This document shows, in pieces, positions 1-64,000 of a stretch of 64,000 bases of DNA. This DNA comes from an uncultured Nitrososphaerota archaeon (GTDB taxonomy: Archaea; Thermoproteota; Nitrososphaeria; Nitrososphaerales; Gagatemarchaeaceae). Made by a program: the position numbers and the translations under genes. Below the pieces are notes generated by a model, which worked only from the letters and a program-made list of their open reading frames with translations, did not search any database and was not told the origin of the DNA. The stretch spans positions 192,001 to 256,000 of the forward strand of contig CAVRAG010000008.1 of assembly GCA_963718895.1 (NCBI GenBank), read 5' to 3'. Every line of letters begins with the position of its first letter. Within the stretch, counting starts at the first letter, position 1.

Positions 1-50
1 ACTATCTTCCCGTCGACCTCTTCCTTCCTGAAGAGCTTTGGAGCGGACAA
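1..50 (-). CDS. 5' end of an unidentified gene running off the window edge (MSAPKLFRKEEVDGKI...)
   Basis: TTG at 50, open frame to base 1 with genome-typical codons; AT-rich TATA-like tract at about 75-85. Confidence 0.35.
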   Translation of the reverse strand, partial: MSAPKLFRKEEVDGKI

Positions 51-237
51 CAGGGCAGTTTTTCCGTCACATGTTATTTATTGTTTTAGCGCGGGCGAAC
101 ATTAGGTCCAACTTGATGTTCAGCCGTCTGTGGCACCGACCAACTCCCTGACGAGCGGGGGACCCTCTGTACCGAAGCGAGCGAGAGTACGAAGAACCTG
201 CCAACCATATAAGAGGAGTCTGACCAGATGTAAGCCG

Positions 238-1278
238 TTGAGCACCTTTGGAAAGAGACGGCACAGACTGCTCTCGGCAGCCTCAGGTTTCGACTCGGTC
301 GTGGTCACGAATCCCAAGAACCTCTTCTATCTCACGGACTTCTGGGGAGGGGGCATAGGCATAGTCCGCGACGATGCGACGGTGCTCGTGACGTCGGTCA
401 TGGAGCAGAGGAGGGCGACGGAGACCGGCAAGGAGGTCGAGGTAGTCCCGACGGTCGGGAGACAGAAGCAGTATGAGGAGGCGCTCAAGAGACTGAGAGG
501 GAAGGTCCTGAGCGACGAGGTCGACGCGGCCCTGGGAAAGACCAGCGCCGGCGGGGACCTGTTCGTCAGAGTCAGGAGGAAGAAGGACCAAGAAGAGATC
601 GCGAGGATAGTGAAGGCGAGCGAGAAGATAGACAAAATCTACAAGATGCTCGAGACCTCCATAACCGCAGGGAGGTCCGAGCGGCAGGTGGCCGCGGACG
701 TGATGAAGCTCGCCACCGAGGAGAAACTGTCCCCTCTCCCCGCAGAGGGAGCCCTTAGCCCTGTGATCATCGGCTCAGGAGAGAACGCGGCGTACCCGCA
801 CGCCGATCTCACCGACCGGAAGCTGAGGTCGGGGGACATGGTGGTCGCGGACATCTTCTTCCGGTACCAAGGGTACTGCTCCGACTGCACGAGGACCTAC
901 GCGGTCGGACGCGTCTCGCAGGAAAGGAAGGAAACATACCAAGCGGTGCTCGAGGCCCAGCTCCGAGGGATAGATATGGCGAAGAAGGGCGCGAGCGGGA
1001 AAGCGATCCACGAGGGCGTGAACGCGGTCCTGAAGGAAAGTGACCTCGACGCGTACTTCACACACGGGACTGGCCATGGGGTCGGCATCGACATTCACGA
1101 GTCTCCGTCCATAGGTCGGACCAGTCTGGACAGGCTCCGGGCCGGCGACGTCGTGACGATAGAGCCAGGCGTTTATCTGCCCGGGAAGTACGGCGTAAGA
1201 ATCGAGGACACTCTTACCATCGGGGACCACACTCGGGTCCTCTTCGACTACCCGAAAGAACTGCTCGTGCTGGGCTAG
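238..1278 (+). CDS. Xaa-Pro aminopeptidase / M24 family peptidase
   Basis: Creatinase-like N-terminus (VVTNPKNLFYLT) and M24 metal motifs (YCSDCTRT, HGTGHGVGIDIHE, TIEPGVY, GVRIED); TTG start at 238 preferred over 130. Confidence 0.9.
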   Translation: MSTFGKRRHRLLSAASGFDSVVVTNPKNLFYLTDFWGGGIGIVRDDATVLVTSVMEQRRATETGKEVEVVPTVGRQKQYEEALKRLRGKVLSDEVDAALGKTSAGGDLFVRVRRKKDQEEIARIVKASEKIDKIYKMLETSITAGRSERQVAADVMKLATEEKLSPLPAEGALSPVIIGSGENAAYPHADLTDRKLRSGDMVVADIFFRYQGYCSDCTRTYAVGRVSQERKETYQAVLEAQLRGIDMAKKGASGKAIHEGVNAVLKESDLDAYFTHGTGHGVGIDIHESPSIGRTSLDRLRAGDVVTIEPGVYLPGKYGVRIEDTLTIGDHTRVLFDYPKELLVLG

Positions 1279-1287
1279 GCCTCGCGG

Positions 1288-2220
1288 TCACTCAAGCGTC
1301 ACCGCAGGCCCGGTCGCGAGGCTGTAAACCCCGATCTCCGGCGAGAGGTCGTCTGAAGCCAGCGCCCGGACTACGCGATCGACGTCACTCTCCCAGACGA
1401 TCGCGTGGACGGCATGCCCCACCATGTTCTGGCTCGCCCCCAGCGCTCCTGCGGACTTCGCGGACTTGATGAGACGAACCACCTGCGCCGACTCTATGCC
1501 GAGGCCGCCCGAGAAGACCTCACCGGCCCTGATCAGGCTCCCCAGGGTGAGGTCTGACGCGACTTGAATGGCTTCCGCGCCGAGCCTGTTCACCCTCGCA
1601 GTCATTTCAGGTGACGAAAGAATGAGACCCTTCTCGTAGGGAGCCAGGGACGCGGTCACGATACGCACTCTGTGTGGCACCTCCACCTCCAGGACCTCGG
1701 CGACCCCAGGGGCGCCCGCCTTCACAATCACTCCCGCCCCGCCGTACCTGTAGATTACGGAGACCGTGCCGAGCCCGGTCCTGCAGAGGATATCCGCTGC
1801 ATGTGCGAAGTAGGCGACCCTTTCTGGGCTGAGGTCCAGCGACAGGGCCGAAGCTACGGCCATGACGGCTGAGAGAGCAGACGCCGCGCTCGCCCCGAAC
1901 CCGTGGCCGATTGGGACGCCGACGCTCTGCTCGAGCTCGACGCTGCAGTCTCTCTCGGAGGCCGCGTTGAGCAGGAGCCCCACAGCCATCCTGGTGGTCG
2001 TGGCATCGTAGCTTGGATCGCGGTTCATCACGACCCTTAGAGTCGGGGTCCTGGCTCCCCTGACCACACTGGCAGAGCTGAGCACCCCGCTCGACAGCAT
2101 GTAGCCCCCGCCGGTCGCGCCGGAGTTCTGCAGGTCCGAAGCGGACTCTCCGGCGTAGTGGATCGCAAAGAAGTTCGAGATTGCAGAAGGCGCAAAGGCC
2201 CTGCCGGTGAGCAGGCCCAA
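1288..2220 (-). CDS. Pantoate kinase (GHMP kinase family)
   Basis: AFAPSAISNFF N-terminus, PIGHGFGASAASA ATP motif, TGLGTV and ASQNMVG motifs typical of archaeal PoK. Confidence 0.8.
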   Translation of the reverse strand: MGLLTGRAFAPSAISNFFAIHYAGESASDLQNSGATGGGYMLSSGVLSSASVVRGARTPTLRVVMNRDPSYDATTTRMAVGLLLNAASERDCSVELEQSVGVPIGHGFGASAASALSAVMAVASALSLDLSPERVAYFAHAADILCRTGLGTVSVIYRYGGAGVIVKAGAPGVAEVLEVEVPHRVRIVTASLAPYEKGLILSSPEMTARVNRLGAEAIQVASDLTLGSLIRAGEVFSGGLGIESAQVVRLIKSAKSAGALGASQNMVGHAVHAIVWESDVDRVVRALASDDLSPEIGVYSLATGPAVTLE

Positions 2221-2222
2221 TC

Positions 2223-3002
2223 TCAGCTCGCCGGCTTGGGCTTGGTCCCGACGACTATTGTGGCGATGGGGGCAAAGACTATGACCGCCGCCGCGGCAAT
2301 CGTGTAGTAAGTGGTCAGGCCGGGCCACTTGGCGATCGTGCTCGGAGGGGCGGCTATGAAGAAGACCACTCCGAGGGCGAGGAAGAGCACTCCGAAGATG
2401 ACGGCTATGCTAGTCTGCCTTCCTCGGTCTGACATCCTCCAGTCCGGGTTGTTGACGAGGATTCCGGACCTTCCGAAGATGGGCTGGGTCGCGCGTATCA
2501 GTATCGGCACCGCGATTATTATAGCGGGGATCGAGGTTGTGTTCCAGAATACGGTGAACCCGAGAATCAGGGAGGTCGGGAGGGAGAGGAAGAGCACGAG
2601 ATTCGTCGCGGCGATCAGGTTGCCGAGCGTCACGAAGGAGACCGTCGCCGCTATGAAGGCGGGCCAGGACCGATAGCGCTTCACGAACCATCCGAAGAGT
2701 AGGAAGGCCACGAAGTTGGCGGGGACGCCGGCTACCAGGCTGTAGACGGGGGTGGTCAGTCCAAGAGGAGCGAGAAGCAAGGAGTCCCCGATGAACGTCC
2801 CGAGGCCAGCCCCGATCGCCACGGACAGGGTGTCCGACGTTACCGCGAAGAACGCAGGGATGAATATCCCGATGAGGAGCTGCCCGACTCCCCAGGGCGA
2901 GGGGACGAAAGCTGTAAGGCCCTTCCCGACGGCGTAGAGGACAGCCGTAATCGCGATTATCGCTACCTTTGACGCGACCGTCGAGACTGGTGCTTTTGTC
3001 AA
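2223..3002 (-). CDS. ECF-type transporter S-component-like membrane protein (possibly pantothenate/vitamin uptake)
   Basis: Multi-TM protein with AITAVLYA and AIGAGLGTFIGD patterns; translationally coupled to pantoate kinase. Confidence 0.6.
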   Translation of the reverse strand: MTKAPVSTVASKVAIIAITAVLYAVGKGLTAFVPSPWGVGQLLIGIFIPAFFAVTSDTLSVAIGAGLGTFIGDSLLLAPLGLTTPVYSLVAGVPANFVAFLLFGWFVKRYRSWPAFIAATVSFVTLGNLIAATNLVLFLSLPTSLILGFTVFWNTTSIPAIIIAVPILIRATQPIFGRSGILVNNPDWRMSDRGRQTSIAVIFGVLFLALGVVFFIAAPPSTIAKWPGLTTYYTIAAAAVIVFAPIATIVVGTKPKPAS

Positions 3003-3078
3003 ATCGGTCGTAGAGGCTGCCGTGCTCGGAGAGAATATATCAAGATAATCTATAAATAATATAGAGAGCTCTATAGAT

Positions 3079-4122
3079 TTGATGGACGCAAGGAAGGTTC
3101 TCGAGATGGGCGGAGGGACCGTCCTCATCTCTCTGCCAAAGTCGTGGGCGAGGAGGAACGGGATAGTGAAGGGAGGGTCGGTCCTGGTCGAGGAGATCTC
3201 GCCGAACAGGCTCATGGTGAGCCCGATGGGGAGAGAGCAAGAAAGGAAGACCGCCGTGATCGCCTACCCAAGCGAGAACCTCTCCCACGTCATCAACGAC
3301 ATCACGGGCGCTTACCTGATCGGGAACAACGTGATCAAGATCGAGGGAAGCCAGACCATCTCCAGGGAGGACCGTGAGAAGGTAAAGGCGGTCATCCACC
3401 GCCTGGTTGGGCTTGAGATCATGGATGAGGATTCCAAGAGCCTCACGCTCCAGTTCCTGCCGGAGCCCTCCACCCTGGACCCCGAGAAGATAGTCCGGAG
3501 GATGGGGAGCCTGACCAGAGGGATGCTGAGGGATGCAAGAGAAGCCCTCGTCGGCGAGGACCGCAAGATGATGTCTCTCATAGCCGAGAGGGACGACGAG
3601 GTGGACAGGCTCTACTTCCTGCTCGTGAGGGCGATCAGGACGGCCACCATCGACACCGAGGTAGCGAGAAGATACGATCTGACACCGGTGGAGTGCCTCG
3701 ACTACAGGGTGCTCGCCAGCTTCATCGAGGGCCTCGCGGACACCATCGCGGAGTTCTCGGGGCGGGCCGCAGAGGAGTTGCCGGGGTCAAGAGCAGCGAG
3801 CCAGATAGCCAGGGTCGTGAGAACTTTGGAGGAGATGGAGGAGACCTCGCTTAGCACCTTCCTAGGACGGAAGAGCGGCCAGAGCAGGAAGGGCTACCTC
3901 CAGATCGACGCGATGCACCAGGATGTCACGGCCGAGCTTAGAAGGATAGCGCAGGAGGGGAGGATCTCGACGAGGACGGTGGTGGACCTGCTCAGCCTGC
4001 TCGAGAGGATCTCGAAGGCGTTCGTGGACATCTGCGATCTCTCGCTCCCGACGTACCAGTTTGAAGACTCACCCCCTCCTCCGCGTAGGAAGGGGGGCGG
4101 GCAGGAAATCGTCGGAAGGTGA
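3079..4122 (+). CDS. phoU: AbrB-PhoU phosphate uptake regulator
   Basis: RKVLEMGGGTVLISLPKSWA AbrB domain plus DDEVDRLYFLLVR and LERI PhoU repeats. Confidence 0.88.
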   Translation: MMDARKVLEMGGGTVLISLPKSWARRNGIVKGGSVLVEEISPNRLMVSPMGREQERKTAVIAYPSENLSHVINDITGAYLIGNNVIKIEGSQTISREDREKVKAVIHRLVGLEIMDEDSKSLTLQFLPEPSTLDPEKIVRRMGSLTRGMLRDAREALVGEDRKMMSLIAERDDEVDRLYFLLVRAIRTATIDTEVARRYDLTPVECLDYRVLASFIEGLADTIAEFSGRAAEELPGSRAASQIARVVRTLEEMEETSLSTFLGRKSGQSRKGYLQIDAMHQDVTAELRRIAQEGRISTRTVVDLLSLLERISKAFVDICDLSLPTYQFEDSPPPPRRKGGGQEIVGR

Positions 4123-4170
4123 CAAGAGGGTGCTGATGGACTGGACGGCCCTGACGATGGGCCGCTGAGC

Positions 4171-4311
4171 CTACCTTCTGTATCTTCTTCGGGTTCCTGC
4201 GGACTGGGCGCACACAGGGCACTCAAAGTGACCTGGGGCGACCTCGACCAGCCTTATTGCATGACGATTGCAGAGCGCACGCGTTTTAATCGTAGATTCG
4301 TTGCTAGACAC
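4171..4311 (-). CDS. Candidate zinc-finger microprotein (46 aa)
   Basis: GTG start; CNRH-x13-CPVC motif followed by basic tail RRRYRR. Confidence 0.45.
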   Translation of the reverse strand: MSSNESTIKTRALCNRHAIRLVEVAPGHFECPVCAQSAGTRRRYRR

Positions 4312-4435
4312 GTGAAGGCCGCGAAAAGCATGCCTATTACGTGTTCCTATGCTCACGGGGCAGCCGCGACAACAGCTTTAATACCGATGATAATCGGGTC
4401 AGTATTAGTGTCGTACACTAGGAGATGAAAGAAGA

Positions 4436-4708
4436 ACGAGTTACGGACAAGGTGGAGGAGGCGGTTACGGGCGATCTCGCTTTGGCAGCGGTCCATCCAA
4501 CAACGGACCCAAGCCAGTAGAAGTCGGAAAGGAGTACGAAGTCACCATTACCGAGACGAGCAGAAGGGGCGATGGAGTGACCAAGATCGACGGGTTTGTC
4601 ATCTTTGTGGCGGGAGGTAAGCAGGGTGAGAAGACCAAGATCAAGATCACGCAAGTCGGCCCACGGTTCGCCAGCGCCACTAAGGTAGAAGGAACAGCAA
4701 CAATGTAG
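4436..4708 (+). CDS. Stand-alone TRAM-domain RNA chaperone (cold-shock-like), apparent ACG start; missing from the ORF track
   Basis: Translates (T/M)SYGQGGGGGYGRSRFG...KPVEVGKEYEVTITETSRRGDGVTKIDGFVIFVAGGKQGEKTKIKITQVGPRFA; SD-like GGAGATGA 7 nt upstream; in-frame TAG at 4406. Confidence 0.88.
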   Translation, partial: TSYGQGGGGGYGRSRFGSGPSNNGPKPVEVGKEYEVTITETSRRGDGVTKIDGFVIFVAGGKQGEKTKIKITQVGPRFASATKVEGTATM

Positions 4709-4791
4709 ACCGAGACGGTCGGTCTGCTGAACATGAGACGGGACCTAGGTTCCGTCTGCCCTTTCGTTTTGTTAATAATCAGGTGTATACT

Positions 4792-5673
4792 CTAGACTTC
4801 GCTTGTCTGAGCGTCACGCTTGACAGACTTCAACCTCCAATTTGCCACCCTCACGAACAGATACGCGGCAAACGCGATGGCGGTTATGAAGAAGCTCACT
4901 GGGAACGAGGTGAAGAAGCCGACGAAGAGGCCCACCCAAGTGGCGATGAGCGCTATCGCCACGGAGATTACTATCGCGTACATGGGCTTCTTCGACAGGT
5001 ACTGGGCAGTCGCCGCGGGAGTCACCATAAGGGAGAAGATCAGCAGAACCCCTGTCACCTGGACTGCAAAGGACACGGCCACAGCGATGACGAGCAGGAA
5101 AGCCGTCCCCAAGAAGAGCATAGGCATGCCCTTAGCCTCTGCCACATCCTCATCAAGTGAGGCAAAAAGGAGTGGGCGATAGAGGAAACCCACAGCCAGA
5201 AGAATCCCGGCCCCTGCGAGGGATGTGATCTCAACTTGGCCGAAACTTATCCCGACGATATCCCCGAATAATATGGAAATCGCCGCCGTGGCAAAAGCAT
5301 GGTAGAGGTTGATGAAGAGTAGACCCAGTCCCAGAGAGAACGCTAGAACTATGCCAATCTGGGTGTCCCGGTTGGTGACTCTCCTCCCGAGCGCGGCTAT
5401 GGTCGCTCCGCCGATGATGGAGCCGAGGAGGAGGCCTCCTATGGGGGGTATCCCAAGGAGTATGGCGCCGGAGGCTCCTGCGAACCCAATCTCAGAGAAG
5501 GCGTGCGCGGTGAACGCGGAACGCCGGAGGACCACAAAGTAGCCCGTGACACCTGCCACCACCGCTATCATTGTCCCAGTAACGATTGCGTACTTCATGA
5601 AGTCGAAGCACCAGATGTTCGAGAGGTCTGCGAAGATGTTGGGACTGAACGCGGGGATGGGGCAGAACGTCAG
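4792..5673 (-). CDS. Zn/Mn ABC transporter permease (ZnuB/MntB family)
   Basis: AFTAHAFSEIGFAG, ILFGDI and VTPAATA motifs; frame stays open upstream of ATG 5598 to a CTG overlapping the ATPase stop. Confidence 0.88.
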   Translation of the reverse strand: MTFCPIPAFSPNIFADLSNIWCFDFMKYAIVTGTMIAVVAGVTGYFVVLRRSAFTAHAFSEIGFAGASGAILLGIPPIGGLLLGSIIGGATIAALGRRVTNRDTQIGIVLAFSLGLGLLFINLYHAFATAAISILFGDIVGISFGQVEITSLAGAGILLAVGFLYRPLLFASLDEDVAEAKGMPMLFLGTAFLLVIAVAVSFAVQVTGVLLIFSLMVTPAATAQYLSKKPMYAIVISVAIALIATWVGLFVGFFTSFPVSFFITAIAFAAYLFVRVANWRLKSVKRDAQTSEV

Positions 5674-6491
5674 ACCATATCACCATGGTGTTCTTCGACG
5701 CCGATTATTGCGACGTTCCCGTGGGGGTCGCGCAAGACCTCGACCTGGACCCCATAGAGAGCCGTCAGGCTCTCGGACGTCAGGACCTGGCTCGGCTTGC
5801 CAGTGGCGACCTTGCCGTTCGCGACGTACATCACCTTGTTGAGGTGCGGGAGGAGAGGGTTGATGTTATGGGCGATGAGAATGGCCGTCACCCCGCGAGA
5901 GCGTACCACGTTGTTCACAAGGTGCAGGAGTTCGGTCTCCCGCCTAAGGTCGAGGTTGGAGAGAGGTTCGTCGAGCAGGAGTATGTCAGGATTGCTCACC
6001 AACGCTTCGGCAAGGAACACCCTCTGCAGTTCCCCTCCGGATAACACGCCGAGCGGGCGGTGGGCAAGCTCAGAGGCGTCGACCGCCCGTAGAGCCTCCA
6101 TCGCAGCCTCGCTATCCTTGTGGGAGAAAGGGTTGAAACCCCATCGTTTTCCGGACAGCCCCAGTCGGACGAGCTCGAGGCATTCGACGCTTGTCTCACT
6201 GTCTATGATGTGTCGCTGGGGCACGTAACCGATCCGCGGGTTCCCGCGAGTCGGAGGGCCGCCGAATATGGTGAGGGAGCCCGCGATGGGCTGTTGCAGC
6301 CCAAGGATCAGCCGAAACAGCGTCGTCTTGCCCGCTCCGTTGGGACCGATGACCGCGATGAACTCCCCCCGGTCGAACTCGAAGTTGGCGTTGCGCCAGA
6401 CCGTCTTCTCCCGGTACCCTGCCGCTAGATTCTGGGCGACGATGAGGCTCGGTTGCACCGGACTCGCAAGCTCTTGTGTAGCCCTAATCAA
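5670..6491 (-). CDS. Zn/Mn ABC transporter ATP-binding subunit
   Basis: GPNGAGKTT, IGYVPQ, LSGGELQR and LLLDEP motifs. Confidence 0.92.
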   Translation of the reverse strand: MIRATQELASPVQPSLIVAQNLAAGYREKTVWRNANFEFDRGEFIAVIGPNGAGKTTLFRLILGLQQPIAGSLTIFGGPPTRGNPRIGYVPQRHIIDSETSVECLELVRLGLSGKRWGFNPFSHKDSEAAMEALRAVDASELAHRPLGVLSGGELQRVFLAEALVSNPDILLLDEPLSNLDLRRETELLHLVNNVVRSRGVTAILIAHNINPLLPHLNKVMYVANGKVATGKPSQVLTSESLTALYGVQVEVLRDPHGNVAIIGVEEHHGDMV

Positions 6492-6509
6492 TCTTGTCCG
6501 CCATGGAGG

Positions 6510-7472
6510 TCACTTGCCAAGCTGGTCCGCGTTCAGCGCATTCGTGAGTACGCCCACTTCTCCTTGCATCCACGCTTGGAACGAGTAACTTGTCGGCTGG
6601 ATGGTCTCGGTGACCCCGACGATAGGTATCTCATTCTGCGTTGCAAGCTGTTTGATGCTCTGAGTGAGCGGTGTGACCGTCTGCTCGTTGTAAACGAGCA
6701 CGCGAACGGTCGAGTTGCCACCCTGCAGAAGAGTCTGGAACTGGGCCACACTCTGCGCGGGCGGCTCGTTCCCTTCGGCAACGGCGTCCATGAACGCCGG
6801 AGGGGAGACGACGTTGAGGCCCGTCGCGTTCGCCATGTAGACGAAGATGCTCTCGGTCGAGGCGACAGGCACCCCAGAGAAGCTCGACTTGATCAGAACC
6901 TCCTGCTTCATGTAGGACTGCCAGAGCGAAGCGTTGAGGGTGGCATACTGCTGGTGGAAGTAGGAGGCATCGGCCGGGTCGATCTTGACGAGGTCCTTGT
7001 ACATCGCCGCCACGGTGTCGTTCACGTAGTAGGGGCTGTACCAGAAGTGGGGATTGGTGACTACTGGCTGCTTGATCAGCTCCTGCACGTTCAGGACCGC
7101 CTGGGTCGGATTGTTCTCGGCAGAAATGATGCCCAGCGCCCACGTGTCATATCCCGCCCCATTGACGATCACGAACTGGGCGTTGTTTATCGCCACGGCG
7201 TTCGCAGGGTTGCTCTCGTACTCGTGCGGGTCTGTGTTGGGATCCGAGACGATGCTGGTCACGTTAACGCGAGAACCGCCGAGTTGTGAGACGAGACTCC
7301 CCCAGAAGTTCTCTGCCGCCACCACCTGGATGGGAGTGCCCGACCCCTGACTGCTGGTCGCGCTCGAGGTGCCTCCTCCGGACCCGCGGTTCGAGAGATA
7401 GTAGCCCGCCGCAATTCCGCCCACGACCAGTATGACAACGACCACCGCGACGATGGCGATTCTCTGCTGCAT
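6510..7472 (-). CDS. Zn/Mn ABC transporter substrate-binding protein (ZnuA family), membrane-anchored
   Basis: N-terminal TM helix; VVAAENFWGS, DPHEYE and NPHFWY motifs. Confidence 0.92.
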   Translation of the reverse strand: MQQRIAIVAVVVVILVVGGIAAGYYLSNRGSGGGTSSATSSQGSGTPIQVVAAENFWGSLVSQLGGSRVNVTSIVSDPNTDPHEYESNPANAVAINNAQFVIVNGAGYDTWALGIISAENNPTQAVLNVQELIKQPVVTNPHFWYSPYYVNDTVAAMYKDLVKIDPADASYFHQQYATLNASLWQSYMKQEVLIKSSFSGVPVASTESIFVYMANATGLNVVSPPAFMDAVAEGNEPPAQSVAQFQTLLQGGNSTVRVLVYNEQTVTPLTQSIKQLATQNEIPIVGVTETIQPTSYSFQAWMQGEVGVLTNALNADQLGK

Positions 7473-7494
7473 AGGGTTCGGTAAGACCGTGCCC

Positions 7495-7528
7495 GTTATT
7501 AAGTATTATTCATTACTTATTAATAATC
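7495..7528. promoter_or_regulatory. AT-rich promoter/operator of the metal ABC operon
   Basis: gttattaagtattattcattacttattaataat with imperfect inverted repeats (ATTATT...AATAAT) just upstream of the ATG at 7472. Confidence 0.5.
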
Positions 7529-7677
7529 TGAGGTATGCCCTGAGTTTACTATTATCCTGTCAACGACCAATGATCAGAAGTTCATACCCGAGCCTTGATG
7601 GATGGTGCAGTCGAAAGGACGAGGGAATTCACGAATTCAACAACAAACTCAATATACATCTTCATCGGGGCGGCTAC

Positions 7678-9315
7678 GTGCCGAAGTACATTTTCGTCAC
7701 CGGCGGAGTCATGTCAGGCCTCGGCAAGGGCATAACGACGTCTTCTCTCGCGAAGCTGCTCCAGCTCTCTGGCCTCAGGGCGACCTGCCTGAAGATAGAC
7801 CCGTACCTCAACTTCGACGCAGGGACGATGAACCCGATAGCGCACGGTGAGGTGTTCGTCACCGACGATGGGGGCGAGGCGGACATGGATATCGGGAACT
7901 ATGAGAGATTCCTCAACGTCGACCTGAGCAAGGAGAACAACATAACGACTGGGCAAGTCTACAGGAAGGTAATAGAAGACGAGAGGAAGGGAAAGTACCT
8001 CGGCAAGTGCGTCCAGATCATACCTCACATAACCGACGAGATCAAGAGGAGGATCAGGGAGGTGGCTGCCAAGAGCGCGGCTCAGGTGGTCGTCGTCGAG
8101 TGCGGAGGTACGGTCGGAGACATCGAAAGCCAGCCGTTCATAGAGGCCTTCAGGCAGATGAGGCTCGAGGACGGGCTCAGGAACACCTACTTCATCCACG
8201 TGACCCTGGCGCCCCAGATAGACGTCGTCGGCGAGATGAAGACGAAGCCGACGCAGCACAGCGTGCAGGAACTCAGACGCATCGGAATCCAGCCGGACCT
8301 GATCATCGTGAGGGGCACAAAGGTCCTGCCGAAGGAGGCAAGGGAGAAGATAGCCCTGTTTACCAGCGTCCCACTTGAGAGCGTGATATCGAACCCCGAC
8401 GTCGCGTCGATCTACCAGGTACCCCAGGTCCTCTACGACGAGGGTGTGTTCAAGCCAATGGCGAGTCATCTTGGCATTAGGGCGAGGAAGACAGACCTCA
8501 CGGCCTGGAAGGCGATCTCCTCAAGGTTCGTCGACTTCGATGACACCCTCAGGGTGGCCATGGTGGGCAAGTACGTGACGCTCATGGACAGCTACGTCAG
8601 CGTCAACCAGGCGCTGCACCACGCCGCAGCCGCAAGGAACGTGGGTGTGGACATCCGCTGGATAGAATCGGAGGAATTCGAAGGAGACCCCGCTAGCCTC
8701 AAGGTCCTCGAGTCGGTCGACGGCATAGTTCTCCCGCAGGGATACGGGAAAAGGGGGACCGAGGGCAAGATAGCGGCCGCAAACTTCGCCAGGGAAAGGG
8801 GCATACCCCTGTTGGGTCTCTGCTTTGGATTCCAGCTTTCAATTGTCTCGTTTGCCAGGCATGTGCTGGGCCTCGCGGGCGCCAACTCGACCGAGATCGA
8901 CCCCCAGACCCCCGATCCTGTAATTGACCTGCTCCCCGAACAGAGAAAGATATCTGACCTCGGAGGCACGATGAGACTCGGCGGCCACGACATCACTCTT
9001 CTCAGGCCCAGTCTCGCGTACGAGGTCTACAGCAAGAAGACCATAAGAGGGAGGCACCGGCACCGCTTCGAGCTGAACCAGAGCTACTCCCAGAGGTTCG
9101 AAGAAGCCGGCCTGCACTTCTCTGCTTTCAGCGACGGTGGAAGGAGAGCCGAGATACTGGAGCTCAAGGACCACCCATTCTACATGGGGACCCAGTTCCA
9201 TCCCGAGTACGTGAGCAGGCCCGAGGTCCCGGAGCCGATATTCGTGGCTTTCATGAAGGCGGCGCGGACGAGAGCCGAGGGCAGCGCCAGAGAAAAGCTC
9301 AGGATTACGGCCTAG
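7678..9315 (+). CDS. pyrG: CTP synthase
   Basis: KYIFVTGGVMSGLGKG, KTKPTQHSV, glutaminase LGLCFGFQ and QFHPE motifs; GTG start at 7678. Confidence 0.97.
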   Translation: MPKYIFVTGGVMSGLGKGITTSSLAKLLQLSGLRATCLKIDPYLNFDAGTMNPIAHGEVFVTDDGGEADMDIGNYERFLNVDLSKENNITTGQVYRKVIEDERKGKYLGKCVQIIPHITDEIKRRIREVAAKSAAQVVVVECGGTVGDIESQPFIEAFRQMRLEDGLRNTYFIHVTLAPQIDVVGEMKTKPTQHSVQELRRIGIQPDLIIVRGTKVLPKEAREKIALFTSVPLESVISNPDVASIYQVPQVLYDEGVFKPMASHLGIRARKTDLTAWKAISSRFVDFDDTLRVAMVGKYVTLMDSYVSVNQALHHAAAARNVGVDIRWIESEEFEGDPASLKVLESVDGIVLPQGYGKRGTEGKIAAANFARERGIPLLGLCFGFQLSIVSFARHVLGLAGANSTEIDPQTPDPVIDLLPEQRKISDLGGTMRLGGHDITLLRPSLAYEVYSKKTIRGRHRHRFELNQSYSQRFEEAGLHFSAFSDGGRRAEILELKDHPFYMGTQFHPEYVSRPEVPEPIFVAFMKAARTRAEGSAREKLRITA

Positions 9316-9583
9316 CGAATCTAAGAACTAGTCGACTTCCCTTTTCGTCACACTGTCTGTCCTCGTATCCCCTATCCGCAAGCGCCGCCTCAACTGTTTG
9401 ACAACATGGTCTCTGCGCCGTTCCCTTGGACAACGCGAATCGCAAGACACTTCAAGCAATGACTCGAGAGACCACACGGCAAGCAAGCTGAGCGCGTCGG
9501 ATTTTCGCTTTGGAGTAGGGAAGTGCTGTCCCGCTTCGACTACTCCGAGGCGATCCGCCCGTGAGCGTTTCCCGCCGACGGCA

Positions 9584-11536
9584 CTACGGACCAGGGTGCG
9601 CAGTGATCATGTTCAACACCGCTGGTTGGCCGTTCTTGACCGCAGCGAGTCCCCTCTGCAGCGCCGGGACCACCTGAGCCGGATCGGTCACCTTCTCGCC
9701 GTAACCTCCCATGGCCTGACACACCATCTCGTATGAAGGCGCGACGTGCGAGGTCTTGGAGAGCGAGAGGTTGCTGCCCAGGTCCGACAGCCCGTTCGTG
9801 ACGGCGTAGCCCTTGGGATAGGCGCCTGTAAGAGCCGACTTCACGGCGCCCCAAGAGGTGTTGGCGTCAATCACGGTTAGGAACGGCAGGCTGTGTCTGG
9901 TTGCAGCGAAGAAGACCGCGCTCGGCACTCCGTACATGTACGCCCCATCGCCACAACCAGCGATGACGGTCTTGTTCGGTGCGGCGAGCTTGGCTCCGAG
10001 GGCCATTCCACCCCACTGGCCGAGTGTCGAGGAAGGCGCAGTACCAAGGTAGCTCCCCGGTTGCGTGACCGCCCAGGTTGCCGATGACGGGCCTATCTCG
10101 TTCACCAAGATGGTGTTGTTGTCGATCACTTGTCCCATGCAGTAGCCCACCCAGCTGGCGTTGATCGGAGTGTCGTTGGCGTGGCTCTGTGCGCTGGCGA
10201 TGGCGGCCTGCCACGTCGTGTTGTGGCTTGCCGCTATCGTGGCTCGACGATTGCTTATCGTGCCCTGCAGCGAGCTGTTCATGCCCACGATCTCGCTCGT
10301 CTGCTCCAAGATGGCGCTCAGAGCAAGGTCGGTGCGCGCGGTTATGCGCACGTCAGCCGGGAAGAAGGCGTCGAACGGGTATGGGTTGACGAAGAGCGGG
10401 TCGCTCGCTATCGTGATGTAGCTCGCGCTCGAGTTAGGGACTATGCCCGACGACTTCGTGTTCCACGGGCCTGCCGTGTCGATGGAGACTATGACGTCGG
10501 CTTGACTCAGGGGTATCGTCGCCGACATCGGGTCGGTGGTCGGGTAGTTGAGGAAGCTTCCAAGAGCGGAGCTCACAGGTATGGCAAGCTGGTTCGCAAG
10601 CATGACGAGAGGCGGGACCGCAAGCGGGTTCTTTCCGACGCCTGGACCCGTCGTGCTACCGCCCGTCAGTATCACAGGGTTCTTGGCGTTGGCGAGCAGC
10701 TGGGCAGCCTGCACCACCGCATCAGGGTCGGGTGCGGCCGGAGCCGATGGGGTGAACAGTTCCTGGGGCTGAATGGTCACGCTCGTGGCTGTGTCCGCGC
10801 CGAGGTCGCAGGGCAGCATCAGATAGACCGGTCCCTTCGGATCCGTCATCGCTATCTGCAACGCCCTGGCCACCACTCCAGGTATCTGGTCGATCGTCTT
10901 GAACTCGTAGTCGTATTTCACGTACTGCCTGATCAGGCCGCCCTGGTCGTAGCTCTCCTGGCCTTGTGGACCTTGGTCCGATAGCAGGTTGCCGGTCTCA
11001 GTCCAGGACCTCTTTCCACCGATGATTATGGCGGGTATCTGCTCCGTGAACAGGTTTGCGAGGTGCGCTTCGCTGTTGGACGGGCCTACGATGACGTGGT
11101 ACCCGAGAATCGCCGGGGTTCCGCTGATAGCGGCGTACCCCGCTGCCATCTCAGTGGCGGCGTTCTCGTGAGGAACCTCGAGTACTTGGGGGAACGGTTG
11201 CCCAGCTACTTGCCTCTTGGCGAAGGCGTCGATCAGCGCTGGCCAGTCTGTCCCGGGATTGAGCAGCCAGTAATTCAGCCCCAACGCGGTCGTCGCCTCT
11301 ACGAGCGCCTGCGCGCCGTTCTCAACCTGGATGACCTGTGGCTGCGTCCTGGGGAGCATGGCCTTCGCCTTTCTCGACGGTTGCTTTCTCTCTGCGCGGG
11401 GATCCGCGTGAACGGGGTGTCCCATGGATAAGGCCGCGGCCCCCACGCCTACAGCCCCCACGCCCATCGCTGCGGACTTCACGAATCCTCGCCTTGTGAT
11501 CTTGTTTGTCACTTTTTCCTCGAGAGTCTGAGTCAT
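9584..11536 (-). CDS. Thiamine-diphosphate-dependent enzyme (acetolactate synthase-like superfamily) with an N-terminal twin-arginine signal peptide
   Basis: NPGTD and PHENAA Pyr domain; GDGAYMY...ANTSWGAV ThDP motif; N-terminus TRRGFVKS + hydrophobic stretch + VHA. Confidence 0.85.
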   Translation of the reverse strand: MTQTLEEKVTNKITRRGFVKSAAMGVGAVGVGAAALSMGHPVHADPRAERKQPSRKAKAMLPRTQPQVIQVENGAQALVEATTALGLNYWLLNPGTDWPALIDAFAKRQVAGQPFPQVLEVPHENAATEMAAGYAAISGTPAILGYHVIVGPSNSEAHLANLFTEQIPAIIIGGKRSWTETGNLLSDQGPQGQESYDQGGLIRQYVKYDYEFKTIDQIPGVVARALQIAMTDPKGPVYLMLPCDLGADTATSVTIQPQELFTPSAPAAPDPDAVVQAAQLLANAKNPVILTGGSTTGPGVGKNPLAVPPLVMLANQLAIPVSSALGSFLNYPTTDPMSATIPLSQADVIVSIDTAGPWNTKSSGIVPNSSASYITIASDPLFVNPYPFDAFFPADVRITARTDLALSAILEQTSEIVGMNSSLQGTISNRRATIAASHNTTWQAAIASAQSHANDTPINASWVGYCMGQVIDNNTILVNEIGPSSATWAVTQPGSYLGTAPSSTLGQWGGMALGAKLAAPNKTVIAGCGDGAYMYGVPSAVFFAATRHSLPFLTVIDANTSWGAVKSALTGAYPKGYAVTNGLSDLGSNLSLSKTSHVAPSYEMVCQAMGGYGEKVTDPAQVVPALQRGLAAVKNGQPAVLNMITAHPGP

Positions 11537-11540
11537 TTGC

Positions 11541-11570
11541 TTACAAATGTTTACAAGTGCAAACAAGTGT
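11541..11570. repeat. Three phased 10-bp direct repeats (ACAARTG core)
   Basis: ttacaaatgt / ttacaagtgc / aaacaagtgt, immediately upstream of the ThDP enzyme start. Confidence 0.6.
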
Positions 11571-11801
11571 ATACGGCTTGTCCCGAACCAGTTAGGGGTG
11601 CCTCATGAACAGGCTCGATGGCAACTCCGGATGGATTAGCGACCGGTCGTCGGGATCGCTCCAGATTCCAGATGAGGGGGAATCAGAACAAGAGGTTGCA
11701 GATCTCGCCACTTCCCGTCGTTGCGCTACCGCCCTGCTCGATGTCGACTGTGTTGTTGCCGTAGCCTTATTTACATACCCTACCCCCACGACAACCCAAC
11801 A

Positions 11802-12428
11802 TTGGCGAGAACCAGTATCGCGGTCGATAAAGCGATTGCTGATTCCCTAGCCCAGGAAGCAGATAAGCAGAACAAGACGCTCTACGGGCTGGCTAACGAG
11901 TCTCTCGGGGATGTCTTGAAAATCTGGGAAGAAGGAGGGTCAAGCAAGGAGATATTCCCATCTTGGGACTTCGGCCGAATCCTAAAGGATACTGATTCGC
12001 TGCCGGTTCCAGGGGTTCTGATAGAGAAGATGGTGAAGAGAATGTATTCGGTAGACAGCAAGTGGTTGCTAAAGGCCATGTTCGATGAGGGTGTGAAGAT
12101 CGGCTCCTATCTCAAGATGCGCTTCCCTGATTTCGAAGACTTGATTCCGAGATTGTTTCAGCTTCAGGAGTTTCTCCCGGTTAAGAGGATCGAGTTTGAG
12201 CAGGTCGGCACAAGTACCGATAAAATGAAAATAGCCATTCGTATCCTAGGAATGGGTCCTTCTCTTGAGGCGACAGAGTGTACGAATCAATTCATCAAAG
12301 GTCTGTTGTCAAGGTATCCCTACAAAATAACTTACACCAGAATTACCGAAGGCATCATCGAGACCACGGTCACGAAGGAGGAGACCAAGAGGAAGACTCG
12401 AGCCGCTGCGCAGAAGTCGGTTGATTGA
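11802..12428 (+). CDS. Putative transcriptional regulator (RHH-like N-terminus, V4R-like C-terminus)
   Basis: MARTSIAVDKAIADSL...KTLYGLANESL resembles a ribbon-helix-helix; lower-GC codon usage. Confidence 0.5.
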   Translation: MARTSIAVDKAIADSLAQEADKQNKTLYGLANESLGDVLKIWEEGGSSKEIFPSWDFGRILKDTDSLPVPGVLIEKMVKRMYSVDSKWLLKAMFDEGVKIGSYLKMRFPDFEDLIPRLFQLQEFLPVKRIEFEQVGTSTDKMKIAIRILGMGPSLEATECTNQFIKGLLSRYPYKITYTRITEGIIETTVTKEETKRKTRAAAQKSVD

Positions 12429-12601
12429 ACAAAAAGGCATGTCGTTCTGCATACCACCCTCCTCGAAAGAAACCTTGCGCGTCTCACATCAGGCGGGATC
12501 GAAATCCGCGATGCTCCGAGCCGGTGGTCCCATTGGTCCAGAAAAGCGGTCGGCTTACGAGAGGGCGGAAGATGTAATGTTGTGGGTGCGCTGGCACAGC
12601 C

Positions 12602-13534
12602 CTAGTGCTCCGCGAAGTAGGCGCTGGCGACCTTCAGGGCCAATCTGACCACGTCAACCGCATCGTGCGCGAAGAGATAGAGGCCCGGCTCAAGCCCTGG
12701 AGCCCCTGGATCGATGACCGCTTCTATGGGGCGGGTCGCCCGTCTTAGAGCTACGGTGAGGGAGCGAATCATCTCCGTGTCGTTTTTCACATTAGCCTCC
12801 TCGAGCACAATCGGACTCATCTTCATTTCGCGCAAAGCTCGCCGCATCTTCTGATCATACCTCACGTTCATCGAGGCCCTCATGGATCTATCGTGGGACA
12901 TCATCGCGAGCAGCACGTTCGCAACATGAGTGGACGCGCCGTATTCCGGCCTCATGAAAGATCGGGCCCTGCCCCCGACCTTTACGATTCTCCCTGGGAC
13001 AGCCACGATCTCCTGCACGGAGGAGGCTCCCTCCGAAGCGTACGCGATGTTGACGGAGACTTCCGGCATGATTCCCACGAACTGGTGAGAGCCCTCGACC
13101 ATCCGGACAGCCTCTGCCACGTGCTCTATCGCATCCCCGGAGCGGGTCTCGCTACCACCGAAGGCTTTGATGCAAACGTCGCACTGTGCTAGCTGTGGGT
13201 AGAGTGAGCGGTGCGGTCCGCACATGGAGCCCCTCCCCAGGATGTCTGACCAGAGAGAGTAGAGGGTATTGACGGCATAGACGGGGTTCTTCTTCAGGTC
13301 CTCTGCAAGCAGAGAGGCGTAGAGTCGGCCCTCCTCGTCAGAGATCCCCAGACCACGAAGGAGCTCGGCCGACCTTACCTCTGACCTTAGGTACAGGCTA
13401 ACCGAGGCTTGGGTCACGCCCATGAGGCCGGCTATCCTTCCCTGGGACAACCCCTCCTCGGAGAGGCGCTTGGCTACGGCCTGCCTCATCGCGGGCAGAA
13501 AGGAGTCCACCATCATCTCGCATGGCGGGTGCAC
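12602..13534 (-). CDS. thiR: ThiR-type regulator (HTH + ThiN/thiamine-phosphate-sensing domain)
   Basis: PPCE...GLSQGRIAGLMGVTQASVSLYL HTH; MPEVSVNIAYA, AVPGRI and YGASTHVA ThiN motifs. Confidence 0.8.
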   Translation of the reverse strand: MHPPCEMMVDSFLPAMRQAVAKRLSEEGLSQGRIAGLMGVTQASVSLYLRSEVRSAELLRGLGISDEEGRLYASLLAEDLKKNPVYAVNTLYSLWSDILGRGSMCGPHRSLYPQLAQCDVCIKAFGGSETRSGDAIEHVAEAVRMVEGSHQFVGIMPEVSVNIAYASEGASSVQEIVAVPGRIVKVGGRARSFMRPEYGASTHVANVLLAMMSHDRSMRASMNVRYDQKMRRALREMKMSPIVLEEANVKNDTEMIRSLTVALRRATRPIEAVIDPGAPGLEPGLYLFAHDAVDVVRLALKVASAYFAEH

Positions 13535-13539
13535 GCTAC

Positions 13540-13560
13540 AAGTCACTTGTCAAGTGATTT
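13540..13560. promoter_or_regulatory. Palindromic operator, probably bound by ThiR
   Basis: AAGTCACTTG-T-CAAGTGATTT (core TCACTTG-N-CAAGTGA is perfect) abutting TTTATAAA; an extra half-site TCACTTG at about 13586. Confidence 0.7.
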
Positions 13561-13589
13561 ATAAACGGGATGCCGACCTACCCGATCAC

Positions 13590-14171
13590 TTGACTTTCTC
13601 AGGTCCGCGCAGGAGCCTGAAGCTTGCGGTGACGGCGGTCTTCGCGTCCCTGATTGCGCTTGGAACGTTCTTCTCCATCCCCGCGCCCATGCCCCTCTAC
13701 GAAATCACGTGGTCTCCGGCCATCTACCTGGCCCTGTCTGTTCTCGTTGACAGCGGGACCGCCTTCTCGGCGACCGCGATCGGTGGGTTCATAGGCGAAC
13801 TGATAAACATCACTTACAAAGGCGGATCTCCCATCTACCCGTTCGGCATGATCTGGGCCCGCGGCCCCGAGGTGCTGATAGTCATCTGGGGGGCCAGGAA
13901 GGGGACGAAGTGGCTAGCCGTCTCCATGGTGATAGCTACGGTTTTCGAGACCCTCGCCTTCTTCTTCCCTGACTGGTTGTTCTACAACTATGCGCTCTTT
14001 CAGTATCAGGTTCCGAGCGGCTCGACCGCGCTGGGGTTGGCAGCCTTCGATTTCGGGACACTAGTCGACGTCGCGTGGATCCCCGTGGCTTTCGGCATCA
14101 TCTATGCGGCAGGCCCTGCCTTCAAGAGGCTAGGATTCAAGTCAAACCTTCAAGAACCCAACAAGCCCTAG
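13590..14171 (+). CDS. ECF transporter S component (likely thiamine or precursor)
   Basis: LAVTAVFASL and AIGGFIGELI S-component pattern; divergent from thiR. Confidence 0.7.
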   Translation: MTFSGPRRSLKLAVTAVFASLIALGTFFSIPAPMPLYEITWSPAIYLALSVLVDSGTAFSATAIGGFIGELINITYKGGSPIYPFGMIWARGPEVLIVIWGARKGTKWLAVSMVIATVFETLAFFFPDWLFYNYALFQYQVPSGSTALGLAAFDFGTLVDVAWIPVAFGIIYAAGPAFKRLGFKSNLQEPNKP

Positions 14172-14190
14172 GAGGGAGCGTTGATCTCGA

Positions 14191-15114
14191 CTGTCGACCG
14201 TTGACGTCGCCGCGAGTCTCATCAAGCAGCTGAAGGACGAAGAATGGCAGGCGCTCAAGGGCCTCGAGAAGTGCATGCTCGGCGGGAGGAACACCAACTT
14301 CGATGCTGTGGTGAGGATGAGTGGCCAGCCACCGCAAAGGGTCAGGTTCGCGCTCGACGAGCTGAGCGAGCGGAACCTGATAGGTTCCGCGGGCGAGAAC
14401 TACCTGGTCTACACCACAGCGCTGGACCTCCTCGCCCTGAAACACTACGCGGACAAAGACCACGCCATGGCCCTGGGGAAGCTCATCGCAAAGGGAAAGG
14501 AGTCTGACGTCTACGAGGTCCTTTCTCCCAGGAGTGAGCTTTTCGCCCTCAAATTCTTCAGGCTCGGCAGGACAAGTTTCAGGGACGTCAAGCGAAAAAG
14601 GTCGACGAGCAGCTTCGACGCGATAAGCTGGGTCACCAGCAACTACAAGGCGGCCAGGCACGAGTTCGCGGCTCTCCAGAGGCTCCGGAAGCTGACCGAG
14701 AACGTGCCGACAGCGGTAGATAGAGACAGGCACACGGTCCTACTGCATGAGCTTCCAGGGGTCAGGCTCTCACAGCGTCCGGAGCTCGAGGACCCTGAGG
14801 CCATGCTCTCGATGATCCTCCAGACAGCGAGAGAGGCGTACACGGTCTCTGGGATGATTAACGGCGACCTGAGCGAGTACAACATCCTGACCGACGGGCG
14901 GAGGGCCTGGCTCATCGACTGGCCACAGTGGGTCGGGCCTACCCACCCCAACGCCAACGAACTGCTTCGGCGCGACGTCTTCACTGTGCTGCGTTTCTTC
15001 GTCAGAGCATACGGCGTGAAGCTCGACGACGAGCGCGCGCTACGGTACGTCAGAGGCGAGGTGGATTCCCCGAAGCTCAGAAGAGGACGATCTTCGACTC
15101 GAGAATCAGGTTAG
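14191..15114 (+). CDS. rio2: RIO2-type Ser/Thr kinase (apparent CTG start)
   Basis: GKESDVY, ALKFFRLGRTSFR, INGDLSEYNIL and LIDWPQ motifs; the winged-helix N-terminus extends upstream of ATG 14275. Confidence 0.9.
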   Translation: MSTVDVAASLIKQLKDEEWQALKGLEKCMLGGRNTNFDAVVRMSGQPPQRVRFALDELSERNLIGSAGENYLVYTTALDLLALKHYADKDHAMALGKLIAKGKESDVYEVLSPRSELFALKFFRLGRTSFRDVKRKRSTSSFDAISWVTSNYKAARHEFAALQRLRKLTENVPTAVDRDRHTVLLHELPGVRLSQRPELEDPEAMLSMILQTAREAYTVSGMINGDLSEYNILTDGRRAWLIDWPQWVGPTHPNANELLRRDVFTVLRFFVRAYGVKLDDERALRYVRGEVDSPKLRRGRSSTRESG

Positions 15115-16285
15115 TGACGTCTCGTATGTCTTCGAGGGATTGGTCGAGGATCGCCTGGGCCTCGGGCCTGGCCTGTGAGAAGGACGTTCCCTTGGCGAGA
15201 GCGATGGCAGCGCTCGCGATCAGCGGCTGGTCGATGGGGTTCCCTATCCTGCTGAGGATCCTGACGTAGGCCTCCCTCACGCCCTTCACCTCCTTTGATA
15301 TCCTGTCAGCGGCCAGAATCGCGACCGCGTTGTAGAGCTTGCCGGTGTGGTTGACTGGGTTCTTCCCGGCCGTGGCTTCCATGGAGTACTGACGCATTGG
15401 GGAGATCAGTCCGTTCACCCTGTTCCCCCTCCCGGTGTTCCCGTCGTCGCCCTGCTCAGCGGAGGTGCCGGTGACCGTAAGGTAGTAGCTTCCCCTCCTT
15501 GGGTCGTCCCCGCTGTTCAACCTGAGATTCGCGTCGAGAGACCCCTTCGCGAGAAGGTTCTCCACCTCGTTCCTCACGTCCCCCATGACGCTCTTATAGT
15601 GGGCCGCGTCTGCGATCTTGCCGCTCACCATCGCCGCGGCGACCGTGACCGTCAACTTCTTCTTGACCCTGAGGCCCATCACCTTGACGTCCTCGCCCAC
15701 CTCGGGGTACTTCTTCTTGAACCTGCCCGAGTTGAGGAGCTGCTCTATCTCGAAGACCGTCCTCTCCGTTGGGGAGAGCGGCGCGAACCCGACGCCCACT
15801 GACGTGTCGTTCGCGACCGGCATCGCCTTCTTTCGCAGGAAGACCGAGATCAGGTCGGGCGACCCCGGCCTTATCATCGTCTCCAGGCGCAGGTGCTTCT
15901 TGGGGTCGAGGAAGCGCATGGTGCCCTTGACGTAGTCGGCCACCGCCTTCTTCGAGATCTCTTCCACCGGCACCTTGACCTGCTTGCCGTTGAACGGGAC
16001 AGAGTCGGTGGCCCTTCCCGCCACGAGGATGTAGATAGGGTCGACCACCCTGCCTCCCCCGAAGACGGCGTTGGACGTTCCACCTACCAGGAGCCCCTTG
16101 TCGACGTTGTGGTGGAAGATCACGCCGAACTTTTCGAGGTAATACTTCGAGAGCGCTATCGAGACTGCTTCGCATGCCCCGTCGATAATGCTGTCGGGAT
16201 GTCCGATCCCCTTGCGTTCGACGATCTCGACCTCGAGGTCCGAGACACACTGTGGGATGGACTCGACGTGTAGGTTTCTGGCCAA
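15077..16285 (-). CDS. mat: Archaeal S-adenosylmethionine synthetase
   Basis: EIVERKGIGHPD, ANDTSVGVG, GEDVKVMG and GKNPVNHTGK motifs. Confidence 0.96.
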   Translation of the reverse strand: MARNLHVESIPQCVSDLEVEIVERKGIGHPDSIIDGACEAVSIALSKYYLEKFGVIFHHNVDKGLLVGGTSNAVFGGGRVVDPIYILVAGRATDSVPFNGKQVKVPVEEISKKAVADYVKGTMRFLDPKKHLRLETMIRPGSPDLISVFLRKKAMPVANDTSVGVGFAPLSPTERTVFEIEQLLNSGRFKKKYPEVGEDVKVMGLRVKKKLTVTVAAAMVSGKIADAAHYKSVMGDVRNEVENLLAKGSLDANLRLNSGDDPRRGSYYLTVTGTSAEQGDDGNTGRGNRVNGLISPMRQYSMEATAGKNPVNHTGKLYNAVAILAADRISKEVKGVREAYVRILSRIGNPIDQPLIASAAIALAKGTSFSQARPEAQAILDQSLEDIRDVTNLILESKIVLF

Positions 16286-16297
16286 AGCCCTTCTCCT

Positions 16298-16549
16298 TCA
16301 GAGGGGCGCTTCGAGCTTGATGTAGAGCACGTTGTTGCCCCTGATGACGACCTTGCCGTAGTTCGCCGACAGCTTGCCGTCCTCGTACTCTTCGGCGTCC
16401 GTTAGTATTACGTTCATGTAGGGGTCGACGTTCGAGACTTTTCCTCTGTACTCTATCTCGTTCTTCAAGCGGACCGAGGCCGACTTGCTGATCGACTTTT
16501 GGAGAACGCTCAAAGGCTTCTTGGAAGGCTGCGGTGTCGAGGAGTTCAC
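16298..16549 (-). CDS. Sm-like (Lsm/SmAP) protein
   Basis: Sm1 (VRLKNEIEYRGKVSNVDPYMNVIL) and Sm2 (VVIRGNNVLYI) motifs. Confidence 0.93.
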   Translation of the reverse strand: MNSSTPQPSKKPLSVLQKSISKSASVRLKNEIEYRGKVSNVDPYMNVILTDAEEYEDGKLSANYGKVVIRGNNVLYIKLEAPL

Positions 16550-16709
16550 TTGACGACTTTTCCGACCGTTTCCACGCGGGATAAAAATGTATCCTTGCGG
16601 ATTATGACGCACTAGTGAAGAATAGTAGCCTCAGGAATCTGGGGCGCGTGGTCGGGGCGGACGAACGTTTAATGGAAGGTCTCATCGGTGTGCGACGAGC
16701 ACGCGGCAC

Positions 16710-17453
16710 TTGGGAGACGAGGCGAGGGTGAGACCCGGGGCGATGAGCCTCAGGGAGGCGAGGGACCTTGACGGCACAAGACTTACCTTCTCTTCGGGCT
16801 CGGAGTCGTTCGACAGAGTCCTGGGGTCGGGTCTCCGGACCGGGCAGATGGTCGAGGTCTTCGGTGCCAGCGGAACCGGGAAGACTCAGCTGGCCATCCA
16901 GTGCGCGCTATCCGTTGCCTCGGCGGGCTTCAGCTGCGCCTACGTCGATGCCGAAGGGCAGTTCCGGCCGGAGCGCCTCGCGTCGATCTGTGAGAGCAGG
17001 GGTTTCGAGCCCGCGAAGGTTCTGTCTCGAGTGTACTGCGTTAGGGTTGAGAACACGCGTCAGCAGCTGGGAGCCATCTCGATGATAAACGAGAACGAGA
17101 ACCTGAGGGACTGCAGATTCGTGGCCGTCGACACTGTCACGAAGAACTTCACGCTCGAGTTCGGGGGAAGCAGAGCAGTGGTGAGCCGCCAGACCGCCCT
17201 CGGGGCTTACCTGAACCGGCTGGCCCGCGACGCGTACCGGCGCGACCGCGCAGTCCTGCTGCTGAACCGCGTCGCCTCGGTGGGGCTGGATGGAGAGGCC
17301 AGAGAGGTCGGCATCGGCGGCGACACGCTGAGGCATTTTGTCCAGCGGTCGGTGCGTCTGCTGCGGCGCGGCGAGGGCATCTACGCATCGCCCGCCGACG
17401 AGCCTGGCTCCAGAGAGGTAAGGATGAAGATCACGGCCAGGGGTCTTGAGTAG
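16710..17453 (+). CDS. RadA/Rad51 paralog lacking the N-terminal domain (RadB-like)
   Basis: Walker A GASGTGKT, YVDAEGQFRPERL, Walker B VAVD. Confidence 0.82.
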   Translation: MGDEARVRPGAMSLREARDLDGTRLTFSSGSESFDRVLGSGLRTGQMVEVFGASGTGKTQLAIQCALSVASAGFSCAYVDAEGQFRPERLASICESRGFEPAKVLSRVYCVRVENTRQQLGAISMINENENLRDCRFVAVDTVTKNFTLEFGGSRAVVSRQTALGAYLNRLARDAYRRDRAVLLLNRVASVGLDGEAREVGIGGDTLRHFVQRSVRLLRRGEGIYASPADEPGSREVRMKITARGLE

Positions 17454-17550
17454 TCCGGGGCGAGGTGGTCCCGGACGAGAACGGTCGGCCCGGGACGCGC
17501 CCGACCGCTCCTTTCGACCTCGCGACTCCCGAAAACGGGTCTGGAGGTCC
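17453..17550 (-). ncRNA. Candidate structured non-coding RNA (three hairpins, possible pseudoknot)
   Basis: Stems GACCUC/GAGGUC, GGAGCGGUCGG/CCGACCGUUCU (G-U pairs work only on the minus strand) and GUCCGGG/CCCGGAC. Confidence 0.35.
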
Positions 17551-17600
17551 TTTATCGCGTGTTAAGCATTTAAACTTCGATTGTACATGCTAGTGTCGTT

Positions 17601-17945
17601 ATGCTTTCCACTAGCATGCTGAAGGAGGAAATCGACCTTATCGTCGACCTCGTCACCCAGAAGAAGACCGAGGACGCCAGGCAGAGACTCAATCATCTCG
17701 TCCCCGAGGTCTCCTCCGAATACGGACGGGGCGCAATCCTGGCGCTGAACGGCATACTCAACGTTCTGGACAGCAAGAACACCGAGAAGATGTCCGACTA
17801 CGAGAAGATCCTCCGCGCAGCCGAGCGGATACCGCGGCTTCAGACCATCGACGACATGGACAGAGGATACCTGCAGACCATGACGAAATGGGCCAAGAAG
17901 AGCCGCGCGCCCGTCAAAGACTCAAGTAGTGTACGCCAAGAGTAA
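17601..17945 (+). CDS. Hypothetical protein
   Basis: 114-aa ORF with typical codon usage; TTTAAA about 27 nt upstream (leaderless). Confidence 0.7.
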   Translation: MLSTSMLKEEIDLIVDLVTQKKTEDARQRLNHLVPEVSSEYGRGAILALNGILNVLDSKNTEKMSDYEKILRAAERIPRLQTIDDMDRGYLQTMTKWAKKSRAPVKDSSSVRQE

Positions 17946-18204
17946 ACAACAGGATGTACAGGAAGATGAAGAGCAGGACGTAGCTCCCTATCCCTGCAGT
18001 GTACATCTTGGTCATCTCATCGGCCTTGAACTGGGGGCCCCATATCCTTCTCACGAGGTAGTAAGACCCAAGATAGACCACTATGGCGAACAGGACGGAG
18101 GTCTGATAGTCGGATGAGAAGAGGAGCGCCGCCAGGACCCCGACGAGGCCCCCTAGCCCAGCCCGGAGCCAGAATATCTTGTCGGTCTTGCTAATCGCCA
18201 TCAT
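17914..18204 (-). CDS. EMC6/Rab5-interacting-protein-like 3-TM membrane protein
   Basis: FWLRAGLGGLVGVLAALL and MYTAGIGSYVLLFIFLYILL resemble EMC6 TM1 and TM3. Confidence 0.6.
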   Translation of the reverse strand: MMAISKTDKIFWLRAGLGGLVGVLAALLFSSDYQTSVLFAIVVYLGSYYLVRRIWGPQFKADEMTKMYTAGIGSYVLLFIFLYILLFTLGVHYLSL

Positions 18205-18320
18205 CTAGACCTCACTGGACCCCCGCCGCTTCAACGAGTTTGCCACCAATCTGGATGGGCTACTAAAGGCTTCCATAGGACGGGGAGATAGGTTATAATT
18301 CTCTCGGGCTCCGGGCCGTA

Positions 18321-20222
18321 ATGGAGAAGATCGTGATGGAGAAAGTCCCAGGGAAGGGCTCGCTCTCCGGCCTCGAGGTAAGGGTGCTCGTGAAGGAGCT
18401 GGGAGGCTTGAGCGGAGGCTACGTCTCGAACATCCATTCTCTCGGCGAGACTCAGATCTTCAGGATCAAGCAGGCAGGCGGCGACGACGTCAGCCTCGTG
18501 CTGTCTCCGAAGTACGGAGCTTGGATAACCGACAGGCCCGCCCAGACCGTCACCGACGAGTTCACGACCGCCCTCCGACAGACGCTGCTAAGATTGAAGC
18601 TCGAGTCCGTCTCCCAGTACGACCTCGACAGGGTCGTCTTCTTCCGTTTCTTGGGCAACGAGGAAGAGGTCCAGCTGGTCCTCGAGCTCATGCCCCCCGG
18701 TAACATCATCCTCACGGACGCCGAGGGGAGAATCACGCTCTCACTCAGGGAGTCGAAGGGGATCCAGAGGAGCATAGTGAGAGGGAGGCTCTACTCGCCC
18801 CCGCCTCAGAGCAGGGGGTCTCCGGAGAAGGCCGACGAGACCTCCCTGACAGAATCGTTCGGGAGGGAGAAGACCGTCGGAAGGGCGCTGGGCCGAGGCC
18901 TCTCCCTGCCAAGGAAATACGTCGACGAGATTCTTGCGAGGGCCTCCCTTCGCCAAGAAGACCCGACTCCCCTCCCGCCTGAGAAGGTCCGAGAGATCAT
19001 TGAGGTGGTTAGGGACCTCCTCGCGAGCCTGGATTCGCCGAGTCCCAGCCTCGTCAAGGTCGGAGACGTCCTGGAACTAATGGCCGTTACCCCGGCGAAG
19101 GCCAAGGTGACAGAGACCGCACCGACGATGAGTCTGCTCGCCGACCGGGTATTCTCCTCACTGCTCCTAGAGGAAGAGAGCGAGCCGGAGAGAGAGGACA
19201 ACCAGCGTGCCAGGGAGTTCGAGGTGACTATCCAGCGGCTCGAGGAACAGGTCGCAGACCTCACGACTCGGGCCGCGGGCCTGAGGGAGGCGGCCCTGGC
19301 CGCCCGTGCATCGTCCTCGCCGGAGGGGATCGCGAAGGCGCTTGAGAGCCCAGCCGTCCTGGCGTCGCTGCGCGCAAGGCTGCGCCCGGAGATGTCTCCG
19401 GCAACCGTCTCCTCAGTGCTCTTCGACGAGGCCAAGGGTGCCGAGGCCGAGATCAGGCGGATCAAGGAGGTGCAAGCGACCCTCGCACCCCGGCTCCAGC
19501 GAGCCATGAGACTTACCCCGAAGGCCAAGGTGCGGCTAGTCACACGGCAGAGCAAGGAATGGTACGAAAAGTTCCGATGGTTCTTCACGACGGAGGGGAA
19601 ACTCGCGGTGGGAGGAAGGGATGCCCAGTCTAACACCATCCTCGTGAAGAAGCATCTTGTCGAGGGGGACGTGGCGTACCACGCGGACCTCTTTGGCTCG
19701 CCCTTCTTTATCCTAAAGGGCGGCGAGCATCAGACTCCCGACGAGACGCGGCAGGTCGCGCAGGCGACGGTGGCGTTCAGCAGCGCGTGGAAGACGGGCC
19801 TCGTCGCGGCAGACGCGTTCTGGGTTCTACCAGATCAGGTCAGCAGCAGCGCGCCGAGTGGGGAATTCCTCGCGCGAGGATCCTTCGCCATCAGGGGGAA
19901 GAAGAACTTCGCGACCAAGAATCCCGTCGAGGTGGCCGTCGGCCTGGACTCGAAGGGCAGGGTAATGGCCGGGCCCGAGGAGGCGCTAATCAAGCTCTCA
20001 CGGGCGCACCTGACCCTGGTCCCGAGCAGGGAGAAGACCTCAGACACCGCGAAGAAGGTGCTCTTCGAGCTGAAGAAGCTGTACGGGGACGAGACGGTAA
20101 CATCAGGGCTCGATGACGTCATGAGGGTCCTCCCCACGGGCGGAGGGAAGATAGTGAGGAGGCGCGAGAACAGGAAGGGAGAGGACGCCGCGGGGAGACA
20201 GGAAGGGGAACCTCATCCCTAG
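18321..20222 (+). CDS. rqcH: Rqc2/NEMF (NFACT) ribosome quality-control protein
   Basis: LVLELMPPGNIIL, EWYEKFRWF, VGGRDAQSN, HADLFGSP and GSFAIRGKKN motifs. Confidence 0.92.
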   Translation: MEKIVMEKVPGKGSLSGLEVRVLVKELGGLSGGYVSNIHSLGETQIFRIKQAGGDDVSLVLSPKYGAWITDRPAQTVTDEFTTALRQTLLRLKLESVSQYDLDRVVFFRFLGNEEEVQLVLELMPPGNIILTDAEGRITLSLRESKGIQRSIVRGRLYSPPPQSRGSPEKADETSLTESFGREKTVGRALGRGLSLPRKYVDEILARASLRQEDPTPLPPEKVREIIEVVRDLLASLDSPSPSLVKVGDVLELMAVTPAKAKVTETAPTMSLLADRVFSSLLLEEESEPEREDNQRAREFEVTIQRLEEQVADLTTRAAGLREAALAARASSSPEGIAKALESPAVLASLRARLRPEMSPATVSSVLFDEAKGAEAEIRRIKEVQATLAPRLQRAMRLTPKAKVRLVTRQSKEWYEKFRWFFTTEGKLAVGGRDAQSNTILVKKHLVEGDVAYHADLFGSPFFILKGGEHQTPDETRQVAQATVAFSSAWKTGLVAADAFWVLPDQVSSSAPSGEFLARGSFAIRGKKNFATKNPVEVAVGLDSKGRVMAGPEEALIKLSRAHLTLVPSREKTSDTAKKVLFELKKLYGDETVTSGLDDVMRVLPTGGGKIVRRRENRKGEDAAGRQEGEPHP

Positions 20223-20290
20223 GGTCTGCGGTGCCCGTCGCTCTCTTCGGAAGAACCTATTAACGGGCCCGGCCGGTCGGGCCTAGACCG

Positions 20291-22299
20291 ATGGCCGACC
20301 CCATCCGTGCGAGCTACCTGTTCCTGCCCTGGTACGCTCCCGTGGTCGTCTACGCGACGTTCTTCGTCTGTGGGGCGGTGATGATCTACGGCCTCTACCG
20401 GCACCTCGCAAGATACGGCTTGGGACCGAGGCAGTTCTTTGCGCTGGCATCGAAGGACGCGGGCGCCAAAATCAGGAGGTTCGTAGACTTCGGACTGGAA
20501 CAGAGAAGGGTCCTCGCAGGGGGCGAGGGGGGCGTCATGCACGGCGCGATCTTCTTCGGTTTCCTGATGCTCCTAGCTTACACCACTCTGATTTTCGTGC
20601 AGAGCGACGTGCTCCCCCTCTTCACCAACGTGCTGTTCCTCCAGGGCGGGTTCTACCTGACGCTCGAGTTCCTGGGCGACGCCCTCGGCACGGCCTTCGT
20701 GGTCGGACTCGTCATCGCCCTCTACAGGAGGTTCGTGCAGAGGCCCGACAAGCTCAGGACCGGCTGGGACGACTACCTGGTCCTAGGGACGCTCGTCTGG
20801 ATCGGGGCGTCCGGGTTCCTCCTGGAGTCGCTCAGGCTCGCGACGCACCCAAGCCAGTTCGCATCCTACTCGCCGGTGGGCGACGCCCTCTCGGTCCTGG
20901 TGTCCACCCTGTTCTCGGGCGGCCAGATGACTGTCATCTATCAGGGAGTCTGGTACGCCCACATGTTCTCGGTCTTCGGCCTCCTGGCGCTCGTCCCTTA
21001 CACGAAGCTCATCCACGTCTTCACTTCGGGCGCCAACGTGGCCGTGGCAGAGCAGAGGCCCATGGGGCGGCTCAGCACGCCCTTCAGCCTCTCGGCGATG
21101 CTCGAATCGGGCAGCGTCGAGGCACCCCCAAACGTGACCTCGAGCTCGGACTTCAAACCCCTCCAACTCCTCGCGCTCAGACGCGTGCACAAACTGCGGC
21201 AGGTGCCAGGACGTCTGCCCCGCCTACGCCGCGGGTAGAGACCTATCACCCCGCGTCGTCGTCAGGGACCTGGGGTCCGGGATGAAACAGGTTGCTGCCG
21301 ACGCGCTCTCGAGCGGGCTCATAAGGGAGCAGGAGCTCTGGTCCTGCACCACGTGCAACGCCTGCGTGAACGTCTGCCCTGTCTTCATAAACCAAGTCGA
21401 CTACATCGTCGAGTTCAGGCGGACGCTCGTCGCCGAGAACAGACTCGACCCGATGAAGCGGGCCTTCCTCGAGAACATCGCACGGTCCAACAATCCCTTC
21501 GGCCTCCCCCAGAGCGACCGACAGACCTGGCTGGCGAGATCTGGGAGTGCCCACGGTCAAGGAGAACCCGGGAGCCGAATATCTCTACTGGGTAGGCTGC
21601 CAGGGCAGCTACGATCCCCGGGCCCGGAAGATAACCGAGTCCGTAGTCCAGATACTCAAAGCTGCCGAGGTCGACTTCGCGGTCCTTGGGAACGAGGAGG
21701 TCTGCACGGGCGAGCCCGTCCGGAGGATGGGCGAAGAGGCAAGGTTCCAGGAGCTCGCGCTCCGCAACATCGAGACTCTGAACTCGGCGGGGGCGAAGAA
21801 AGTGGTTGTGCACTGCGCGCACTGCTTCAACACCTTCCTCAACGAATACCCGGAGTTTGGGGGGAACTTCCAGGTGATCCACCATTCGCAGCTGATATGG
21901 GAGCTCATCAAGGTGGGGAGGCTGAAGCCCCGAGGCGCTTCAGGGAAGGTGACCTTCCACGACCCCTGCAACCTAGGAAGGATCAACGGCATCTTCGACG
22001 AGCCGCGCGAGGTGCTCGGCTCGCAGGAGGGACTGGAGCTGGTCGAGATGAAGAGGAACAGGTCCAACAGCTTCTGCTGCGGAGGGGGCGGGGCCAACGT
22101 CTGGTACGAGGTCCCGGAGAAGAAGAAGGTGGGCGTGATAAGGGTCGAGGAGGCGATTCAAGCTGGCGCGGAGACCATTGCGGTCGGGTGTCCCTTCTGC
22201 GTCACGATGTTCGAGGACGCGGCGAAGAGCCTCGGCAACGAGAAGCTGGAGGTCAAGGACGTCGCCGAGATCGTTGCGGAGAACCTCCCCAAGGCCTAG
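20291..22299 (+). CDS. Membrane Fe-S oxidoreductase (NarI-like TM + 4Fe-4S + CCG domains; FadF/HdrD-like), two frameshifts
   Basis: TM domain with His ligands; CTNCGRCQDVCP and CTTCNACVNVCP in alternate frames; HDPCNLGR and FCCGGGG; shifts near 21180 and 21540. Confidence 0.82.
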
Positions 22300-23216
22300 G
22301 GGCCGAGGGCTGCGATGAGCGCTGGGACCACCTGGTAGAGGTCGCCGACAATCCCGTAGTCGGCCACCTGGAATATAGGGGCCTGCTTGTCCTTGTTGAT
22401 GGCCACGATGACCTTGGAGTCCTTGATTCCTGCCACGTGCTGCAGCTGCCCTGAGATTCCAACCGCGACGTAGAGTTTCGGCCTGACGTAGATGCCCGTC
22501 AGCCCGATGTGGTGTTCCTCGCTCAACCAGCCGAGGTCCGAGGAGAGGGGCCTCGAGGAGCCCAGCGCGCCTCCCAGCGCCTTCGCGAGATCCTCGGCCA
22601 GGGCGAGGTCTTCCTTCTTCTTGAAGCCTCTGCCCGCCGAGACGATGATCTCCGCAGTCCTGAGGTCGACCGACCCTCGCGACCGGGGCCTCGTCTCTAT
22701 GTACCTCACTCTCGATGAGAGCCCGGTGAGCGTCATTTCCTCGACCGTCTGCGCGCCGCCCTGGTCCGCCTGGTAACAGCCCGAAGGGACGAGCGCGATG
22801 CACGGCAGCCCGGAGACCACGGTCGCGTTGAATCGGCCGGCGTAGACCCCTCGGACGCCCTTCAGCTCGGCCCCATCGAACTTCAGATCCCTGACATCGC
22901 TCAGCACGCCCATCCCCGCCATCACGGCCAGCTTGGCCGCGATCTGCCTCCCCAGTTTGGTGGCGCCGATGAGAACGATGGACGAGTTGTTTGCCTTGGC
23001 GGCTGCGGCCAGGGCCTCGGCGATGAGCTCGTAGTCCCCGGGGAGGCGTCGGTCCGACCTCAGCAGGAGCACGTGCCCCGAGAGGCCGGCTTCGTCAAGC
23101 GCGTCGACAACGACGGTGGAGGAGGTCCCTCCAGCCGTCGCTGCGATCATGGATGCTCCCCTGGAGAGCTCCAGGGCCAGTCCGCGGTCATCCGAGTACG
23201 AGAGGACGCCGATCAT
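22296..23216 (-). CDS. etfA: Electron transfer flavoprotein alpha subunit
   Basis: [28 protein letters not shown] and [11 protein letters not shown] motifs. Confidence 0.95.
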
Positions 23217-23974
23217 ATCACTCCCTCCTTTCTTAGGGCTTCCACAAGCTTCCTGGAACTATCTTCGGCCGTCCCCTCGAAGACCACCCTCTTCCTGCTC
23301 AGGGCCTGCACGTGGACGTCCGCCACCGTGACCCTGACAGGGGGGAGACCCTCGTCCTTCAGCGAGTCGAGCGTGACTTCCTCCATCGGCTTCTTCGACG
23401 CCTGCATTATCTGCAGCAGCGTGGGATACCTTGGCTCGTTGATCTCACTCACGACGGACACGACCGCGGGGAGGCTGGCCTCGGCCACTTCTTCGTGCTC
23501 CTCGAGGGCCAGCTCGCATCGCACCGAGCCGTCGCCGACTTCGAGCCTACGGACGTAGCCCATGAACGGCATCCCTAGCCACTCGGCGGCCATGGGACCG
23601 ACGAGACCGTGATAGGTGTCTGAGGCACCCTCGGAGAAGATCGCCAGGTCGACAGGTCCGGCGCGCTTGATTGCGCGCGAGATGTAGTAGGAGGTGGATG
23701 CCGCGTCGAGTTGCTGGGATGAGTTCACCGCCAGGGCCCTGTCAGAGCCCATCGCGAGCGCCTCCTTGAGGCTCTTCTTCCAGTCGCCGCTCCCTAGGCT
23801 CACGACCGTCACGGTCCCGCCCTTCTTCTCCTTGATCCTCACGGCCTCCTCGACGGCGTTCCGGTCGAAGGTGCTCATCTTGGATAGGGCACCCTGGAGC
23901 TGGGGCTTCCCTGACGGGTCCGCCCTCAGCTCGGATTCGTCGACGGCGTGCTTCACGCAGACCACGATGTTCAT
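23213..23974 (-). CDS. etfB: Electron transfer flavoprotein beta subunit
   Basis: MNIVVCVK, AVEEAVRIKE, ALAMGSD and INEPRYP motifs; own SD GGAGGTGA. Confidence 0.93.
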   Translation of the reverse strand: MNIVVCVKHAVDESELRADPSGKPQLQGALSKMSTFDRNAVEEAVRIKEKKGGTVTVVSLGSGDWKKSLKEALAMGSDRALAVNSSQQLDAASTSYYISRAIKRAGPVDLAIFSEGASDTYHGLVGPMAAEWLGMPFMGYVRRLEVGDGSVRCELALEEHEEVAEASLPAVVSVVSEINEPRYPTLLQIMQASKKPMEEVTLDSLKDEGLPPVRVTVADVHVQALSRKRVVFEGTAEDSSRKLVEALRKEGVI

Positions 23975-25138
23975 CGCGAACCTGTCACCTCCTTTCCAGC
24001 CACCAGCATCCTGAGCGACCTCTGAGGCCCCCTCGCCTATTGCGAGCAGACGCGCGTCCCTCCAGTGGCGGTGCACTTCGCCGTTCGTGTAACCGTAGCC
24101 ACCGAATACCTGTATGACCTGGTCGCAGACGCGTGCCGCCATCTCGCTCGAGAGTATCTTGGCCTGCGCGGCCTCCGAAGCGTAGTCGAGGCCCATCTCT
24201 CTCAGCCGCGAGGCGTAGAGGCAGAGCAGGCGCCCGGCGGTAATCTCGGTCCTCATGTTCGCGATCTTCTCCCGGGTCATCTGCAGGTCGGAGAGCTTCT
24301 GTCCGAAGAGCTCCCTCTGCTTGCTGTAGGCCAACGCCTTCCCGTAGGCCGTGCGCGCGATCCCGACACATATCGACCCCATGATTATCCGGCTACCGTT
24401 CAGCATCGCCTTGGCGTACTCGAACGCCTTCCCCTCCTGACCAAGGAGGCTCTCGGCGGGGACCTCACAGTCCTGGAACCTGACTTCGCCGGTCCTGGAG
24501 CCCCTCATCCCCAGCTTCGGGATGTCGTCCCCGGTGGTCAGGCCCGGCGTTGAGCGGTCGACCAGAAAGGCGGAGTGGCCCGTCGCCGTCTTAGCGAAGA
24601 CGAGGTACACGTCAGCGTCGCCGGCGTTGGTGATGAAGGTCTTCGTTCCGTTGATCACATAATCCGAACCGGCGCGGGTCGCCTCCGTGGACATCGACCT
24701 CGCATCGGATCCTGAGGAGGGCTCCGTCAGCGAGAAGGCCGCGAGCTTCCTGCCGGATATGAGATCGGCGACCACCGAGTCCCCTTGGGAGGCGGTCCCG
24801 AAGCGAAGGACGCCCTCGGCGACCATGTTGTGGACCCCCATGCTCATGGCGGTCGGGGCGTCAGCCGATCCGACGAGCTCCATGGCTAGGGCGTAGACTC
24901 CGAAAGGAAGGGAGATTCCCCCGTGGGACTCGAAGGGAATCCTGCACAGTCCCTGGTCGAACAGCGCCTTGCGGACCCCGGCGATCCCTCCACTCTCAGC
25001 GTCGAAGCCGGGTGACTTGGGGGCGACCTCCGCCTCCAGAAAGTCCGCCAGCGACTCGAGCACGCTGCTGTAGCTGCCGTGGTCGGGCCCGTAGAAGCTC
25101 CCCAGGACGTTTTCGTGCTCTGGTTGGAAGAGGCCCAT
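23971..25138 (-). CDS. Acyl-CoA dehydrogenase (1-nt frameshift near the 3' end)
   Basis: AFSLTEPSSGSDA, KLGMRGSRT, QVFGGYGY and IGEGASEV motifs. Confidence 0.92.
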
Positions 25139-25210
25139 CTGGGAACGTGGGCCGTCCGTGGAGAGGCGGATTAAAGGATTCCAGGCGCGGGCCGGAGCGT
25201 TCCAGGGGGA

Positions 25211-25843
25211 CTATCGTATCGGAAGAAGAATGAAGATCACCACGTCCCAGACGAAGTGGCTGGTGACGCAGGAGGTCAGGTCCTTGGAGTAGTGGTAGGT
25301 CAGGCCCCAGACCGAGTCTGCGATGAACGTGGTGACGACCCAGAGTGGGTTGAGGGTCACCGTGTGCAAGAGGGCGTCGAGGAGCGCCACAAGGAAGACA
25401 GACCCGACGCCGGTGCTCGGCTCTAGGCGGGTCTGTAGCACGCCCCTGAAGAATGACTCGTAGCCTCCGGCGTCGAAGGCGAGGACCCCGACCTGGAGGA
25501 ACAGGGGGTTCGAGGGCGAGGCGATCAGGGAGTAGATCGAGTTCTCGCTCGCCGAGCTCATCCCGAACGGGTGGAGGGCGGTCAAACCGAGATTGCCGAG
25601 GTAGAAGACAAGGTAGAGCGCCGCCGCGGTCACCACACCAAAGGCTATCGTGGCTGCTCTCGGGCGGAAGAGTCCTCGGTACCGGGTCAGGAGATAGGTG
25701 ACGGCCATCATGCAGGTCATCGAGGCGAAGGTGGCAGCGATGAAGTACCCGGAGGGAACCAGGAACAGCACAGCCATCGAGGCCACGATGACGACGAGTC
25801 CGGCGACGAGAGGTACGCCGCTGCCCTTGCGAGGTCTCTCCAT
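25211..25843 (-). CDS. CPBP/Abi family intramembrane metalloprotease-like protein
   Basis: YESFFRGVLQ, LLH and SHFVWD motifs. Confidence 0.75.
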   Translation of the reverse strand: MERPRKGSGVPLVAGLVVIVASMAVLFLVPSGYFIAATFASMTCMMAVTYLLTRYRGLFRPRAATIAFGVVTAAALYLVFYLGNLGLTALHPFGMSSASENSIYSLIASPSNPLFLQVGVLAFDAGGYESFFRGVLQTRLEPSTGVGSVFLVALLDALLHTVTLNPLWVVTTFIADSVWGLTYHYSKDLTSCVTSHFVWDVVIFILLPIR

Positions 25844-25863
25844 CGAGGAATCTCCGCCGGCGC

Positions 25864-26787
25864 CTAGAGAAGGAGCCCCGCCGCGAGGAGCACGGAGAAA
25901 GCTATGGAGTGCAGGAAGACGCGCATCGTCATCCTTGCGTACTCGGGAACCGGCCTCTCGACCCGCGAGGGCAGCCCCTTCAGGAGAAGGACCGGCAGAG
26001 CGAGGAGGACGAGCAGGGTGGAGAGGGGTATCTCCCCAATCGCTATCAGCACAAGCGTGACTGCATAGGCAACGCCCGACAACCCGAGCGTCAATCGCTC
26101 GGTGCTCACCCGACCGAGGACGACGGTAAGGGAGCGCTTCCCGGCGGCCTTGTAAGAGTCGTAGAAGATCATGTCGTGGGTCAGGACTATGTTCGTCGTC
26201 AGGATCCCAGGCGGAATCGAGACGAGCAGGGGGAGCAGCCTCAGGCCACCAGTGAGGATGTAGAACGTGCCGAGAACCGGGATCATCCCGAAGCTCAGAA
26301 ATATCGCGATCTCGCCGAGGGCGAACCCCCTGTAGTCGAGCTTGAGCGGGGGCGCGGCATAGAAGTAGCCCAGGAGGATGCCGGGGATTGCTATGGCCAG
26401 CGCGATCCAGCCCACGGTCGCCGAGAGGTATAGCGCCACGGCGATGCTCAGGAGATAGAAGGTTCCCGAGATGGTGAGACCCTGGCCGACCGACATCAGT
26501 CCCCTGGGTATTGGTTTCCAGCCTGGAAACTCCTTCGGAAACATCTTCTCAGAGACCTGGTCTACCCCGTTGACGAAATCATAGACGTCGTCGATCGAAT
26601 TGGAAGCTATCAGGAGAGAGGCGCTCCCCATAAAGAGCAGGCCTAGGAGCAACGGATTGAGGGACCGGGAGACGTACCAAGCTGCGGCGGTCCCCACCAG
26701 CAGCGGGGCAAGTATCACGGGGAGGAATTGGACCCTCGCAAACCGGATGAACAATCCAAGACTCTCACCCAGAGACCGACTGGGCAT
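25864..26787 (-). CDS. menA: 1,4-dihydroxy-2-naphthoate prenyltransferase (MenA-like, UbiA family)
   Basis: NSIDDVYDFVNGVD, YAAPPLKLDYRGFALGE and AGKRSL motifs. Confidence 0.78.
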   Translation of the reverse strand: MPSRSLGESLGLFIRFARVQFLPVILAPLLVGTAAAWYVSRSLNPLLLGLLFMGSASLLIASNSIDDVYDFVNGVDQVSEKMFPKEFPGWKPIPRGLMSVGQGLTISGTFYLLSIAVALYLSATVGWIALAIAIPGILLGYFYAAPPLKLDYRGFALGEIAIFLSFGMIPVLGTFYILTGGLRLLPLLVSIPPGILTTNIVLTHDMIFYDSYKAAGKRSLTVVLGRVSTERLTLGLSGVAYAVTLVLIAIGEIPLSTLLVLLALPVLLLKGLPSRVERPVPEYARMTMRVFLHSIAFSVLLAAGLLL

Positions 26788-26789
26788 GC

Positions 26790-27797
26790 TTAGCTTGGAG
26801 CGAGGGTTTCCATCGCATAATTAACGTTTCCAATGGGCATCAGGATGGGAAGGTCGACCCCCGCCTTCTGATACTCCTCGATCCGGGAGCGGGCCTCCTT
26901 CGGCGTCCCCGCGATGGTCAGGGCGTCTATTGCCCTGTCGGGCACGAGGCTGCGGGCAGCAGGGTCGCCGCGCCTCCACGCCCCCCTGAAGAGCTCTATC
27001 TCTGGGAGGCTGACGCCGTACTCCTCGAGGGTCTCGGGTTTGATCACCTCGCCCAGCTGGTAGAGGAAGAAGTAGAAGTTCCTGACGACGTCCCTTGCCT
27101 TCTTGCCGTCCTCGTCGACCGAGGTAAGCACATAGGACGCCTTGTCGGCGGTCCTCCCCGCCTTCGTCTCACCTGCGCGGACGTGCCCCACCATGGTCGC
27201 GGTCGTCCCGGTCGTGGCTACCGAAGGGGAGAGTATCACGCCGTCGGCCTCCGCACCGGCGAACGCCTGCGTCAGCTCGGAGAGGGAGGCTATGTAGACC
27301 GGGACCTTGAAGGCGAGCTTTATGTCCGATTGCATCTTCTCGGCGGTGTAGAACTCGCCCTTGAACGCCAGCTTCTCGCCGGCCCAGAAGCTACGGGAGA
27401 CAGCGACGTACTCCCTAATCCTCTGGAGGGGCCTGGTCTCGGAGACCGGGAAGATCTTGAACCCGATGTTGGGCACGGTGGGAAAGGACCCGAGCCCCAC
27501 GCCCATGATCGCGCGGCCCTCCGAGAGCTCGCTGAGGGAAGCGAAGGCCGCTGCAGCCGCGAGCGGGTGCCTCGTGAAGGTGTTTATCGCCCCGGACCCA
27601 ACCCGGATCCGCGTCGTGGAGAGCAGCACCGACGATATGTAGGAGAGAGCGTCTCGCTGGAAGAGGCTTTCATGGAACCAGATCGACTCGTACCCTAGGG
27701 ACTCCGCTTTCCTGCCGAGCATGACGGCGTCCTTCACGGGGAGGACCGGGTTGAAACCGACGGCCAGACGATGGGTCAACATGCGTCTCTCGTTCAC
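26790..27797 (-). CDS. LLM-class (luciferase-like, F420/flavin-dependent) oxidoreductase
   Basis: AESLGYESIWFHE, RHP, LSELSEGRAIMGVGLG and IAGTP motifs. Confidence 0.87.
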   Translation of the reverse strand: MNERRMLTHRLAVGFNPVLPVKDAVMLGRKAESLGYESIWFHESLFQRDALSYISSVLLSTTRIRVGSGAINTFTRHPLAAAAAFASLSELSEGRAIMGVGLGSFPTVPNIGFKIFPVSETRPLQRIREYVAVSRSFWAGEKLAFKGEFYTAEKMQSDIKLAFKVPVYIASLSELTQAFAGAEADGVILSPSVATTGTTATMVGHVRAGETKAGRTADKASYVLTSVDEDGKKARDVVRNFYFFLYQLGEVIKPETLEEYGVSLPEIELFRGAWRRGDPAARSLVPDRAIDALTIAGTPKEARSRIEEYQKAGVDLPILMPIGNVNYAMETLAPS

Positions 27798-27871
27798 CTC
27801 TCCATTTAAGCAATCGAGGGCAACCTAGGAACCCTTATTGGCTCGATGAATCAAAACGCCCCTCCAGGGCA

Positions 27872-29003
27872 ATGCAGAATCGAGTCGGTATCATCGGAGT
27901 CGGGTCCGAGGGATTCAGGCCGGTGGTCTCGGACCTCTCGACGAGGGAGATGATGTATGAGGCTGCTGCTCGCGCCTACGCCGACGCAGCGATCGACCCC
28001 CGGAGGGACGTGGGCTCGTTCATCTGCTGCACCGAGGACTTCTGGGAGGGCTGGAGCATCGCGGACGAGATGGTCCCCGACCAGATCGGCGGCGCGGGGA
28101 GGCCTGTCTGCACCATCCCGGGCGACGCCCTGACCGGACTCGGGAACGCGGTAATGCAGATCCTCTCGGGCGTGGCCGAGGTGGTGACGCTTGAGGCTCA
28201 CTCCAAGGCGGCGGACGTCATAGACAAGGAGGCGGTAGAGAGGATGGCGCAGGAACCTTCGATGGTCCGGCCGGTCGGGGCCGGTGGAGACGCGCTCGCC
28301 GCGCTCGAGATGGACGCTTTCATGAGGGAAGGGCGCCACCCACGAGCCAAACTCGACGACCTGCTGGTCAGAATGAAGACGCAGGCCATCCGCAACCCCC
28401 GGGCGAGTTACGGCGCCGAGCTCACCAAAAGGGACCTGGAGGGCTCGGAGGTGCTCTCGTCCCCACTCAGGCGGATCGACAAGGCGCCCTACGCGGACGC
28501 CGGGGTAGTCCTGATTCTCGCTTCACAACGCTGGATACGGAAGAATAGGAGGCAGGCAGTCTACGTCGATGGGGTCGCCTGGGAGTCGTCGCTGCCCTGG
28601 TACGACGGGGGCGACGTCCGGACGGCCCGATATGCGAGCGGCTCGTACGCGAGGGCGCGTCTCCCAGGCCGGACTGGGAAAGGACCTCGGTAACTTCGAC
28701 CTGATCGAGCTCGACGACACCTACTCGTACAAGCTGCTGCAGCACCTCCGTTCCCTCGCGAAGAGCAGGGCAGAGGAGGAGAGGGTTCTCTCTGGGTCAG
28801 GGCCGGCCCTCAACCCGAGCGGGGGCTCCCTCGGGGTCGGGAATCTACTCGAGGCATCCGCAATGCACCGTCTCCTCGAGTGCGTGCTCCAGCTCCGAGG
28901 CGAGGCAGGACCCATCCAGGTTGAGGGTGCGAAGCGCGCCCTCGTCCAGTCTTGGAGAGGAGTCCCGACAGCCACCGGAGGGGTGGCGGTCCTTTCAAGG
29001 TGA
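27872..29003 (+). CDS. SCP-x/thiolase-like protein, subunit A (one frameshift near 28665)
   Basis: RVGIIGVG, EAHSK, ELDDTYSYK and NPSGGSLGVGN motifs. Confidence 0.8.
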
Positions 29004-29008
29004 TGTGC

Positions 29009-30177
29009 ATGATCAAGAGAAGGGTAGCCGTCATCGGGGCCGGCATGACACTCTTCAGAAGGAGGCTCCTGGAGACTGGAAGGGAGCTCTCCTACGAGGC
29101 TTCCGACATGGCCCTGACCTCCGCCGGGATGACAATGAAGGACGATCGACTCGGTGGTGGTCGGCAGCGCGCCCGACGCCTTCGACGGGGTGCACATGAA
29201 GGGCGAGTATCTGCTCGAGGGGTCGGGAGGGATAGGCAGGCCGAACACCAGGGTCTACGTCGGAGGAGGGACGGGCGTATTCACGCCGATCGGCGGCGTG
29301 GTGGCACGTGGCCTCGGGTCTCTTCGACACCTGCCTGGCCGTCGCCGAGGAGAAGATGTCCCCTCTCCACCCGCATCCGCAAGCCGCCTTCTGGTCCATC
29401 TTCGACCACACGACCGAGAGGCCGCTCGGAGTGACCCTCCTCTGGATCTTCGCCCTCGAGATGAGGAGGTACATGCACGCCTACAATGTGAAGGAGGAGG
29501 AGATCGCGCTGGTCGCCGTCAAGAACAAGATGAACGCGCTCGACCACCCGTGCGCGCAGCTCGGGGCGAAGATCACGGTCGAGGACGTGATGAGGAGCGA
29601 GAAGATCGTCTCGCCCGTGAAGAGATACGACGTCTCGCCGCCCTCGGACGGCGCGTGCCGCGGTGATCCTCGCCTCCGAGGACGTGGCGAGGAGGTACAC
29701 CAAGGACCCGGTCTGGGTCGACGGCGTCGGATGGAACGTCGACTCGCAGTACTGGACGAACAGGGAGCTGTGCTATCCCGACCTACGTGGAGAGTGCGGC
29801 GAGGATGGCCTACAAGATGGCCAAGATAGAGAACCCGCGGAAGAGCCTCGACTTCGCGGAGGTCTACGACCCGTTCGACTACAAGGAGCTCCACCACATG
29901 GAGGGGCTGATGCTCGCGAAGAAGGGCGAGGCCCCGAAGCTGACCAAGGAGGGGGTGACCCAGCGCGGACGGGGAGTTCCCGGTCAACCCCTCGGGCGGG
30001 CTCCTAGGGGTGGGGAACCCCATAGCGGCCGCAGGGTTGATGAAGGTCTGCGAGGTCTACTGGCAGCTCAAGGGCGAGGCCGGGAAGAGGCAGATCAAGA
30101 AGAAGGCCGAACGGGGCCTCGCCCAGGCATGGGGCGACCTCGTCCAGTGCGGGACTGTCATCACGATGAAGAGGTAG
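29009..30177 (+). CDS. SCP-x/thiolase-like protein, subunit B (several frameshifts)
   Basis: RRVAVIGAGMT, GSAPDAFDG, AEEKMS, SPPSDGA, AEVYDPF, NPSGGLLGVGNP and QAWGD spread across frames. Confidence 0.8.
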
Positions 30178-30186
30178 AGGGAGCCT

Positions 30187-32182
30187 TTGAGCAGGGTACT
30201 CTGGGAGCCTTCCGATGAGGTCGTCGAGAGGGCCAACATCACCGCCTACGCGCGGTGGCTGGAGAAAGAGGAGGGGGTGCGCGCACGACGGGTACCCCGA
30301 GCTCTGGTCGTGGTCGGTCCGAGGAGCTCGAGCGCTTTCAGGAGTAGGTCTGGAAGTATTTCGGGATGGAGTCGTCGCAGCCCTACTCGAATGTCCTCGA
30401 AAGCAGGACGATGCCCGGGGCGAAGTGGTTCACGGGGGCCGCGCTCAACTACGCCCAGCACATCTTCCGGGGCAGGGACGCGAAGACGGCGATCTCTGAC
30501 CAAGACCGAGCAGGGGGCGGTAGGCGCAGCGTCTCCTGGGGGGAGCTCGAGAGGAGGACGTCTGCGTTCGCAAGCTCGTTGAGGGAGCATGGGCGTCGGC
30601 AGCGGCGACCGGGTCGCGGCCTATCTCCCGAACGCACCGGAGGCAGTGATGGCTCTCCTCGCCTGCGCCAGCGTCGGGGCGGTCTGGTCGAGCTGCGCGC
30701 CGGACTTTGGGGCCCAGAGCGCCGTCGACCGGTTCAAGCAGATAGAGCCCAAGGTGCTGATCGCCGCCTACGGATACAGCTACAGGGGGAAGTGGAACTC
30801 AAAGGCCGAGACAGTGGAGCGGATCAGGGGAGCGATACCGAGCATAGAGAGGATGGTCATGGTCGGACCGGAGCCCTCGCCCGTCGAAGGGGCTGACCAC
30901 TGGGACGACCTGACGAGTTCGGGCGCGAGGCTCGGAGTTCGCGCAGGTTCCCTTCGACCACCCGCTCTGGATGCTCTACTCCTCGGGGACGACGGGCCTC
31001 CCGAAGCCCATCGTCCACGGCCACGGCGGGATTCTCCTGGAGCACTTCAAGACTCTGGCGCTCCACAACGACCTCAGGGCCGGCGACAGGATGTTCTGGT
31101 ACACCTCGACGGGATGGATGATGTGGAACTACCTCGTCGGCGCGCTGCTCCTCGACTCGACCATCGTCCTCTACGAGGGCGACCCCTTCTTCCCGGACGG
31201 GCACGCGCTCTGGGACCTCGCAGACGAGACTGGGTTGACCTTTCTCGGCGCCAGCGCGGCGTTCGTGGGCGCCTCGATGAGGGGTGGAATCGACCCTGCT
31301 TCCTCGCACTCCCTGGGTACGCTGAGGGGATTCGGCTCCACGGGGTCCGCGCTGACGGCCGAGGGTTTCGAATGGGTCTACTCACACGTGAAGGACGACG
31401 TCTGGCTGGCCTCGATCAGCGGGGGCACCGACCTCTGCACAGCCTTCGTCGGCGGATGCCCGATACTCCCGGTCCGCTCGGGGGAGATACAGTGCAGGAA
31501 CCTCGGAGCGGACATCGCGGCGTTCGATGAGCTTGGGCGCGAGGTAGTCGGAGAGATGGGAGAGCTGGTCATCAGGAAGCCGATGCCCTCGATGCCCCTC
31601 TACCTCTGGGGCGACGCGACCGGGGAGAGGTACAGGGAGAGCTACTTCAGCCTCTTCCCCGGCGTCTGGCGACACGGGGACTGGGTCACGATCTGCGAGG
31701 ACGGCGGCTGCGTGATCTACGGCAGGTCGGACGCGACCCTGAAGAGGATGGGCGTCAGGATGGGAACGAGCGAGGTATACCGCGTGGTCGAGTCGGTCCC
31801 CAGGGTCGCCGACAGCCTCGTCGTCGACATGGAGTTCCTTGGGGGGCGCTCGTACATGCCGCTCTTCGTGGTGCTTCGCGAGGGCGCTGTCCTCGACGAG
31901 TCGCTCGCAGCCCGATATCACCGGAAAGATCAGGAAGGAGCTCTCACCGAAGATGGTCCCCGACGACGATATTCGCGGTCGAGGACGTCCCGAGGACCCT
32001 GAACGGGAAGAAGGTCGAGGTCCCGGTCAAGAGGATTCTTCTGGGCTCGGACCCGGCGAAGGTCGTACAACCCCGGCTCACTGAGGAATCCCGAGTCCAT
32101 GGCGTTCTTCATTGAGTTCGCCAGGCGCCTGGGTCGTGACGAAACGCATATGGCCGAGAGGGCCGGTGGAGGCGCGGCTTGA
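30187..32182 (+). CDS. Acetoacetate--CoA ligase (several frameshifts)
   Basis: WFTGAALNYA, WSSCAPDFG, YSSGTTGLPKPIVH, SISGGTD, WRHGDW and GRSDATL motifs. Confidence 0.85.
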
Positions 32183-32700
32183 GCTCAAGGGTGTCGCACT
32201 ACCCAGGGGTCGAGATAACCCCCGAGGACGTCAGGAGCGGAAGGTACCTTCTGACAAAGTACGAGACCGAGCTGAAGTACTCCTGGAGCGCAGGCGTCGC
32301 GACGTCGCGGTTCCTCAGAGGGCTCAGGAGGAAGGAGAGCTCTGGGGGCGGGAATGCGACGGCTGCCGAAGGGTGCTGGTCCCGCCCAGGATGTACTGCG
32401 AGAGGTGCTACAGGCCCACGGACCGGTGGGTCAGGCTGAGGGACTCTGGGAAGGTCGTCACGTACTCGATCGCCTACGTGAACTCTGACGCGAGCAGGCG
32501 GAGCGAGCCGATCGTCGTCGCCGTGATCGAGATCGACGGGGCCTCCCCGCTGATGGGGATTCTGCACCTCCTGGGCGAGGTCGCGCCCGAGAAGGTCAGG
32601 ATAGGGATGCGGGTCGAAGCGGTCTGGAGGCCCGACGACGAGCGGTACGGCTCCATAACCGATATCAAGTACTTCAGGCCGGCGACTGAGGAGAGGCTAG
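32179..32700 (+). CDS. DUF35 Zn-ribbon/OB-fold protein 1 (frameshifted)
   Basis: YSWSAG, CDGC-x9-YCERC, GKVVTYS and IGMRVEAVW motifs; 3' end uncertain. Confidence 0.8.
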
Positions 32701-32703
32701 ACC

Positions 32704-33151
32704 ACGCCAATCGAGGAGAGGCTCGAGTCCGTCGCGGACGTGATGCAGTGGACCGACGGCATCCCCCTCCACTACGAGTACACGGCGGGGGTAGCCGGCG
32801 AGAGGTTCCTGCGCGGTCTCAAGGTCGGAAAGATCCTGAGCGGGATACTGCCCGAGCTGCAGGGAGTCGTCGCTCCCTGCAAGGATCTACTGCGTGAAGT
32901 GCTACGGCAAGATAACAAGATACGTCAAAGTCGGTCCCGTAGGCAGGGTGGCGGCAATCTCCAGTGCGGGGGACGACGAGGCGGGAGAGCAGACGTTCGC
33001 CTACATCACGTTCACCGGCGTCCGCGGAGGGATGATCCACCGTATCCTCGGCAAAGCGCGGGCGGGGAGCGAGGTGGTGCCCCGGTTCAGGCCCAGAAGC
33101 GAGAGGAAGGGCTCGGTCCTCGACATTCAGGGCTTCGAGTCCAAGAGATGA
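32704..33151 (+). CDS. DUF35 Zn-ribbon/OB-fold protein 2 (frameshifted; apparent ACG start)
   Basis: YEYTAGVAGERFLRGL, CxxC...YCVKC and RKGSVLDI motifs. Confidence 0.78.
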
Positions 33152-33729
33152 GGACGGCCCGAGGCGACCCCCATCTGCCTCCTGAGGACCGAACGGATCG
33201 CGCCGTAGAGGAGTGGCGCAACGACGGCGAAGAAGACGAAGTCGCTGACCTCGTGGGCGACCATGAAGGGGGCACCGGGCACAAGGAGGAATAGAGCCTG
33301 CGGGGGCGACAAGCCTGCGAGCAGCCCCGGCACCACATTAGTGATCAGGTCATAGACGAACGCGCCTATCAGACCAAGCGAACCCCACAGCAGGCTCCTA
33401 GCCGGGAGCGCGGTCCTGTCATCGCAGAGGGTCCTCCTCACCAGGAAGCCCAGGACGGCGTAGACGGTCTCGGATCCGACGAGCACGATCAGGAGGAGCC
33501 CTCCGTCCGGACCGAGCGGGTTGATCTCGCCGTAGACGAGCCAAGTCAGCGCGCCGACCGAGACGCCGACCTCGAGCCCGAAGGCGAGTGCAGAGACGAA
33601 GACGATCGAATCCATCATCTTCACGTTCGCCAGGGGGAGCATCGCGTAGTCGGTCACGACGGCCAGGGCCGTGAACATCGAGATTGCGGCGACCTTCCTG
33701 CTGCCGGCCACGCGAAGAGCGTCCATCAC
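33127..33729 (-). CDS. ECF S-component-like membrane protein
   Basis: RKVAAISMFTALAV, ANVK and GAPFMVAHEVS motifs. Confidence 0.65.
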   Translation of the reverse strand: MMDALRVAGSRKVAAISMFTALAVVTDYAMLPLANVKMMDSIVFVSALAFGLEVGVSVGALTWLVYGEINPLGPDGGLLLIVLVGSETVYAVLGFLVRRTLCDDRTALPARSLLWGSLGLIGAFVYDLITNVVPGLLAGLSPPQALFLLVPGAPFMVAHEVSDFVFFAVVAPLLYGAIRSVLRRQMGVASGRPHLLDSKP

Positions 33730-33827
33730 CTGGATGGTTCATCCAGCCATCTAATAAGTAGTCGTCGAATGACGGTGAGAAACGGCGGCGTTATTAGTGG
33801 GTGGGGGGCGGGGCCCATTCGTAGACC

Positions 33828-35010
33828 ATGGCAAAACCGGTTATCCTCTCTGCCTGCAGGACACCCATAGGGAAGTTCGGTAAGAGCCTAGTGCGGGTCT
33901 CGGCCGCCAGGCTCGGCGAGACCGTCGTCAGGGAGGCCATCAAGCGCAGCAGCCTGAAGGGCGGAGACGTCGAGGAGGTCATCCTGGGGAACGTCATCTC
34001 GGCTGGACTGGGACAGAACCTCGCGAGACAGGCCGCGATATACGCAGGCGTGCCCGTGACCGTGGGCTCGTTCACACTCAACAAGGTCTGCGGCTCCGGT
34101 CTGAAGGCGGTCATGCTGGCTTCTCAGGCGATCAAGGCGGGGGACGCGGAGGATCCTCGTCGCCGCAGGCTCGGAGAGCATGAGCAACGCGCCATACCTG
34201 GTCAGGGACATGCGCTGGGGGACGAAGTACGGCGACACGCGCCTCGTCGATTCGATGATAAGCGACGGGCTCTGGGACGTCTACAACGACTACCACATGG
34301 GCATGACGGGGGAGAGGATAGCCGAGAAGTTCCACGTCTCCAGGGAGGAGGCGGACCAGTTCGCCTGCGCCAGTCAGATTAAGGCAGCGACCGCCCAGAA
34401 GGAGGGAAGTTTCAAGGACGAGATGGTGGGCGTCCAGGTCGTGGGAGAGTCCGGGCAGTCGGTGGTCTTCGACCAGGACGAGTGCATCCGCGGAGACACG
34501 ACGGTCGAGCGGCTGGCGAAGCTGAAACCGGCTTTCAAACCGGGCGGCGTCTGTACCGCTGGGAACTCATCGCAGCTCAGCGACGGCGCCTCGGCGCTCG
34601 TGGTCGCCTCCGACGAGAGGGCGGAGAGTCTGGGGGTGACGCCGCTCGCCCGTGTAATCGGATACCACACAGGGGGCACCGAGCCGGCCGACATCATGGA
34701 AGCGCCGATCCCCACCGTCAGGGCGCTGTTCCTGAAGACGGGGCTGGGCGTGGACGACATTGACCTATTCGAGCACAACGAAGCATACTCCACGGCATCC
34801 ATAGTCGTCAGGGACGAGCTGGGCATCCCCGAGGAGAGGTTCAACGTTAACGGGGGGTCCGTCGCCCTCGGCCATCCCATCGGGGCGAGCGGCGCGAGGG
34901 TCCTGACGACTCTTATCTACGCTCTCAAGAAGAGGGGGAAGAAGACGGGGCTGGCGACCCTCTGCCTCGGCGGCGGAAACGCCGTGGCGATGATCATCCG
35001 GGTGGACTAG
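33828..35010 (+). CDS. Acetyl-CoA C-acetyltransferase (classical thiolase; one frameshift near 34150)
   Basis: NKVCGSG, HNEAY, GHPIGASG and CLGGG motifs. Confidence 0.93.
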
Positions 35011-36697
35011 CCGTATCCTTCTGCCAGTCGCTCCTGTCGCGAAGCTTCCTGCGCAGCACCTTGCCGACGAGCGTCTTCGGCAGCTCGTCGACGAAGGCCA
35101 CCGAGCGCGGTGCCTTGTAGCTCGAGATTCGCTCCCGGCAGAAGCCGATGATCTCCTTCTCCGAGACCTTTCCCTTGGTCTCCGGCCTCAGCACGACGAA
35201 GGCCTTGACCGACTCTCCCCTGTAATCGTCGGGCACTCCCACGACGGCGGCCTCTCTCACGGCAGGGTGGGTGAAGAGCACCTCCTCCACCTCGCGGGGC
35301 CACACCTTGAGACCGGCCACGTCGATCATGTCCTTCTTCCTGTCAACTATGAAGAAGAACCCCTGCTCATCCATCCTCGCGATGTCCCCCGTGAGCAGCC
35401 AGCCGTCCTTCATCACGAAATCTGTCTCGTCCCTCCTGTTCCAGTAGCCGAGCATGACCTGGGGGCCCCTGACCGCGAGCTCCCCCTCCTCGCCCACGCC
35501 AAGGAACTTCGACGGGTCTTCCATCGACACGATCGCGGCGTCCGTGTCCGAGACCGGGATTCCGATCGAACCGTCTTTCACGATCGCTCCTGCCCCGACC
35601 GGATTGACATGGGTGACCGGGCTCGCCTCGGAGAGCCCGTACCCCTCGACCAGTGCACTCCCTGTGAGCTCAATGAAGCGCTTCCTGACGGCCACGGGGA
35701 GCGGAGCACCGCCGGAGATGCACGACCTCACCGAGCGGAGGTTGAACTGCGAGACCTTGGGATGGTTGATGACCGCGATGTACATCGTGGGGACCCCGCA
35801 GAAGCTCGTAACCTTCTCCTTCTCGATCGTTGCCATCACCTGTTCGACCTCGAACCTTGGCACGACCACCACGGAGCACCCCACGCTGAACGGTGCGTTC
35901 ATGGCAGTGGTCATCCCATAGATGTGGAAGAACGGAAGGGCAGCGAGCGCGATGTCGCTCTCCACCAGAGGCAGGACCGCTGCGGTCTGGAAGGCGTTGA
36001 GGTAGAGGTTGGCGTGAGAGAGCATGGCTCCCTTCGACACCCCGGTCGTGCCGCCGGTGTACTGGAGAACGGCGACGTCCCTGGCGGGATCGACGGCGAC
36101 CGACTGCCTAAGCGGCGGGCTTTGGCCGATGAGGTCTGTGAACGTCACTGTCCCACGCCTCTTGACGTTCTTCACGCCCCTTAGGCCGGCGAACGGCCTC
36201 TTGAGACCCGGAAGGAAGTCGGTCACGCTCGCGGCTATCACGGCCTTGAGCTGGAGGCGGTCCCTGCACTTCTCCAAGCTGGCGAAGAGGTCGTTGTCGC
36301 CCACGACGTCGTTCGCCGCGACGATGAGCGCGGAGCCCGAGTCGCGGAGCTGGTACTCTAGCTCCTTCTCCTTGTAGAGCGGACTGCACGGGACCACTAT
36401 GCCTCCGGCCTTCAGCGTCCCGAAGTAGCAGACGACGAACTGGGGAATATTCGGCAGGAGCAGGGCCACGCGGTCCCCCCTCTGGAAGCCAAGCGAGGAC
36501 AGACCCGACGCGAACCGCGATGCGAGCTCATCGACCTGGCCGTAGGTAAGGGAGCGCCCCTGGTACATGAGACAGATCTTCCGAGGAGTGCGGGCTGCGG
36601 TGTTCTCGAGCAGCTTGTAGAGTGGCTGCGCCTCGACACCTACTTGGCGGGGGAGGTCCTTCGGCCAGGATCCGAACCAGGGCCGCGAGACTTGCAT
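34994..36697 (-). CDS. fadD: Long-chain fatty acid--CoA ligase
   Basis: YTGGTTGVSKG, EGYGLSE, TGDIA and LPKTLVGK motifs. Confidence 0.9.
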   Translation of the reverse strand: MQVSRPWFGSWPKDLPRQVGVEAQPLYKLLENTAARTPRKICLMYQGRSLTYGQVDELASRFASGLSSLGFQRGDRVALLLPNIPQFVVCYFGTLKAGGIVVPCSPLYKEKELEYQLRDSGSALIVAANDVVGDNDLFASLEKCRDRLQLKAVIAASVTDFLPGLKRPFAGLRGVKNVKRRGTVTFTDLIGQSPPLRQSVAVDPARDVAVLQYTGGTTGVSKGAMLSHANLYLNAFQTAAVLPLVESDIALAALPFFHIYGMTTAMNAPFSVGCSVVVVPRFEVEQVMATIEKEKVTSFCGVPTMYIAVINHPKVSQFNLRSVRSCISGGAPLPVAVRKRFIELTGSALVEGYGLSEASPVTHVNPVGAGAIVKDGSIGIPVSDTDAAIVSMEDPSKFLGVGEEGELAVRGPQVMLGYWNRRDETDFVMKDGWLLTGDIARMDEQGFFFIVDRKKDMIDVAGLKVWPREVEEVLFTHPAVREAAVVGVPDDYRGESVKAFVVLRPETKGKVSEKEIIGFCRERISSYKAPRSVAFVDELPKTLVGKVLRRKLRDRSDWQKDTASPPG

Positions 36698-36817
36698 TTG
36701 CCTTTTACGGTCGGGAGGCGAACCCTCTTATGTGTGTTGCTCGGAGTCCTTTTTGTCGAAGTCGTGCGGGCTGCGGAGTAGCGCTTAAGTATGGAGTCAG
36801 GGCAAACCGCGAATCAG

Positions 36818-37958
36818 ATGTCGGCTCAGGGGGACAGGCTTCTCATACTCGCGGTCGACAGAGATGGAGACCTAGAGAGCAAGACGAGGGTCCGGTCCCC
36901 GGTCTTCGGTAGGGAGGGCGTGCTCAGCGCGGCGACCCAGCTAGCGATCTCTGACCCCGAGGAAGCCGACGCCAACTCGTTCTTCGCTGCGATAAAGGAA
37001 TACGACAGGCTCCAATCGATGAGCGAAGGTTGCGAGATAGCGGTCGTCTGCGGGATAGCCGACAGCGGCGTCGACGCCGACAGGAAGATAAAGCGCGAGA
37101 TAGAGAACATCCTCAGCAAATCCCAGTTCTCGGCGATAGTACTGGTCACCGACGGGGCGGAGGACGAGCAGATACTCCCGATACTCCAGTCGATGAAGCC
37201 GGTCGCGTCCGTCGTCCGGATAGTCGTCAAGCACAGCCGGACGGTCGAGGAGACCTACATGGTCCTCGGGAGATATCTCAGGATGCTGGTCTTCGATCAG
37301 CGCTACTCGAAGTGGGTGATCGGAGTTCCGGGGGTCATCTTCCTCTTTGCGGGAGTGCTCGTGCTCTTCGGCCGCGCCTACGAGGCTGGGATCGCCATCC
37401 TGCTGATCCTGGGTTCCGCTTTCTTCGTCAGGGGTTTCGGCGTGGACAGGTCGGTCGCGTCCATGCTGAGCCAGCGTCCATACGGTTACCTCAGAATCTT
37501 CTCCGCCGTGGCGAGCCTGCTGATATTCCTCGTTGGGCTTTCGAGCGGCTTCACCAACCTCCAGACGGCCATACCCGACATCATGCTGAAGGTCAATGCG
37601 AACCCCGGCCTCTTCCTCACCTACGGGTCCGAGATCGATCGGGACCTATCTTGAGGGCGCCCTGCCCCTGGTCTGGGCCGCCCTCGCCATCTACCTCATC
37701 GGTGCGCTGCTCGCACACCTTGCCAGGGGGAGCAGGAGGGTCTGGAGGGACGCGGTCCTGATTGTCCTCCTCGGCCTCCTGTATCTGCCGACGGACCAGT
37801 TCGCGGTCTACCTCACAGCGCCGACCGCGGAGAACAGCTCGGTCCTTCTCGTGTCCTACGTGCTGGTGGGACTCGCGGTCACCTTCGCCGTCGTCACGGC
37901 GCTCTATGGACGGATACGCAGCCGGAACCCCTTGTCAAGTAGTGACGCAAGTGCTTGA
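36818..37958 (+). CDS. DUF373 family membrane protein (frameshift near 37635)
   Basis: LILAVDRDGD, DPEEADAN and VTDGAEDE motifs; located upstream of uppS. Confidence 0.82.
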
Positions 37959-38733
37959 CTCTTTACTCCGGGCCACGGGAGCCTACAGGTTCTACGAGAA
38001 CAGGCTGAGCTGGCAGGTCGAGGACGGACCCATTCCGAGTCACATCGGGATCATCCTCGACGGAAACAGGAGGTGGGCCCAGGACCGGAGGTATGCAGTG
38101 GACGTGGGCCATGCCCAGGGCGCCGACGTCGTCGAGAAGCTCCTCGACTGGTGCCACGACCTCGGGATCAAGTCGATAACGCTCTACGTCCTCTCGACGG
38201 AGAACCTGCACAGGACCGTCGAGGAGGTTCAGGAGCTCTTCAGGCTCATCGAGCAGAGGCTGACCAACCTCCTCGAGGACGACCGGATCTACAGCTACCG
38301 GGTCAGGGTGAAGGGGATAGGGAAGTTCGACCTGCTCCCGCAGTCCCTGCTCAGCATCCTACGCGAGGTTGAGGAGAAGACGGCGGCGTACGACGGCCAC
38401 TTCCTCAACATAGCGATAGCCTACGGAGGCAGGGCCGAGATCACGGACGTCGTGAAGTCGATCGCAGAGGACGTGAAGAACGGGACCCTTGCCCCCGAGG
38501 CCATCAGCGAAGAGACTATAGCGGGGAGGCTGTACACCTCACACCTCCCCAACCCCGAACCCGAGCTGATCATAAGGACCTCGGGCGAGGAGAGGATGAG
38601 CGGCTTCCTTCTGTGGCAGGGCGCCTACAGCGAGCTGATCTTCATGGACGTCTATTGGCCCGCGTTTAGAAAAATTGATTTGTTGCGCGCAATACGTACG
38701 TACCAAAAGCGGAAACGAAGGCTAGGTAGATAA
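37942..38733 (+). CDS. uppS: Polyprenyl diphosphate synthase (cis-prenyltransferase) with a recoded 3' end
   Basis: HIGIILDGNRRWA, STEN, YGGRAEI and RTSGEERMSGFLLWQ motifs; codon usage changes abruptly after about 38653. Confidence 0.95.
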   Translation: MTQVLDSLLRATGAYRFYENRLSWQVEDGPIPSHIGIILDGNRRWAQDRRYAVDVGHAQGADVVEKLLDWCHDLGIKSITLYVLSTENLHRTVEEVQELFRLIEQRLTNLLEDDRIYSYRVRVKGIGKFDLLPQSLLSILREVEEKTAAYDGHFLNIAIAYGGRAEITDVVKSIAEDVKNGTLAPEAISEETIAGRLYTSHLPNPEPELIIRTSGEERMSGFLLWQGAYSELIFMDVYWPAFRKIDLLRAIRTYQKRKRRLGR

Positions 38734-39145
38734 TCAACGCCTGAACAACCTCTGATGTACTCGTCAACTATCCCCCTGTTAACAGGGGGGCCATTCGAGA
38801 TGACAAAATCAGACTCGGCGCCTCTTATCCCGGGCATGAATCCTCTCATCAATCGAAGATAGCCGATGACAGGTTGCCCTCCCTAACTACGAGCCAGGAG
38901 CCCCGAGGTGTTCGCATTGGTTTTTCCAACAGGATAACTCCAGCCAGCTTGATCATGCCTTCATCATACATTTCTATTCTCAGTCGGGGGTACCAATGAT
39001 TGCCCGGTCCCAGTAACGGATGCTCGCGGCCACCAGAAAGATAGACACGCCCTCTGTTGTAACCTATGGTCCCCTCTCCAGCGACAAGTGCGCCAATCCA
39101 AGCGCGTTCCCATTGAGAAAGGTCCTTCACTGCTCGCTTGGCCAA
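38652..39145 (-). mobile_element. Free-standing single-motif LAGLIDADG homing endonuclease (HE1; 1-nt frameshift near 38872)
   Basis: ERAWIGALVAGEGTI motif and YPRLRIEMYD strand; the frame-corrected continuation YLRLMRGFMPGIRGAESDFVI fits the C-terminal helices; lower GC than flanks. Confidence 0.75.
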
Positions 39146-39194
39146 AGCTTCTATCTCAAGAGATTTCCATTCCTAGGTCTTATGAACACCCACG

Positions 39195-39289
39195 TTCATT
39201 GGATCTCTACTCGAGCCTCTTTCCGCAAGATAGATCTCCTCCGCGCCCTAAGGACCTACCAGAAGAGGAAGCGCAGGATGGGAAGGTGG
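39195..39289 (+). pseudogene. Displaced, decaying second copy of the uppS 3' end (probably the original)
   Basis: Encodes FRKIDLLRALRTYQKRKRRMGR with GC-rich codons; degenerate FMDxYWP-like sequence upstream; TGG where the stop is expected. Confidence 0.85.
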
Positions 39290-39295
39290 CGCGGC

Positions 39296-40046
39296 CTAGA
39301 TCAGGTTCACGAGGAAGCCCACCAGGAAGCCGAGGAAGATGCCGATGTAAGTTACTCTCTGCATGGCGTGGTCCGAGTCCCTGAACATGGACTTGAACAT
39401 GGGAAGTATGGCGTAGAGAATCGCTCCTATCGCCAGTCCGTCGAAGAGCACCGTGAACGCGCCCGAGCTATAGAAGTACCCGACGGCGCCGCCGAGGATC
39501 GTCGGCACGCCGCCGACCAAGAAGAAGGTTGCCATCTCCCAACCGTTCCTGTCCGACCGGCCGAGGAAGGGCGACGCGATCGGAAACCCCTCCGTGATGT
39601 TCTGCATCACGAAACCCACGAGCACCACCAGCGCCGCGCCCGAGAACCCGATGCTCACCGCCAGCGCGCCGAAGACTAGACCCTCTGTGAGGTTCTGGAA
39701 TCCTATTCCCGATGCGATGATAAGGGAGGTCTGAGAGGGACCAAGACCGGTCTTCTTCCTGTGCTCGCTGTAGTAGAGTCCCAGGAATCCAATCCCCAGG
39801 GCCGCGGTGAAGATGCCGTCGTAGTAGGGTGAGGACCCGAGCCCATAGAGGGAGCCGTTGTACATTATGGTCGCCGCATTCCCCCAGACGTCCCCTAGGA
39901 GGAAGATCGAGTATCCCAATCGCGACAGCGAGCAGCGCCTTGTTGGCCATGTCGCTAGTGCGCTTGCGGAGGACTATCGGGAGCGAGATGAGGATCGAGA
40001 GGCCCATCACCGCCGAGAGCAGGATGGTCTCGAGGAAGCTCACCAT
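39296..40046 (-). CDS. ZIP family metal transporter (frameshift near 39912)
   Basis: GIGFQNLTEG and MQNITEG TM4/TM5 motifs. Confidence 0.85.
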
Positions 40047-40057
40047 AAGCCATGCCC

Positions 40058-40113
40058 ATAACATATGTTATATTTAATATGAACGATGTTAACGATAACA
40101 ACTAACAGTGTTA
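40058..40113. promoter_or_regulatory. Two TAACA/TGTTA palindromes in a divergent promoter
   Basis: ATAACATATGTTAT (perfect, 40058-40071) and TAACA-G-TGTTA (40103-40113). Confidence 0.65.
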
Positions 40114-40153
40114 TTAACAGGGGACACGGATTGATTGCGGGGAAGCTGGCGTA

Positions 40154-40927
40154 ATGGCGATGAATCAGGCCGGGATCAAGAGCGAAGAGAGGCTCATACC
40201 GATAATCAGGGCGGCGCTTGCGAAGAGATTGGCTTCGGAGGGGTTCAAGGTGAAGGAGATCGCTGGAGCCCTTAACGTGACCCCCGCCGCCGTGACCCAG
40301 TACGTCAAGAGCAGGCGAGGAACGAACATAATGTCCGTTGGGAAGGTCGATCAGATCGTAGACCCGCTCGCCGACAAGGTCGCCAAGCGCATCCGTTCAG
40401 GCTCGGGCGGGATAAAGACCGTGGAGCTGCTCGAGACGGCGCGCCAGGTCATGGTCATGAACGCCGGCAAGGAGATAGTCGCCAAAGGTCCGGAGGGCCC
40501 TGAAAAGCATCGCTCGCTCGAGCTACTTAGGGCGCGGCTCCAGCTCGAGCTGGGGGCGGCGGAGAACTACCTCGAACTGGCCAACAAAACCGGTGACGAC
40601 CACACCAAGCTCCTTCTCAGGATGATAGCCTCGGACAGCATCAGGCATGCGGACGTCGTCTCGCAGGTGATCTCCTGGCTGGAGGCGGAGAGCGGGCCCG
40701 GGTTCGAGCTCCCTGGGGAGGAGCTGCTGAAGAGCATGCTGGCCCTCGAGGACTCGGCGAACGAGGTCAACCTGCGCGAGAGCATCAAGGTCGGTCACCC
40801 TGTGGCTCGCCTCCTCCTTGAGTGGATAGACATGGACGAGGCGAAGCACGGCAAGATGGTGCTGGGGATGCTCGGTCTGAACAACGCGCGCCCAGCCGGG
40901 CGCGGCGCCCGACCTAGGCGTGGCTAG
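40154..40927 (+). CDS. HTH + ferritin/rubrerythrin-like domain regulator
   Basis: KVKEIAGALNVTPAAVTQYV HTH; paired helices ending in DSIRH and DEAKH. Confidence 0.75.
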   Translation: MAMNQAGIKSEERLIPIIRAALAKRLASEGFKVKEIAGALNVTPAAVTQYVKSRRGTNIMSVGKVDQIVDPLADKVAKRIRSGSGGIKTVELLETARQVMVMNAGKEIVAKGPEGPEKHRSLELLRARLQLELGAAENYLELANKTGDDHTKLLLRMIASDSIRHADVVSQVISWLEAESGPGFELPGEELLKSMLALEDSANEVNLRESIKVGHPVARLLLEWIDMDEAKHGKMVLGMLGLNNARPAGRGARPRRG

Positions 40928-40986
40928 CGCTGCCCGACTCGGCCAAGACAAACCATTATAATCTCTCAGCTGAAGAGGTCGATGAA

Positions 40987-41514
40987 ATGAAGATAATCCT
41001 GGGCACCTTCAAGGACAACGCCGACGAACTGGCCGAGTTCCTTGAGCCGAGAGTGGGCGCCAAACCGCAGGTGAGTGGAGCGGAACTTACCGTCGAGGAC
41101 GATTCGTTGAAGAAGACCGTGAAGGTACGGCACGTCAAGACGTACGTAAAGCGGTTCCTCTGGAAGAAGGGAGAGAGGAAGAACTACAGGGTCCTGGTCC
41201 AGGGCAAGGAGCTGAGACTGATAGAGCTCGAACCGTCCGAGGCCGAGGAGGAGGAGAGGAAGAAGCTGGAGGAGAAGGAGAAGGAACGGGCAAAGAAGGA
41301 GGAATCCGTCAAGGAGGAGGAGCCCGTCGTGAAGCAGCAGGAACCTGAGACGAAGAAGGAGGAAGTCCCGCAGCCGGAGGAGGCGAAGCCCGAGCCTGCC
41401 GCCTTGGAGGAAGAAGAGAAGCCCGCCGCCCCGAAGGAGACTAGGAAGAGGGCGAAGAAGTCGACGAAGAAGAGCGCCGAGAAAGCGCAGCCTGCCGCTT
41501 CTCCCTCGACCTGA
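40987..41514 (+). CDS. eL22-like ribosomal protein with a long E/K/P-rich tail
   Basis: ELAEFLEPRV...RHVKTYVKRFLWKKGERKNYRVL parallels eL22 FEQFLQERI...RYLKYLTKKYLKK...LRVV. Confidence 0.65.
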   Translation: MKIILGTFKDNADELAEFLEPRVGAKPQVSGAELTVEDDSLKKTVKVRHVKTYVKRFLWKKGERKNYRVLVQGKELRLIELEPSEAEEEERKKLEEKEKERAKKEESVKEEEPVVKQQEPETKKEEVPQPEEAKPEPAALEEEEKPAAPKETRKRAKKSTKKSAEKAQPAASPST

Positions 41515-41866
41515 CGCGTCCCAGCTCCGCGAGGTAAGCCCGCAGGGAAGTCCTCGCCCCCCGCAACGACTCGAGCCCTTCAGCCGTCTTCCGTGACTGA
41601 ACCAAGACGCCTGCTCGCCTCATCTGCTCGAGGGCGGTTTCGAGGAACTCCTCAGGCCGCTTGGACCTAGGCAGCTCCGTGAAGGCGCCGGGCCTCTCTG
41701 TGCCGAGCCTCAGCTTCAGTTTGGCCACAGCCCTCTCGGTCCTGGCGTAGATGACCCAGATGTCATTCTCCGCCGGCGAACCTCCGACTGCGCTGCCGAG
41801 CGAATCGGTGAGAGCGGCAATCTCGACCTTCAGGTCGTCCGATTGCAACCGGGCTCTTCGCCGCAT
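41441..41866 (-). CDS. Hypothetical protein
   Basis: 141-aa helical ORF filling the gap between genes. Confidence 0.55.
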   Translation of the reverse strand: MRRRARLQSDDLKVEIAALTDSLGSAVGGSPAENDIWVIYARTERAVAKLKLRLGTERPGAFTELPRSKRPEEFLETALEQMRRAGVLVQSRKTAEGLESLRGARTSLRAYLAELGRVRSREKRQAALSRRSSSSTSSPSS

Positions 41867-41948
41867 GTTGTAGTCGTGCCGGAGACCCCGGCTATTTTGA
41901 TTTTCCAGTCAGAACCTTATTAAATCCCAGAACCGACGGGCGGCCAAG

Positions 41949-42632
41949 TTGCCCCCCAGGAAGGAAGCTCGCAGGATAATCGGAGGGTGTTTTGTTAAGC
42001 TTGGCGGGCTGATGGAACTAGGGCGTCTGGCCTGTGCCCTTGAGCGGGCGCAACTTCCGATCTTCATGTCGAAGGTAGGCCAGAAGACGAGGCTATCGGT
42101 CCAGAACGACCTGTTCATGGGGGTGCCGATCTTCTACTATGCAGAAGCAGACAAGGGAGGGGAGTTCCTTGCATACAGGAACGCGGGCGAGATAGAGGAG
42201 GTGCAGCTCGTCGAGTCTGCGTCGACCCCGTCCTACATCTACTCGCCGATCATCCACGTACTGAAGATGCCCAGCATCCTCGAGCACAAGCGGGAGTTCC
42301 ACCAAAAGTTCCTGGCCGCAGAGGTCGCAGACCTCGCTTCCCTCGTGAAGCTGGCCACCTACAAGATGCTCTACGAGGAGCCGCCCCTTCCGCTGTACTC
42401 CTTCAAGAACGGGACGAGCTGGATAGTGGGTTCATTCGCCCGTCTGGACGACTTCGAGGAGGCGTCGCTGTTCTTCTACACGAGGATGAAGGAGGAGCCC
42501 TCCATGGGGTTCGTGAAGTACTCGCCGGCGAACATAGGCGACACGAGCTTCAGCAAGAGGACAGACGAGCACGGCTTCTACTACGTCAAGGTCATCAAGC
42601 TGGCGGAGAAACACCCGCTGGTGGAGTTCTAG
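41949..42632 (+). CDS. Hypothetical protein, translationally coupled to pyrF
   Basis: Strong coding-type codon bias; stop overlaps the pyrF start. Confidence 0.75.
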   Translation: MPPRKEARRIIGGCFVKLGGLMELGRLACALERAQLPIFMSKVGQKTRLSVQNDLFMGVPIFYYAEADKGGEFLAYRNAGEIEEVQLVESASTPSYIYSPIIHVLKMPSILEHKREFHQKFLAAEVADLASLVKLATYKMLYEEPPLPLYSFKNGTSWIVGSFARLDDFEEASLFFYTRMKEEPSMGFVKYSPANIGDTSFSKRTDEHGFYYVKVIKLAEKHPLVEF

Positions 42633-43366
42633 TGCGGTTCGGGGACAGGCTGAGAGACTCCTCGAAGAAACACGGAAGCAGGATCATCCTTGCCCTGGAC
42701 GTCACGGGACCCCAGGCCACGAGGGCGGCCAGGGCCGAGTCGCTGCTCCGCGAGCTCGGCGACTCCCTGGCTGGCGTCAAGGTCAACTTCCAGCTCCTCC
42801 TCCCTCAGGGACTGCAGGGTCTGGCGGGGGTGGTCAAGGTCTGCTCCGAGAAGGGGATTCCCCTGATCGCGGACATCAAGCTCAACGACATCGAGTCGAC
42901 GAACCTCGAGACGGTAGAGATGCTGTTCGGCGGCGGATTCGATGCGGTGATCGCCAACCCGTTCACCGGCCACAACGAGGGGCTCTCCAAGGTGATAGCG
43001 AGGGCCAAGGCGCTCGATAAGGGCGTGATACTCCTGGTGTACATGAGCCATGCCGGCGCCGAGGAGGGGTACGGGCTCAAGGTCGGCGAGGAGCCGATGT
43101 ACATGCTCTTCGCAAGGAAGGTGCGGGACTGGGAGGCAGACGGCGCCATCGTCTCGGCGAAGTCGCTCGACATAATCAGGGAGGTGAGGAGGACCCTCGA
43201 CCCCTGGCAGGTCATCCTGAGCCCAGGCATCGGCTTTCAGGGTGGCGAGGCGGATCGGGCGGTCAAGGCAGGGACCGACTTCGCCATCGTCGGCCGTTCG
43301 ATAATAGACGCCAAGACCCCCCGGGCGATGCTCCGGGAGCTCAACCTCTCGGTCACCGATTCCTGA
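42632..43366 (+). CDS. pyrF: Orotidine 5'-phosphate decarboxylase
   Basis: ILALD, ADIKLNDI, SPGIGFQGG and IVGRSI motifs. Confidence 0.93.
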   Translation: MRFGDRLRDSSKKHGSRIILALDVTGPQATRAARAESLLRELGDSLAGVKVNFQLLLPQGLQGLAGVVKVCSEKGIPLIADIKLNDIESTNLETVEMLFGGGFDAVIANPFTGHNEGLSKVIARAKALDKGVILLVYMSHAGAEEGYGLKVGEEPMYMLFARKVRDWEADGAIVSAKSLDIIREVRRTLDPWQVILSPGIGFQGGEADRAVKAGTDFAIVGRSIIDAKTPRAMLRELNLSVTDS

Positions 43367-43775
43367 GCGAGTCTTCGGCTGCGCGGAGGAGCATCGTCGA
43401 GTTCGCGTAGGTGACCACCTTGAGCGCCTCCTCGTGGCCGAGCCAGGTGTAGTCCCTGTGCTCGAACGAGAGGACGACCTTGTCCTCCTTCGACTCTGCC
43501 AGGAAGAAGGTTACTTCCTTGTGGACCGTCCTCCCGTCCCGCTTGTAGTAGTACTCGATGACCTTCCTGAACCCTGCGACGGGGACGATGTTAACCAGTC
43601 CGGTCTCCTCGCGCACCTCGCGGAGCATGGTCTGCTCGGGAGTTTCGCCTTCCTCGATGTTCCCCTTCGGGAAGTCCCAGTGTCCGGCGGGATACTTCAA
43701 GAGGAGGTAGCGTCTGCCCGCCGGCGTCTCGTGGAAGACGAGGGCCCCGGCCGAGCGCTCCTCGGGGTGGCTCAA
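43353..43775 (-). CDS. Nudix hydrolase (Ap4A hydrolase-like)
   Basis: WDFPKGNIEEGETPEQTMLREVREETG Nudix box; LSFEH. Confidence 0.9.
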   Translation of the reverse strand: MSHPEERSAGALVFHETPAGRRYLLLKYPAGHWDFPKGNIEEGETPEQTMLREVREETGLVNIVPVAGFRKVIEYYYKRDGRTVHKEVTFFLAESKEDKVVLSFEHRDYTWLGHEEALKVVTYANSTMLLRAAEDSLRNR

Positions 43776-43815
43776 GGGCTCCGCCCTGATCCGGCCGCGC
43801 GGGCGCCCACGGGGG

Positions 43816-46518
43816 TCAAGCCTGGACGGCAGGATTGATTCTCCGCCTCATGTAGACGAGTCCGGCGAAGGCGATGAGAACCGCGATCACTATGGGGATG
43901 GTGTACCTCGTGGTTACATCGACCCCTACAGTGACGGACTGCTTCGGGGCCACCCCGTTGAGGGAGAACCCCTGGTAGTGGAAGCTGAGCTGGGACGAGC
44001 TGGTCTCGAATGTTAGGCCCGTCGAGGTCACGAGGGTGACCTGGACGGTCTGGTTGGCGTCGGGCCCCAGTGAGGGCAGCGATACGGTCACGGTCCGCCC
44101 TGAGACCTGTGCCCCCGAGACCACGGTCAGCCCGGACGGGAGCGTGAACGTGTAGGTCAGGTCCGAGACGGGGACGCTCGCCGTGTTCGCCAGGGTTATC
44201 GAGAGCGTGAAGTCATGTTCCTCTTCGGGGGTCGGCGGGCTGGTCGAGACGGTGGCTGTGACCGGCTTGAAGACCTCCATGTACGCAGTGGAGGAAGTGA
44301 GCGTGGCCGTCAGTCCGCCGTACACGAGGGAGACGGTGGCCGGGGACGCTGATGAGTTACCGGAAGCAAGGCTGGTCAGCGCGACTGTGTAGTTGAAACT
44401 CTCGGATTGCTTCGGGGCCAGTGTCGCGTAGGTCTTGACGGTTGTTGAGCCGCCTGGGATGGAGTCGAAAATGTCCTGAGTCGAGCTGAGGGTTGCGTTG
44501 AAGACGGGGCCCGACCCCAGGTTGGTCATGCCCAGAGACACAGAGGAGGTCATCCCAGGGAAGCCCTCGCCCAGCCCGAACGACTTGGTGAGGACCATCC
44601 CGGCCGGAATCACGAATGCCCCCCCGAAGGTGTGGAGCGTCGCGCCCTCGAACGTGGTAGCGACCGATCCTGGCGGGATGACGAAGTTGTCCTGGCTGAA
44701 CCTCAATTGCAGCGTGTTGAGCTGCGCGTTCTGCGTGGTGAGGCTGGCGACGGTCATCGTGTACGTGCTCCCGGAGCAGCTGCCCGTGGAGTTTCCCTTG
44801 ATGACCGTACAGGAGACGCCTGACGGTAGCACGTCGGTCCCGGTGACCGACCCCGAGGTCGCCGAACCCTTGTTCGAGAAGGTGTAGGTCACGTCGAGGA
44901 GTCGCGATTGGATCGAGCCTGCGGTTAGGGTTTCATTCGTCGCCAGCTGGATGAAGGGGATGACCATCGCCGAATGGGAGAACAGGAGAGAGACCGAGTT
45001 CGAGGTTATGTTCACAGTCTGCTGGGCGGAATTCGTGAACACGACCGGAAAGGTCTGAGTGAAGTTCGTCCGTGCGAGATTGGTCAACGTGACTGGAATG
45101 TTCACGGTCTGAGAGCCTCCCGCCGGCAGGCTCTGGATCGAGGTGCCCCCGACCCGCACGTTGATCGCAGGCGAGTTTCCGCTGTTTGTCAGCGTCACTG
45201 TGTAGTTTCCGGCCGTCCCGAGCGGTGCGCCCGAGGAGATCGAGGGCCGGGCTGTCACGACTAAAGCCGGACCCACGTTGTTGATCTGCAGGACGGCCTG
45301 GTTGAGCGTCACCCCGCTGCGATAGCTGGACCCTGAGAGCGTATACAGAAAACTGGCCCTCGACGCAGGGACGGTGACCTGTGTGCTTGAACCGGACACG
45401 ACCTGGAGAAAGTACGACTTTGTGACGTTCTGCCCAGCGCTGACAAGGGGAATCGTGAAGCTGTAGTTTCCGCTCACGAACTTGAAGACGCTCGAGTACG
45501 ACTGCCACCAGTTGTCGTTGACGGTGACGTTCTGGATTGAGCCGGTCGCGGCCGTGTCCTTGATGACTATCGTCACGGCGAGGGACTGATTCGCCGTCAG
45601 GGTTCCACGGTCGAACTCGCGGTACGCGATCGCCGTCGGCGCCAGGGAGGTCACGGTGGCGTTGGGCCTAACGACAGCCCCCGGACTCACGCTCAGCGTG
45701 TAGGTGCCGCTGAAGGCGGAGGCCACGTTGGCGACGGTCGCCTTGGAGTCGCTCGACTGGATCACCCCGTCGAGGGAGTGGATGACTACCTCGCTGGATG
45801 ACGAGGACGTCGATGTGGTGAGGTTGCCACCGGAGTTTGAGAGGATCCCAGGCAGATTGATCGCACCGCTCGAAGTGATGATGCTCGATGACGCGGCGCC
45901 GATCGTTATCGAGTGACTGAAACCAGTCCCGTTGTTGGAACCCGAGAGCGAGATGGAGGGCATCGCCAGTCCTGTGAGCGTCGCCTCGGTTACGAAGGTC
46001 GAGAATCCTTTCATCGCGGTCGGGAGGAGCCTGAAGAGCACCGGCGCCGCGACCCCGACGAAGTTGACTGGTGCGAAGTAGACGTAAGACCCGGACCCGG
46101 ACGAGACGAGCGTAAAGCCGGTGGCGAACCGACTGGCGAAGTAGGAGACCAGCGGCGAAGCTGCGGAGGCGCTGGAGGCGTTCACCGTGAGGAAGAGGCC
46201 CTGGGCGGGCATCGACGGGACCTTGAGCACGTTGTATCCGTCGAGACCGAAGACCTGGAAGTCCGAGACCGCCGACTGGGTGCTCATCGCGAGGAGCCGG
46301 TAGGAGCTAAGCCCCGCCGAGGCCTCGGCTGCGGTCAGGTTCGCCGGCGCTGAGCTCAGCCGGTCCATGGTCATGAACCAGTAGGCGCTCGAGCCCGCTG
46401 TATAGACATCGACCTTCTCCGAGTACTGACTCTGGGCGCTGACAGGGGCCAAGACGAGGACCGGAGCCAGAGCGAGAGAGAGGACTAACGCCAGCACAAT
46501 TGTCTCTCCGGCTTTCAT
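43816..46518 (-). CDS. Large secreted S/T-rich multi-Ig-like (DUF11/CARDB-type) surface protein
   Basis: Signal peptide, repeated TxTLTNSG beta-sandwich units, many N-x-S/T sites, C-terminal TM followed by RRR. Confidence 0.75.
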   Translation of the reverse strand: MKAGETIVLALVLSLALAPVLVLAPVSAQSQYSEKVDVYTAGSSAYWFMTMDRLSSAPANLTAAEASAGLSSYRLLAMSTQSAVSDFQVFGLDGYNVLKVPSMPAQGLFLTVNASSASAASPLVSYFASRFATGFTLVSSGSGSYVYFAPVNFVGVAAPVLFRLLPTAMKGFSTFVTEATLTGLAMPSISLSGSNNGTGFSHSITIGAASSSIITSSGAINLPGILSNSGGNLTTSTSSSSSEVVIHSLDGVIQSSDSKATVANVASAFSGTYTLSVSPGAVVRPNATVTSLAPTAIAYREFDRGTLTANQSLAVTIVIKDTAATGSIQNVTVNDNWWQSYSSVFKFVSGNYSFTIPLVSAGQNVTKSYFLQVVSGSSTQVTVPASRASFLYTLSGSSYRSGVTLNQAVLQINNVGPALVVTARPSISSGAPLGTAGNYTVTLTNSGNSPAINVRVGGTSIQSLPAGGSQTVNIPVTLTNLARTNFTQTFPVVFTNSAQQTVNITSNSVSLLFSHSAMVIPFIQLATNETLTAGSIQSRLLDVTYTFSNKGSATSGSVTGTDVLPSGVSCTVIKGNSTGSCSGSTYTMTVASLTTQNAQLNTLQLRFSQDNFVIPPGSVATTFEGATLHTFGGAFVIPAGMVLTKSFGLGEGFPGMTSSVSLGMTNLGSGPVFNATLSSTQDIFDSIPGGSTTVKTYATLAPKQSESFNYTVALTSLASGNSSASPATVSLVYGGLTATLTSSTAYMEVFKPVTATVSTSPPTPEEEHDFTLSITLANTASVPVSDLTYTFTLPSGLTVVSGAQVSGRTVTVSLPSLGPDANQTVQVTLVTSTGLTFETSSSQLSFHYQGFSLNGVAPKQSVTVGVDVTTRYTIPIVIAVLIAFAGLVYMRRRINPAVQA

Positions 46519-46568
46519 GAAGGGTCTCGCCGCCCAAAGCACGATATTAAACCGTTACCCGAAGATGG

Positions 46569-47582
46569 TTACTTCCTCTTGGAAGTCTCTTCCGAGGGGT
46601 CGTCGATGCCCCTCTCGTTCAGCATGAAGACGGCGTCCCGCTCCGGGTGGTACGGGCTGTCGATCATCCTGGCGATCCGGTTCTTGCCTGCCTTCCTCAG
46701 GTAGATCCTGTAGGTGCTGGTGTGCGCGACCACGTGACCCCCGGTCGCCCTCGTCGGGTCCCCGAAGAAGCTGTCCGGCGCGGACTGCACCTGGTTGGTC
46801 ATGACGACGGCGATGTTGTAGACCTCGGCCGTGCGGAGGAGGTTGTGCATGAAGCGGTTCAGCCTCTGCTGCCTCTCTGCCAGTGTGCCCCGGCCGAGGA
46901 ACTCGGCGCGGTAGTGGGCGACCGCGCTGTCGACTATCACGAGTTTCACCTTGTGCTTCTCTATCATCCTCCCGAGGTCCTTCACGATGAGCTCCTGGTG
47001 CGCGCTGTTGTAGGCACGCGCGACCATGATCCTCGAGAGGATGTCCTCGGGATTGAACCCGCGGTTCTGGGCGATCTCCATGATCCTCTCCGGGCGGAAC
47101 GTCCCCTCGGTGTCGATGTAGACGACACCGCCGTCCAGGCCTCCTTCGGGTATGGGCTGCTGCACGGTGCAGCACAGGGTGTGGCAGATCTGCGTCTTCC
47201 CCGCGCCGAACTCCCCGTAGAACTCCGTGATCGCCCAGGTCTCGATGCCACCGCCCAGGAGGTCGTCGATGTTCTTGGACCCCGTGCTTATCCTGGTTAT
47301 GTTCCTTCTCCGGGTGAGAAGGTCCGTAGCGCTGACGAAGTCGGGCTCCAGCCGGCCCAGCTCGACGAGCCTCTTCCTCGCCTTGTTGTTGACCTCGACA
47401 GATTTCGTGATGTCCCAGTCTGTCGCGTCGGCAATCTCCGCGGGCCCGGAGGTCGCGAGATCGAGAATCGTGAATATCCCAGCTTCGTTCAGCTTCTGCT
47501 TGGTCACAGCGCCGACCCCGGCAATCGTGGTCACGTCCAGCTCTTCGTCGACCGCGTCTTCAGCCTTCTCTTCCTCTACCAT
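46569..47582 (-). CDS. radA: DNA repair and recombination protein RadA
   Basis: [32 protein letters not shown] and GGHVVAH motifs. Confidence 0.97.
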
Positions 47583-47633
47583 TTCGTTTTTTCTGCCCGG
47601 GTGAGCGTAAATAAGCGTGGCGGTGATCAGGGC

Positions 47634-48936
47634 CTAGGGGGAGACACGGGTCGTCGTACGTGGAAACAGGCTCGCCCCCCGAATGTGCTTGAGCCCCGCG
47701 AGCCAGCGGGTCACCCTCTCGACGCCCATCCCGAACCCCGCGTGGTCTGGCATCCCGTACTTCCTGAGGTCAAGGTACCACCCGAACGCTTCGGTGGGCA
47801 GGTCCTGGCTCTTGATCCTCTCCATGAGCACCTCGTAGCTCGCGATGCGCTGCCCGCCGGTAGCGAGCTCCCCGAACCCTTCGGGGGCTATCAGGTCCGC
47901 GGACTTCGTCACCTTCGGCCTATCGGGATATGTCATGTGGTAGAAGCTTCTTGCCGAGAGCGGGTAGTCGGTTATGAAGAACGGGCGCTCCCGCGAGAGG
48001 GAGACCAGCCTCTCCACCTCTGTCGGCACGTCCTCCCCCCACTCGAAAGGCAGCCCCTTCTTCTCGGCGAAGTCTCGCACCTCGTCGTAGGGGACCCTCT
48101 CGAACGGGAGCGGAGGTTCCGAGATGACCCGTCCGAGCAGCTTCAGCTCGTCCGAACGGTTCTGGATGACCCTCCTCGTGATGGAGGAGAGGAGGCCCTC
48201 CTGGAGGGACATGTTGTCGGACTGGTCTGCGAAGGCCTGCTCCGCCTCGATCATCCAGAACTCCGTAAGGTGCTTGGGGGTCCTCGACTTCTCGGCCCGG
48301 AACGCGGGCTGGTAGATCCAGACCTTCTCGAGCGCCGCCAGGGCCGCCTCCTCGTAGAACTGGGCGCTCTGGCTGAGGAAGACCTTCTTCCCGAAGTAGT
48401 CGACGCCGAAGAGCGTCGAGCCGCCCTCGACCGCCGCCTGGACGAAGCTGGGCGCGCTGATGAGTGTGAACCCGTTTTCCCTGAAATAGTCGAAGGTAGC
48501 GCAGACGACCTCGTTCCGGATCTTCATGGTCGCGGCGACCTTCCTGCTCCTGATGCTCAGATGGCGGATGTCGTACAGGTAGGACGCGGACTTTGCGGCT
48601 GTCTTGGTAATCGGCCAGGTCTCCGCCTTCGAGAGGACAGAGAAGCCGCGGACTGAGATCTCCTTTCCACCGGGAGCGCGCGCCGTCAACCCGGACCACC
48701 CCATCCACGGAGACCGCCGACTCCTTCGTCGCGGACTTTATCGCGTCCATCGAATCGGGGGGAGTGACCCCTCCCTTTGCAGAGACCTGGATGTACCCTG
48801 TCCCGTCCCTCACGACCGCGAAGACCAGCCCTCCGATGGCGTTCTTCGTGGCTATCCAGCCGTTGATCTCGACCCTCTCGCCGGCCTCGGATCCGAAGAC
48901 CTGCCGGATCCGCAGACGCCTCGCCTGGCTCTCCAC
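47634..48936 (-). CDS. asnS: Asparaginyl-tRNA synthetase (1-nt frameshift near 48685)
   Basis: OB domain VRDGTGYIQV; LSQSAQ, FRAEKSRT..HLTEFW and HAGFGMGVER motifs. Confidence 0.85.
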
Positions 48937-49001
48937 TTGCGTCGCTCCGGTGGACGGGACGGTAATCCGCTTAAAAACGTCGTGCACGCGCAGGTGCCGT
49001 C

Positions 49002-49997
49002 TTGAAACCTGCGGCCATAGTCGGGTGGACCGGGAACGGCTCGCTGGACGATCTCGCGAGGACCGCCCTCGGCAAGCTCCCAGGTAGCGGTGCCGGCGTG
49101 ACGAAGGAAGCCGGATCGCTCATGATCAGCGGGGAAGACCCAATCGTCGTCGCGAGGAGGTTGGCGCACCTTCCCGGAGTCGCCTGGGTCGCTGTCGGCT
49201 TCGAGTTCGACAATTCCGCCGGGCTCCTCTCGAGGCTCGGGACGCTTGCAGTGAGATACCTCGAGCCGGGGGCGAGCTTCAAGGTGAGCGTAGAGGCCGA
49301 GGCGAGCGGGAGGGAGGAGGGGGACGTTCTGATGGAGGCGACCTCTGCCCTCCTCAAGGCAGCGAAGGGGGCCCGCGTCGACGAGAGGAACCCCAGCGTG
49401 TGGTTCCGTCTGATGATGGCAAAGGACGGCGGTGCGTGCGGGGTTCAGCTCAGAGAAGGCGTCGGAGGCGTCCCGACGGCGCGGGCGATGAAGGCGGCGT
49501 GCCTAGTCTCCGGCGGGTATCACAGCGCGGTCACGGCCTGGATGGCCGCTCTCTCAGGATACTCGCTTACGCTCGTCCACGCCAGGGACGACGACGAGTC
49601 GCTGAGACAGGTGGCGAGGCTCTACGCAGAACTCTCTACCAGGATGGACTCCTCTTCTCTCGCCCTCGAGGTTCTTGAGGGTCAAGGCCCAGCCGGTGAC
49701 AGGGTCGCCACCTGGCTCGGGGCTTTCAGAGGTGAGGCCTTCACCGGAGTCCACCCTGAGTGCAGAGGCATGGCCGGGTTGAGGCTCCTCCGTCCATACC
49801 AGTCCGCGCTCTTCCCCATGCTGCTCCTGCAGGAAGGGGAGGTCAGGACGAGGTTTGACGAGCTCGGGCTGCGGGGGAAGCCGACGGACCGGGTAGCGCG
49901 GCTCAAGTTCTCCCGCAGGAAGGCGAGCTATAGGGTCAAGAGGTTCTCCGGAAGGGAGGCAGACCAGAACGCGGTTCTCGACTCGATCTCGGCCTAG
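49002..49997 (+). CDS. THUMP-domain ThiI-like protein with a degenerate PP-loop
   Basis: LAHLPGVAW, FKV, GVGGVP and CLVSGGYHS (canonical SGGxDS). Confidence 0.6.
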   Translation: MKPAAIVGWTGNGSLDDLARTALGKLPGSGAGVTKEAGSLMISGEDPIVVARRLAHLPGVAWVAVGFEFDNSAGLLSRLGTLAVRYLEPGASFKVSVEAEASGREEGDVLMEATSALLKAAKGARVDERNPSVWFRLMMAKDGGACGVQLREGVGGVPTARAMKAACLVSGGYHSAVTAWMAALSGYSLTLVHARDDDESLRQVARLYAELSTRMDSSSLALEVLEGQGPAGDRVATWLGAFRGEAFTGVHPECRGMAGLRLLRPYQSALFPMLLLQEGEVRTRFDELGLRGKPTDRVARLKFSRRKASYRVKRFSGREADQNAVLDSISA

Positions 49998-50119
49998 TCA
50001 GCTCTTGAGCGCCTTGACGACGGCTCGGGCAGCCTCAGACTAGCTGGGCCAAGCTGTGAGGGCAGCGGACCTTGCGCCTCTTGTCACCCGAGGGGGAGAC
50101 CGGCGTCAACTCTCTCCGT

Positions 50120-50722
50120 CTATTCCTGTTCTCTCTTGACCTTCCCTCTGGGGGAGGTCTCGGAGAAGACCTCGGCCTGGAACCTCTGGACCGATACCTT
50201 GTCCTTCATCCAGGCGTCTGCGGGGAGGCCTGCCTTGAGACAGGTCTGGGTGAGGAAGTCCCTCGACGAGAGCCTGTACTCCGTCGCGACCTGCGGAAGG
50301 AGCAGCCCGCTCCTGCCCGAAGAGGAGATTATCAACCCGTCCACGCCTACCCGAATGTGCTTCTGGAGCTCCTCGGCCGAAGCGTACTCGACCTTCTCGG
50401 GCTTCGTCAACGCGCTCACCTCCACTAGGAGCCCGTCGAGCTCGCGTGGCTCGACCTTGGGGAAGCGCGGGTCGTACGCCGCCGCGCTCATGGCGGCTTC
50501 CATCACGGCCTCGCCGAGCTGCTTGACCGGATAGGGGAATCCGATGCATCCCCTGAGCTCGCCGTCTAGTCTCTTCAGCGTCACGAAGGTGCCTCGCGTC
50601 TCGCGCAGGAAGGGCTCGTTCCAGTACTCCGGATTCGCGATATCGTCTCCCCTTACGAAGGCATCGACGGTCGTCCGTGCGAGTCTGACAAGTTCTTGGC
50701 CTTGCTCCTTCGTCAGAGCCAT
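50120..50722 (-). CDS. AMMECR1 family protein
   Basis: GTFVTL, LRGCIG, DPRF and GLLLPQV motifs. Confidence 0.92.
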   Translation of the reverse strand: MALTKEQGQELVRLARTTVDAFVRGDDIANPEYWNEPFLRETRGTFVTLKRLDGELRGCIGFPYPVKQLGEAVMEAAMSAAAYDPRFPKVEPRELDGLLVEVSALTKPEKVEYASAEELQKHIRVGVDGLIISSSGRSGLLLPQVATEYRLSSRDFLTQTCLKAGLPADAWMKDKVSVQRFQAEVFSETSPRGKVKREQE

Positions 50723-50752
50723 GGTGAGAGAAGCCGTTCAGAGGTTAAATTG

Positions 50753-51232
50753 CTATCGATGCCTGACGAGAGGAGACAGTTTCCCCAGCCTCGACCAGTG
50801 GCCCCCTCGCCAGTAGAGCTTCAAGCAAACAGGGCACCTGTAGTAGAGGCGGTGGCGATTTGCGATCGACTCGGGGAGCGAAATGGTCGCGAGGTCCCTC
50901 CCTACCCGGACGAGCTCGGAGTTGCAGATCGCGCACCTGGGAGAGCCGGGACTGACGGCCAGAGAGGCCGAGCGCGCCTGGGCGACCAGCGACTCGAGCC
51001 TCGCGCGGTCGCTCTCGCCGCCAACCTCGAGCGCGGTAACCCCGTGCCGGTTCGAATGCCGGGCAAGCCCTCTGTCCGAGGTGACTATCACCCGGTCGTC
51101 GTCCCTGGCGACCCGCTCGAGGTCCGAGTCAGACCCTTCCCGGAAGTAAAGTGTGTCGAAGCCGAAGATCCGCAGCTTCCTCGCGAGGCTTCCGAGCATG
51201 GCGTCGACGACGAACCTCGGCCGTCCGGGCAT
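50753..51232 (-). CDS. Mut7-C RNase-domain protein
   Basis: FVVDAMLGSLARKLRIFGFDT, RCAICN and CPVCLKLYWRGGHW motifs. Confidence 0.9.
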   Translation of the reverse strand: MPGRPRFVVDAMLGSLARKLRIFGFDTLYFREGSDSDLERVARDDDRVIVTSDRGLARHSNRHGVTALEVGGESDRARLESLVAQARSASLAVSPGSPRCAICNSELVRVGRDLATISLPESIANRHRLYYRCPVCLKLYWRGGHWSRLGKLSPLVRHR

Positions 51233-51269
51233 GGGCTGGTCGGAGGATTCCCGGCCTTTTTGCTCTTTC

Positions 51270-51749
51270 CTAGGACGACTTCTTCTCTCGGATGTGCATG
51301 TACGTCCCGGCGACGACCATGACGGCGAAGAGGGCCGTCGCGTTGGCGAGGTGGAGCGCCGTGACGGCGGCGTTCAGGTCCGAGTTGACCACCACATCCC
51401 CGAGCCCCACCTGGACGATGAGCATAGCCAGCGCCAGGAGCAGGGCCCTGGAGGGCTCGGTCGGGCGCGGCTTCATCCTCCAGACTACGATCGTCGTCAC
51501 GAGGAGGAAGACGGATGTTATGACGCTGAGCGTCCTGTGGATGTACTCGACCAGCGCCCCGTAGTTCACCGCCGGGTTCGGTATCGCAAGGCTTCCGTTG
51601 CAGTACGGCCAGTCGCTGGACACCAGGGACCCGCCCGTGGTCGTCCCACACGCGCCGCCCCAGTTGCCTGCGGTGAGGTAGGCGCCCCAGACGATCAGCA
51701 CGAACGTCGAGAGGATGGTCGCATATACGAGATACTTCCCCAGGGACAT
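51270..51749 (-). CDS. ctaA: Heme A synthase (short COX15/CtaA form)
   Basis: GACG...DWPYC, EYIHR, QVGLG and ALHL motifs. Confidence 0.85.
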   Translation of the reverse strand: MSLGKYLVYATILSTFVLIVWGAYLTAGNWGGACGTTTGGSLVSSDWPYCNGSLAIPNPAVNYGALVEYIHRTLSVITSVFLLVTTIVVWRMKPRPTEPSRALLLALAMLIVQVGLGDVVVNSDLNAAVTALHLANATALFAVMVVAGTYMHIREKKSS

Positions 51750-51795
51750 GCTTTCGTTCGGCCGCGGACTCGGAAGATTAGTTAAGACTTTTGCG

Positions 51796-52657
51796 CTAGA
51801 GGAGCACGGCTACGCACCCGAGCACGAATACGACAGCGAGGTACGGGCTGGAGAACTTGAAGGCGAGGAAGGCGTTGGCCTTGGTGGGCGCTCGGAGCAG
51901 CTTGATGTTCGTCGCGAGCAGCCCCGCGTCGAACGCGACCGCTCCCACGAGGTAGACCAGCCCTCCTGCGCCGCTCAGGTAGAAGTAGAAGAGGAGGCTG
52001 ATCGGAATCAGGAGCAACGTGTTCGTGACTATGAACTGCGCCGCCCTCTCCTTGCCGACGACCGAGGGGAGCATGGGTATGCCCGCCGCCGCATAGTCCG
52101 ACTCCGTTATGACGGCGAGGCTCCAGAAGTGGCTCGGAGTCCAGACGAAGACGAGGGCCGCGAGCACCCACGCCGTCGCGGGGTCCGAGAGCGTGACCGC
52201 GTACCAGCCTGCGAGGACGGCACAGCTGCCGGCGAACCCGCCCAGCACGATGTTCCACGTAGTGCGCGGCTTCAGCCAGATGGTGTAGATCTCGATGTAG
52301 ATCGAGCGCGCCAAGGCCGATGAAGAACGTGGCGTAGATGTTCAGGGTGAGGAACGCGACGAGCATCCCCATAGCCAGGAGCCCAACGGCGAACGCGAGC
52401 GCGTGCGACTTTGGTATCTGGTTAGTGGGCAGCGGCCTCCCTTTGGTGCGCTTCATCATGGAATCGACGCCGATTTCGAGGTAGCTGTTCGTGGCGAGGG
52501 CGCCGGCCGAGGCGAGGGTGCCCCCAGCCAGAAGGCCGGCGAGGGTGAGCGCCGAGGGTATCGCTCTGGCCGCTATTATCGCGGATGCGAGGGCCACGAG
52601 GACCAAGAGCGGGATGATTCTGGGCTTGACCAGCCGCACATAATCCCTTAGAGTCAA
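51796..52657 (-). CDS. cyoE: Heme O synthase (frameshift near 52305)
   Basis: LVKPRI, MKRTKGRPLP, NIVLGGFAG, WTPSHFWSL and DYAAAGIPMLP motifs. Confidence 0.9.
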
Positions 52658-52712
52658 TAGCCTATCGTGTCCCTAGACCTCGCCGACGGCCGCTGGGTGA
52701 TGATTTAAACAA

Positions 52713-53573
52713 TTATCCGGTGCGGACCTTGGCTGACCCCACCCCCTGCGGCACCCTGCACGAGGCCTCGTAGGACCGCTTTACGGACAGCGCGGTGAAC
52801 AGGGGGCCCAGGAGGAGCACCGGTATGGTGATGGCGACGAAGAGAAGCTGGTAGGGCGCGAGCGCGATCGCGAGGGTGGTGCCCACCCCGCCCAGCGAGC
52901 TGGCCAGGAACAGCCCCGCGCAGGTCGGGCAGGCCGTGAAGAGGCCGACCACGGCCCCGGAGCTCAGGAGCCAGCGACCGCCCATTGGGAACGACGACTG
53001 CCTGAAGGCGTAGTAGCTGAGTGCGACGTTGAACCCCACGAGAATCGGGACGACGAACAGGAACAACAGGCTGAGAGGGACGAGGACCATTCCCAGGTGG
53101 AGCGCCGGAGACAGGTAGACTATGAGCTTCGGTACCGTCCCGGTGTCCCCGCAGCAGGTGAGGTAGGTCCAGCTGGGCTGCGACACCCCGTAGACCTGCG
53201 CGAAGTTCACGGTCGGCTGGTAGGTGATGATGCTCGAGACGAAGGCGTAGACGAGCCCGTAGGCGATGGCTATCGCTGCGCCCAGCTTGAACGCCGTCCT
53301 CGAGCCGAGGGCCTCGCCGAGCACGGAAGGGATCGTCCGGCTCCCCTCTCCCCGCCACGTGAGGAGGACCTTGTAGACGAGATACAGGCCGAGGACGACC
53401 AGGACCGTCGAGAGGCCCTGGGCCAGATAGAACCCGAGCACGAGCGAGCCCGGGTCCTTCGAGGAGTACCCTATCAGCTCCTGGGTGTCGGACCAGCGGA
53501 ACATGTTGAAGAACGCAATCGCGGCGCCGACGACCAGAGAGACCAGACCTGTCAGCAGGGCCTTCGAAGCCAT
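52713..53573 (-). CDS. Hypothetical membrane protein with CC and CPTC motifs
   Basis: Several TM segments; TCCGD and ACPTCAG; upstream of cyoE/ctaA. Confidence 0.7.
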   Translation of the reverse strand: MASKALLTGLVSLVVGAAIAFFNMFRWSDTQELIGYSSKDPGSLVLGFYLAQGLSTVLVVLGLYLVYKVLLTWRGEGSRTIPSVLGEALGSRTAFKLGAAIAIAYGLVYAFVSSIITYQPTVNFAQVYGVSQPSWTYLTCCGDTGTVPKLIVYLSPALHLGMVLVPLSLLFLFVVPILVGFNVALSYYAFRQSSFPMGGRWLLSSGAVVGLFTACPTCAGLFLASSLGGVGTTLAIALAPYQLLFVAITIPVLLLGPLFTALSVKRSYEASCRVPQGVGSAKVRTG

Positions 53574-53635
53574 CGATGACCTCGTTGCGAAGCGTCCGAG
53601 CAGGGCTTAAATCCGTTCCGACGGGTTCGCCTCAA

Positions 53636-54931
53636 TCACGGGGGACCTTCGGCAAGGGGCACGGGCTGCTGCTTCAGCTTGATGACAGGTCCGAGTACGA
53701 TCCAGACACCGGCCAGAGCCGCTATGATTCCACCCAAGACCATGGTGCTGACCACTCCAAAGGAGGGCAGGGATGCGAGGGTGCCGCCGATTATGGCCCC
53801 TACGGGGATTGTCCCCCAGACGATCACCCGCATGGTCGCGTTCATCCGGCCCTGAAGTCGGTCCGGAGTGATCGCCTGCCTGAGGCTGACCTGGCTGATA
53901 TTGTAGATCGGCGAGCTCGTGCCAATGACGAAGGCCACGACGGCCGGCAGCAAGAACGGAGAACCGTAGCTCGCGAGGGGGTAGAGGACGGCGAGACCCG
54001 CCATGCTGACCGAGACCGCGAGACCCCGGCCGAACCCCAGCGCGGTCGTGAACCTCTTTGCGACAAGCGCTCCGACAAGGAACCCTGCTGCCCCGATGGT
54101 CCCGAGAAGACCCCACTCGAAGTAGGAGTAATGAAGACGTCCGAAGACGAACGCGAGGATTGCCGGCCCCACTATGTATGAGCCAAGATTGCTGGTGGCA
54201 GTGCATCCCGCTATTCTTGTCAGAAGGGGGTTTCCGAGCACGATGTGTATCCCTTCCCTCATCTCTCCGAAGAAGTCGGGTTGCGGATCTCCGGGCCTTG
54301 GCACCTTCCTGGGCTCTGGAGTCCGGATGTCGAGCAGAGCAACGGCGGCAGCGAGATAGCCGACGGCATCGGCGGCGCAGGTCAGTGCGGCACCGACTAT
54401 CTTCGGGGATATGACATCGGTCAGCGCCTGAAACGCCCCTCCAGCGATGCTGGGACCGACCACAGTAGCGCCCGAGGCGCTGAGCTGCAGTTTCTGGTTC
54501 CCCTCGATGAGGTCCTTCCTTTCGATCAGAATCGGAAGGTACGCCTGGTAGGAGATGTCGAAGAAGACCGAGAACACCCCGTTCACCAGTGCGATCACGT
54601 AGAGCTGGTCGAGGGCGAGCACCCCGAAGACGGCAGCGAGGGGGATCGTCATGAGGGAAGCCATCCTCCCCAAATTGCAGATGACCATGATCTTCTTCTT
54701 CCGGAACCTGTCGACCCAGACGCCCACGAAGAGCCCTAGTAGCGGATAAGGTAGAATCGCCAAAGCGGTAAGGAGGCCGACGCCGAAAGCCCCGGCGTTC
54801 AGCAGAGAATAGGCCAACACAGGAAGGGCGTACGTGCTGAAGTTGCTCCCGAATGAGCTGACGGTCTCGGAGAACCAGAGCCTCGTGAAGTCCCTGTGGC
54901 GCCAGAGGTTCCCGCCGAGGCTGAGCTTCAA
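53636..54931 (-). CDS. MFS transporter
   Basis: GVWVDRFRKK motif A, QAITPDRLQGR, about 12 TMs. Confidence 0.9.
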   Translation of the reverse strand: MKLSLGGNLWRHRDFTRLWFSETVSSFGSNFSTYALPVLAYSLLNAGAFGVGLLTALAILPYPLLGLFVGVWVDRFRKKKIMVICNLGRMASLMTIPLAAVFGVLALDQLYVIALVNGVFSVFFDISYQAYLPILIERKDLIEGNQKLQLSASGATVVGPSIAGGAFQALTDVISPKIVGAALTCAADAVGYLAAAVALLDIRTPEPRKVPRPGDPQPDFFGEMREGIHIVLGNPLLTRIAGCTATSNLGSYIVGPAILAFVFGRLHYSYFEWGLLGTIGAAGFLVGALVAKRFTTALGFGRGLAVSVSMAGLAVLYPLASYGSPFLLPAVVAFVIGTSSPIYNISQVSLRQAITPDRLQGRMNATMRVIVWGTIPVGAIIGGTLASLPSFGVVSTMVLGGIIAALAGVWIVLGPVIKLKQQPVPLAEGPP

Positions 54932-55062
54932 CGAGGCCGGGCTCTTTGGCTATGGCTATTATTCTTGCGAGCCGGGCTGGATTCTGGCGGAGTCAGGGCG
55001 AGTCCGGCCGAGGGCTCTGTCGAGAGGAGGGGTGCCTATATGCGGACTTGGAGATATTAGTC

Positions 55063-56007
55063 ATGGGACCTCCGAGACACTACAGGCACAGGACGCTCGA
55101 GGAGCGATTGAAGATTCACGCTGAGGTGGCGACGCTTCGCGGTTCGGGCATGACCGTGAAGGAGGTCGCCGACGCGCTTGGAATCAGCAGGCGTGACGTC
55201 AGTTACTGGACGAGGATGAACAAGCCGTCTCGCACCGTCTACAATCCGGACCTCACACCGAGACCTGAGCTCGCGTACCTCGTGGGAGCCTATCTCGGGG
55301 ATGGAAGGACTGCCGGACCGAAGGACAAGAAAGTGAGGTTCAACCTCGCCGACCAGGAGTTCGCGGATCAGCTTAACGAGCTAGTTGCCAAGGTCATCGG
55401 CGCCAGACTGAAGACGGTCCCCGTGGAGGAGGGGTTCCACTCTGTGAGCTACGACTGCGCGGTCCTCTACGATTTTCTCCAACAACCCCTTTCCGCCCAG
55501 ATACCTCTCGCCGAGTCATTCCCGGCAGAGTTTCTTCGCGGATTCTTCGATGCTGAGGGATACGCGTCTCAGACTATCTGGCCAGGGTCGAATGCCCTGA
55601 CAGCCATATGTGTAGGAGCAGCTAACTGCAACCTTGACTACCTCGACCTTGCCCGTCGATTGCTAGCGACCCTCGGGATACCTTCTGAAATCAGGATGAC
55701 GAACAAGGCAGGACAACCCATGGAGATACGCGGCCGAACCTACATCCGCAAGAGGAATGTGTTTCATGTGCGGATCAATGAGGCGGACTACGTCGAGAAG
55801 TTTCGCGATCGAGTGGGTTTCTCCGTTCCCGAGAAGAAGCAGAAACTCGCGGACCTCGTTGCAATAGTGTCCATTCCCGACGAATGGGATCGATACGACC
55901 GCTTCACTGACTTGTATGAGAAGAAGAAGCGCAAATGGATGCGACGAGGCGACGCGAGCAGCAGCAACCATTCTAGCGCTAGCGCTGAAAATAATTCTGC
56001 GCGGTAA
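55063..56007 (+). mobile_element. Free-standing HTH + double-motif LAGLIDADG homing endonuclease (HE2)
   Basis: MTVKEVADALGISRRDVSYW HTH; LAYLVGAYLGDG and FLRGFFDAEG motifs; no intein splice motifs. Confidence 0.85.
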
Positions 56008-56027
56008 ATTATTCCGATAGGAATAAG

Positions 56028-56170
56028 TCCCGCGGGTCGGATTCGAGCCGACGACACTCCGGTTTCTGTGGCCTGAGTAGGCTGGACGGGTCAGCCGATG
56101 GCCGACCACTACAGCCGGAAGCTCTTGGTTCCGCCTTTTTAGGGGACCTACCAGGCTGAGCTACCGCGGG
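56028..56170 (-). tRNA. tRNA-Tyr(GUA) with two introns (24 nt in the D-loop, 56125-56148; 45 nt at 37/38, 56064-56108)
   Basis: Acceptor CCCGCGG/CCGCGGG-A with C1-G72; anticodon stem TCCGG/CCGGA; BHB CTGT/ACAG at the canonical intron; 74-nt exon total. Confidence 0.92.
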
Positions 56171-56196
56171 ACGTGACCACGCCCGGCACGCATATC

Positions 56197-57243
56197 TTAA
56201 GCGTTTCCGGCGAGATGCGACTCGGATGAGTTTCGGCCCATGGAGATTGGCAGTCCAAGCGCCAGAGCGACGCGCCTGGCGTCGTCCGGCGACGATGCGC
56301 CCTTCACGAGCATCCCTCCGGACCTGAAAAGCGACACCTCGAGGTCCCCGACCCTCGTCATCAGTATCGAGTCGCCCATGCGCTTGGTCCCGTCAACAAG
56401 GCGCCTCGAGAGGCGGTCGAAGGACCGGGGAGGGAACGCGCCGCTCACGTAGAGCTCGTTGCCGCCGCAGAGCTCGACGACCCTGCTGCCGCGGCGGGGA
56501 TGCCGGCCAGACCCGCAGGCCCCGCAGTCGGGACGCCGCTCGAACCGGACCGTGTGCGACTCCATCCTCCGTCCGTCGAAGACGAGCATCGCACCCAGCA
56601 GCCCCGACTCCATCCCCGAGAGGATCTTCACCGCCTCGATCGCCCCGACCGACCCTATGTAGGAGGTGAGCGCGCCCAGCACGCCCACGACCTCGCAGGC
56701 GGGATAGTCCTCGTCCCTCGCCCCCGGGAAGACGCATTCGAAGCAGGCGGTCCTCGGGGACCAGAAGACCCCGGCCGAGGCCTCCCAGCCCAGTCCGCCG
56801 GTGTGGAGCAGCGGTATCCCCCGCGCGACGCAGGCCGCGTTGAGCGCGTACCTCCCCGCGAAGTTGTCGAGGCAGTCGACCGCTATGTCGGCATCGCGAA
56901 TCAGGCGCGGGGCGTTCCCGGTCCCGAGGCTCGCGGCGTGATAGTCCACCACAAGCCCCGGCACCCGCTCCCTCAGGTACCTGGAGACGACCTCTGCCTT
57001 GGACATCCCGACGTCGGCAAGCGTGTAGGTCGGCTGTCTGTGGAGGTTCTCGGCGGAGACGACGTCACGGTCGACGAGGGTCAGCCTCCCGACCCCGGCG
57101 ATGGCGAGGTTGACCGCCACGGAGGACCCGGTGCCTCCGAGGCCAACCACCACCGCGTGGGACCCGGCGAGGCGCCCCTGCCCCTCCCCTCCGAACCCTT
57201 CCAGGGCGATCTGCCTCGAGAAATACAGGCGGTCGTAGGACAA
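56197..57243 (-). CDS. MoeB/ThiF/UbaA family E1-like adenylyltransferase
   Basis: YFSRQ, VVGLGGTG, DRDVVSAENLHRQ, CFEC and CGAC motifs. Confidence 0.9.
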   Translation of the reverse strand: MSYDRLYFSRQIALEGFGGEGQGRLAGSHAVVVGLGGTGSSVAVNLAIAGVGRLTLVDRDVVSAENLHRQPTYTLADVGMSKAEVVSRYLRERVPGLVVDYHAASLGTGNAPRLIRDADIAVDCLDNFAGRYALNAACVARGIPLLHTGGLGWEASAGVFWSPRTACFECVFPGARDEDYPACEVVGVLGALTSYIGSVGAIEAVKILSGMESGLLGAMLVFDGRRMESHTVRFERRPDCGACGSGRHPRRGSRVVELCGGNELYVSGAFPPRSFDRLSRRLVDGTKRMGDSILMTRVGDLEVSLFRSGGMLVKGASSPDDARRVALALGLPISMGRNSSESHLAGNA

Positions 57244-57301
57244 CTGGGAAAAAAGCGAATGGAACTGCTTTTAAAGTCCGCGGGCCGGGCGTGACAAGAA
57301 C

Positions 57302-57739
57302 ATGAGCGAGAAGGCGGTCAAGAAGGTCCCTGCCAAGAAGAAGGCTGTCAGGAAGGCTCCGGCCAAGAAGAGAGCGGCCGCGGCCAAGAAGGAGGAGGCG
57401 AAGGAAGGGGCCGCGAAGGAGATCATTGAGCTAACCCCCGCGCCATCGCCGGTCGTCATGGTGAGGCACGAGTACGGCATGCAGGAGAGGGCCGCGCGGG
57501 GATACTCGCTCGGCGAGCTCGCGTCGGCTGGAATAACGTTCGTCGTTGCCAAGGGCATAGGGGTCCCGCTGGACCTCAGGAGGAGGAGCGCGCTGGACGG
57601 CAACGTCGCGCTGCTGAAGGGGTGGTACGTGCCCGCCCCGAAGAAGGCGAAGGTCGCGGCCGCGGAGAAGGAGGAGAAGCCGGCGAAGAAGGCGGCCAAG
57701 AAGCCCAAAAGAGCCGCCAAGGCGAAGAAGGAAGAGTAG
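57302..57739 (+). CDS. rpl13e: Ribosomal protein eL13 with K/A-rich N- and C-terminal extensions
   Basis: RAARGYSLGELASAGI...GVPLDLRRRS...NV core. Confidence 0.85.
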   Translation: MSEKAVKKVPAKKKAVRKAPAKKRAAAAKKEEAKEGAAKEIIELTPAPSPVVMVRHEYGMQERAARGYSLGELASAGITFVVAKGIGVPLDLRRRSALDGNVALLKGWYVPAPKKAKVAAAEKEEKPAKKAAKKPKRAAKAKKEE

Positions 57740-57746
57740 CCGTCGG

Positions 57747-58670
57747 TCAGTCCTTCGTCCTTTCGTTGTGAAACAGATACTGCTGGGCGTAGCCAGCGAA
57801 CTCACCGAAGTAAGCGCGGGCGCTCGCCGAGAGGCGGTCGTAGGTCGCCAGCGAGAGGCTCGTCCGGCCCGAGACGTTTGAAGCAAGCCTCTCTCTGAGG
57901 TCCTCGGCGAAGAGGTGCGGGTAGTAGTCCCCCAGGACCCTCGCTACCCAGACGTCTATGGGGAACGCCGAGTCCTTGTCGCAGGAGAAGAGCAGGACGC
58001 AGTCGGCGACCTTGGGCCCGATGCCCATCAGCGTCTTCCTCTCAGGGAGCTCCTCGATCAGCAGGTCCCTGGCCCTGGGGTAGTCGAAGAGGCGCAGCTC
58101 GTCCAGGTTCACCCTGCCCAGATAGACGGACTCGGCTATGGACTTCACGAACTTCGCCCTGTACCCGAGGCCGCATGCGACCAGGTCTGGGAGCTCGGCC
58201 TCGGCGAGCCTCTCGGGGCTGGGGAAGAGCGAGTAGGTCTCTCCCTCGAAGGCGACGGGCTCGCCAAGCCGCTTGCAGACGTTCGAGACCATCCCCCTAA
58301 TCCGGGGGATGTTGGAGTTCGTGGCTATGGCGAAGGAGATGAGGCACTCCCAGACCTCCTGCTTCAGCAGGCGGAGCCCGTAGAACTTCTGGACCGCTTC
58401 GGTGATCCTCTCGTCCTTCATTATCGAGGCGAGGATCCGCTCGAGGTCCACTCCTAGCCCCAGGTAGTTGTAGACGGTGCGGCTGTTGAGGGCGTCCGAG
58501 GACGAGACGCAGACGAGGGCCGCGCCCTCCTGCTTGAGCTTGACGACGCCTGGGCCAAGGACCCCGTACCACCACTCGCCCCTCTCGTTCCAGCGGAAGG
58601 ACTGGCCGGACTCCAGCGTGTAGCGGAGGTTGAAGGGGAGGCCCTCGGTGTTGATGGTGAACTCGCCCAT
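57747..58670 (-). CDS. OGG1-type 8-oxoguanine DNA glycosylase
   Basis: TLESGQSFRW, ECLISF, GLGYRA, GIGPKVADC, FPIDVW and GYAQQYLF motifs. Confidence 0.9.
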   Translation of the reverse strand: MGEFTINTEGLPFNLRYTLESGQSFRWNERGEWWYGVLGPGVVKLKQEGAALVCVSSSDALNSRTVYNYLGLGVDLERILASIMKDERITEAVQKFYGLRLLKQEVWECLISFAIATNSNIPRIRGMVSNVCKRLGEPVAFEGETYSLFPSPERLAEAELPDLVACGLGYRAKFVKSIAESVYLGRVNLDELRLFDYPRARDLLIEELPERKTLMGIGPKVADCVLLFSCDKDSAFPIDVWVARVLGDYYPHLFAEDLRERLASNVSGRTSLSLATYDRLSASARAYFGEFAGYAQQYLFHNERTKD

Positions 58671-58807
58671 CCGCCCTTCTCGAGGGTGGACTCTCTATAA
58701 AAGAATCCAAGCATGGCTCGAGAAGGCTCAGCCCAGACAGTCGTGATGTGGATTGGCGCTTAAATGCGGTGCGAAGTTCGAGTCCGACGACTCTTGGAGG
58801 GACTGGC

Positions 58808-59926
58808 CTGACGGAGGCATCCGACGCTACACCAAGCGGCAAGGAAGGAGCACAGCAGACCTCGACGGACTTCACCGAGGATGAAAGGGAAGTCCTGGAT
58901 TTTCTGGCGAACTCGAAGAGGGTCGACCTCAGGTGGCTGAACGAGGACAGGAAAACGAAGATCAAGACGGTAATCGACGGGCTGCACAACGGCAAGAAGC
59001 TCTCGCTCCTGCAGATCTCGAAAGAGGTCGGGAGGTCCTACATGGCGATCTGGGGCCTGTGCCGAGCGCTGGAGATTCGGACGAGGAGCGTGGCCGAGGC
59101 CCAGAGCAACTCCGCCGAGTCCAGGTCGAAGCACAAGCGGAGGCCGTTCGGCGGGACCGAGGAGGATCGAGCGTACATGCTCGGGTTCAAGAACGGCGAC
59201 CTGACGGCGTGGCAGGTGAGCGGGACAGCGGTGATGGTAACGTCGACAACAACGCACCCCGCGTTCGCGGAGCTCTTCCGCGAGCTCTTCCGAGAATATG
59301 GGCACGTCTACGAGTACCCGATGTACGAGGAGGGGAAGGGATACAAATGGAAGCTCGCGGTGAGGCTCGACAACAGCTTCAGGTTCCTTCTAAAACCGGC
59401 CGTCGAAGCGGTCCAGGAGCTCTCGGCAGAGAGGTCGACGTACCTCAGTTGGCTCGCGGGTCTAGTCGATAGCGACGGGAACATATACGTTTCAGGAGGT
59501 CGCGGCTCTCCAAGGATACGCGTTGGCATTTACAACAGTGATGTGCCTCTCCTGAAGTCAATCATCACGGAGAGCAGAAAGATCCAATATGATTTCGACG
59601 GACCGTACCTCTTGAAGGAGAAAGGTACCGTTACTCCGTTCGGCATTAGGTACACTAGGGATCTCTGGCATATCGATGTCCAGCAGACCTGGTCGGCGCA
59701 GCGATTACTCCTTGAGCTCCCGATCAGACACGCTGAGAAACTTCGCCGCAAGTCGCTAGGGTTGCAGGTAGGCCGCCGACCTTGGAGCGAGATTGAAGCG
59801 GAGTTCCTGGAACTCAGAAAGGCGATACGGAGAGAAGTTGACGAGTTCCTTGCCGAGGCCGAGGAGCGCTACAGGAACAATCACGGATTTCCGGGCGACA
59901 GCACAAGTACTGAAGATCGCACCTAG
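58808..59926 (+). mobile_element. Free-standing HTH + double-motif LAGLIDADG homing endonuclease (HE3); start uncertain (CTG 58808 or GTG 58748)
   Basis: LSLLQISKEVGRS HTH; AYMLGFKNGDL and SWLAGLVDSDG motifs; LPIRHAEK. Confidence 0.85.
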
Positions 59927-59959
59927 ACCTCAGCGGAAGATAGGAAGTGAGGAGTGGAG

Positions 59960-60571
59960 CTACTTCGATGCCTTCTGGAAGCGCTTCCCCACGTCTTCCC
60001 AGTTGACGACGTTCCACCAGGCCTCTACGTACTTGCCCCTGTCGTTCAGGTACTGGAGATAATATGCATGTTCCCAGACGTCACACCCGAGCAGTATCGG
60101 CAGCTCCGGCAGGTGCATGAAGTTCTGCTTCTCGACCTGGGTCAGGACGAGGGAGTCGATCTCGTGGTCGTAGAGCAGGAGCGCCCACCCAGAACCCTCG
60201 ACCGCCTTCGCGGCGTCGCTGAACTGGGCCTTGAACTTGTCGAAGGACCCGAAGTCCTGGGTGATCTTGTCGGCGAGCTTCCCGGTCGGCGCGCCGCCTC
60301 CTCCCTTCCCCGCGGCGGCCATGTTCATCCAGAAGATAGAGTGCAGCTTGTGTCCGCCGACGTTGAAGGAGAGGTCCCTGAGGGTCCCCTTGATGTCGAT
60401 CTGGAGGGTCCCTGCACGGGCCTTCTCGAGCTTGTCGAGGGCCGCGTTCGCACCCGTCACGTAGGCGTTGTGGTGCTTGTCGTGGTGCAGCGTCATGATC
60501 TGCTTCGAGATATACGGCTCGAGCGCTTCATAGGGATATGGTAACGGTGGCAGCGTGTAGGTCTTTGCCAT
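59960..60571 (-). CDS. sod: Fe/Mn superoxide dismutase
   Basis: LHHDKHH, GHKLHSIFW, GSGW and DVWEHAYY motifs. Confidence 0.97.
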   Translation of the reverse strand: MAKTYTLPPLPYPYEALEPYISKQIMTLHHDKHHNAYVTGANAALDKLEKARAGTLQIDIKGTLRDLSFNVGGHKLHSIFWMNMAAAGKGGGGAPTGKLADKITQDFGSFDKFKAQFSDAAKAVEGSGWALLLYDHEIDSLVLTQVEKQNFMHLPELPILLGCDVWEHAYYLQYLNDRGKYVEAWWNVVNWEDVGKRFQKASK

Positions 60572-60664
60572 GGAACGATAGGGATGACCAGGCGTTAAAA
60601 ACTTTGCATAGAATCATCCATCAGCTCATCGCACAATCGTCTTCACGTGCGAGAGAGGGGTTGA

Positions 60665-61330
60665 TCAGACCGTGAGCGACGGCTTCTCCTTCTTGGACCT
60701 GTTCCAGTCGTCGAGGAACTTCTTCAAGCCCGCGTCTGTGAGCGGGTGCATCATCATCTTCTCCATGACTTCCGGGGGCATCGTCGCTATCCCCGCGCCG
60801 AGCTTCGCGGCCTCGAGGACGTGCTGCGGGCCCCTGATGCTCGCCACGAGCACCTCGGCCTTCAGGGAGTAGTTCTGCTTGATCGCGACCAGGTCCTCGA
60901 TGACGGCCATCCCCCTCTGGCCTATGTCGTCGAGCCTACCGATGAACGGGCTGATGTAGGAGGCGCCCGCCTTGGCGGCCAGGAGGCCCTGGTTGGCGGA
61001 GAAGATCAGCGTGACGTTGACGGGTATCCCCATCGAGCTCACGGTCTTTGTGGCCCGGAGCCCCTCCGGTATCATGGGGATCTTGACGACGACGTTGGGC
61101 GCGACCTTCGAGAGGTGCTTCGCTTCGCTCACGATCCCGTCGTGGTCGGTCGAGACGACCTCGGCGCTGACGGGTCCGTTGACCTCCTTGCAGATCGCTG
61201 CGACTATCTCCTCGAAGACGCCCGGCTCCTTCGCGACAAGGGAAGGGTTGGTGGTCACGCCGTCCACTAGGCCCATCTGGTTGTACTTCCTTATCGCTGC
61301 CAGGTTGGCGGTGTCGAGGTAGAACTTCAT
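60665..61330 (-). CDS. tal: Transaldolase (FSA/TalC family)
   Basis: FYLDTAN, GVTTNPSL, VVKIP and SPFIGRLDD motifs. Confidence 0.93.
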   Translation of the reverse strand: MKFYLDTANLAAIRKYNQMGLVDGVTTNPSLVAKEPGVFEEIVAAICKEVNGPVSAEVVSTDHDGIVSEAKHLSKVAPNVVVKIPMIPEGLRATKTVSSMGIPVNVTLIFSANQGLLAAKAGASYISPFIGRLDDIGQRGMAVIEDLVAIKQNYSLKAEVLVASIRGPQHVLEAAKLGAGIATMPPEVMEKMMMHPLTDAGLKKFLDDWNRSKKEKPSLTV

Positions 61331-61420
61331 CGTTCTCCGCGAGGGCCGATTTTTCTATTTAAGTGCTAGCCAAGGCCGCCGATGGACCTTATCTACCGCG
61401 AGGGCCGCATCCCGCGCTGC

Positions 61421-61990
61421 ATGAACAAGGTCATCGAGGCCATCGCTTCGCGGAGGACGGTCAAGAGGATGGACGCCGACAGGGCGCCGTCGCGCGCCGA
61501 CGTCGAGGCCGTCATCGAGGCGGCGACCTGGGCCCCGAACCACCACATGACCGAGCCCTGGAGGTTCGTCGTGCTCGAGGACGGCGCCCGGATGAGGCTG
61601 GGGCAGGCGCTCGCCGCGGCCCTGGCCGCCTCGTCCGCCGAGCCGATCCTGGAGGAGCGGCTCCGGAAGGAGAGGGAGAAGCCTCTCTCGTCGCCCGTGA
61701 TCATCGCGCTGATAGGGGTGCCCGGGAGGGGGGAGAACATCGTCGCCCAGGAGGAGGTAGTCGCCGCGGGCGCCGCTCTGCAGAACATGCTGCTCGCAGC
61801 CCACTCGCTCGGGCTGGCGACCTCGGTGAGGACCGGCGCGCACTCCTATTCGGAAGGGATCAGGACCTTCTTCGAGATGAGCGAAGGCGAGAGTCTCATC
61901 GCGATGGTCCACGTCGGGTACGGGTACGGGGCGGTCCCCCCCGGGAGGCGCACGCCCTTTCGTGAGAAGGTCACCTGGGTCACTGGCTGA
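61421..61990 (+). CDS. Nitroreductase family protein
   Basis: IASRRTVK, APNHHMTEPWRF and QNMLLAAHSLGL motifs. Confidence 0.9.
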   Translation: MNKVIEAIASRRTVKRMDADRAPSRADVEAVIEAATWAPNHHMTEPWRFVVLEDGARMRLGQALAAALAASSAEPILEERLRKEREKPLSSPVIIALIGVPGRGENIVAQEEVVAAGAALQNMLLAAHSLGLATSVRTGAHSYSEGIRTFFEMSEGESLIAMVHVGYGYGAVPPGRRTPFREKVTWVTG

Positions 61991-62000
61991 AGGTCGCGCC

Positions 62001-64000
62001 TCAGTTCTCTGCTTCGGGGTCTTCGGGGACAGTCTTCCGCTGGCTCAGTTTCGACGGCCACCAGTTGAACCTCTCCGCTATGCCCATGAGCGCGGGGACG
62101 AAGAACAGTATGACGACCCCCACGTCTATCACCACGGCGGCCGCGACCACGAAGCCGATCTCGCCAGCAGGGCGATGTCGGTGGCTACGAACGAGGAGAA
62201 GACCGTGGCGAGCACGAGTCCCAAGCCCGAAGATGGTGACCCAGGTCTTCTGGAGCGCCGTCTTTATGGCGTCGTCGTCGGTCTTCCCCTTCAGAGCCTC
62301 CTCCCTTATCCTGGTGACGAAGAAGATGTCGTAGTCGATGCCCACCCCGAGCATGGTCACGACGACGAAGAGCGGCGCGAAGTCGAGTATCGGGAGGCCC
62401 TGGACGTAGAAGAAGACCAGGGCTAGCAGGGCGGACGAGAAGACCACGCTGCAGAGGATCGTGAGGACCAGCCGCACCGGAGTGAAGGCAGACCTCAGCT
62501 GGATGAAGAGTATCACGTAGATCGCCGCAGCGAGGACGACCACGACCTCGGGCAGTATCCCGTTCAGGAAGGACTGGTTGTCGTAGGTGGACTGCGTGGT
62601 CCCGCCGTAGTAGACGGTGACGCCCCCGACCATCGACAGCCTCCCGATCGACGACTCTACCTTGAGGAGGGTGTCTGATCGCCGCCTGGCTCTGCGCGTC
62701 GCTCTGCAGGCCTACCTGGTATCTGTGCAGTCTCGTTGTTCAGCGCCGATGTCGGAGAGCATCCCGGCAAGGTACTGCGACTGCTCAGGCTGGGGGAGCT
62801 GCAGGACCCCCGTGTAGTTGAACGGCGAGCCGTAGGGCCGCGTCGGCCCGGTGACCGAGACGACCCCGCCCGACCGAGGCCGCTGCCGAGCTGATCGCGT
62901 CCAGCTGCTTCATCAGCGTCTGGTTGAACTGGCCGCATCCGGAGAGGATCGGAGTCGTGGTCGTGACCACGATTATCGCTGGGTCGGTCGTCGAGCTGCC
63001 CAGGTTGTCGGTGAGGACGGTCAGTCCGTGGTTGCTCGGGAAGTCGGGGAAGAGCTTGAGGATGTCGGCCCCGCTCGGCGTGCTCAGAGTGACGTAGAAG
63101 GCGCCGACCGCGAGCGCGGATCACGACCACGACGACCGCGAACTTCCGCCTCAAGGTCCGCTCGCCCATCCTCCTCAGCCTGCTGTACCTCCGGCTGCTC
63201 GCCCTCTTCTTCTGGATCTTCAGTCCGGGCCAGAACAGCCGGTCCTTGAGCGCGAGCTCAAGCGAGGGGAGAAGCGTGAGCGCCGCTGCGATGAGTATCG
63301 AGACGGCTATGGCTATCGCCGTCCCGACGCCGCTGAAGAGCGGGACGTTCGCGACGGCCATCACGACGTAGGCGACGACGACCGTGACACCCGCGGTGAG
63401 GACCGCCTGGCCCGCCCAGCGCATGGATATGGCGACGCTCTCCTCGGTCGAGGCGCCCTTGATCCTCTCCTCCCTGGTCCTTCGGAGCTGGAGCACAGAG
63501 TAGTCGACCGCCAGGCCCAGCACGAGGAGAACCGTCAGCGATGGGGTGAGGAAGGTCAGCGTCCCGTGACCGACGTCGACGACACCGTAGTAGATCACCG
63601 GAAGCCCGATAGCTATCGCTATCCCCCCGACCAGGACCGGGATGATCGCGGCGAGGGGGGCGAGGAGCAGCAGCCCGACGATGGCGAGTGAGGCCAGAAC
63701 GCCCGGGACTATGGTCACCCCGATCACCGGCCCGAAGACCTTCGTGATGTCCGAGGTGAGCACGGCGCCTCCGGTGACGTAGTACGTCCCGAGCGAGGGG
63801 ACGCTCGAGCCCGAGATGTCGGCCCTGAAGGCGGCGATCATCTTGTCGGTGGGCGGGACCGCGAAGTTGTACACCACGATCATCGTCCCGTTGTCTGGGC
63901 TGACGAGACTCCTCGTGATCGAGCGGGACAGGATCAGGGGATACTGGGGATAGCTCTCTCCGGTGACGACCTTGTCGATCCCCGCCCTGACCTGCGACGG
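62001..64000 (-). CDS. MMPL/RND family transporter (5'-truncated by the window edge, several frameshifts)
   Basis: YYVTGG, GLAVDYS, GQAVLTAG and GVGIDYDIF motifs across frames. Confidence 0.85.

Follow-up and report, generated by a model that had tools for sequence, protein, structure and literature searches.

Enzymes of the thiamine-diphosphate (ThDP) decarboxylase family are, to our knowledge, treated as cytoplasmic in microbes, benzoylformate decarboxylase (BFD) being a case in point. The 64,000-nucleotide stretch of a Nitrososphaerota genome analysed here (the window) contains a gene in which the coding sequence of such an enzyme is preceded, in frame, by a putative twin-arginine (Tat) export signal. 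This raises the question of whether the enzyme leaves the cytoplasm with its cofactor and, if so, which chemistry it could perform outside the membrane. The features used in the argument are the following:

7678..9315, + strand: pyrG (CTP synthase), bordering the insertion site on one side (Pfam; synteny)
9584..11536, − strand: Tat-signal ThDP enzyme gene (P0001, 650 aa, PRK08327-like; open frame, domain and family profiles)
9611..10075, − strand: diphosphate-binding domain (PF02775, residues 488-642) with G529-D530-G531 (9944-9952) and Mg-binding N559
10463..10711, − strand: middle (TH3) domain, probably FAD-free (PF00205, residues 276-358, below cut-off)
10970..11320, − strand: pyrimidine-binding domain (PF02776, residues 73-189) with G95-T96-D97, catalytic E124 (codon 11165-11167) and H147
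11357..11404, − strand: basic linker (residues 45-59) and internal Met60, an alternative start (Met position in orthologs)
11405..11413, − strand: predicted signal-peptidase site V-H-A with a Pro in front (read from the sequence)
11405..11536, − strand: predicted Tat signal peptide, residues 1-44 (PF10399; residues 1-43 with pLDDT <50; equivalents in P0092, P0004, P0372 and P0095)
11420..11476, − strand: uncharged Gly/Ala-rich h-region, residues 21-39 (sequence, hydropathy)
11477..11497, − strand: twin-arginine motif T-R-R-G-F-V-K, residues 14-20 (sequence; codon comparison with G007)
11570..11588, − strand: promoter-like element, GTTCGGG at −52 and TATA at −37 relative to the first ATG (15 bases from start to start)
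11802..12428, + strand: divergent 208-aa gene, possible ligand-sensing regulator (same-place ortholog in G007)
12602..13546, − strand: thiR-like HTH-ThiN gene, other flank of the insertion site (ThiN domain and weak HTH; synteny)

A ThDP enzyme with a predicted Tat signal

The reading frame from 11536 to 9584 is stop-free over its 650 codons. The initial annotation described its product as a complete ThDP enzyme of the ALS superfamily, and this description holds: PF02776 and PF02775, the N- and C-terminal ThDP domains, exceed their Pfam cut-offs and a solved fold is matched over the full length (see below), with the middle domain PF00205 staying sub-threshold (23.4 bits for a cut-off of 30.4). 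By far the best NCBIfam match is NF006203/PRK08327, “thiamine pyrophosphate-requiring protein” (447.5 bits, E 6.5e-134). As neither P0001 nor its orthologs (455.1 and 430.5 bits) reach the equivalog cut-off of 456, we file the protein as PRK08327-like and not as a member, while its clade-mate P0095 passes with 515.8. In the tree, P0001 is nested within the PRK08327 family, sister to a Candidatus Caldarchaeum protein scoring 671.7, and the clade that contains it (clade A, SH-aLRT 100) has P0098/L030 as its sister group (SH-aLRT 95). P0001 is close to this family, which is uncharacterised and named in no paper found by our literature search. Among the genomes of 40 relatives, only G007 has a member of the clade. 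A sample of 400 incomplete genomes of the phylum yielded family members, with no Tat leader in the 25 other readable N-termini (5 further loci were without ORF), and 400 incomplete genomes of the class gave 5 weaker matches, one of which was examined. The homologs of a signal-less Sinorhizobium protein are, among the matches listed, close relatives, mostly of 580-600 aa.

The catalytic and cofactor residues are intact. The cofactor-activating Glu (standard position 51) corresponds to E124 in H-E-N-A-A, present in 146/146 aligned family rows, with H147 in 143/146 and Q193, located just past the PF02776 match, in 128/146. Asn559 lies 27 residues after G529-D530-G531 and this GDG..N motif is conserved, the diphosphate/Mg motif of ThDP enzymes being GDGX24-27N and accompanied by a Glu motif (PMC3534367). 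Among solved folds, the AlphaFold2 model of P0001 (mean pLDDT 90.9) comes nearest to that of BFD (Z 36.6, rmsd 2.8, 510 aligned residues, 24% identity), which is also the best solved match of the family profile (E 1.9e-81); against NF005485 (MdlC), P0001 scores 105.1 bits and does not reach the cut-off of 493. In the profile alignment, T96/E124/H147 of P0001 correspond to S26/E47/H70 of BFD, which are found at the substrate and the cofactor (PMC6028569). The BFD residues E28 and H281 fall on W98 and about T360 and are unmatched, the conserved acid D97 standing one place before W98, so that the substrate is probably not benzoylformate. Note that other ThDP lyases lie within about 2 Z units of BFD, and the fold thus does not fix the reaction. 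The G-S-R-L and D-T-D stretches of the FAD enzyme CDH, which we take to have a role in FAD binding, align to D-T-A-G and A-S-D; this replacement suggests a loss of FAD, and the middle domain is probably FAD-free.

The N-terminus reads T14-R-R-G-F-V-K20, followed by a Gly/Ala stretch (best 13-mer hydropathy 1.84) and P41-V-H-A44|D, without a Cys lipobox, and the Rieske Tat-signal model PF10399 scores over its cut-off on residues 10-36 (25.5 vs 24 bits), in agreement with the Tat signal and AxA-like cleavage site annotated at first. The motif is of the S/T-R-R-x-F-L-K type and lies in the first 35 residues. The h-region and cleavage site were judged by an in-house rule, and 21 of 100,000 shuffles of residues 2-59 pass the rule for motif plus uncharged stretch. 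Homologs devoid of the RR peptide would have refuted the initial annotation, but such a signal is retained in four relatives with 42-83% identity: P0092 (83%, SRRKFLR), P0004, the G007 ortholog (68%, TRRGFVK), P0158/P0372 (SRRNFLK; 48% for the P0158 fragment) and P0095 (42%, SKREFLK, with a GGAGG ribosome-binding site preceding the first ATG). The matching cleavage-site position in orthologs is A-N-A, T-L-A or A-S-A. From K12 to K20, the 9 residues of P0001 and of the G007 ortholog are identical, all 5 codon changes being synonymous. The pN/pS ratio over residues 12-37 is low only against G007 (0.18), the other two pairs giving 0.52-0.57 (0.52 against L026). Within the clade, P0005 has no signal in the sequence as called, and its sister entries P0002 and P0003 are truncated gene calls. 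In a Bathyarchaeia cluster of the same clade, 7/7 full-length members examined display a KR-x-F/V-L-K relic without h-region, which indicates that Tat signals do decay in this clade.

Possible chemistry and redox partners

We consider it very probable that P0001 is exported by Tat with ThDP bound. The protein would fold, dimerise and bind ThDP-Mg inside the cytoplasm; since ThDP is held at the subunit interface and there is no supply of it outside, Tat, which takes folded, cofactor-loaded cargo, is the workable route. After cleavage behind A44, the enzyme would function outside the membrane, where it could cleave C-C bonds without CoA or NAD, most likely by decarboxylating a 2-oxo acid, or by splitting a 2-hydroxy ketone or diketone, to give an aldehyde. 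This aldehyde would then be oxidised by the Tat-exported, PaoABC-like molybdo-enzymes of the same genome and feed respiration. We thus favour, with about even confidence, a function as a decarboxylase of 2-oxo acids or a C-C lyase that is non-oxidative and supplies exported aldehyde oxidoreductases. Of the two outcomes proposed in the initial annotation, the extracellular C-C chemistry is thus retained as the best reading of a well-supported export, while a repurposing as thiamine-binding protein appears unlikely because the catalytic Glu, His and Gln and the GDG..N motif are kept. A non-covalent ThDP, once lost outside, could presumably not be replaced, a consideration that speaks against the reading we favour.

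Among the genes of the host is one for a 2Fe-2S subunit with a Tat signal, accompanied by genes for Mo and FAD subunits in an enzyme of the xanthine-dehydrogenase/PaoABC kind, and G007 has six long matches to the 2Fe-2S subunit. These aldehyde-oxidoreductase genes are unlinked to the enzyme gene (about 400 kb off), score far under the PaoABC cut-offs and are also found in G001, which is without the ThDP enzyme.

Alternatively, the exported enzyme may be oxidative, which we regard as having perhaps half the likelihood of non-oxidative cleavage. The ThDP enamine formed from a 2-oxo acid or an aldehyde would lose two electrons, one at a time, to a soluble carrier, which would be a blue copper protein in the archaeon and cytochrome c in bacteria, and the acyl-ThDP would be hydrolysed to the acid. 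In Burkholderia sp. SFA1, Caballeronia zhejiangensis and Novosphingobium sp. KACC 22771, c-type cytochrome genes start within 8 bases after a Tat-motif ThDP gene (pairs BBQ03345.1/BBQ03346.1 and WP_244808613.1/WP_244808614.1; the SFA1 and Novosphingobium cytochromes share 43% identity over 84 residues), an arrangement that hints at oxidative chemistry, and the archaeal genome has 11 cupredoxin matches, several of them lying some 2 kb or less from another Tat gene. Against this, the bacterial enzymes are 22% identical to P0001 and belong to another clade, a grouping of P0001 with the bacterial examples tested (P0368, L081) being rejected (AU p 9.09e-08). Moreover, no cupredoxin or secreted CxxCH ORF is present in the window or at the three orthologous loci (L021, L026, L027), while the positive control was found, and no secreted c-type cytochrome stood out on inspection of the genome's CxxCH list. 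Overall, signal-bearing ThDP enzymes fall into four separate clades, a single clade being rejected (AU p 2e-50), which suggests that the archaeal exported enzyme arose separately from the similar bacterial ones tested. In the ESM Atlas, clusters combining TPP_enzyme_N and TAT_signal (14-23% of members) are found in Pseudomonadota and Acidobacteriota.

Translation start, composition and genomic setting

Non-oxidative cleavage outside the membrane, as well as its oxidative counterpart, would fail if the enzyme were cytoplasmic, either through a start at Met60 or with a signal that is a non-exporting relic such as the Bathyarchaeia one, a situation that we consider improbable. A Met is indeed present at 59-61 in the three closest orthologs (G000, G007, L026) and at 51 in P0095, and the database gene call P0002 begins at this internal Met. 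In all three genomes, however, the frame upstream of Met60 is open with motif and h-region intact, and the three different motif variants all match the Tat consensus. The promoter-like element precedes the first ATG with the same spacing in 3/3 close orthologs, at −50/−35 in G007 and −46/−31 in L026. A relaxed GTTCGGG..TATA pattern occurs 19 times genome-wide vs 7-16 times in 10 shuffles, an enrichment that is not significant. We rejected a co-regulation with the PaoABC-like operon: a similar element precedes both, but only 2 of the 27 Tat-candidate starts examined have it, and the pattern is not significantly enriched.

The composition also argues against a cytoplasmic location. From about residue 49, P0001 contains 12.0% D+E+K+R, 5.0% E+R and 25.6% S+T+N+Q, compared to 19.4/10.6/19.0% and 22.4/11.6/18.3% in the two other ThDP enzymes of the genome. 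Among the 599 long ORFs that have no predicted TM segment, whose charged residues average 24.9 ± 4.6%, it ranks 11th from the bottom; for ORFs starting with a signal or anchor, the average is 12.6% (n = 58). The mature part had been noted as rich in S/T/N/Q and poor in R/E, and these counts confirm it, matching the secreted proteins of the genome and differing from its two other ThDP enzymes. In the comparison with relatives, charged residues make up 10.8% of P0001, against 19-21% in the proteins that bear the relic but no h-region and 23% in P0098, the sister without a signal. Two separate clades converge on about 11-12%. The host genome has a TatC match (E 3.8e-31) and three TatA matches, and TatC is also found in G007. 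Taken together, signal conservation, composition, the promoter-like element before the first ATG and the host Tat genes make export of P0001 by Tat a well-supported prediction.

In 19/22 other genomes of the genus, pyrG directly adjoins thiR, and the neighbourhood thus predates the enzyme gene; by synteny, it is a core arrangement into which the enzyme gene was inserted. This weakens a functional link of the enzyme gene to thiR and the membrane protein, which we did not retain. Of the two thiamine-related neighbours initially annotated, the thiR-like gene is upheld by its ThiN domain and weak HTH, but no Pfam or NCBIfam family matches the putative ECF S component with a useful E-value. An exported thiamine or ThDP scavenger for the neighbouring transporter, with little or no catalysis, is the least probable reading, since, although the gene adjoins the thiR-like gene and a conserved membrane-protein gene (which it directly follows on the same strand in L026), all catalytic and cofactor residues are kept, pyrG and thiR are adjacent without it in those 19 relatives, the L027 ortholog (42% identity) showed no thiR or membrane-protein neighbours on inspection of the listed ORFs, and the membrane protein matches no ECF family.

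In G000 and G007, the divergent 208-aa gene belongs to the same insertion as the enzyme gene, while L026 is without it. Its product has no Pfam/NCBIfam match, and its low-confidence model (pLDDT 51.9) gave no fold match at E ≤ 0.001, with H-NOX/TRAPP/DmpR-like folds only at E ≥ 2.4e-3; the neighbours of its homologs varied. The lower-GC patch proposed for the locus is contradicted by the counts: the enzyme gene has 62.2% GC vs 59.7% for the genome, 77% of same-length segments of the contig being lower, and the only low-GC item nearby is the divergent gene (48.9%). With a GC3 of 77%, similar to its neighbours, we also rejected a low-GC island or recent foreign origin of the enzyme gene. A search for amoA gave no match, the positive control being likewise without match.

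Significance and comparison with known systems

Tentatively, and with less confidence than in the favoured function of P0001, we propose that ThDP enzymes acquired Tat signals and so moved outside the membrane at least four times independently, with a return in some lineages. The bacterial form tested would be wired to cytochrome c, while the stand-alone archaeal form, with its strongly reduced surface charge, would cleave an organic acid or ketol at a C-C bond non-oxidatively outside the cell. This would open an extracytoplasmic catabolic chain, which molybdenum aldehyde oxidoreductases exported by Tat would complete. If so, ThDP would join the cofactors known to travel by Tat, extending the cargo of Tat to a non-covalent coenzyme held between subunits; C-C cleavage could run outside the membrane, and these archaea would have an undescribed route of extracellular carbon turnover. 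The large uncharacterised PRK08327-like family would gain a first functional handle, and the repeated signal gains and one visible decay would form a natural series for asking which changes extracytoplasmic life demands of a ThDP enzyme. An enzyme adapted to retaining ThDP in the extracellular space could also be of use in biocatalysis. Our literature search, judged by titles and the beginnings of abstracts, found no exported ThDP enzyme; most subscription journals and supplementary tables (e.g. Tat-substrate predictions), which may list such proteins, lie outside its coverage.

Four known systems are comparable. BFD (MdlC; PDB 1bfd, 2v3w), together with 4-hydroxybenzoylformate decarboxylase (7orx, 6qsi), is the nearest fold, with equivalents of S26/E47/H70 in P0001 and, as there, probably no FAD. 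Relative to the PRK08327 family, P0001 carries a Tat signal and a linker in addition, contains roughly half as many charged residues and reads P-Q-G-Q-E where the family consensus is I-H-W-x-Q-E. E. coli PaoABC is described as a periplasmic aldehyde oxidoreductase exported by Tat as a folded, cofactor-loaded oligomer (PMC4273604, PMC3958847); it is a molybdenum/FAD/Fe-S enzyme and not a ThDP enzyme, and the archaeal operon of the same layout could take the product of P0001, a link between the genes that we infer. The bacterial Tat-ThDP enzymes resemble P0001 in architecture, each being a complete ThDP enzyme (about 645 aa) that begins with a twin-arginine leader, but they have an ordinary composition (19-20% charged residues) and their own adjacent cytochrome gene, which the archaeal loci (window, L021, L026, L027) are without.

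Twin-arginine leader of the enzyme

P0001, the Tat-signal ThDP enzyme of the window, is encoded by an unbroken ORF on contig C8 of the source genome (G000), an assembly of 3.13 Mb in 11 contigs with a completeness of 80.5%:

Window 11536-9584, minus strand: P0001 gene, 650 codons
P0001 residues 14-20: twin-arginine motif TRRGFVK, followed by a Gly/Ala h-region and the site P-V-H-A/D

The export signal proposed in the initial annotation is supported by the Pfam Tat-signal model, which passes its cut-off over residues 10-36; when residues 2-59 were shuffled 100,000 times, our simple signal rule (twin-arginine motif plus uncharged stretch) was satisfied 21 times. G000 encodes TatC and three TatA matches. 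Homologs without the RR peptide would have spoken against the signal, yet it is kept, each time with an h-region, as SRRKFLR in P0092 (83% identity), TRRGFVK in P0004 (68%; the ortholog of the genus relative G007), SRRNFLK in P0158/P0372 and the KR variant SKREFLK in P0095 (42%). P0002 and P0003 lack the motif solely because their gene calls begin downstream of it: it is present in P0001 and P0092, which share their clusters, and at the ortholog locus L026. An ortholog from another uncultured Nitrososphaerota archaeon (L028) is 66% identical. Between G000 and G007, the nine codons K12-K20 carry five synonymous and no replacement changes. For residues 12-37, pN/pS is 0.18 against G007 and higher in the two remaining pairs (0.52 and 0.57), which use differing motif variants that all fit the consensus.

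Active site, fold and charge content

Both ThDP-binding domains pass the Pfam cut-off, the middle domain falling under it, and in NCBIfam the highest score is to PRK08327, an uncharacterised family (447.5 bits, cut-off 456; runner-up 148). Across 146 aligned rows of the family, E124 never varies (146/146), H147 occurs in 143, Q193 in 128, G529, D530 and G531 in 141, 137 and 143, and N559 in 141; E124 corresponds to the catalytic Glu of ThDP enzymes and G529-D530-G531..N559 to their GDGX24-27N motif, as described in part of PMC3534367. The AlphaFold2 model (146 sequences) displays a complete decarboxylase fold with a pLDDT of 90.9 (<50 for residues 1-43). The top Foldseek matches are CDH, HKA synthase, benzaldehyde lyase and HACL (TM ~0.7), VIA-align places benzoylformate decarboxylase (BFD) first (Z 36.6; others 34-35), and the family profile also best matches BFD (E 1.9e-81). 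Since the active-site residues are kept, the fold is complete and the CDH stretches that we take to be FAD-binding are not preserved, P0001 is predicted to be a working ThDP enzyme, probably FAD-free, rather than a degenerate binding protein. The annotation was right about a complete enzyme fused to a signal; repurposing for thiamine binding, one of its two readings, is unlikely given the retained catalytic Glu, His, Gln and GDG..N. In the profile alignment, T96, E124 and H147 match BFD S26, E47 and H70, whereas BFD E28 and H281 are unmatched (BFD residues from part of PMC6028569).

The secreted-type composition noted earlier is borne out by a survey of long G000 ORFs (our own filter, which some false ORFs pass): P0001 contains 11.2% D+E+K+R, against a mean of 24.9 +/- 4.6% in 599 ORFs without a predicted membrane segment, where it ranks 11th lowest, and 12.6% in 58 ORFs whose N-terminus carries a signal or anchor. 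Several entries of this low-charge tail are Tat candidates or genes adjoining them. The other two ThDP enzymes of G000 have 19.4 and 22.4%, and 221 retrieved proteins >500 aa, signal-bearing included, average 19.7 +/- 2.3%. Within the clade of P0001 (clade A below), charge and signal agree only roughly: the three close orthologs have 10.8-11.5%, P0005, P0095 and P0372 have 15.8-17.7%, and Bathyarchaeia members lacking an h-region have 18.6-20.6%, while P0098, a sister with no signal, has 23.3%.

Insertion site and predicted Tat secretome

The gene stands beside thiR, as annotated, but in a conserved pyrG-thiR junction into which it was inserted. Among the 22 other genus genomes, pyrG and thiR matches are at most 36 bases apart in 17 and partial matches at most 270 bases apart in two; G002 carries them on separate contigs, G014 matches neither, and G007 has a 4.3-kb insertion containing the P0001 ortholog. 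Because pyrG and thiR adjoin in most genus genomes without it, the enzyme gene and its divergent 208-aa neighbor (window 11802-12428) are read as an insertion at this junction, present in 2 of the 23 genomes. The lower-GC patch was not confirmed for the gene itself: the P0001 gene has 62.2% GC, above the genome mean of 59.7%, and only the divergent gene is low (48.9%). The genome mean lies inside the 54-62% range of the Gagatemarchaeaceae, an acid-soil family (part of PMC10640624, in whose main text "thiamin" does not occur), and an acid habitat may be inferred for the host.

The 208-aa gene has no Pfam or NCBIfam match and is missing at L026; its single-sequence model resembles H-NOX/V4R-type ligand-binding folds so weakly (E >= 2.4e-3) that a regulator role is only a lead. 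Its ~200-aa family (window 11802-12428 and L085-L114), present in 19 of 121 order genomes sampled, has no Pfam or NCBIfam match, is weakly H-NOX/V4R-like in its C-terminal half and is possibly an unnamed regulator family. The supposed ECF S component (window 13554-14171) matches no Pfam or NCBIfam model; this membrane protein, which occurs in all but one of the 22 genus relatives (21 of 22) and usually adjoins thiR, is a candidate unnamed thiamine-related transporter. Two ORF stretches, window 20291-22454 (presumably a fragmented membrane Fe-S oxidoreductase) and 23213-25138 (presumably an acyl-CoA-dehydrogenase-like frame that continues as an ETF-beta-like one), are apparently broken or merged, possibly by assembly indels.

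The Tat secretome of G000 is predicted to be large (59 candidates). Pfam searches on 16 returned five FAD_binding_2 flavoproteins, two gluconate-2-dehydrogenase subunit 3, two Rieske and two solute-binding proteins, one each of NiFe small subunit, 2Fe-2S subunit, DUF1800 and metallophosphoesterase, and one without a match. Groups in G000 are:

C4:219367, C8:109380, 307274, 315452, 461142, 854429, 856669, 1017590, 1481761: nine similar Tat-leader ORFs
C3:15998, C7:656971, C8:83560, 87026, 290501, 296089: one type of Tat-leader ORF, six members
C8:607000-614000 (L076), C8:620500-625400: xanthine-dehydrogenase-family operons, Tat leader on the 2Fe-2S subunit only
C4:243017, C4:389060, C8:1169712, C8:1222467, C10:28914: sites of GTTCGGACAAAGGCGTATA, a 19-base promoter-like sequence preceding five small membrane/secreted ORFs

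All five scanned of the nine, which share similar N-termini, match FAD_binding_2 (flavocytochrome c / ketosteroid-dehydrogenase-like), a predicted exported expansion that appears unusually large for an archaeon. Both scanned of the six match gluconate-2-dehydrogenase subunit 3, and some of the six adjoin low-charge, signal-less oxidoreductase-like ORFs and have a cupredoxin gene close by. In the xanthine-dehydrogenase-family operons, the Mo and FAD subunits are leaderless and low-charge, matching the hitchhiker layout of PaoABC; six long matches to the 2Fe-2S small subunit occur in G007.

Phylogeny and possible reaction

Five of 216 retrieved proteins >=500 aa pass the signal rule (P0092, P0094, P0095, P0118, P0183); P0368 has the motif and fails the 13-uncharged-residue rule through one Lys in the h-region. 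A follow-up search added P0245 (60% identity to P0183, TRRNFLK, 11.9% charged). P0183/P0245, with a charge (11.5-11.9%) as low as that of P0001, and P0118/P0371 are two more separate PRK08327-like lineages with twin-arginine leaders. The ESM Atlas holds bacterial clusters combining TPP_enzyme_N with TAT_signal, and plasmid searches found BBQ03345.1 of Burkholderia sp. SFA1, with a 98% Caballeronia match. The loci of the bacterial Tat-motif ThDP genes, each with cytochrome c genes following, are:

L080:3794-6357: Burkholderia sp. SFA1
L084:8001-10564: Caballeronia, adjoining a Rieske dioxygenase cluster and a porin
L081:3797-6446: Novosphingobium sp. KACC 22771

In the phylogeny, a tree of 48 hand-chosen rows of several hundred (leaders trimmed, LG+G4 quick search), signal-bearing rows fall into four clades, A (P0001), B (P0183, P0245), C (P0118) and D (bacterial), with six changes of the signal label, at least five forced by starred branches; a 106-row FastTree run gave the same result for A-C. 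Forcing A with D was rejected (AU p 9e-8), as was A-D as one (AU p 2e-50), in tests with groups defined after a first tree, three clade-A rows that lack an intact signal in the constrained sets, a simpler substitution model and differing row compositions. Signal-less rows greatly outnumber signal-bearing ones, and the root is not firm enough to tell gains from losses. A clade-A Bathyarchaeia cluster of 14 has a KR-motif relic and no h-region in the 7/7 full-length members examined; this relic, KR-x-F/V-L-K in the P0096 cluster (P0373, P0374, P0379-P0381, P0383; ordinary charge content), looks like a decayed Tat signal and a return to the cytoplasm.

PRK08327-like ThDP domains also lie C-terminal to adenylation and carrier domains (P0127, P0136, P0149, P0177; one with a thioesterase) and behind an alpha/beta hydrolase (P0140), fusions that may hint at the substrate. 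In L115:1489-3357 (G563), a PRK08327-like gene is split into two ORFs, with one in-frame TGA reported.

Since ThDP-Mg sits between subunits and is synthesised inside the cell, the exported enzyme would travel folded, loaded in the cytoplasm. Tat transports folded, cofactor-loaded proteins, the heterotrimer PaoABC among them (part of PMC4273604). As CoA and NAD are absent outside, the reactions left would be non-oxidative decarboxylation, the cleavage of a ketol or diketone, carboligation, and oxidation in which a one-electron carrier is the acceptor. We favor a non-oxidative reaction, with about even confidence. Oxidation is a doubtful alternative: a dihaem cytochrome c gene follows the Tat-motif ThDP gene within 8 bases in Burkholderia sp. 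SFA1 and Caballeronia, as do two monohaem ones in Novosphingobium, but no cupredoxin or secreted CxxCH ORF occurs at four loci (the window and the ortholog loci L021, L026 and L027), although cupredoxin genes lie close to other Tat genes of G000. Under the non-oxidative reading, an aldehyde formed outside would have a plausible consumer, because a 2Fe-2S subunit with a Tat leader heads a Mo/FAD operon of the PaoABC kind.

Less likely than either is a cytoplasmic start, which we consider improbable. In its favor, Met at 59-61 is common to the three closest orthologs and clade-A P0005 has no signal in the protein as called. Against it, the first ATG is preceded in G000, G007 and L026 by a GTTCGGG..TATA element, 46-52 bases upstream and constant in its inner spacing, and in L027 by a GGAGG site. 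Thiamine scavenging by an exported P0001, whose catalytic residues are intact, is more improbable still.

No exported ThDP enzyme was found in literature listings and abstract openings, a scope excluding subscription journals and supplements. From these comparisons, we regard P0001 as a real feature, with export predicted: the enzyme superfamily is known, and what is new is an exported, low-charge, archaeal form within it, of independent origin.

Follow-up and report, generated by a model that had tools for sequence, protein, structure and literature searches.

A probable free-standing homing-endonuclease element carrying a replacement end for uppS in an archaeal chromosome

Homing endonucleases of cellular genomes are expected in introns or inteins, which make their insertion into a vital gene harmless. 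The locus described here raises the question of how a nuclease-like gene came to lie between two copies of the same gene end with neither. In a stretch of 64,000 nucleotides from an uncultured Nitrososphaerota archaeon (assembly GCA_963718895.1, contig CAVRAG010000008.1; hereafter the window, and its genome G000), the final 22 codons of uppS occur twice in different spellings, on either side of a LAGLIDADG-like frame on the opposite strand. The answer that we hold with high confidence is that positions 38665-39220 constitute a free-standing homing-endonuclease element that has no intron or intein and carries a replacement end for uppS. This reading is based on the anatomy of the locus, empty alleles in relatives, use of the same site in other lineages, a predicted fold, and an age younger than that of the host gene.

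The two uppS ends and the insert between them

The locus comprises the following features:

37951..38664, plus strand: native part of uppS (cis-prenyltransferase; Pfam Prenyltransf), up to the insertion point
38665..39220, no strand: the inserted element in full, 556 bp, with a G+C of 0.50 (window, 0.62)
38665..38733, plus strand: tail A, element-borne replacement of the final 22 uppS codons plus TAA, in frame, with AT-rich codon choice
38734..39160, minus strand: pseudogene of a single-motif LAGLIDADG homing endonuclease, delimited by tblastn with P0005 and the G227 protein
39161..39220, minus strand: spacer from the upstream side of the nuclease gene to the right element edge, collinear with G010, G002 and G007 and missing from the empty alleles of G001 and G011
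39221..39289, plus strand: tail B, stranded native uppS end, 22 codons readable, former stop now TGG
39296..40064, minus strand: ZIP-family transporter gene, convergent with uppS, directly after uppS in empty alleles and collinear with relatives

The uppS frame probably starts with the GTG at 37951, and its Pfam Prenyltransf match on 37957-38730 (E 3.7e-74) extends to residue 257 of a translation of 258; the genome gave no other uppS match at E<=1e-20. The insertion point is a Phe codon 22 codons ahead of the uppS end. The in-frame end, tail A (FRKIDLLRAIRTYQKRKRRLGR, 38665-38730), is closed by TAA at 38731-38733, and tail B (FRKIDLLRALRTYQKRKRRMGR) lies at 39221-39286. The original prediction had placed and spelled both copies in the same way, and its counts were reproduced, the tails sharing 20/22 residues and 5/22 codons, with 44/66 bases identical. 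Its description of the in-frame copy as AT-rich and the stranded copy as GC-rich also held: codons ending in G or C make up 8/22 of tail A, 18/22 of tail B and 208/236 of the uppS body, and the binomial probability of 8/22 or fewer at the rate of the body is 1.4e-8. The repeat was absent from the output of a DNA repeat finder (seed 6), the likeness of the tails lying at the level of protein, not DNA.

Tail A matches the occupied-allele tails of two relatives, G010 and G007, at 63/66 bases, compared with 44/66 for empty-allele tails. The differences among G000, G010 and G007 fall at third codon positions only, 19/22 of which are identical; with a further occupied genome, G002, included, first and second positions are identical at 21-22/22, and third positions down to 12/22. 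From these comparisons, tail A is in all likelihood the selected end of uppS. A constraint on its spelling from an antisense overlap with the nuclease gene was considered and rejected, since the stop of the intact nuclease gene in G227, a genome of another genus, falls just outside uppS; the frames of the window and of P0005 are longer, apparently through read-through after a stop was lost. Compared with the functional tail of the closest relative (G001), tail B has 8 synonymous differences and 1 replacement, 9 bases in all, besides the change of TAG to TGG. The claim that the stranded copy is decaying thus stands for the lost stop and needs softening for the remainder, because so few differences mean that decay is slight, and they imply selection until recently.

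Between the tails, G+C falls from ~0.62 to ~0.51 across roughly 38650-39250. The minus-strand frame at 38849-39145 encodes 98 aa with the motif WIGALVAGEGTIG. The LAGLIDADG frame that had been reported on the opposite strand is present, but as a pseudogene: it is broken by two frameshifts, and its start is unclear, with the TTG at 39145 as a candidate. Searches by tblastn with P0005 and the G227 protein aligned over 39160-38876 in frame -3 and over 38879-38751 in frame -2. In comparison with G010 and G002, the window copy carries 2 additional bases near 38748-38750 and lacks 1 near 38877; both frameshifts, neither of which is spanned by short-read contigs, could be assembly errors. The ancestral stop of the nuclease gene, TGA (38734-38736), abuts the uppS stop. 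Beyond tail B, the ZIP gene matches Pfam Zip at E 6.9e-5, under the Pfam cut-off, and is read here in two frames, the ORFs 39296-39919 and 39468-40064 differing in frame.

An intron or intein was rejected, in agreement with the original prediction: no Rfam family matched 37500-40200 at E<=1, the uppS stop precedes the insert, and the nuclease gene lies on the opposite strand. The duplication itself could be an assembly or binning chimera, or the likeness of the tails could be due to chance, and the metagenome-type assembly of G000 (80.5% complete, 5.4% contamination, some apparent frameshifts) would suit such an artefact. Nevertheless, the architecture is common to five independent assemblies, and the agreement of 20/22 residues exactly at the end of the uppS homology is not chance. 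The right junction is spanned with 0 differences by two short-read contigs (X3 record 12, 39152-39302; X4 record 15, 39122-39362), which cover this junction and not the left one, and whose runs may derive from the window's own sample. The probability of an artefact is accordingly regarded as negligible, and the duplication is taken as genuine, as had been proposed.

Empty and occupied alleles among relatives

If the element had inserted into a formerly continuous gene, relatives were expected to carry the GC-rich end fused directly to uppS and followed by the ZIP gene. This arrangement was found in the two closest relatives, G001 and G011, in which a B-type tail is fused to uppS, the end of the ZIP gene follows 6-7 bases later, and the element is absent as a single block. 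Of the 66 bases of these empty tails, 57 in G001 and 56 in G011 agree with tail B, compared with 44 for tail A. On a tree of the uppS body the two genomes are sister to G000 (support 97/95); this tree comprised 23 rows, leaving out the distant uppS loci L024-L031, the split matches of G012 and G022, and matches without an assigned locus, including G026, G032, G033, G035 and G038.

Within the genus, four of the 18 uppS loci examined are occupied (G000, G010, G002 and G007), and empty alleles occur in G001, G011, G005 and others, with the boundary always at the Phe codon. The whole element is collinear in G010 and G002, and the G007 copy has the equivalent of window positions 38748-39078 deleted. 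Tail B is unreadable in G002 and nearly intact in G010 and G007. All four genus copies of the nuclease gene are broken, so that nothing is mobile in the genus now. The distribution of the element on the tree needs only 4 changes. Four element-free genomes (G015, G004, G021 and G003) nonetheless have tails that start with the A-type spelling TTTAGRAAG, and those of G015 and G004 carry 5-6/12 A-diagnostic bases.

In all, four more genome assemblies and a metagenome contig showed this architecture at the same Phe codon, each with a stranded tail of its own wherever the sequence was readable. In G227, uppS ends in an A-type tail with 10/22 G/C-ending codons, followed by an open antisense ORF of 151 aa whose stop abuts the uppS stop. 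The tail B of G227 is its own, with TAG intact and 19/22 codons ending in G or C, and the next gene differs from that of the window. This element measures 527 bp, with a G+C of 0.43 compared with 0.55 in the remaining locus. The metagenome contig (L065) likewise shows an A-type tail; its nuclease gene (46% identity) is broken, and a reading of the frames suggests a badly decayed tail remnant.

These comparisons bear on the possibility that a foreign uppS end and its neighbour gene entered by recombinase-mediated or illegitimate recombination, leaving an att-like duplication with the nuclease-like gene as a passenger. Partial duplication of a target 3′ end is a hallmark of integrase-mediated insertion; the uppS duplication resembles this, and paralogs of the nuclease gene occur at tRNA genes. 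However, the inserts span only 527-556 bp and consist of tail and nuclease gene, with no integrase frame found in them, and the repeat copies are 67% alike rather than identical att cores. Furthermore, one and the same junction is used in lineages between which the nuclease proteins share only 46-57% identity, and this favours several site-specific insertions linked to this gene family. An origin by such recombination is considered very improbable.

The age of the homing element was estimated from third codon positions, a rough clock at a G+C bias of 0.88 and with few genomes: when G000 is compared with G010, the uppS body has an identity of 0.64, the nuclease ORF of 0.83 (81/98) and tail A of 19/22. 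The overall identity of the nuclease ORF between the two is 0.87-0.88. The copies are thus less diverged than the host genes, which points to an element younger than those genes in G000 and G010 and indicates horizontal spread. The G002 copy of the nuclease ORF, with a third-codon identity of 67/95, appears to be older. In G000 the element probably postdates the split from the closest relatives, and its nuclease gene broke later, in keeping with the usual course of homing through invasion, fixation and decay.

Vertical inheritance of one ancient insertion, followed by several losses, would offer a different account, in which the nuclease-like gene is long dead or was never the agent and no recent homing took place. 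One gain with losses fits the position of the four occupied genus genomes in a single clade of 11 (support 100/99), the breakage of all four copies is in keeping with it, and the TTTAGRAAG tails of element-free genomes could be footprints of loss. Broken copies should, however, have diverged at least as far as synonymous sites, whereas the nuclease ORF of G000 and G010 is the better conserved at third positions (0.83 vs 0.64). Nor does this account agree with the recent selection implied by the tail B of G000, with the strongly uneven decay of tail B from G002 to G010 and G007, or with the use of the same junction codon in another genus that has its own intact tail B and a different neighbour gene. 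Such a purely ancient origin is judged improbable, and a recently mobile homing element remains the preferred explanation.

The nuclease family and its tRNA-Ala paralogs

A match of the nuclease to LAGLIDADG profiles or structures had been anticipated. Pfam yielded no family for the window ORF at E<=1 or the G227 ORF at E<=10; support came instead from a predicted fold, Foldseek, a profile search and a predicted symmetric dimer. A tRNA-type paralog matched Pfam LAGLIDADG_3 at E 0.24 only. The motif reads WIGALVAGEGTIG in the window and WLGGLVVGEGAIG in G227, and its G, E and G are invariant in a 5-sequence alignment. Searched against PDB sequences, the family profile aligned its GEG to the GDG of I-MsoI (E 0.018). 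Among 1.84 billion proteins it found 542 matches at E<=0.001, and two of the ten that were scanned with Pfam pass the LAGLIDADG_1 cut-off, a transitive link. The open copies are G227 (151 aa) and P0005 (172 aa). A word-based homolog search returned one protein among 14 candidates, G227's own, and a scan of genome contigs with P0005 gave 56 pattern matches, of which 0 were confirmed.

The fold was modelled on the intact G227 homolog, not the broken window copy. The AlphaFold2 model (pLDDT 75.7, pTM 0.71) has the order helix-strand-strand-helix-strand-strand-helix (H27-40, E41-48, E66-75, H78-88, E92-94, E100-105, H107-119). Foldseek found 43 PDB matches at E<=0.001; the top ranks listed, I-CreI, I-MsoI, I-CvuI, I-TnaI and I-Vdi141I, are all LAGLIDADG enzymes (probability 1.00, TM ~0.55). 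The predicted homodimer scored 0.70, compared with 0.00 for the best of 3 controls, with residues 27-40, the motif helix, at the interface; the mark used is reached by 20/30 proteins solved as one-chain pairs and 1/23 solved as single chains. Between runs, at least 100% of contacts agree and the partner pLDDT is at least 80; the pass may reflect mere likeness to solved I-CreI-type dimers. A place for the nuclease with the I-CreI-type LAGLIDADG enzymes is thus supported by a medium-confidence model and weak or transitive sequence links, on which the assignment leans because no Pfam LAGLIDADG match was obtained.

Related nuclease genes also adjoin tRNA-Ala(TGC) genes at four loci, each lying antisense at the 3′ end of the tRNA; at three of these loci, a 3′ fragment of the tRNA (21-30 nt) is stranded on the far side of the nuclease gene. 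The same layout in these paralogs suggests strongly that the gene-end design extends past uppS. In the tRNA-type element of G001, the carried tRNA 3′ part is identical to the stranded one (28/28), and recoding is therefore not universal in the family. A search of the four paralog loci with Rfam (E<=0.1) gave nothing besides tRNAs and a sub-threshold Plastid-ycf2 match over a tRNA-Ile (28.4 vs a cut-off of 65.7 bits). As a separate observation, the tRNA-Ala genes of G022 and G010 (96-98 nt) folded with z-scores of -1.7 and -1.3, and their extra ~20 bases may be a small intron or a long variable arm.

Proposed homing mechanism and comparison with known systems

On the proposed mechanism, a homodimeric nuclease would cut empty alleles at or near the conserved coding sequence WP(A/D)|FRKIDL, and the break would be repaired from an occupied allele, copying the element in. 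The uppS body would serve as left homology, and the stranded tail with downstream DNA as right homology. As the element carries its own 22 codons and stop, uppS would stay whole, and the displaced native tail would be left untranslated behind it. An occupied allele would then be protected from recutting, at the left junction by its recoded tail and at the right one by foreign DNA. Cleavage, the exact cut site and self-immunity are deduced here from sequence. In the 18 bases right of the junction, the A tail of G000 differs from the empty site of G001 at 6 (counted by eye); compared with the consensus of 16 empty sites, A tails differ at just 1-3/13 conserved positions, which makes immunity by recoding plausible, not obvious. 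A pseudo-palindrome sought by eye in the target is weak. Taken together, the observation of the original prediction is confirmed and its interpretation largely supported.

Beyond this locus, we lean slightly towards the view that the lineage harbours a still-active LAGLIDADG family that invades indispensable genes by way of replacement 3′ ends, without intron or intein, as natural 'home-and-rescue' drives in a cellular chromosome. The replacement piece would be a respelled coding tail for uppS, and a new T-arm and acceptor end for tRNA-Ala. If this is true, stranded ends, mosaic-looking tails and tandem copies would record invasion, decay, loss and re-invasion, and the same process might account for some orphan tRNA fragments and for odd insertions within tRNA genes of archaea. 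Because a single genus contains empty and occupied alleles as well as decayed ones, one with an internal deletion and others that are possibly healed, the homing cycle may be dated and immunity by synonymous respelling studied. The open copies in G227 and P0005 are candidate new meganuclease specificities, for which the uppS tail offers a defined, likely target.

Gene hybrids formed by mobile ORFs (mORFs) in fungal mitochondria had been named as similar, and they are described in atp6 of Allomyces macrogynus, in atp6, atp9, cox2 and nad3 of Glomus, in atp9 of Rhizopus and in cox2 of Mortierella (PMC3630166). The comparison holds: in both systems, a foreign C-terminal piece is joined in phase, an endonuclease ORF comes next, and the native C-terminus is retained downstream; at the protein level the two pieces hardly differ, and the native piece is closer to relatives (57/66 vs 44/66 bases for uppS; 91-98% vs 64-81% in Glomus) (PMC3630166). 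The uppS nuclease gene is antisense, stop against stop, whereas the Glomus atp6 and nad3 mORFs are in phase with the native gene (PMC3630166). Unlike the fungal mORFs, which reside in an organelle, the uppS element has an archaeal chromosome as its host, its nuclease is a divergent single-motif LAGLIDADG protein outside Pfam, and its paralogs also occur at a tRNA gene. In the open-access literature searched, gene-end-carrying nuclease elements were found in fungal mitochondria only, and none in an archaeal or bacterial chromosome.

Free-standing nucleases provide a second comparison. Examples are 'intronless homing' by SegF, Mob and Seg of phage T4 (PMC13565253) and the LAGLIDADG genes that stand free within glycosylation islands of Haloferax (PMC5867893). 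These share with the uppS element the lack of an intron or intein and a conserved target gene adjoining the nuclease gene (PMC13565253, PMC5867893). They also tell self from non-self by sequence differences in the target gene and co-convert neighbouring DNA (PMC13565253, PMC5867893), as the uppS element would on the mechanism above. The T4 and Haloferax elements sit between genes with no duplicated gene end (PMC13565253, PMC5867893), whereas the uppS element lies inside a coding region and has left the displaced end as a fossil.

With I-CreI, I-MsoI and I-CvuI, the uppS-type nuclease shares a length of ~150 aa, one motif helix and, in the model, the same fold order. The predicted symmetric dimer through the motif helix and the acidic residue at the motif end (GEG here, GDG there) are likewise I-CreI-like. 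Identity is only 11-17%, and I-CreI, I-MsoI and I-CvuI reside in group I introns, unlike the uppS-type nuclease. I-CreI-type enzymes target rRNA genes, whereas the targets of the uppS-type family, judged from its positions, appear to be a protein-coding or a tRNA gene.

The element would represent a third solution beside intron and intein, in which the gene end is replaced by the element's respelled copy. Synthetic 'cleave and rescue' and 'home and rescue' drives direct a nuclease at an essential gene and link it to a recoded, cleavage-resistant rescue copy. The layout at uppS parallels these engineered drives and differs from them in being natural, in having a protein-guided nuclease, and in a rescue piece of 22 codons fused in place.

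The two ends of uppS and the inserted element

The uppS gene ends at 38733, and its translation matches Pfam Prenyltransf (E 3.7e-74) up to residue 257 of 258. Its last 22 codons (tail A; 38665-38730, FRKIDLLRAIRTYQKRKRRLGR) recur downstream at 39221-39286 (tail B; FRKIDLLRALRTYQKRKRRMGR), and a 98-aa minus-strand frame with the motif WIGALVAGEGTIG lies between them. The original prediction had described this arrangement, and it was borne out by the agreement of the two tails at 20 of 22 residues but only 5 of 22 codons (44 of 66 bases). G or C occupies the third codon position in 8/22 codons of tail A, 18/22 of tail B and 208/236 of the uppS body; a binomial draw at the rate of the body would give no more than 8 in tail A with a probability of 1.4e-8. 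The G+C content falls from ~0.62 to ~0.51 across the interval. The pair was not reported by a DNA repeat finder, as expected of a respelled copy. Across four copies of tail A, the first and second codon positions were identical at 21-22 of 22 and the third positions at down to 12 of 22; sequence comparison indicates that tail A is under purifying selection. The C-terminal R-x-G motif present in the tail is needed for cis-prenyltransferase activity, which would explain the need for a replacement end.

The uppS protein was searched in 41 genomes including G000, the source of the window. As a result, 37 genomes had a match at E<=1e-20, with a single one in G000, and tails were read at the loci of 29 relatives. 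Neither the tail comparison nor the tree includes the matches of G012 (C5:890170-890944) and G022 (C13, C14), which are split or carry an in-frame TGA. One extra base shifts the frame after ...LLRAIR in the tail of G009 (L019), probably an assembly error in this three-contig genome.

The relatives G001 and G011, whose uppS proteins are 97% and 95% identical to that of the window, carry empty alleles. Their GC-rich tail agrees with tail B at 57 (G001) and 56 (G011) of 66 bases, compared with 44 for tail A, and 6-7 bases farther on lies the end of the convergent ZIP gene, so that the empty allele foreseen originally, a GC-rich end fused to uppS and followed by the ZIP gene, is present in both. 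Occupied alleles were found in G010 and G007, with tail A (63/66 bases) and the element behind it, and in G002, with a version of tail A enriched in GC (55/66 bases). The whole insert is collinear with the window in G010 and G002, and the G007 element lacks the part matching window 38748-39078. The empty and collinear occupied alleles set the bounds of the insert.

Features at the uppS locus (window positions)
38665-39220: inserted element (tail A and an antisense nuclease gene), 556 bp, G+C 0.50, from comparison with empty and occupied alleles
39296-40064, minus strand: ZIP-family transporter gene adjoining the element, in two frames (39296-39919 and 39468-40064)

A comparison by eye against G001 shows one extra base in the ZIP gene near 39890-39920, reflecting either a frameshift or an assembly error.

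The nuclease gene and its predicted fold

When aligned to the library protein P0005 and the protein of G227, a genome from another genus of the family, the window nuclease gene runs in frame -3 from 39160 to 38876 and in frame -2 from 38879 to 38751, with its last residues in the third frame. Compared with G010 and G002, it lacks one base near 38877 and has two additional bases near 38748-38750. There is an in-frame TAG upstream and no ATG in place; the TTG at 39145 is a possible start. The two frameshifts lie outside the stretches covered by short-read contigs and may be assembly errors. Copies are also broken in G010 (in-frame TGA and shifts), G002 (many changes, GEG to GER) and G007 (deletion).

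Pfam contained no family for the window or G227 proteins. In an alignment of five family members, an E, a W and a G-E-G triplet are invariant. Searched against PDB sequences, the family profile reached I-MsoI at E 0.018, with GEG on GDG, and I-CvuI at E 1.1 over 110 positions. Among 1.84 billion proteins it had 542 matches with E<=0.001, 13 of them with E<=1e-10, and two of ten matches scanned with Pfam passed the LAGLIDADG_1 cut-off. The AlphaFold2 model of the G227 protein (pLDDT 75.7, pTM 0.71) has the order helix-strand-strand-helix-strand-strand-helix. Foldseek returned 43 PDB matches at E<=0.001, and the top ranks among the matches listed were I-CreI, I-MsoI, I-CvuI, I-TnaI or I-Vdi141I (probability 1.00, TM ~0.55, identity 11-17%). 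A symmetric homodimer was predicted through residues 27-40, the motif helix, with a score of 0.70 vs 0.00 for the best of three controls, agreement of the runs in 100% of contacts and a partner pLDDT of at least 80. Of proteins with known structures, 20 of 30 one-chain pairs and 1 of 23 single chains reach this dimer mark; solved I-CreI-type dimers exist, so the pass may show likeness only. On these models the nuclease is filed as a divergent single-motif LAGLIDADG enzyme of the I-CreI type. The LAGLIDADG identity proposed at the outset is thus upheld by the predicted fold, Foldseek and the profile links to I-MsoI, and not by a direct match to a curated Pfam profile.

Further weak LAGLIDADG-like matches lie outside the window at G000:C4:316590-317336 and G000:C8:1250442-1251235. 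The former falls in a 586-aa open frame (family profile E 4.7e-6 and 1.8e-4; Pfam LAGLIDADG_1 22.3 bits, just under the cut-off).

Distribution and age of the element

A search of the 98-aa frame against 401 genomes of the order gave matches with E<=0.01 in 11 of them. In G227, uppS (body 159/214) ends in an A-type tail with 10/22 codons ending in G or C, and an open 151-aa antisense ORF stands directly behind it, stop against stop. Its own B tail (FRKIDLMRAMKTYQKRQRRLGR; 19/22 codons ending in G or C, TAG intact) begins 3 bases past the nuclease ORF start. This element measures 527 bp, with a G+C of 0.43 vs 0.55 in the rest of the locus, and a gene other than the ZIP gene comes next. The metagenome contig L065 has an A-type tail and a broken nuclease gene with 46% identity to the query, followed by what is read as a badly decayed tail remnant before the same downstream gene as in G227. 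P0005, from the 1.84-billion-protein library, is an open 172-aa frame whose first 95 residues share 64% identity with the window frame; residues 160-167, in its C-terminal extension, match a uppS tail read in antisense. In all cases the junction falls at one and the same Phe codon.

In a maximum-likelihood tree built from the uppS body without the tails (23 rows, 708 columns), G000 is the sister of G001 and G011, both empty (support 97/95), and the four occupied genomes of the genus all fall in one clade of 11 (support 100/99). At least four changes of state are needed on the tree, which alone would allow a single old gain followed by losses. However, third-codon identity between G000 and G010 is 0.64 in the uppS body but 81/98 in the nuclease ORF and 19/22 in tail A, with an overall identity of 0.87-0.88 across the broken nuclease region. 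Tail B of G000 differs from the working tail of G001 by eight synonymous changes and one replacement, plus a stop that is now TGG; being nearly all synonymous, these changes place it under selection until recently. Decay also differs greatly among the copies: tail B of G002 can no longer be read, and third-position identity of its nuclease is 67/95, whereas the B tails of G010 and G007 are almost intact. Judged by these comparisons, the element is younger than the host genes, and third-codon identity, selection on tail B and uneven decay argue for its later spread.

Four genomes without the element (G015, G004, G021 and G003; loci L009, L010, L016 and L017) have tails starting with the A-type spelling TTTAGRAAG. 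At 12 positions diagnostic of A vs B, the A base occurs at 5 in G015 and 6 in G004, a mosaic pattern, and at 2 in G021. Such tails may reflect loss of the element through recombination between the two tails; they may also be ordinary variation, or the origin of the A spelling. These empty alleles may be resistant ones.

With the family profile, more distant members were found in G020, G010, G022, G001, G019 and G294. At four of the six paralog loci, the 3' end of the antisense nuclease gene abuts the 3' end of a tRNA-Ala(TGC) gene or extends through it, and a stranded tRNA 3' fragment of 21-30 nt lies past the nuclease gene in three of the four. No tRNA was found at the other two loci, and Rfam at E<=0.1 detected nothing in four paralog loci beyond tRNAs and one weak sub-threshold match.

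Paralog loci at tRNA-Ala(TGC)
L048 (G020), 1370-1896: fragment of 30 nt, identical at 27 positions; one T-stem pair is changed on both its sides
L049 (G022), 1346-1892: fragment of 21 nt, 19 identical
L050 (G001), 1017-2017: fragment of 28 nt, 28/28 identical; two tandem nuclease copies
L057 (G010), 1358-1869: no stranded tRNA 3' fragment found

The layout is the same as at uppS: the 5' part of the gene, a carried 3' part, the antisense nuclease gene and the stranded native 3' part. The identical carried and stranded parts in G001 may reflect repeated insertion with the target unaltered. Its tandem copies form a single 295-aa open frame (G001:C6, 1032-1916), and the library protein P0002 has the same form. 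The tRNA-Ala genes at L057:1897-1994 (-) and L049:1346-1441 (+), 98 and 96 nt long, contain ~20 extra bases at the border of the variable loop and T-arm, near where the stranded fragments start at loci possessing one; candidate explanations are a small intron, a long variable arm or a scar. At L037 (G230:C10, 1150-1677, minus strand), a family member of 175 aa whose motif is WLEAAFDGEGNIG overlaps the start of a same-strand membrane-protein gene, a context different from those of uppS and tRNA-Ala.

Proposed mechanism and known systems

In the established anatomy, a conserved gene present in one copy holds the insert, its replacement end works and is under selection, and its native end is stranded; a LAGLIDADG-fold gene is the sole other content. 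There is one exact insertion site in several lineages, and the element is younger than its host gene. A homing-endonuclease element that brings a replacement uppS end, as first interpreted, is very probably the correct reading and stands as the main one. The dimeric enzyme would cut empty alleles at the conserved WP(A/D)|FRKIDL coding sequence, and repair would copy the element in from an occupied allele. An occupied allele would escape re-cutting because its left junction has the respelled tail and its right junction has foreign DNA. To the right of the junction, 6 of 18 bases, counted by eye, differ between tail A of G000 and the site in G001.

Most known cases of free-standing nucleases and intronless homing are from phages (PMC13565253), a free-standing LAGLIDADG gene in Haloferax chromosomes has flanks similar to no gene (PMC5867893), and the archaeal group I introns reported with LAGLIDADG genes all lie in rRNA genes (PMC6125680). 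No gene-end-carrying nuclease element of an archaeal or bacterial chromosome was found in the main text of the open-access literature searched. The closest known kind is the mORF 'gene hybrids' of fungal mitochondria, described in PMC3630166 for Allomyces atp6, Glomus atp6, atp9, cox2 and nad3, Rhizopus atp9 and Mortierella cox2; the likeness to Allomyces atp6 proposed originally agrees with these hybrids. As in the fungal elements described there, a foreign C-terminus is joined in phase, an endonuclease ORF is present, and the native C-terminus is kept and is closer to relatives. Unlike them, the uppS element resides in an archaeal chromosome, carries its nuclease gene antisense, stop against stop, encodes a divergent single-motif LAGLIDADG enzyme and has a tRNA-targeting branch.

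Follow-up and report, generated by a model that had tools for sequence, protein, structure and literature searches.

Three free-standing LAGLIDADG endonuclease genes lie tail-to-tail with conserved genes of a soil archaeon, and the question they raise is whether they are mobile elements that rewrite the ends of their neighbors. The window analyzed here is a stretch of 64,000 nt (contig CAVRAG010000008.1, positions 192,001-256,000, forward strand), and the genome that carries it is designated G000. An initial annotation placed the three genes (HE1, HE2 and HE3) opposite uppS, tRNA-Tyr and the superoxide dismutase (SOD) gene, reported an altered conserved site in each neighbor (the uppS C-terminus, position 54 of the tRNA and the SOD motif WEHAYY), and proposed a repeated, intron-less strategy of homing and recoding. 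All three ORFs and all three altered sites are present (Table 1). None of the nuclease genes resides in an intron or intein: the Pfam results contain no Hint/intein domain at these loci, and a search there for group I introns detected none. The observation is partly confirmed, and its interpretation is partly supported. Judging from sequence comparisons, we assign a probability of about 0.72 to the reading that these genes represent three cassettes of two families, located at the 3' ends of conserved genes, that are now or were recently mobile between lineages via double-strand-break repair.

Table 1. Features of the three nuclease loci, in window coordinates
Feature	Position	Strand	Evidence
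uppS, undecaprenyl-diphosphate synthase family ORF	37762..38733	+	Pfam Prenyltransf 6.4e-74
HE1, single-motif I-CreI/I-MsoI-like LAGLIDADG gene, frameshifted	38652..39145	-	family alignment, profile
Recoded cassette-borne uppS tail, 22 codons and stop, FRKIDLLRAIRTYQKRKRRLGR before the stop	38665..38733	+	GC3, relatives
Whole HE1 cassette, 556 bp	38665..39220	.	MAFFT alignment of 7 genomes
Displaced native uppS tail, FRKIDLLRALRTYQKRKRRMGR	39221..39289	+	tblastn 54% identity over 46 aa, E 9e-12
MFS transporter gene, diverging from HE2, left edge of HE2 indel	53636..54931	-	Pfam MFS_1, synteny
Segment of G000 containing HE2; unrelated 225 bp instead in close relative G010	54934..56018	.	blastn
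HE2, N-terminal HTH and double-motif I-DmoI-like LAGLIDADG endonuclease, intact ORF	55063..56007	+	PF14528 3.6e-15
tRNA-Tyr(GTA), two introns (D-arm, position 37/38)	56028..56170	-	sequence reading, alignments with 6 then 20 relatives
OGG-type DNA glycosylase gene, diverging from HE3, far edge of HE3 indel	57747..58670	-	Pfam OGG_N, HhH-GPD; synteny
Segment of G000 with HE3, spacer and last ~10 SOD codons; 66 bp instead in G010	58702..59990	.	blastn
HE3, N-terminal helical/HTH region and double-motif LAGLIDADG endonuclease, intact ORF	58808..59926	+	AlphaFold, Foldseek
Fe/Mn superoxide dismutase (SOD) gene	59960..60571	-	Pfam Sod_Fe_N, Sod_Fe_C

Homing with recoding is well supported at uppS. 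When aligned (MAFFT) with the HE1-free genomes G001, G011 and G005, the cassette is inserted exactly between the Ala and Phe codons of the sequence WPA-FRKIDLL. It consists of an AT-rich copy of the last 22 uppS codons and the nuclease gene in reverse, which overlaps the uppS tail. The GC3 of the last 30 uppS codons of G000 is 0.50, compared to 0.89 upstream; it is 0.47-0.50 across the carriers G000, G010 and G007 and 0.80-0.97 in the three HE1-free genomes. A GC-rich, decaying native tail is found 0.5 kb downstream of the recoded one, with its old stop codon changed from TAG to TGG, and it aligns with the working tails of G001 and G011, which end in RRMGR and a stop. These two closest relatives have no cassette, and their uppS genes are fused straight to the native tail. 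The AT-rich tail occurs only in genomes with HE1 remnants, namely the three carriers and, as an ameliorated copy, G002. Its identity among the three is 95.7%, 94.2% and 98.6%, versus 82.8-85.2% for the uppS body (the conserved domain starts near residue 98, and orthologues across the genus are 76-97% identical).

HE1 itself was annotated as a single gene. Its position stands, but a single open frame does not: codons 1-98 are open (38849-39145), stops follow, and the C-terminal part lies in another frame (38652-38852), where it matches P0122, a full-length 172-aa relative, with 67% identity over 33 aa (E 2e-14). As assembled, HE1 has at least one frameshift, which possibly reflects either a real pseudogene or an assembly error. 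An error may be suspected because G000 may be a long-read assembly (its methylmalonyl-CoA mutase is split over five or more frame pieces). Remnants of HE1 occur at the uppS site in 4 of 41 genomes searched, G000 counted. The copy in G000 is frameshifted, that in G010 is interrupted by a premature stop, most of the gene is gone from G007, and G002 has a scrambled version. Since four independent assemblies share the insert and the displaced tail, it is unlikely that either is an assembly artifact. The four genomes do not form a clade: in a quick tree, G000 has G001 and G011 as its sister group, and G005 is nested among the carriers.

Pfam does not recognize HE1 alone, and its affiliation comes from its relatives. 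A profile of 32 family sequences matches I-MsoI at 3e-16 and I-CvuI at 2.5e-9, the alignment contains the motif AWIGALVAGEG, and 13 of the 32 members match PF00961 while 10 match PF14528. Small, close homologues of HE1 adjoin tRNA-Ala(TGC) in G010, G020, G022 and G001. Each of these genes lies between two direct copies of the tRNA 3' end, 28-33 nt long and spaced 451-456 bp apart (927 bp in G001). The displaced copy of G020 is the same as the T-arm found in G004 and G015, two genomes in which no nuclease was detected, and its copy in use has GTGGG/CCCAC in place of GAGGG/CCCTC. The replacement end shows paired changes that preserve the predicted T-stem. Both 3' copies are 100% identical in G001, and this locus is consequently not recoded. 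The repeats are diverged replacement copies at four of five loci, and the architecture recurs in both clades of the genus. These comparisons show that the HE1 nuclease family uses the same design at tRNA-Ala(TGC) of relatives, and it is for this family only that replacement of a gene end is established.

HE2 is separated from tRNA-Tyr by a spacer of 20 bp. Its ORF opens at TTG 54946, ahead of an ATG at 55063, and its LAGLIDADG_3 match reaches 56.4 bits (cut-off, 22.5); Pfam also places an HTH at the N-terminus. The AlphaFold model (pLDDT 88) matches I-Tsp061I in Foldseek at 1.4e-8, D80 and E165 of the two motifs are invariant in 32 sequences, and dN/dS is 0.11-0.33. The tRNA gene, which both ARAGORN and a search at Rfam gathering thresholds missed, has a C at position 54 (window 56047) and a G at position 57; the other tRNAs of G000 found by ARAGORN carry the usual GGTTC T-arm, or an A at position 54 in tRNA-Thr(GGT). 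The proposed tie between C54 and the nuclease does not hold, because C54 is found in all 21 tRNA-Tyr genes of the family, at least eight of which come from genomes that lack HE2 there; the initial annotation had itself named altered sites in nuclease-free relatives as evidence against its proposal. In the same order, T54 is the base in six of six other families. On these alignments, C54 is real but family-wide and independent of HE2. HE2 lies beside tRNA-Tyr in seven genomes and is missing from the same site, between the same neighbors, in at least eight. The indel is clean in the pair G003/G021 (978 bp versus 33 bp), and the AT-rich flank retained in HE2-free G021 resembles the one in its sister G003, which has HE2, so that the site has the look of a deletion and not of an empty site. 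A search beside HE2 for a displaced 3' end of tRNA-Tyr found none.

HE3 lies 33 bp from SOD, in an ORF that opens at GTG 58748. Its Pfam score is below threshold (18.2 versus 22.5 bits), and its AlphaFold model (pLDDT 90) matches I-Tsp061I, I-DmoI, I-AniI and I-OnuI in Foldseek. D131 and D223 of the two motifs are invariant in 36 sequences, and dN/dS is 0.06-0.35. HE3 is located between SOD and OGG in seven genomes, and also in G003 at a contig end; the SOD-OGG gap is just 65-253 bp in 11 genomes. The A/T-ending codons that were associated with HE3 (WEHAYY is spelled TGG GAA CAT GCA TAT TAT at 60059-60076 on the minus strand) appear to track the nuclease: the 18-nt core has 2-6 changes in 7/7 carriers with SOD data and 0-1 changes in 13/15 HE3-free genomes, a shift that amounts to about three independent contrasts only. 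The SOD codon table covered 20 genomes. Among carriers, the 3' 165 bp of SOD diverge more than the 5' 448 bp. Phylogenetic inertia could also account for the shift, as most HE3-free genomes belong to a single clade and the SOD of G024 has changes immediately downstream of the core. A search next to HE3 found no displaced SOD tail.

The exchange of alleles between lineages that the initial annotation implied is supported for HE2 and HE3, which are located at identical sites in those species that have them and are absent from close kin. Approximately unbiased (AU) tests of clades chosen after inspection of identity matrices reject (G001,G011), (G003,G021) and (G000,G001,G011) for the C-half of HE3 (p = 7e-6, 6e-4 and 3e-4) and reject none of them for the N-half. 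Similarly, (G001,G011) is rejected for the C-half of HE2 (p = 1.9e-4) and not for its N-half (p = 0.18). The species tree is a quick tree built from five markers, four of them from the same region as the nucleases. In the pair of sister species G001 and G011, OGG and SOD have a dS of 0.39, whereas the C-half of HE3 has 2.2 and the two halves of HE2 have 1.6 and 2.7, so that nuclease-half synonymous divergence is 4-7 fold above background. DNA alignment of these two genomes fails only over the C-halves of the nucleases with their spacers (572 and 522 bp). The comparisons show both genes to be intact, with retained catalytic acids and signatures of purifying selection, and to be mosaics whose target-proximal halves have apparently been swapped among species; they behave like mobile alleles. 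Both genes hold their positions as far away as a second genus (G023, 41% identity), and the pattern of presence and absence can therefore be explained, without any gain, by ancient vertically inherited genes that were lost several times.

A mechanism can be proposed that accommodates these features. It starts from the anatomy shown at uppS, where a 556-bp unit has entered between the Ala and Phe codons, 22 codons ahead of the stop. At the left end of the unit, these 22 codons and a stop are present in a synonymous AT-rich version that keeps uppS whole; the body of the unit is a small nuclease gene of the I-CreI type, read from the other strand, and the native tail has been displaced downstream, where it is decaying. 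If the HE1 nuclease recognized the native sequence spanning the insertion point, then the insert would split the site and the rewritten copy would fail to restore it. Carriers would therefore be immune, and non-carriers would be cut and converted. HE1 may presently be in the decay phase of this homing cycle. HE2 and HE3 may still cut a site in or beside the 3' end of the neighboring gene, with conversion tracts that start at this site overwriting the adjacent half of the resident nuclease gene. In an orientation census of G000, seven of nine family members or remnants are convergent with the downstream gene, a proportion that is not significant by itself.

HE2 and HE3 could instead be domesticated regulators of their neighbors that resemble WhiA in combining an HTH with a LAGLIDADG scaffold, inherited vertically and sometimes lost, with HE1 an unrelated dead relic. 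WhiA/DUF199 proteins do occur among the Foldseek matches (E 4e-6 to 5e-4), and such a role would fit the synteny conserved over two genera, the intact ORFs under purifying selection in most genomes, and the well-conserved N-terminal HTH halves (85-97% identity between sister species for HE3). We consider this alternative, which the initial annotation had also raised, to be unlikely. According to an excerpt of PMC3384342, WhiA is missing the catalytic acids and has a C-terminal HTH, whereas HE2 and HE3 keep these acids without exception (32 and 36 sequences) and have the HTH at the N-terminus. Both genes are also dispensable in close relatives, broken copies and fragments exist elsewhere in the genome, and C-halves that reject the species tree with dS of at least 2 between sister species are unexpected for a fixed regulator.

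Two other explanations dispense with nuclease-driven movement. A local duplication of the uppS tail, with one copy drifting to AT-rich codons, an ancestral nuclease gene lying between the copies by chance, and all patchiness produced by differential loss and fast evolution, would agree with a gene that is dead wherever it is seen, with clearly frequent losses, and with nuclease genes that evolve faster than their neighbors. However, G001 and G011 have the native tail alone and seamless, and a loss there would have to combine precise excision with an exchange of tails. The AT-rich tail is unameliorated and differs less between G000, G010 and G007 than the gene next to it does, the same architecture is repeated at tRNA-Ala in both clades of the genus, and the excess of synonymous divergence cannot be yielded by protein-level selection; this account is very unlikely. 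A tRNA gene whose 3' end is replaced and whose partial copy is displaced is the classic footprint of integrase-mediated insertion, and an integrase or transposase directed to the 3' ends of genes could likewise have placed the cassettes with the nucleases as passive cargo. That origin seems extremely improbable, as the inserts are 0.45-1.3 kb with the nuclease as their single ORF, integrase and transposase genes are absent from them, the repeats at four of five loci are not the identical copies expected of att sites, and the viral contigs searched yielded no close relatives of the nucleases.

Mobile nuclease cassettes, the preferred reading, have partial counterparts in several known systems. 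The archaeal intron and intein enzymes I-DmoI, I-Tsp061I and PI-PfuI are the best structural matches of HE2 and HE3 and share their fold and two motifs with terminal acids, but HE2 and HE3 are outside introns and inteins and have an extra N-terminal HTH region. The free-standing endonucleases of T4-like phages are GIY-YIG or HNH enzymes, not LAGLIDADG enzymes, act in mixed infection, and to our knowledge carry no replacement gene end. In the intron-less homing of their Seg and Mob enzymes, the subject of PMC2790892 and PMC2330249, endonuclease genes between conserved genes are patchy among relatives, as here, and spread by cutting the allele without the nuclease, with co-conversion of flanking markers. 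The setting here differs in being the cellular chromosomes of separate species.

The closest systems are the mobile endonuclease ORFs (mORFs) of fungal mitochondria, which generate hybrid genes. They are known from Glomus atp6, atp9, cox2 and nad3 (PMC3630166, which also cites atp6 of Allomyces macrogynus) and from the C-terminal duplications of Endoconidiophora cob/atp6 (PMC6279837). As in the archaeal loci, these papers describe a free-standing LAGLIDADG (or GIY-YIG) ORF near the 3' end of a conserved gene, an insert that supplies a diverged, largely synonymous C-terminal copy read in frame, and a native C-terminal part just downstream that resembles uninvaded relatives, an arrangement interpreted as horizontal transfer (PMC3630166, PMC6279837). 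The mORFs are organellar and either follow the host gene or are in phase with it, whereas the nucleases here are on the opposite strand, tail-to-tail, in an archaeal chromosome, and their targets include a tRNA gene in which paired changes maintain the T-stem. For the fungal enzymes the paper reports biochemical demonstration of cleavage; for the archaeal ones cleavage is predicted from sequence comparison. One of the three nucleases, HE1, appears to have brought its own rewritten copy of its host gene's last 22 codons, and the bringing of a rewritten gene end has hitherto been described mainly in fungal mitochondria.

All three free-standing LAGLIDADG genes reported in the initial annotation are present where it placed them, and its observation is essentially right: HE1 faces uppS, HE2 faces a tRNA-Tyr gene and HE3 faces an Fe/Mn SOD gene (uppS and SOD by Pfam). 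Their location outside any intron or intein is also borne out, as they have their own starts and stops and match no Hint/intein family and no Rfam intron, group I included. The genome (G000; relatives are G001 to G024) comprises 3.13 Mb in 11 contigs with approximately 62% G+C. HE1 resides on a 1.6-Mb archaeal chromosome contig, and the annotated sources of close homologues are Thaumarchaeota or Nitrososphaerales MAGs. The order orf286, MFS, HE2, tRNA-Tyr, ThiF, L13e, OGG, HE3, SOD, transaldolase is kept in the genus and in part also in G023, from another genus, whose two nucleases share about 41% identity with those of G000. ARAGORN and Rfam at its gathering threshold report no tRNA in the window. 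The tRNA-Tyr gene, which both miss because it holds two introns, was read by eye and by alignment, and the candidates that ARAGORN proposes with long introns were rejected as false genes.

Nuclease genes, uppS segments and neighboring features in the window
Feature	Position	Strand	Remarks
HE1	38652-39145	-	98 open codons; C-terminal part in second frame
HE1 insert in G000	38665-39220		Recoded tail first; remainder is HE1 on the opposite strand
Recoded uppS tail	38665-38733	+	22 codons and stop; same peptide; AT-rich; in frame with uppS
Displaced native uppS tail	39221-39289	+	GC-rich; alignable with the RRMGR-ending tails of G001 and G011
HE2	ATG 55063 to 56007	+	LAGLIDADG_3 match and N-terminal HTH
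tRNA-Tyr(GTA)	56028-56170	-	Two introns: D-arm and position 37/38
Ribosomal protein L13e gene	57302-57739	+	Pfam 8.8e-9
HE3	58748/58808-59926	+	AlphaFold/Foldseek fold; Pfam score under cut-off

By tblastn, part of the uppS C-terminus is found a second time just past HE1, and an alignment of this region from seven genomes (G000, G001, G002, G005, G007, G010 and G011) accounts for it. In the three that lack HE1 (G001, G011 and G005), uppS reads TGG CCC GCA directly into TTC CGC AAG and ends in RRMGR or RRLGK. In the other four, an insert lies exactly between the GCA and TTC codons. The third-position G+C content of the G000 gene is 0.50 over its last 30 codons versus 0.89 in the rest, and the stop of its displaced native tail has changed from TAG to TGG. 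This native tail has decayed further in G010 and G002 than in G000. The species tree used here is a quick marker tree, with EF-2 missing or partial in several genomes including G000, and in it the four carriers do not group as a clade: the sisters of G000 are G001 and G011, and G005 is nested among carriers. The recoded tails of G000, G010 and G007 are 94-99% identical to each other, compared with 83-85% for the adjoining 615 bp of uppS. Because of this higher identity and the low G+C content that the tail has kept, the comparison points to a more recent common origin for the cassette than for its host genes. The initial annotation proposed that each nuclease cuts its neighboring gene and brings in an immune, rewritten allele ("home and recode"). 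For the HE1 family this reading is well supported by the anatomy of these loci, which combines the insert, the recoded tail and the displaced native tail with relatives that join the native tail directly.

The nuclease itself is not an intact frame in the window, where both a frameshift and stops interrupt it; its C-terminal part is 67% identical over 33 residues to a 172-aa relative. HE1 is broken in all carriers, by a frameshift in G000, by a nonsense codon in G010, by scrambling in G002 and by deletion of all but 29 codons in G007, which is the stage of decay that a homing cycle leads one to expect. Single frameshifts in the G000 assembly are possibly errors, given that the gene for the large subunit of methylmalonyl-CoA mutase (positions 4271-6725 of locus L161, G000:C1:55000-64000) is split into at least five frame pieces. 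That gene is located tail-to-tail with a broken HE3-like gene and immediately upstream of the B12-binding subunit, and it represents either a decaying locus or assembly indel errors.

HE1 belongs to a family of the small, single-motif I-CreI/I-MsoI type, with one LAGLIDADG motif in which G-E-G is nearly invariant, a length of about 130-170 aa and similarity to solved members. The family profile matches I-MsoI (3e-16, positions 3-119) and also I-CvuI, with distant profile members carrying part of the score. Intact close relatives of about 130 aa occur tail-to-tail with tRNA-Ala(TGC) in G010, G020, G022 and G001, and these carriers are found in both clades of the genus. On either side of each nuclease gene stands one copy of a direct repeat, formed by the final 28-33 nt of the tRNA. 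The two copies are spaced 451-456 bp apart, or 927 bp in G001, where the ORF has two tandem domains. The displaced copy of G020 matches exactly the T-arm of G004 and G015, two genomes in which the nuclease was not found, and the G020 T-arm in use replaces GAGGG/CCCTC with GTGGG/CCCAC and has one changed loop base. This arrangement is a recoding in which the helix is preserved. The displaced copy is decaying in G022. Both copies of the 28-nt repeat in G001 are 100% identical, a duplication without recoding. The 295-aa open frame of G001 (approximately 1017-2017 of its locus L179, G001:C6) resembles a homodimeric LAGLIDADG enzyme that has been fused naturally into a single chain. Across loci L178-L195, tRNA-Ala(TGC) has a T-arm that varies unusually much for one genus, with four stem and four loop versions. 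The loop TCCGAAT, with C at the near-universal position 55, is present in G013, G003, G021 and G022.

Archaeal homing endonucleases are known from rRNA introns, tRNA introns and inteins. The closest described system to the uppS cassette is a mobile ORF of fungal mitochondria (mORF) that inserts near the 3' end of a gene together with a diverged copy of the C-terminal region and leaves the native copy downstream (PMC3630166, PMC6279837). As in the mORF gene hybrid, uppS receives the inserted copy of its 3' end in frame, and the native 3' end of both uppS and the G020 tRNA-Ala gene lies downstream, past the nuclease ORF, and is closer to uninvaded relatives than the inserted copy is. The mORF is co-oriented or in phase with its host gene in an organelle, whereas HE1 occupies the opposite strand in an archaeal chromosome. 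Free-standing phage endonucleases spread with co-conversion of their flanks (PMC2790892, PMC2330249). In intron-less homing of the T4 Seg and Mob type, carriers are protected by differences at the cleavage site in a neighboring gene; here the SOD core may be such a site, on about three independent contrasts, and the C at position 54 of tRNA-Tyr (C54) is unlinked to HE2. Within the literature searched, mostly outside subscription journals, we found no account of archaeal chromosomes carrying free-standing LAGLIDADG cassettes that replace a gene end. A known type of selfish element here occupies a new domain of hosts and also comes in a tRNA version, and its proposed mechanism is read from comparative anatomy.

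The two other sites proposed as recoded fare differently. The T54C change in the tRNA-Tyr T-loop is real and unusual: other G000 tRNAs detected by ARAGORN have the usual GGTTC T-arm, or A at position 54 in tRNA-Thr(GGT), and tRNA-Tyr has T54 in six other families of the order. Its claimed linkage to HE2 does not hold, as C54 occurs in 21 of 21 tRNA-Tyr genes in the family, both where HE2 is present and where it is absent. Since carriers and non-carriers alike have C54, nothing ties it to HE2 beyond one shared ancestry event, and home and recode is unsupported at this T-loop. Many relatives have a third tRNA-Tyr intron, inside the T-loop, that shows no consistent link to the presence of HE2. 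Candidate displaced tRNA-Tyr 3' ends upstream of HE2 score no better than shuffled sequences in six of seven genomes (local alignment, 300 shuffles). The remaining candidate, in G001, is marginal (6 of 300 shuffles are as good) and falls inside the HE2 coding region, and a displaced tRNA-Tyr 3' end was therefore rejected.

For SOD, the altered motif stands. The 18-nt core encoding WEHAYY has two to six changes in all seven HE3 carriers with data, including Tyr to Phe in four, and zero or one change in 13 of 15 non-carriers, a comparison that amounts to about three independent contrasts. Clade B, G004, G015 and G024 have zero or one change, and the non-carriers G010 and G007 have three and five. 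The third-position G+C content of the SOD tail is below that upstream in six of seven carriers. In carriers, divergence is higher over the last 165 bp of SOD than over the first 448 bp, and the groupings of the two parts are not clearly different, so the 5' and 3' identity matrices were rejected as proof of co-conversion. A tblastn search with word size 2 detects no displaced SOD tail beside HE3, either in the whole window or within 4 kb of the gene, and no displaced tails of NuoD, the glycoside hydrolase or the ABC-2 gene occur within 4 kb of each. Site immunity is a hypothesis for the SOD core, and home and recode by HE3 is plausible but unproven. G010 bears the clade B type of SOD tail even though it is close to G000, which suggests that its SOD allele has been replaced. 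Its SOD gene (1501-2110 of locus L090, G010:C3) is frameshifted near residue 136 and ends in the tail that typifies the genus's other clade.

HE2 and HE3 are predicted to be monomeric, double-motif LAGLIDADG homing endonucleases. Both fold as a double LAGLIDADG domain in AlphaFold models (pLDDT 88 for HE2 and 90 for HE3), and their best Foldseek matches are I-Tsp061I, I-DmoI, I-AniI and I-OnuI (E-values of 4e-7 to 1e-8). Against the 22.5-bit cut-off of Pfam LAGLIDADG_3, HE2 scores 56.4 and HE3 scores 18.2; some HE3 relatives carry PF14528 in a precomputed list. Domestication could instead have turned such proteins into regulators. WhiA is the model for this process, being a LAGLIDADG protein without the catalytic acids (PMC3384342), and its type is marked by lost acids, an HTH at the C-terminus and vertical inheritance in all genomes. 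These are not the traits of HE2 and HE3. The terminal acidic residues of their two LAGLIDADG helices are invariant (D80 and E165 in 32 HE2 sequences, D131 and D223 in 36 HE3 sequences), the HTH is N-terminal and the genes are missing in close relatives, and WhiA-like domesticated regulators are therefore disfavored. Both proteins are constrained, with dN/dS of 0.06-0.35.

Vertical inheritance with loss is a further alternative to mobility. HE2 is absent from the same site in at least eight genomes, among them G010, a close relative, as well as G021, which is the sister of HE2-bearing G003. HE3 is absent in 11 genomes in which the SOD-OGG gap is 65-253 bp, and these include G010 and the complete genome G007. 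Ancient presence followed by several losses can explain this pattern, but loss cannot explain the composition of the genes. Marker proteins of G001 and G011 are 96% identical, compared with 55% for their HE2 proteins and 61% for their HE3 proteins, and the difference is concentrated in the C-terminal, target-proximal halves. At the DNA level, these halves and the spacer to the target gene are unalignable and all surroundings are 86-96% identical. AU tests on the C-terminal half of HE3 reject the groupings (G001,G011) (p = 7e-6), (G003,G021) (p = 6e-4) and (G000,G001,G011) (p = 3e-4), and those on the C-terminal half of HE2 reject (G001,G011) (p = 1.9e-4). None of the species groupings tested is rejected for the N-terminal halves. 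Between G001 and G011, dS is 0.39 for OGG and SOD, 2.2 for the HE3 C-terminal half and 1.6-2.7 for HE2. These values lie so far above those of OGG and SOD that mere fast protein evolution is ruled out. The exchange of alleles between lineages that the initial annotation expected thus appears to have occurred at HE2 and HE3. These mosaics are read here as the probable product of repeated gene conversion that starts on the target-gene side and ends inside a resident nuclease gene.

Contigs from four DNA runs contain short exact pieces within HE2 and HE3, and none spans either nuclease site; the joints in these contigs fall outside the nuclease sites and have short sides. The sequencing runs listed for this sequence include no RNA run. 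Among the viral contigs searched there are no HE3 relatives, HE2 matches reach only 23-27%, and no vector was found. The HE3 site also accepts other cargo. The SOD-OGG spacer of G004 (locus L071) holds 892 bp of other sequence that resembles a reverse-strand gene for a small membrane protein, and that of G007 (locus L078) is a 253-bp remnant of G004-type sequence.

Elsewhere in G000, the frame is open in two further HE3-like genes and in one that is HE2-like, and there are also a broken HE3-like copy beside the mutase gene and three HE2-like fragments. The claimed tail-to-tail orientation recurs in seven of nine family members, which are convergent with the next gene across spacers of 18-77 bp, but this bias is not significant. 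Many other LAGLIDADG matches belong to long frames (1100-1660 aa, several of them 1135-1660 aa) and presumably represent inteins, in which the genome seems rich. Elongation factor 2 of G000 (G000:C7:787108-788172) fits its family model only from position 364 onward. Two identical 45-aa cupredoxin/COX2-type C-termini, 3 kb apart (G000:C7:265068-265202 and 268213-268347), adjoin an HE2-like gene.

Taken jointly, these loci could mean that soil Nitrososphaerota carry a guild of LAGLIDADG homing cassettes, free of introns and inteins, that invade the 3' ends of essential genes, provide immune rewritten ends and swap halves, a reading to which we give a probability of roughly 0.4. Protein ends would then be rewritten in synonymous codons, and tRNA ends in compensatory stem pairs and even at near-universal T-loop positions. 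An arms race would have left its scars in the family-wide C54 of tRNA-Tyr and in those tRNA-Ala alleles that have C55, and the nucleases would retarget through between-species swaps of the target-proximal DNA-binding half.

The cassette anatomy predicts the nuclease targets, which are the native uppS and tRNA-Ala junctions, and thereby supplies natural pairs of predicted cleavable and immune sites. It also makes available compact LAGLIDADG scaffolds from a thermostable lineage, one of them the tandem fusion that occurs naturally in G001. As mosaics, the HE2 and HE3 alleles offer a sequence marker of between-species recombination, which is otherwise hard to measure in an uncultured genus of soil archaea. 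The architecture described for fungal mitochondria now reaches into a second domain of life, includes a tRNA among its targets and takes an antisense layout. Homing endonucleases appear to persist in cellular chromosomes without an intron or intein vehicle, and killing of the host gene is avoided by the cassette's own replacement gene end. If the joint reading is true, then distinct archaeal species would exchange homologous DNA often enough for homing to be sustained among free-living cells.
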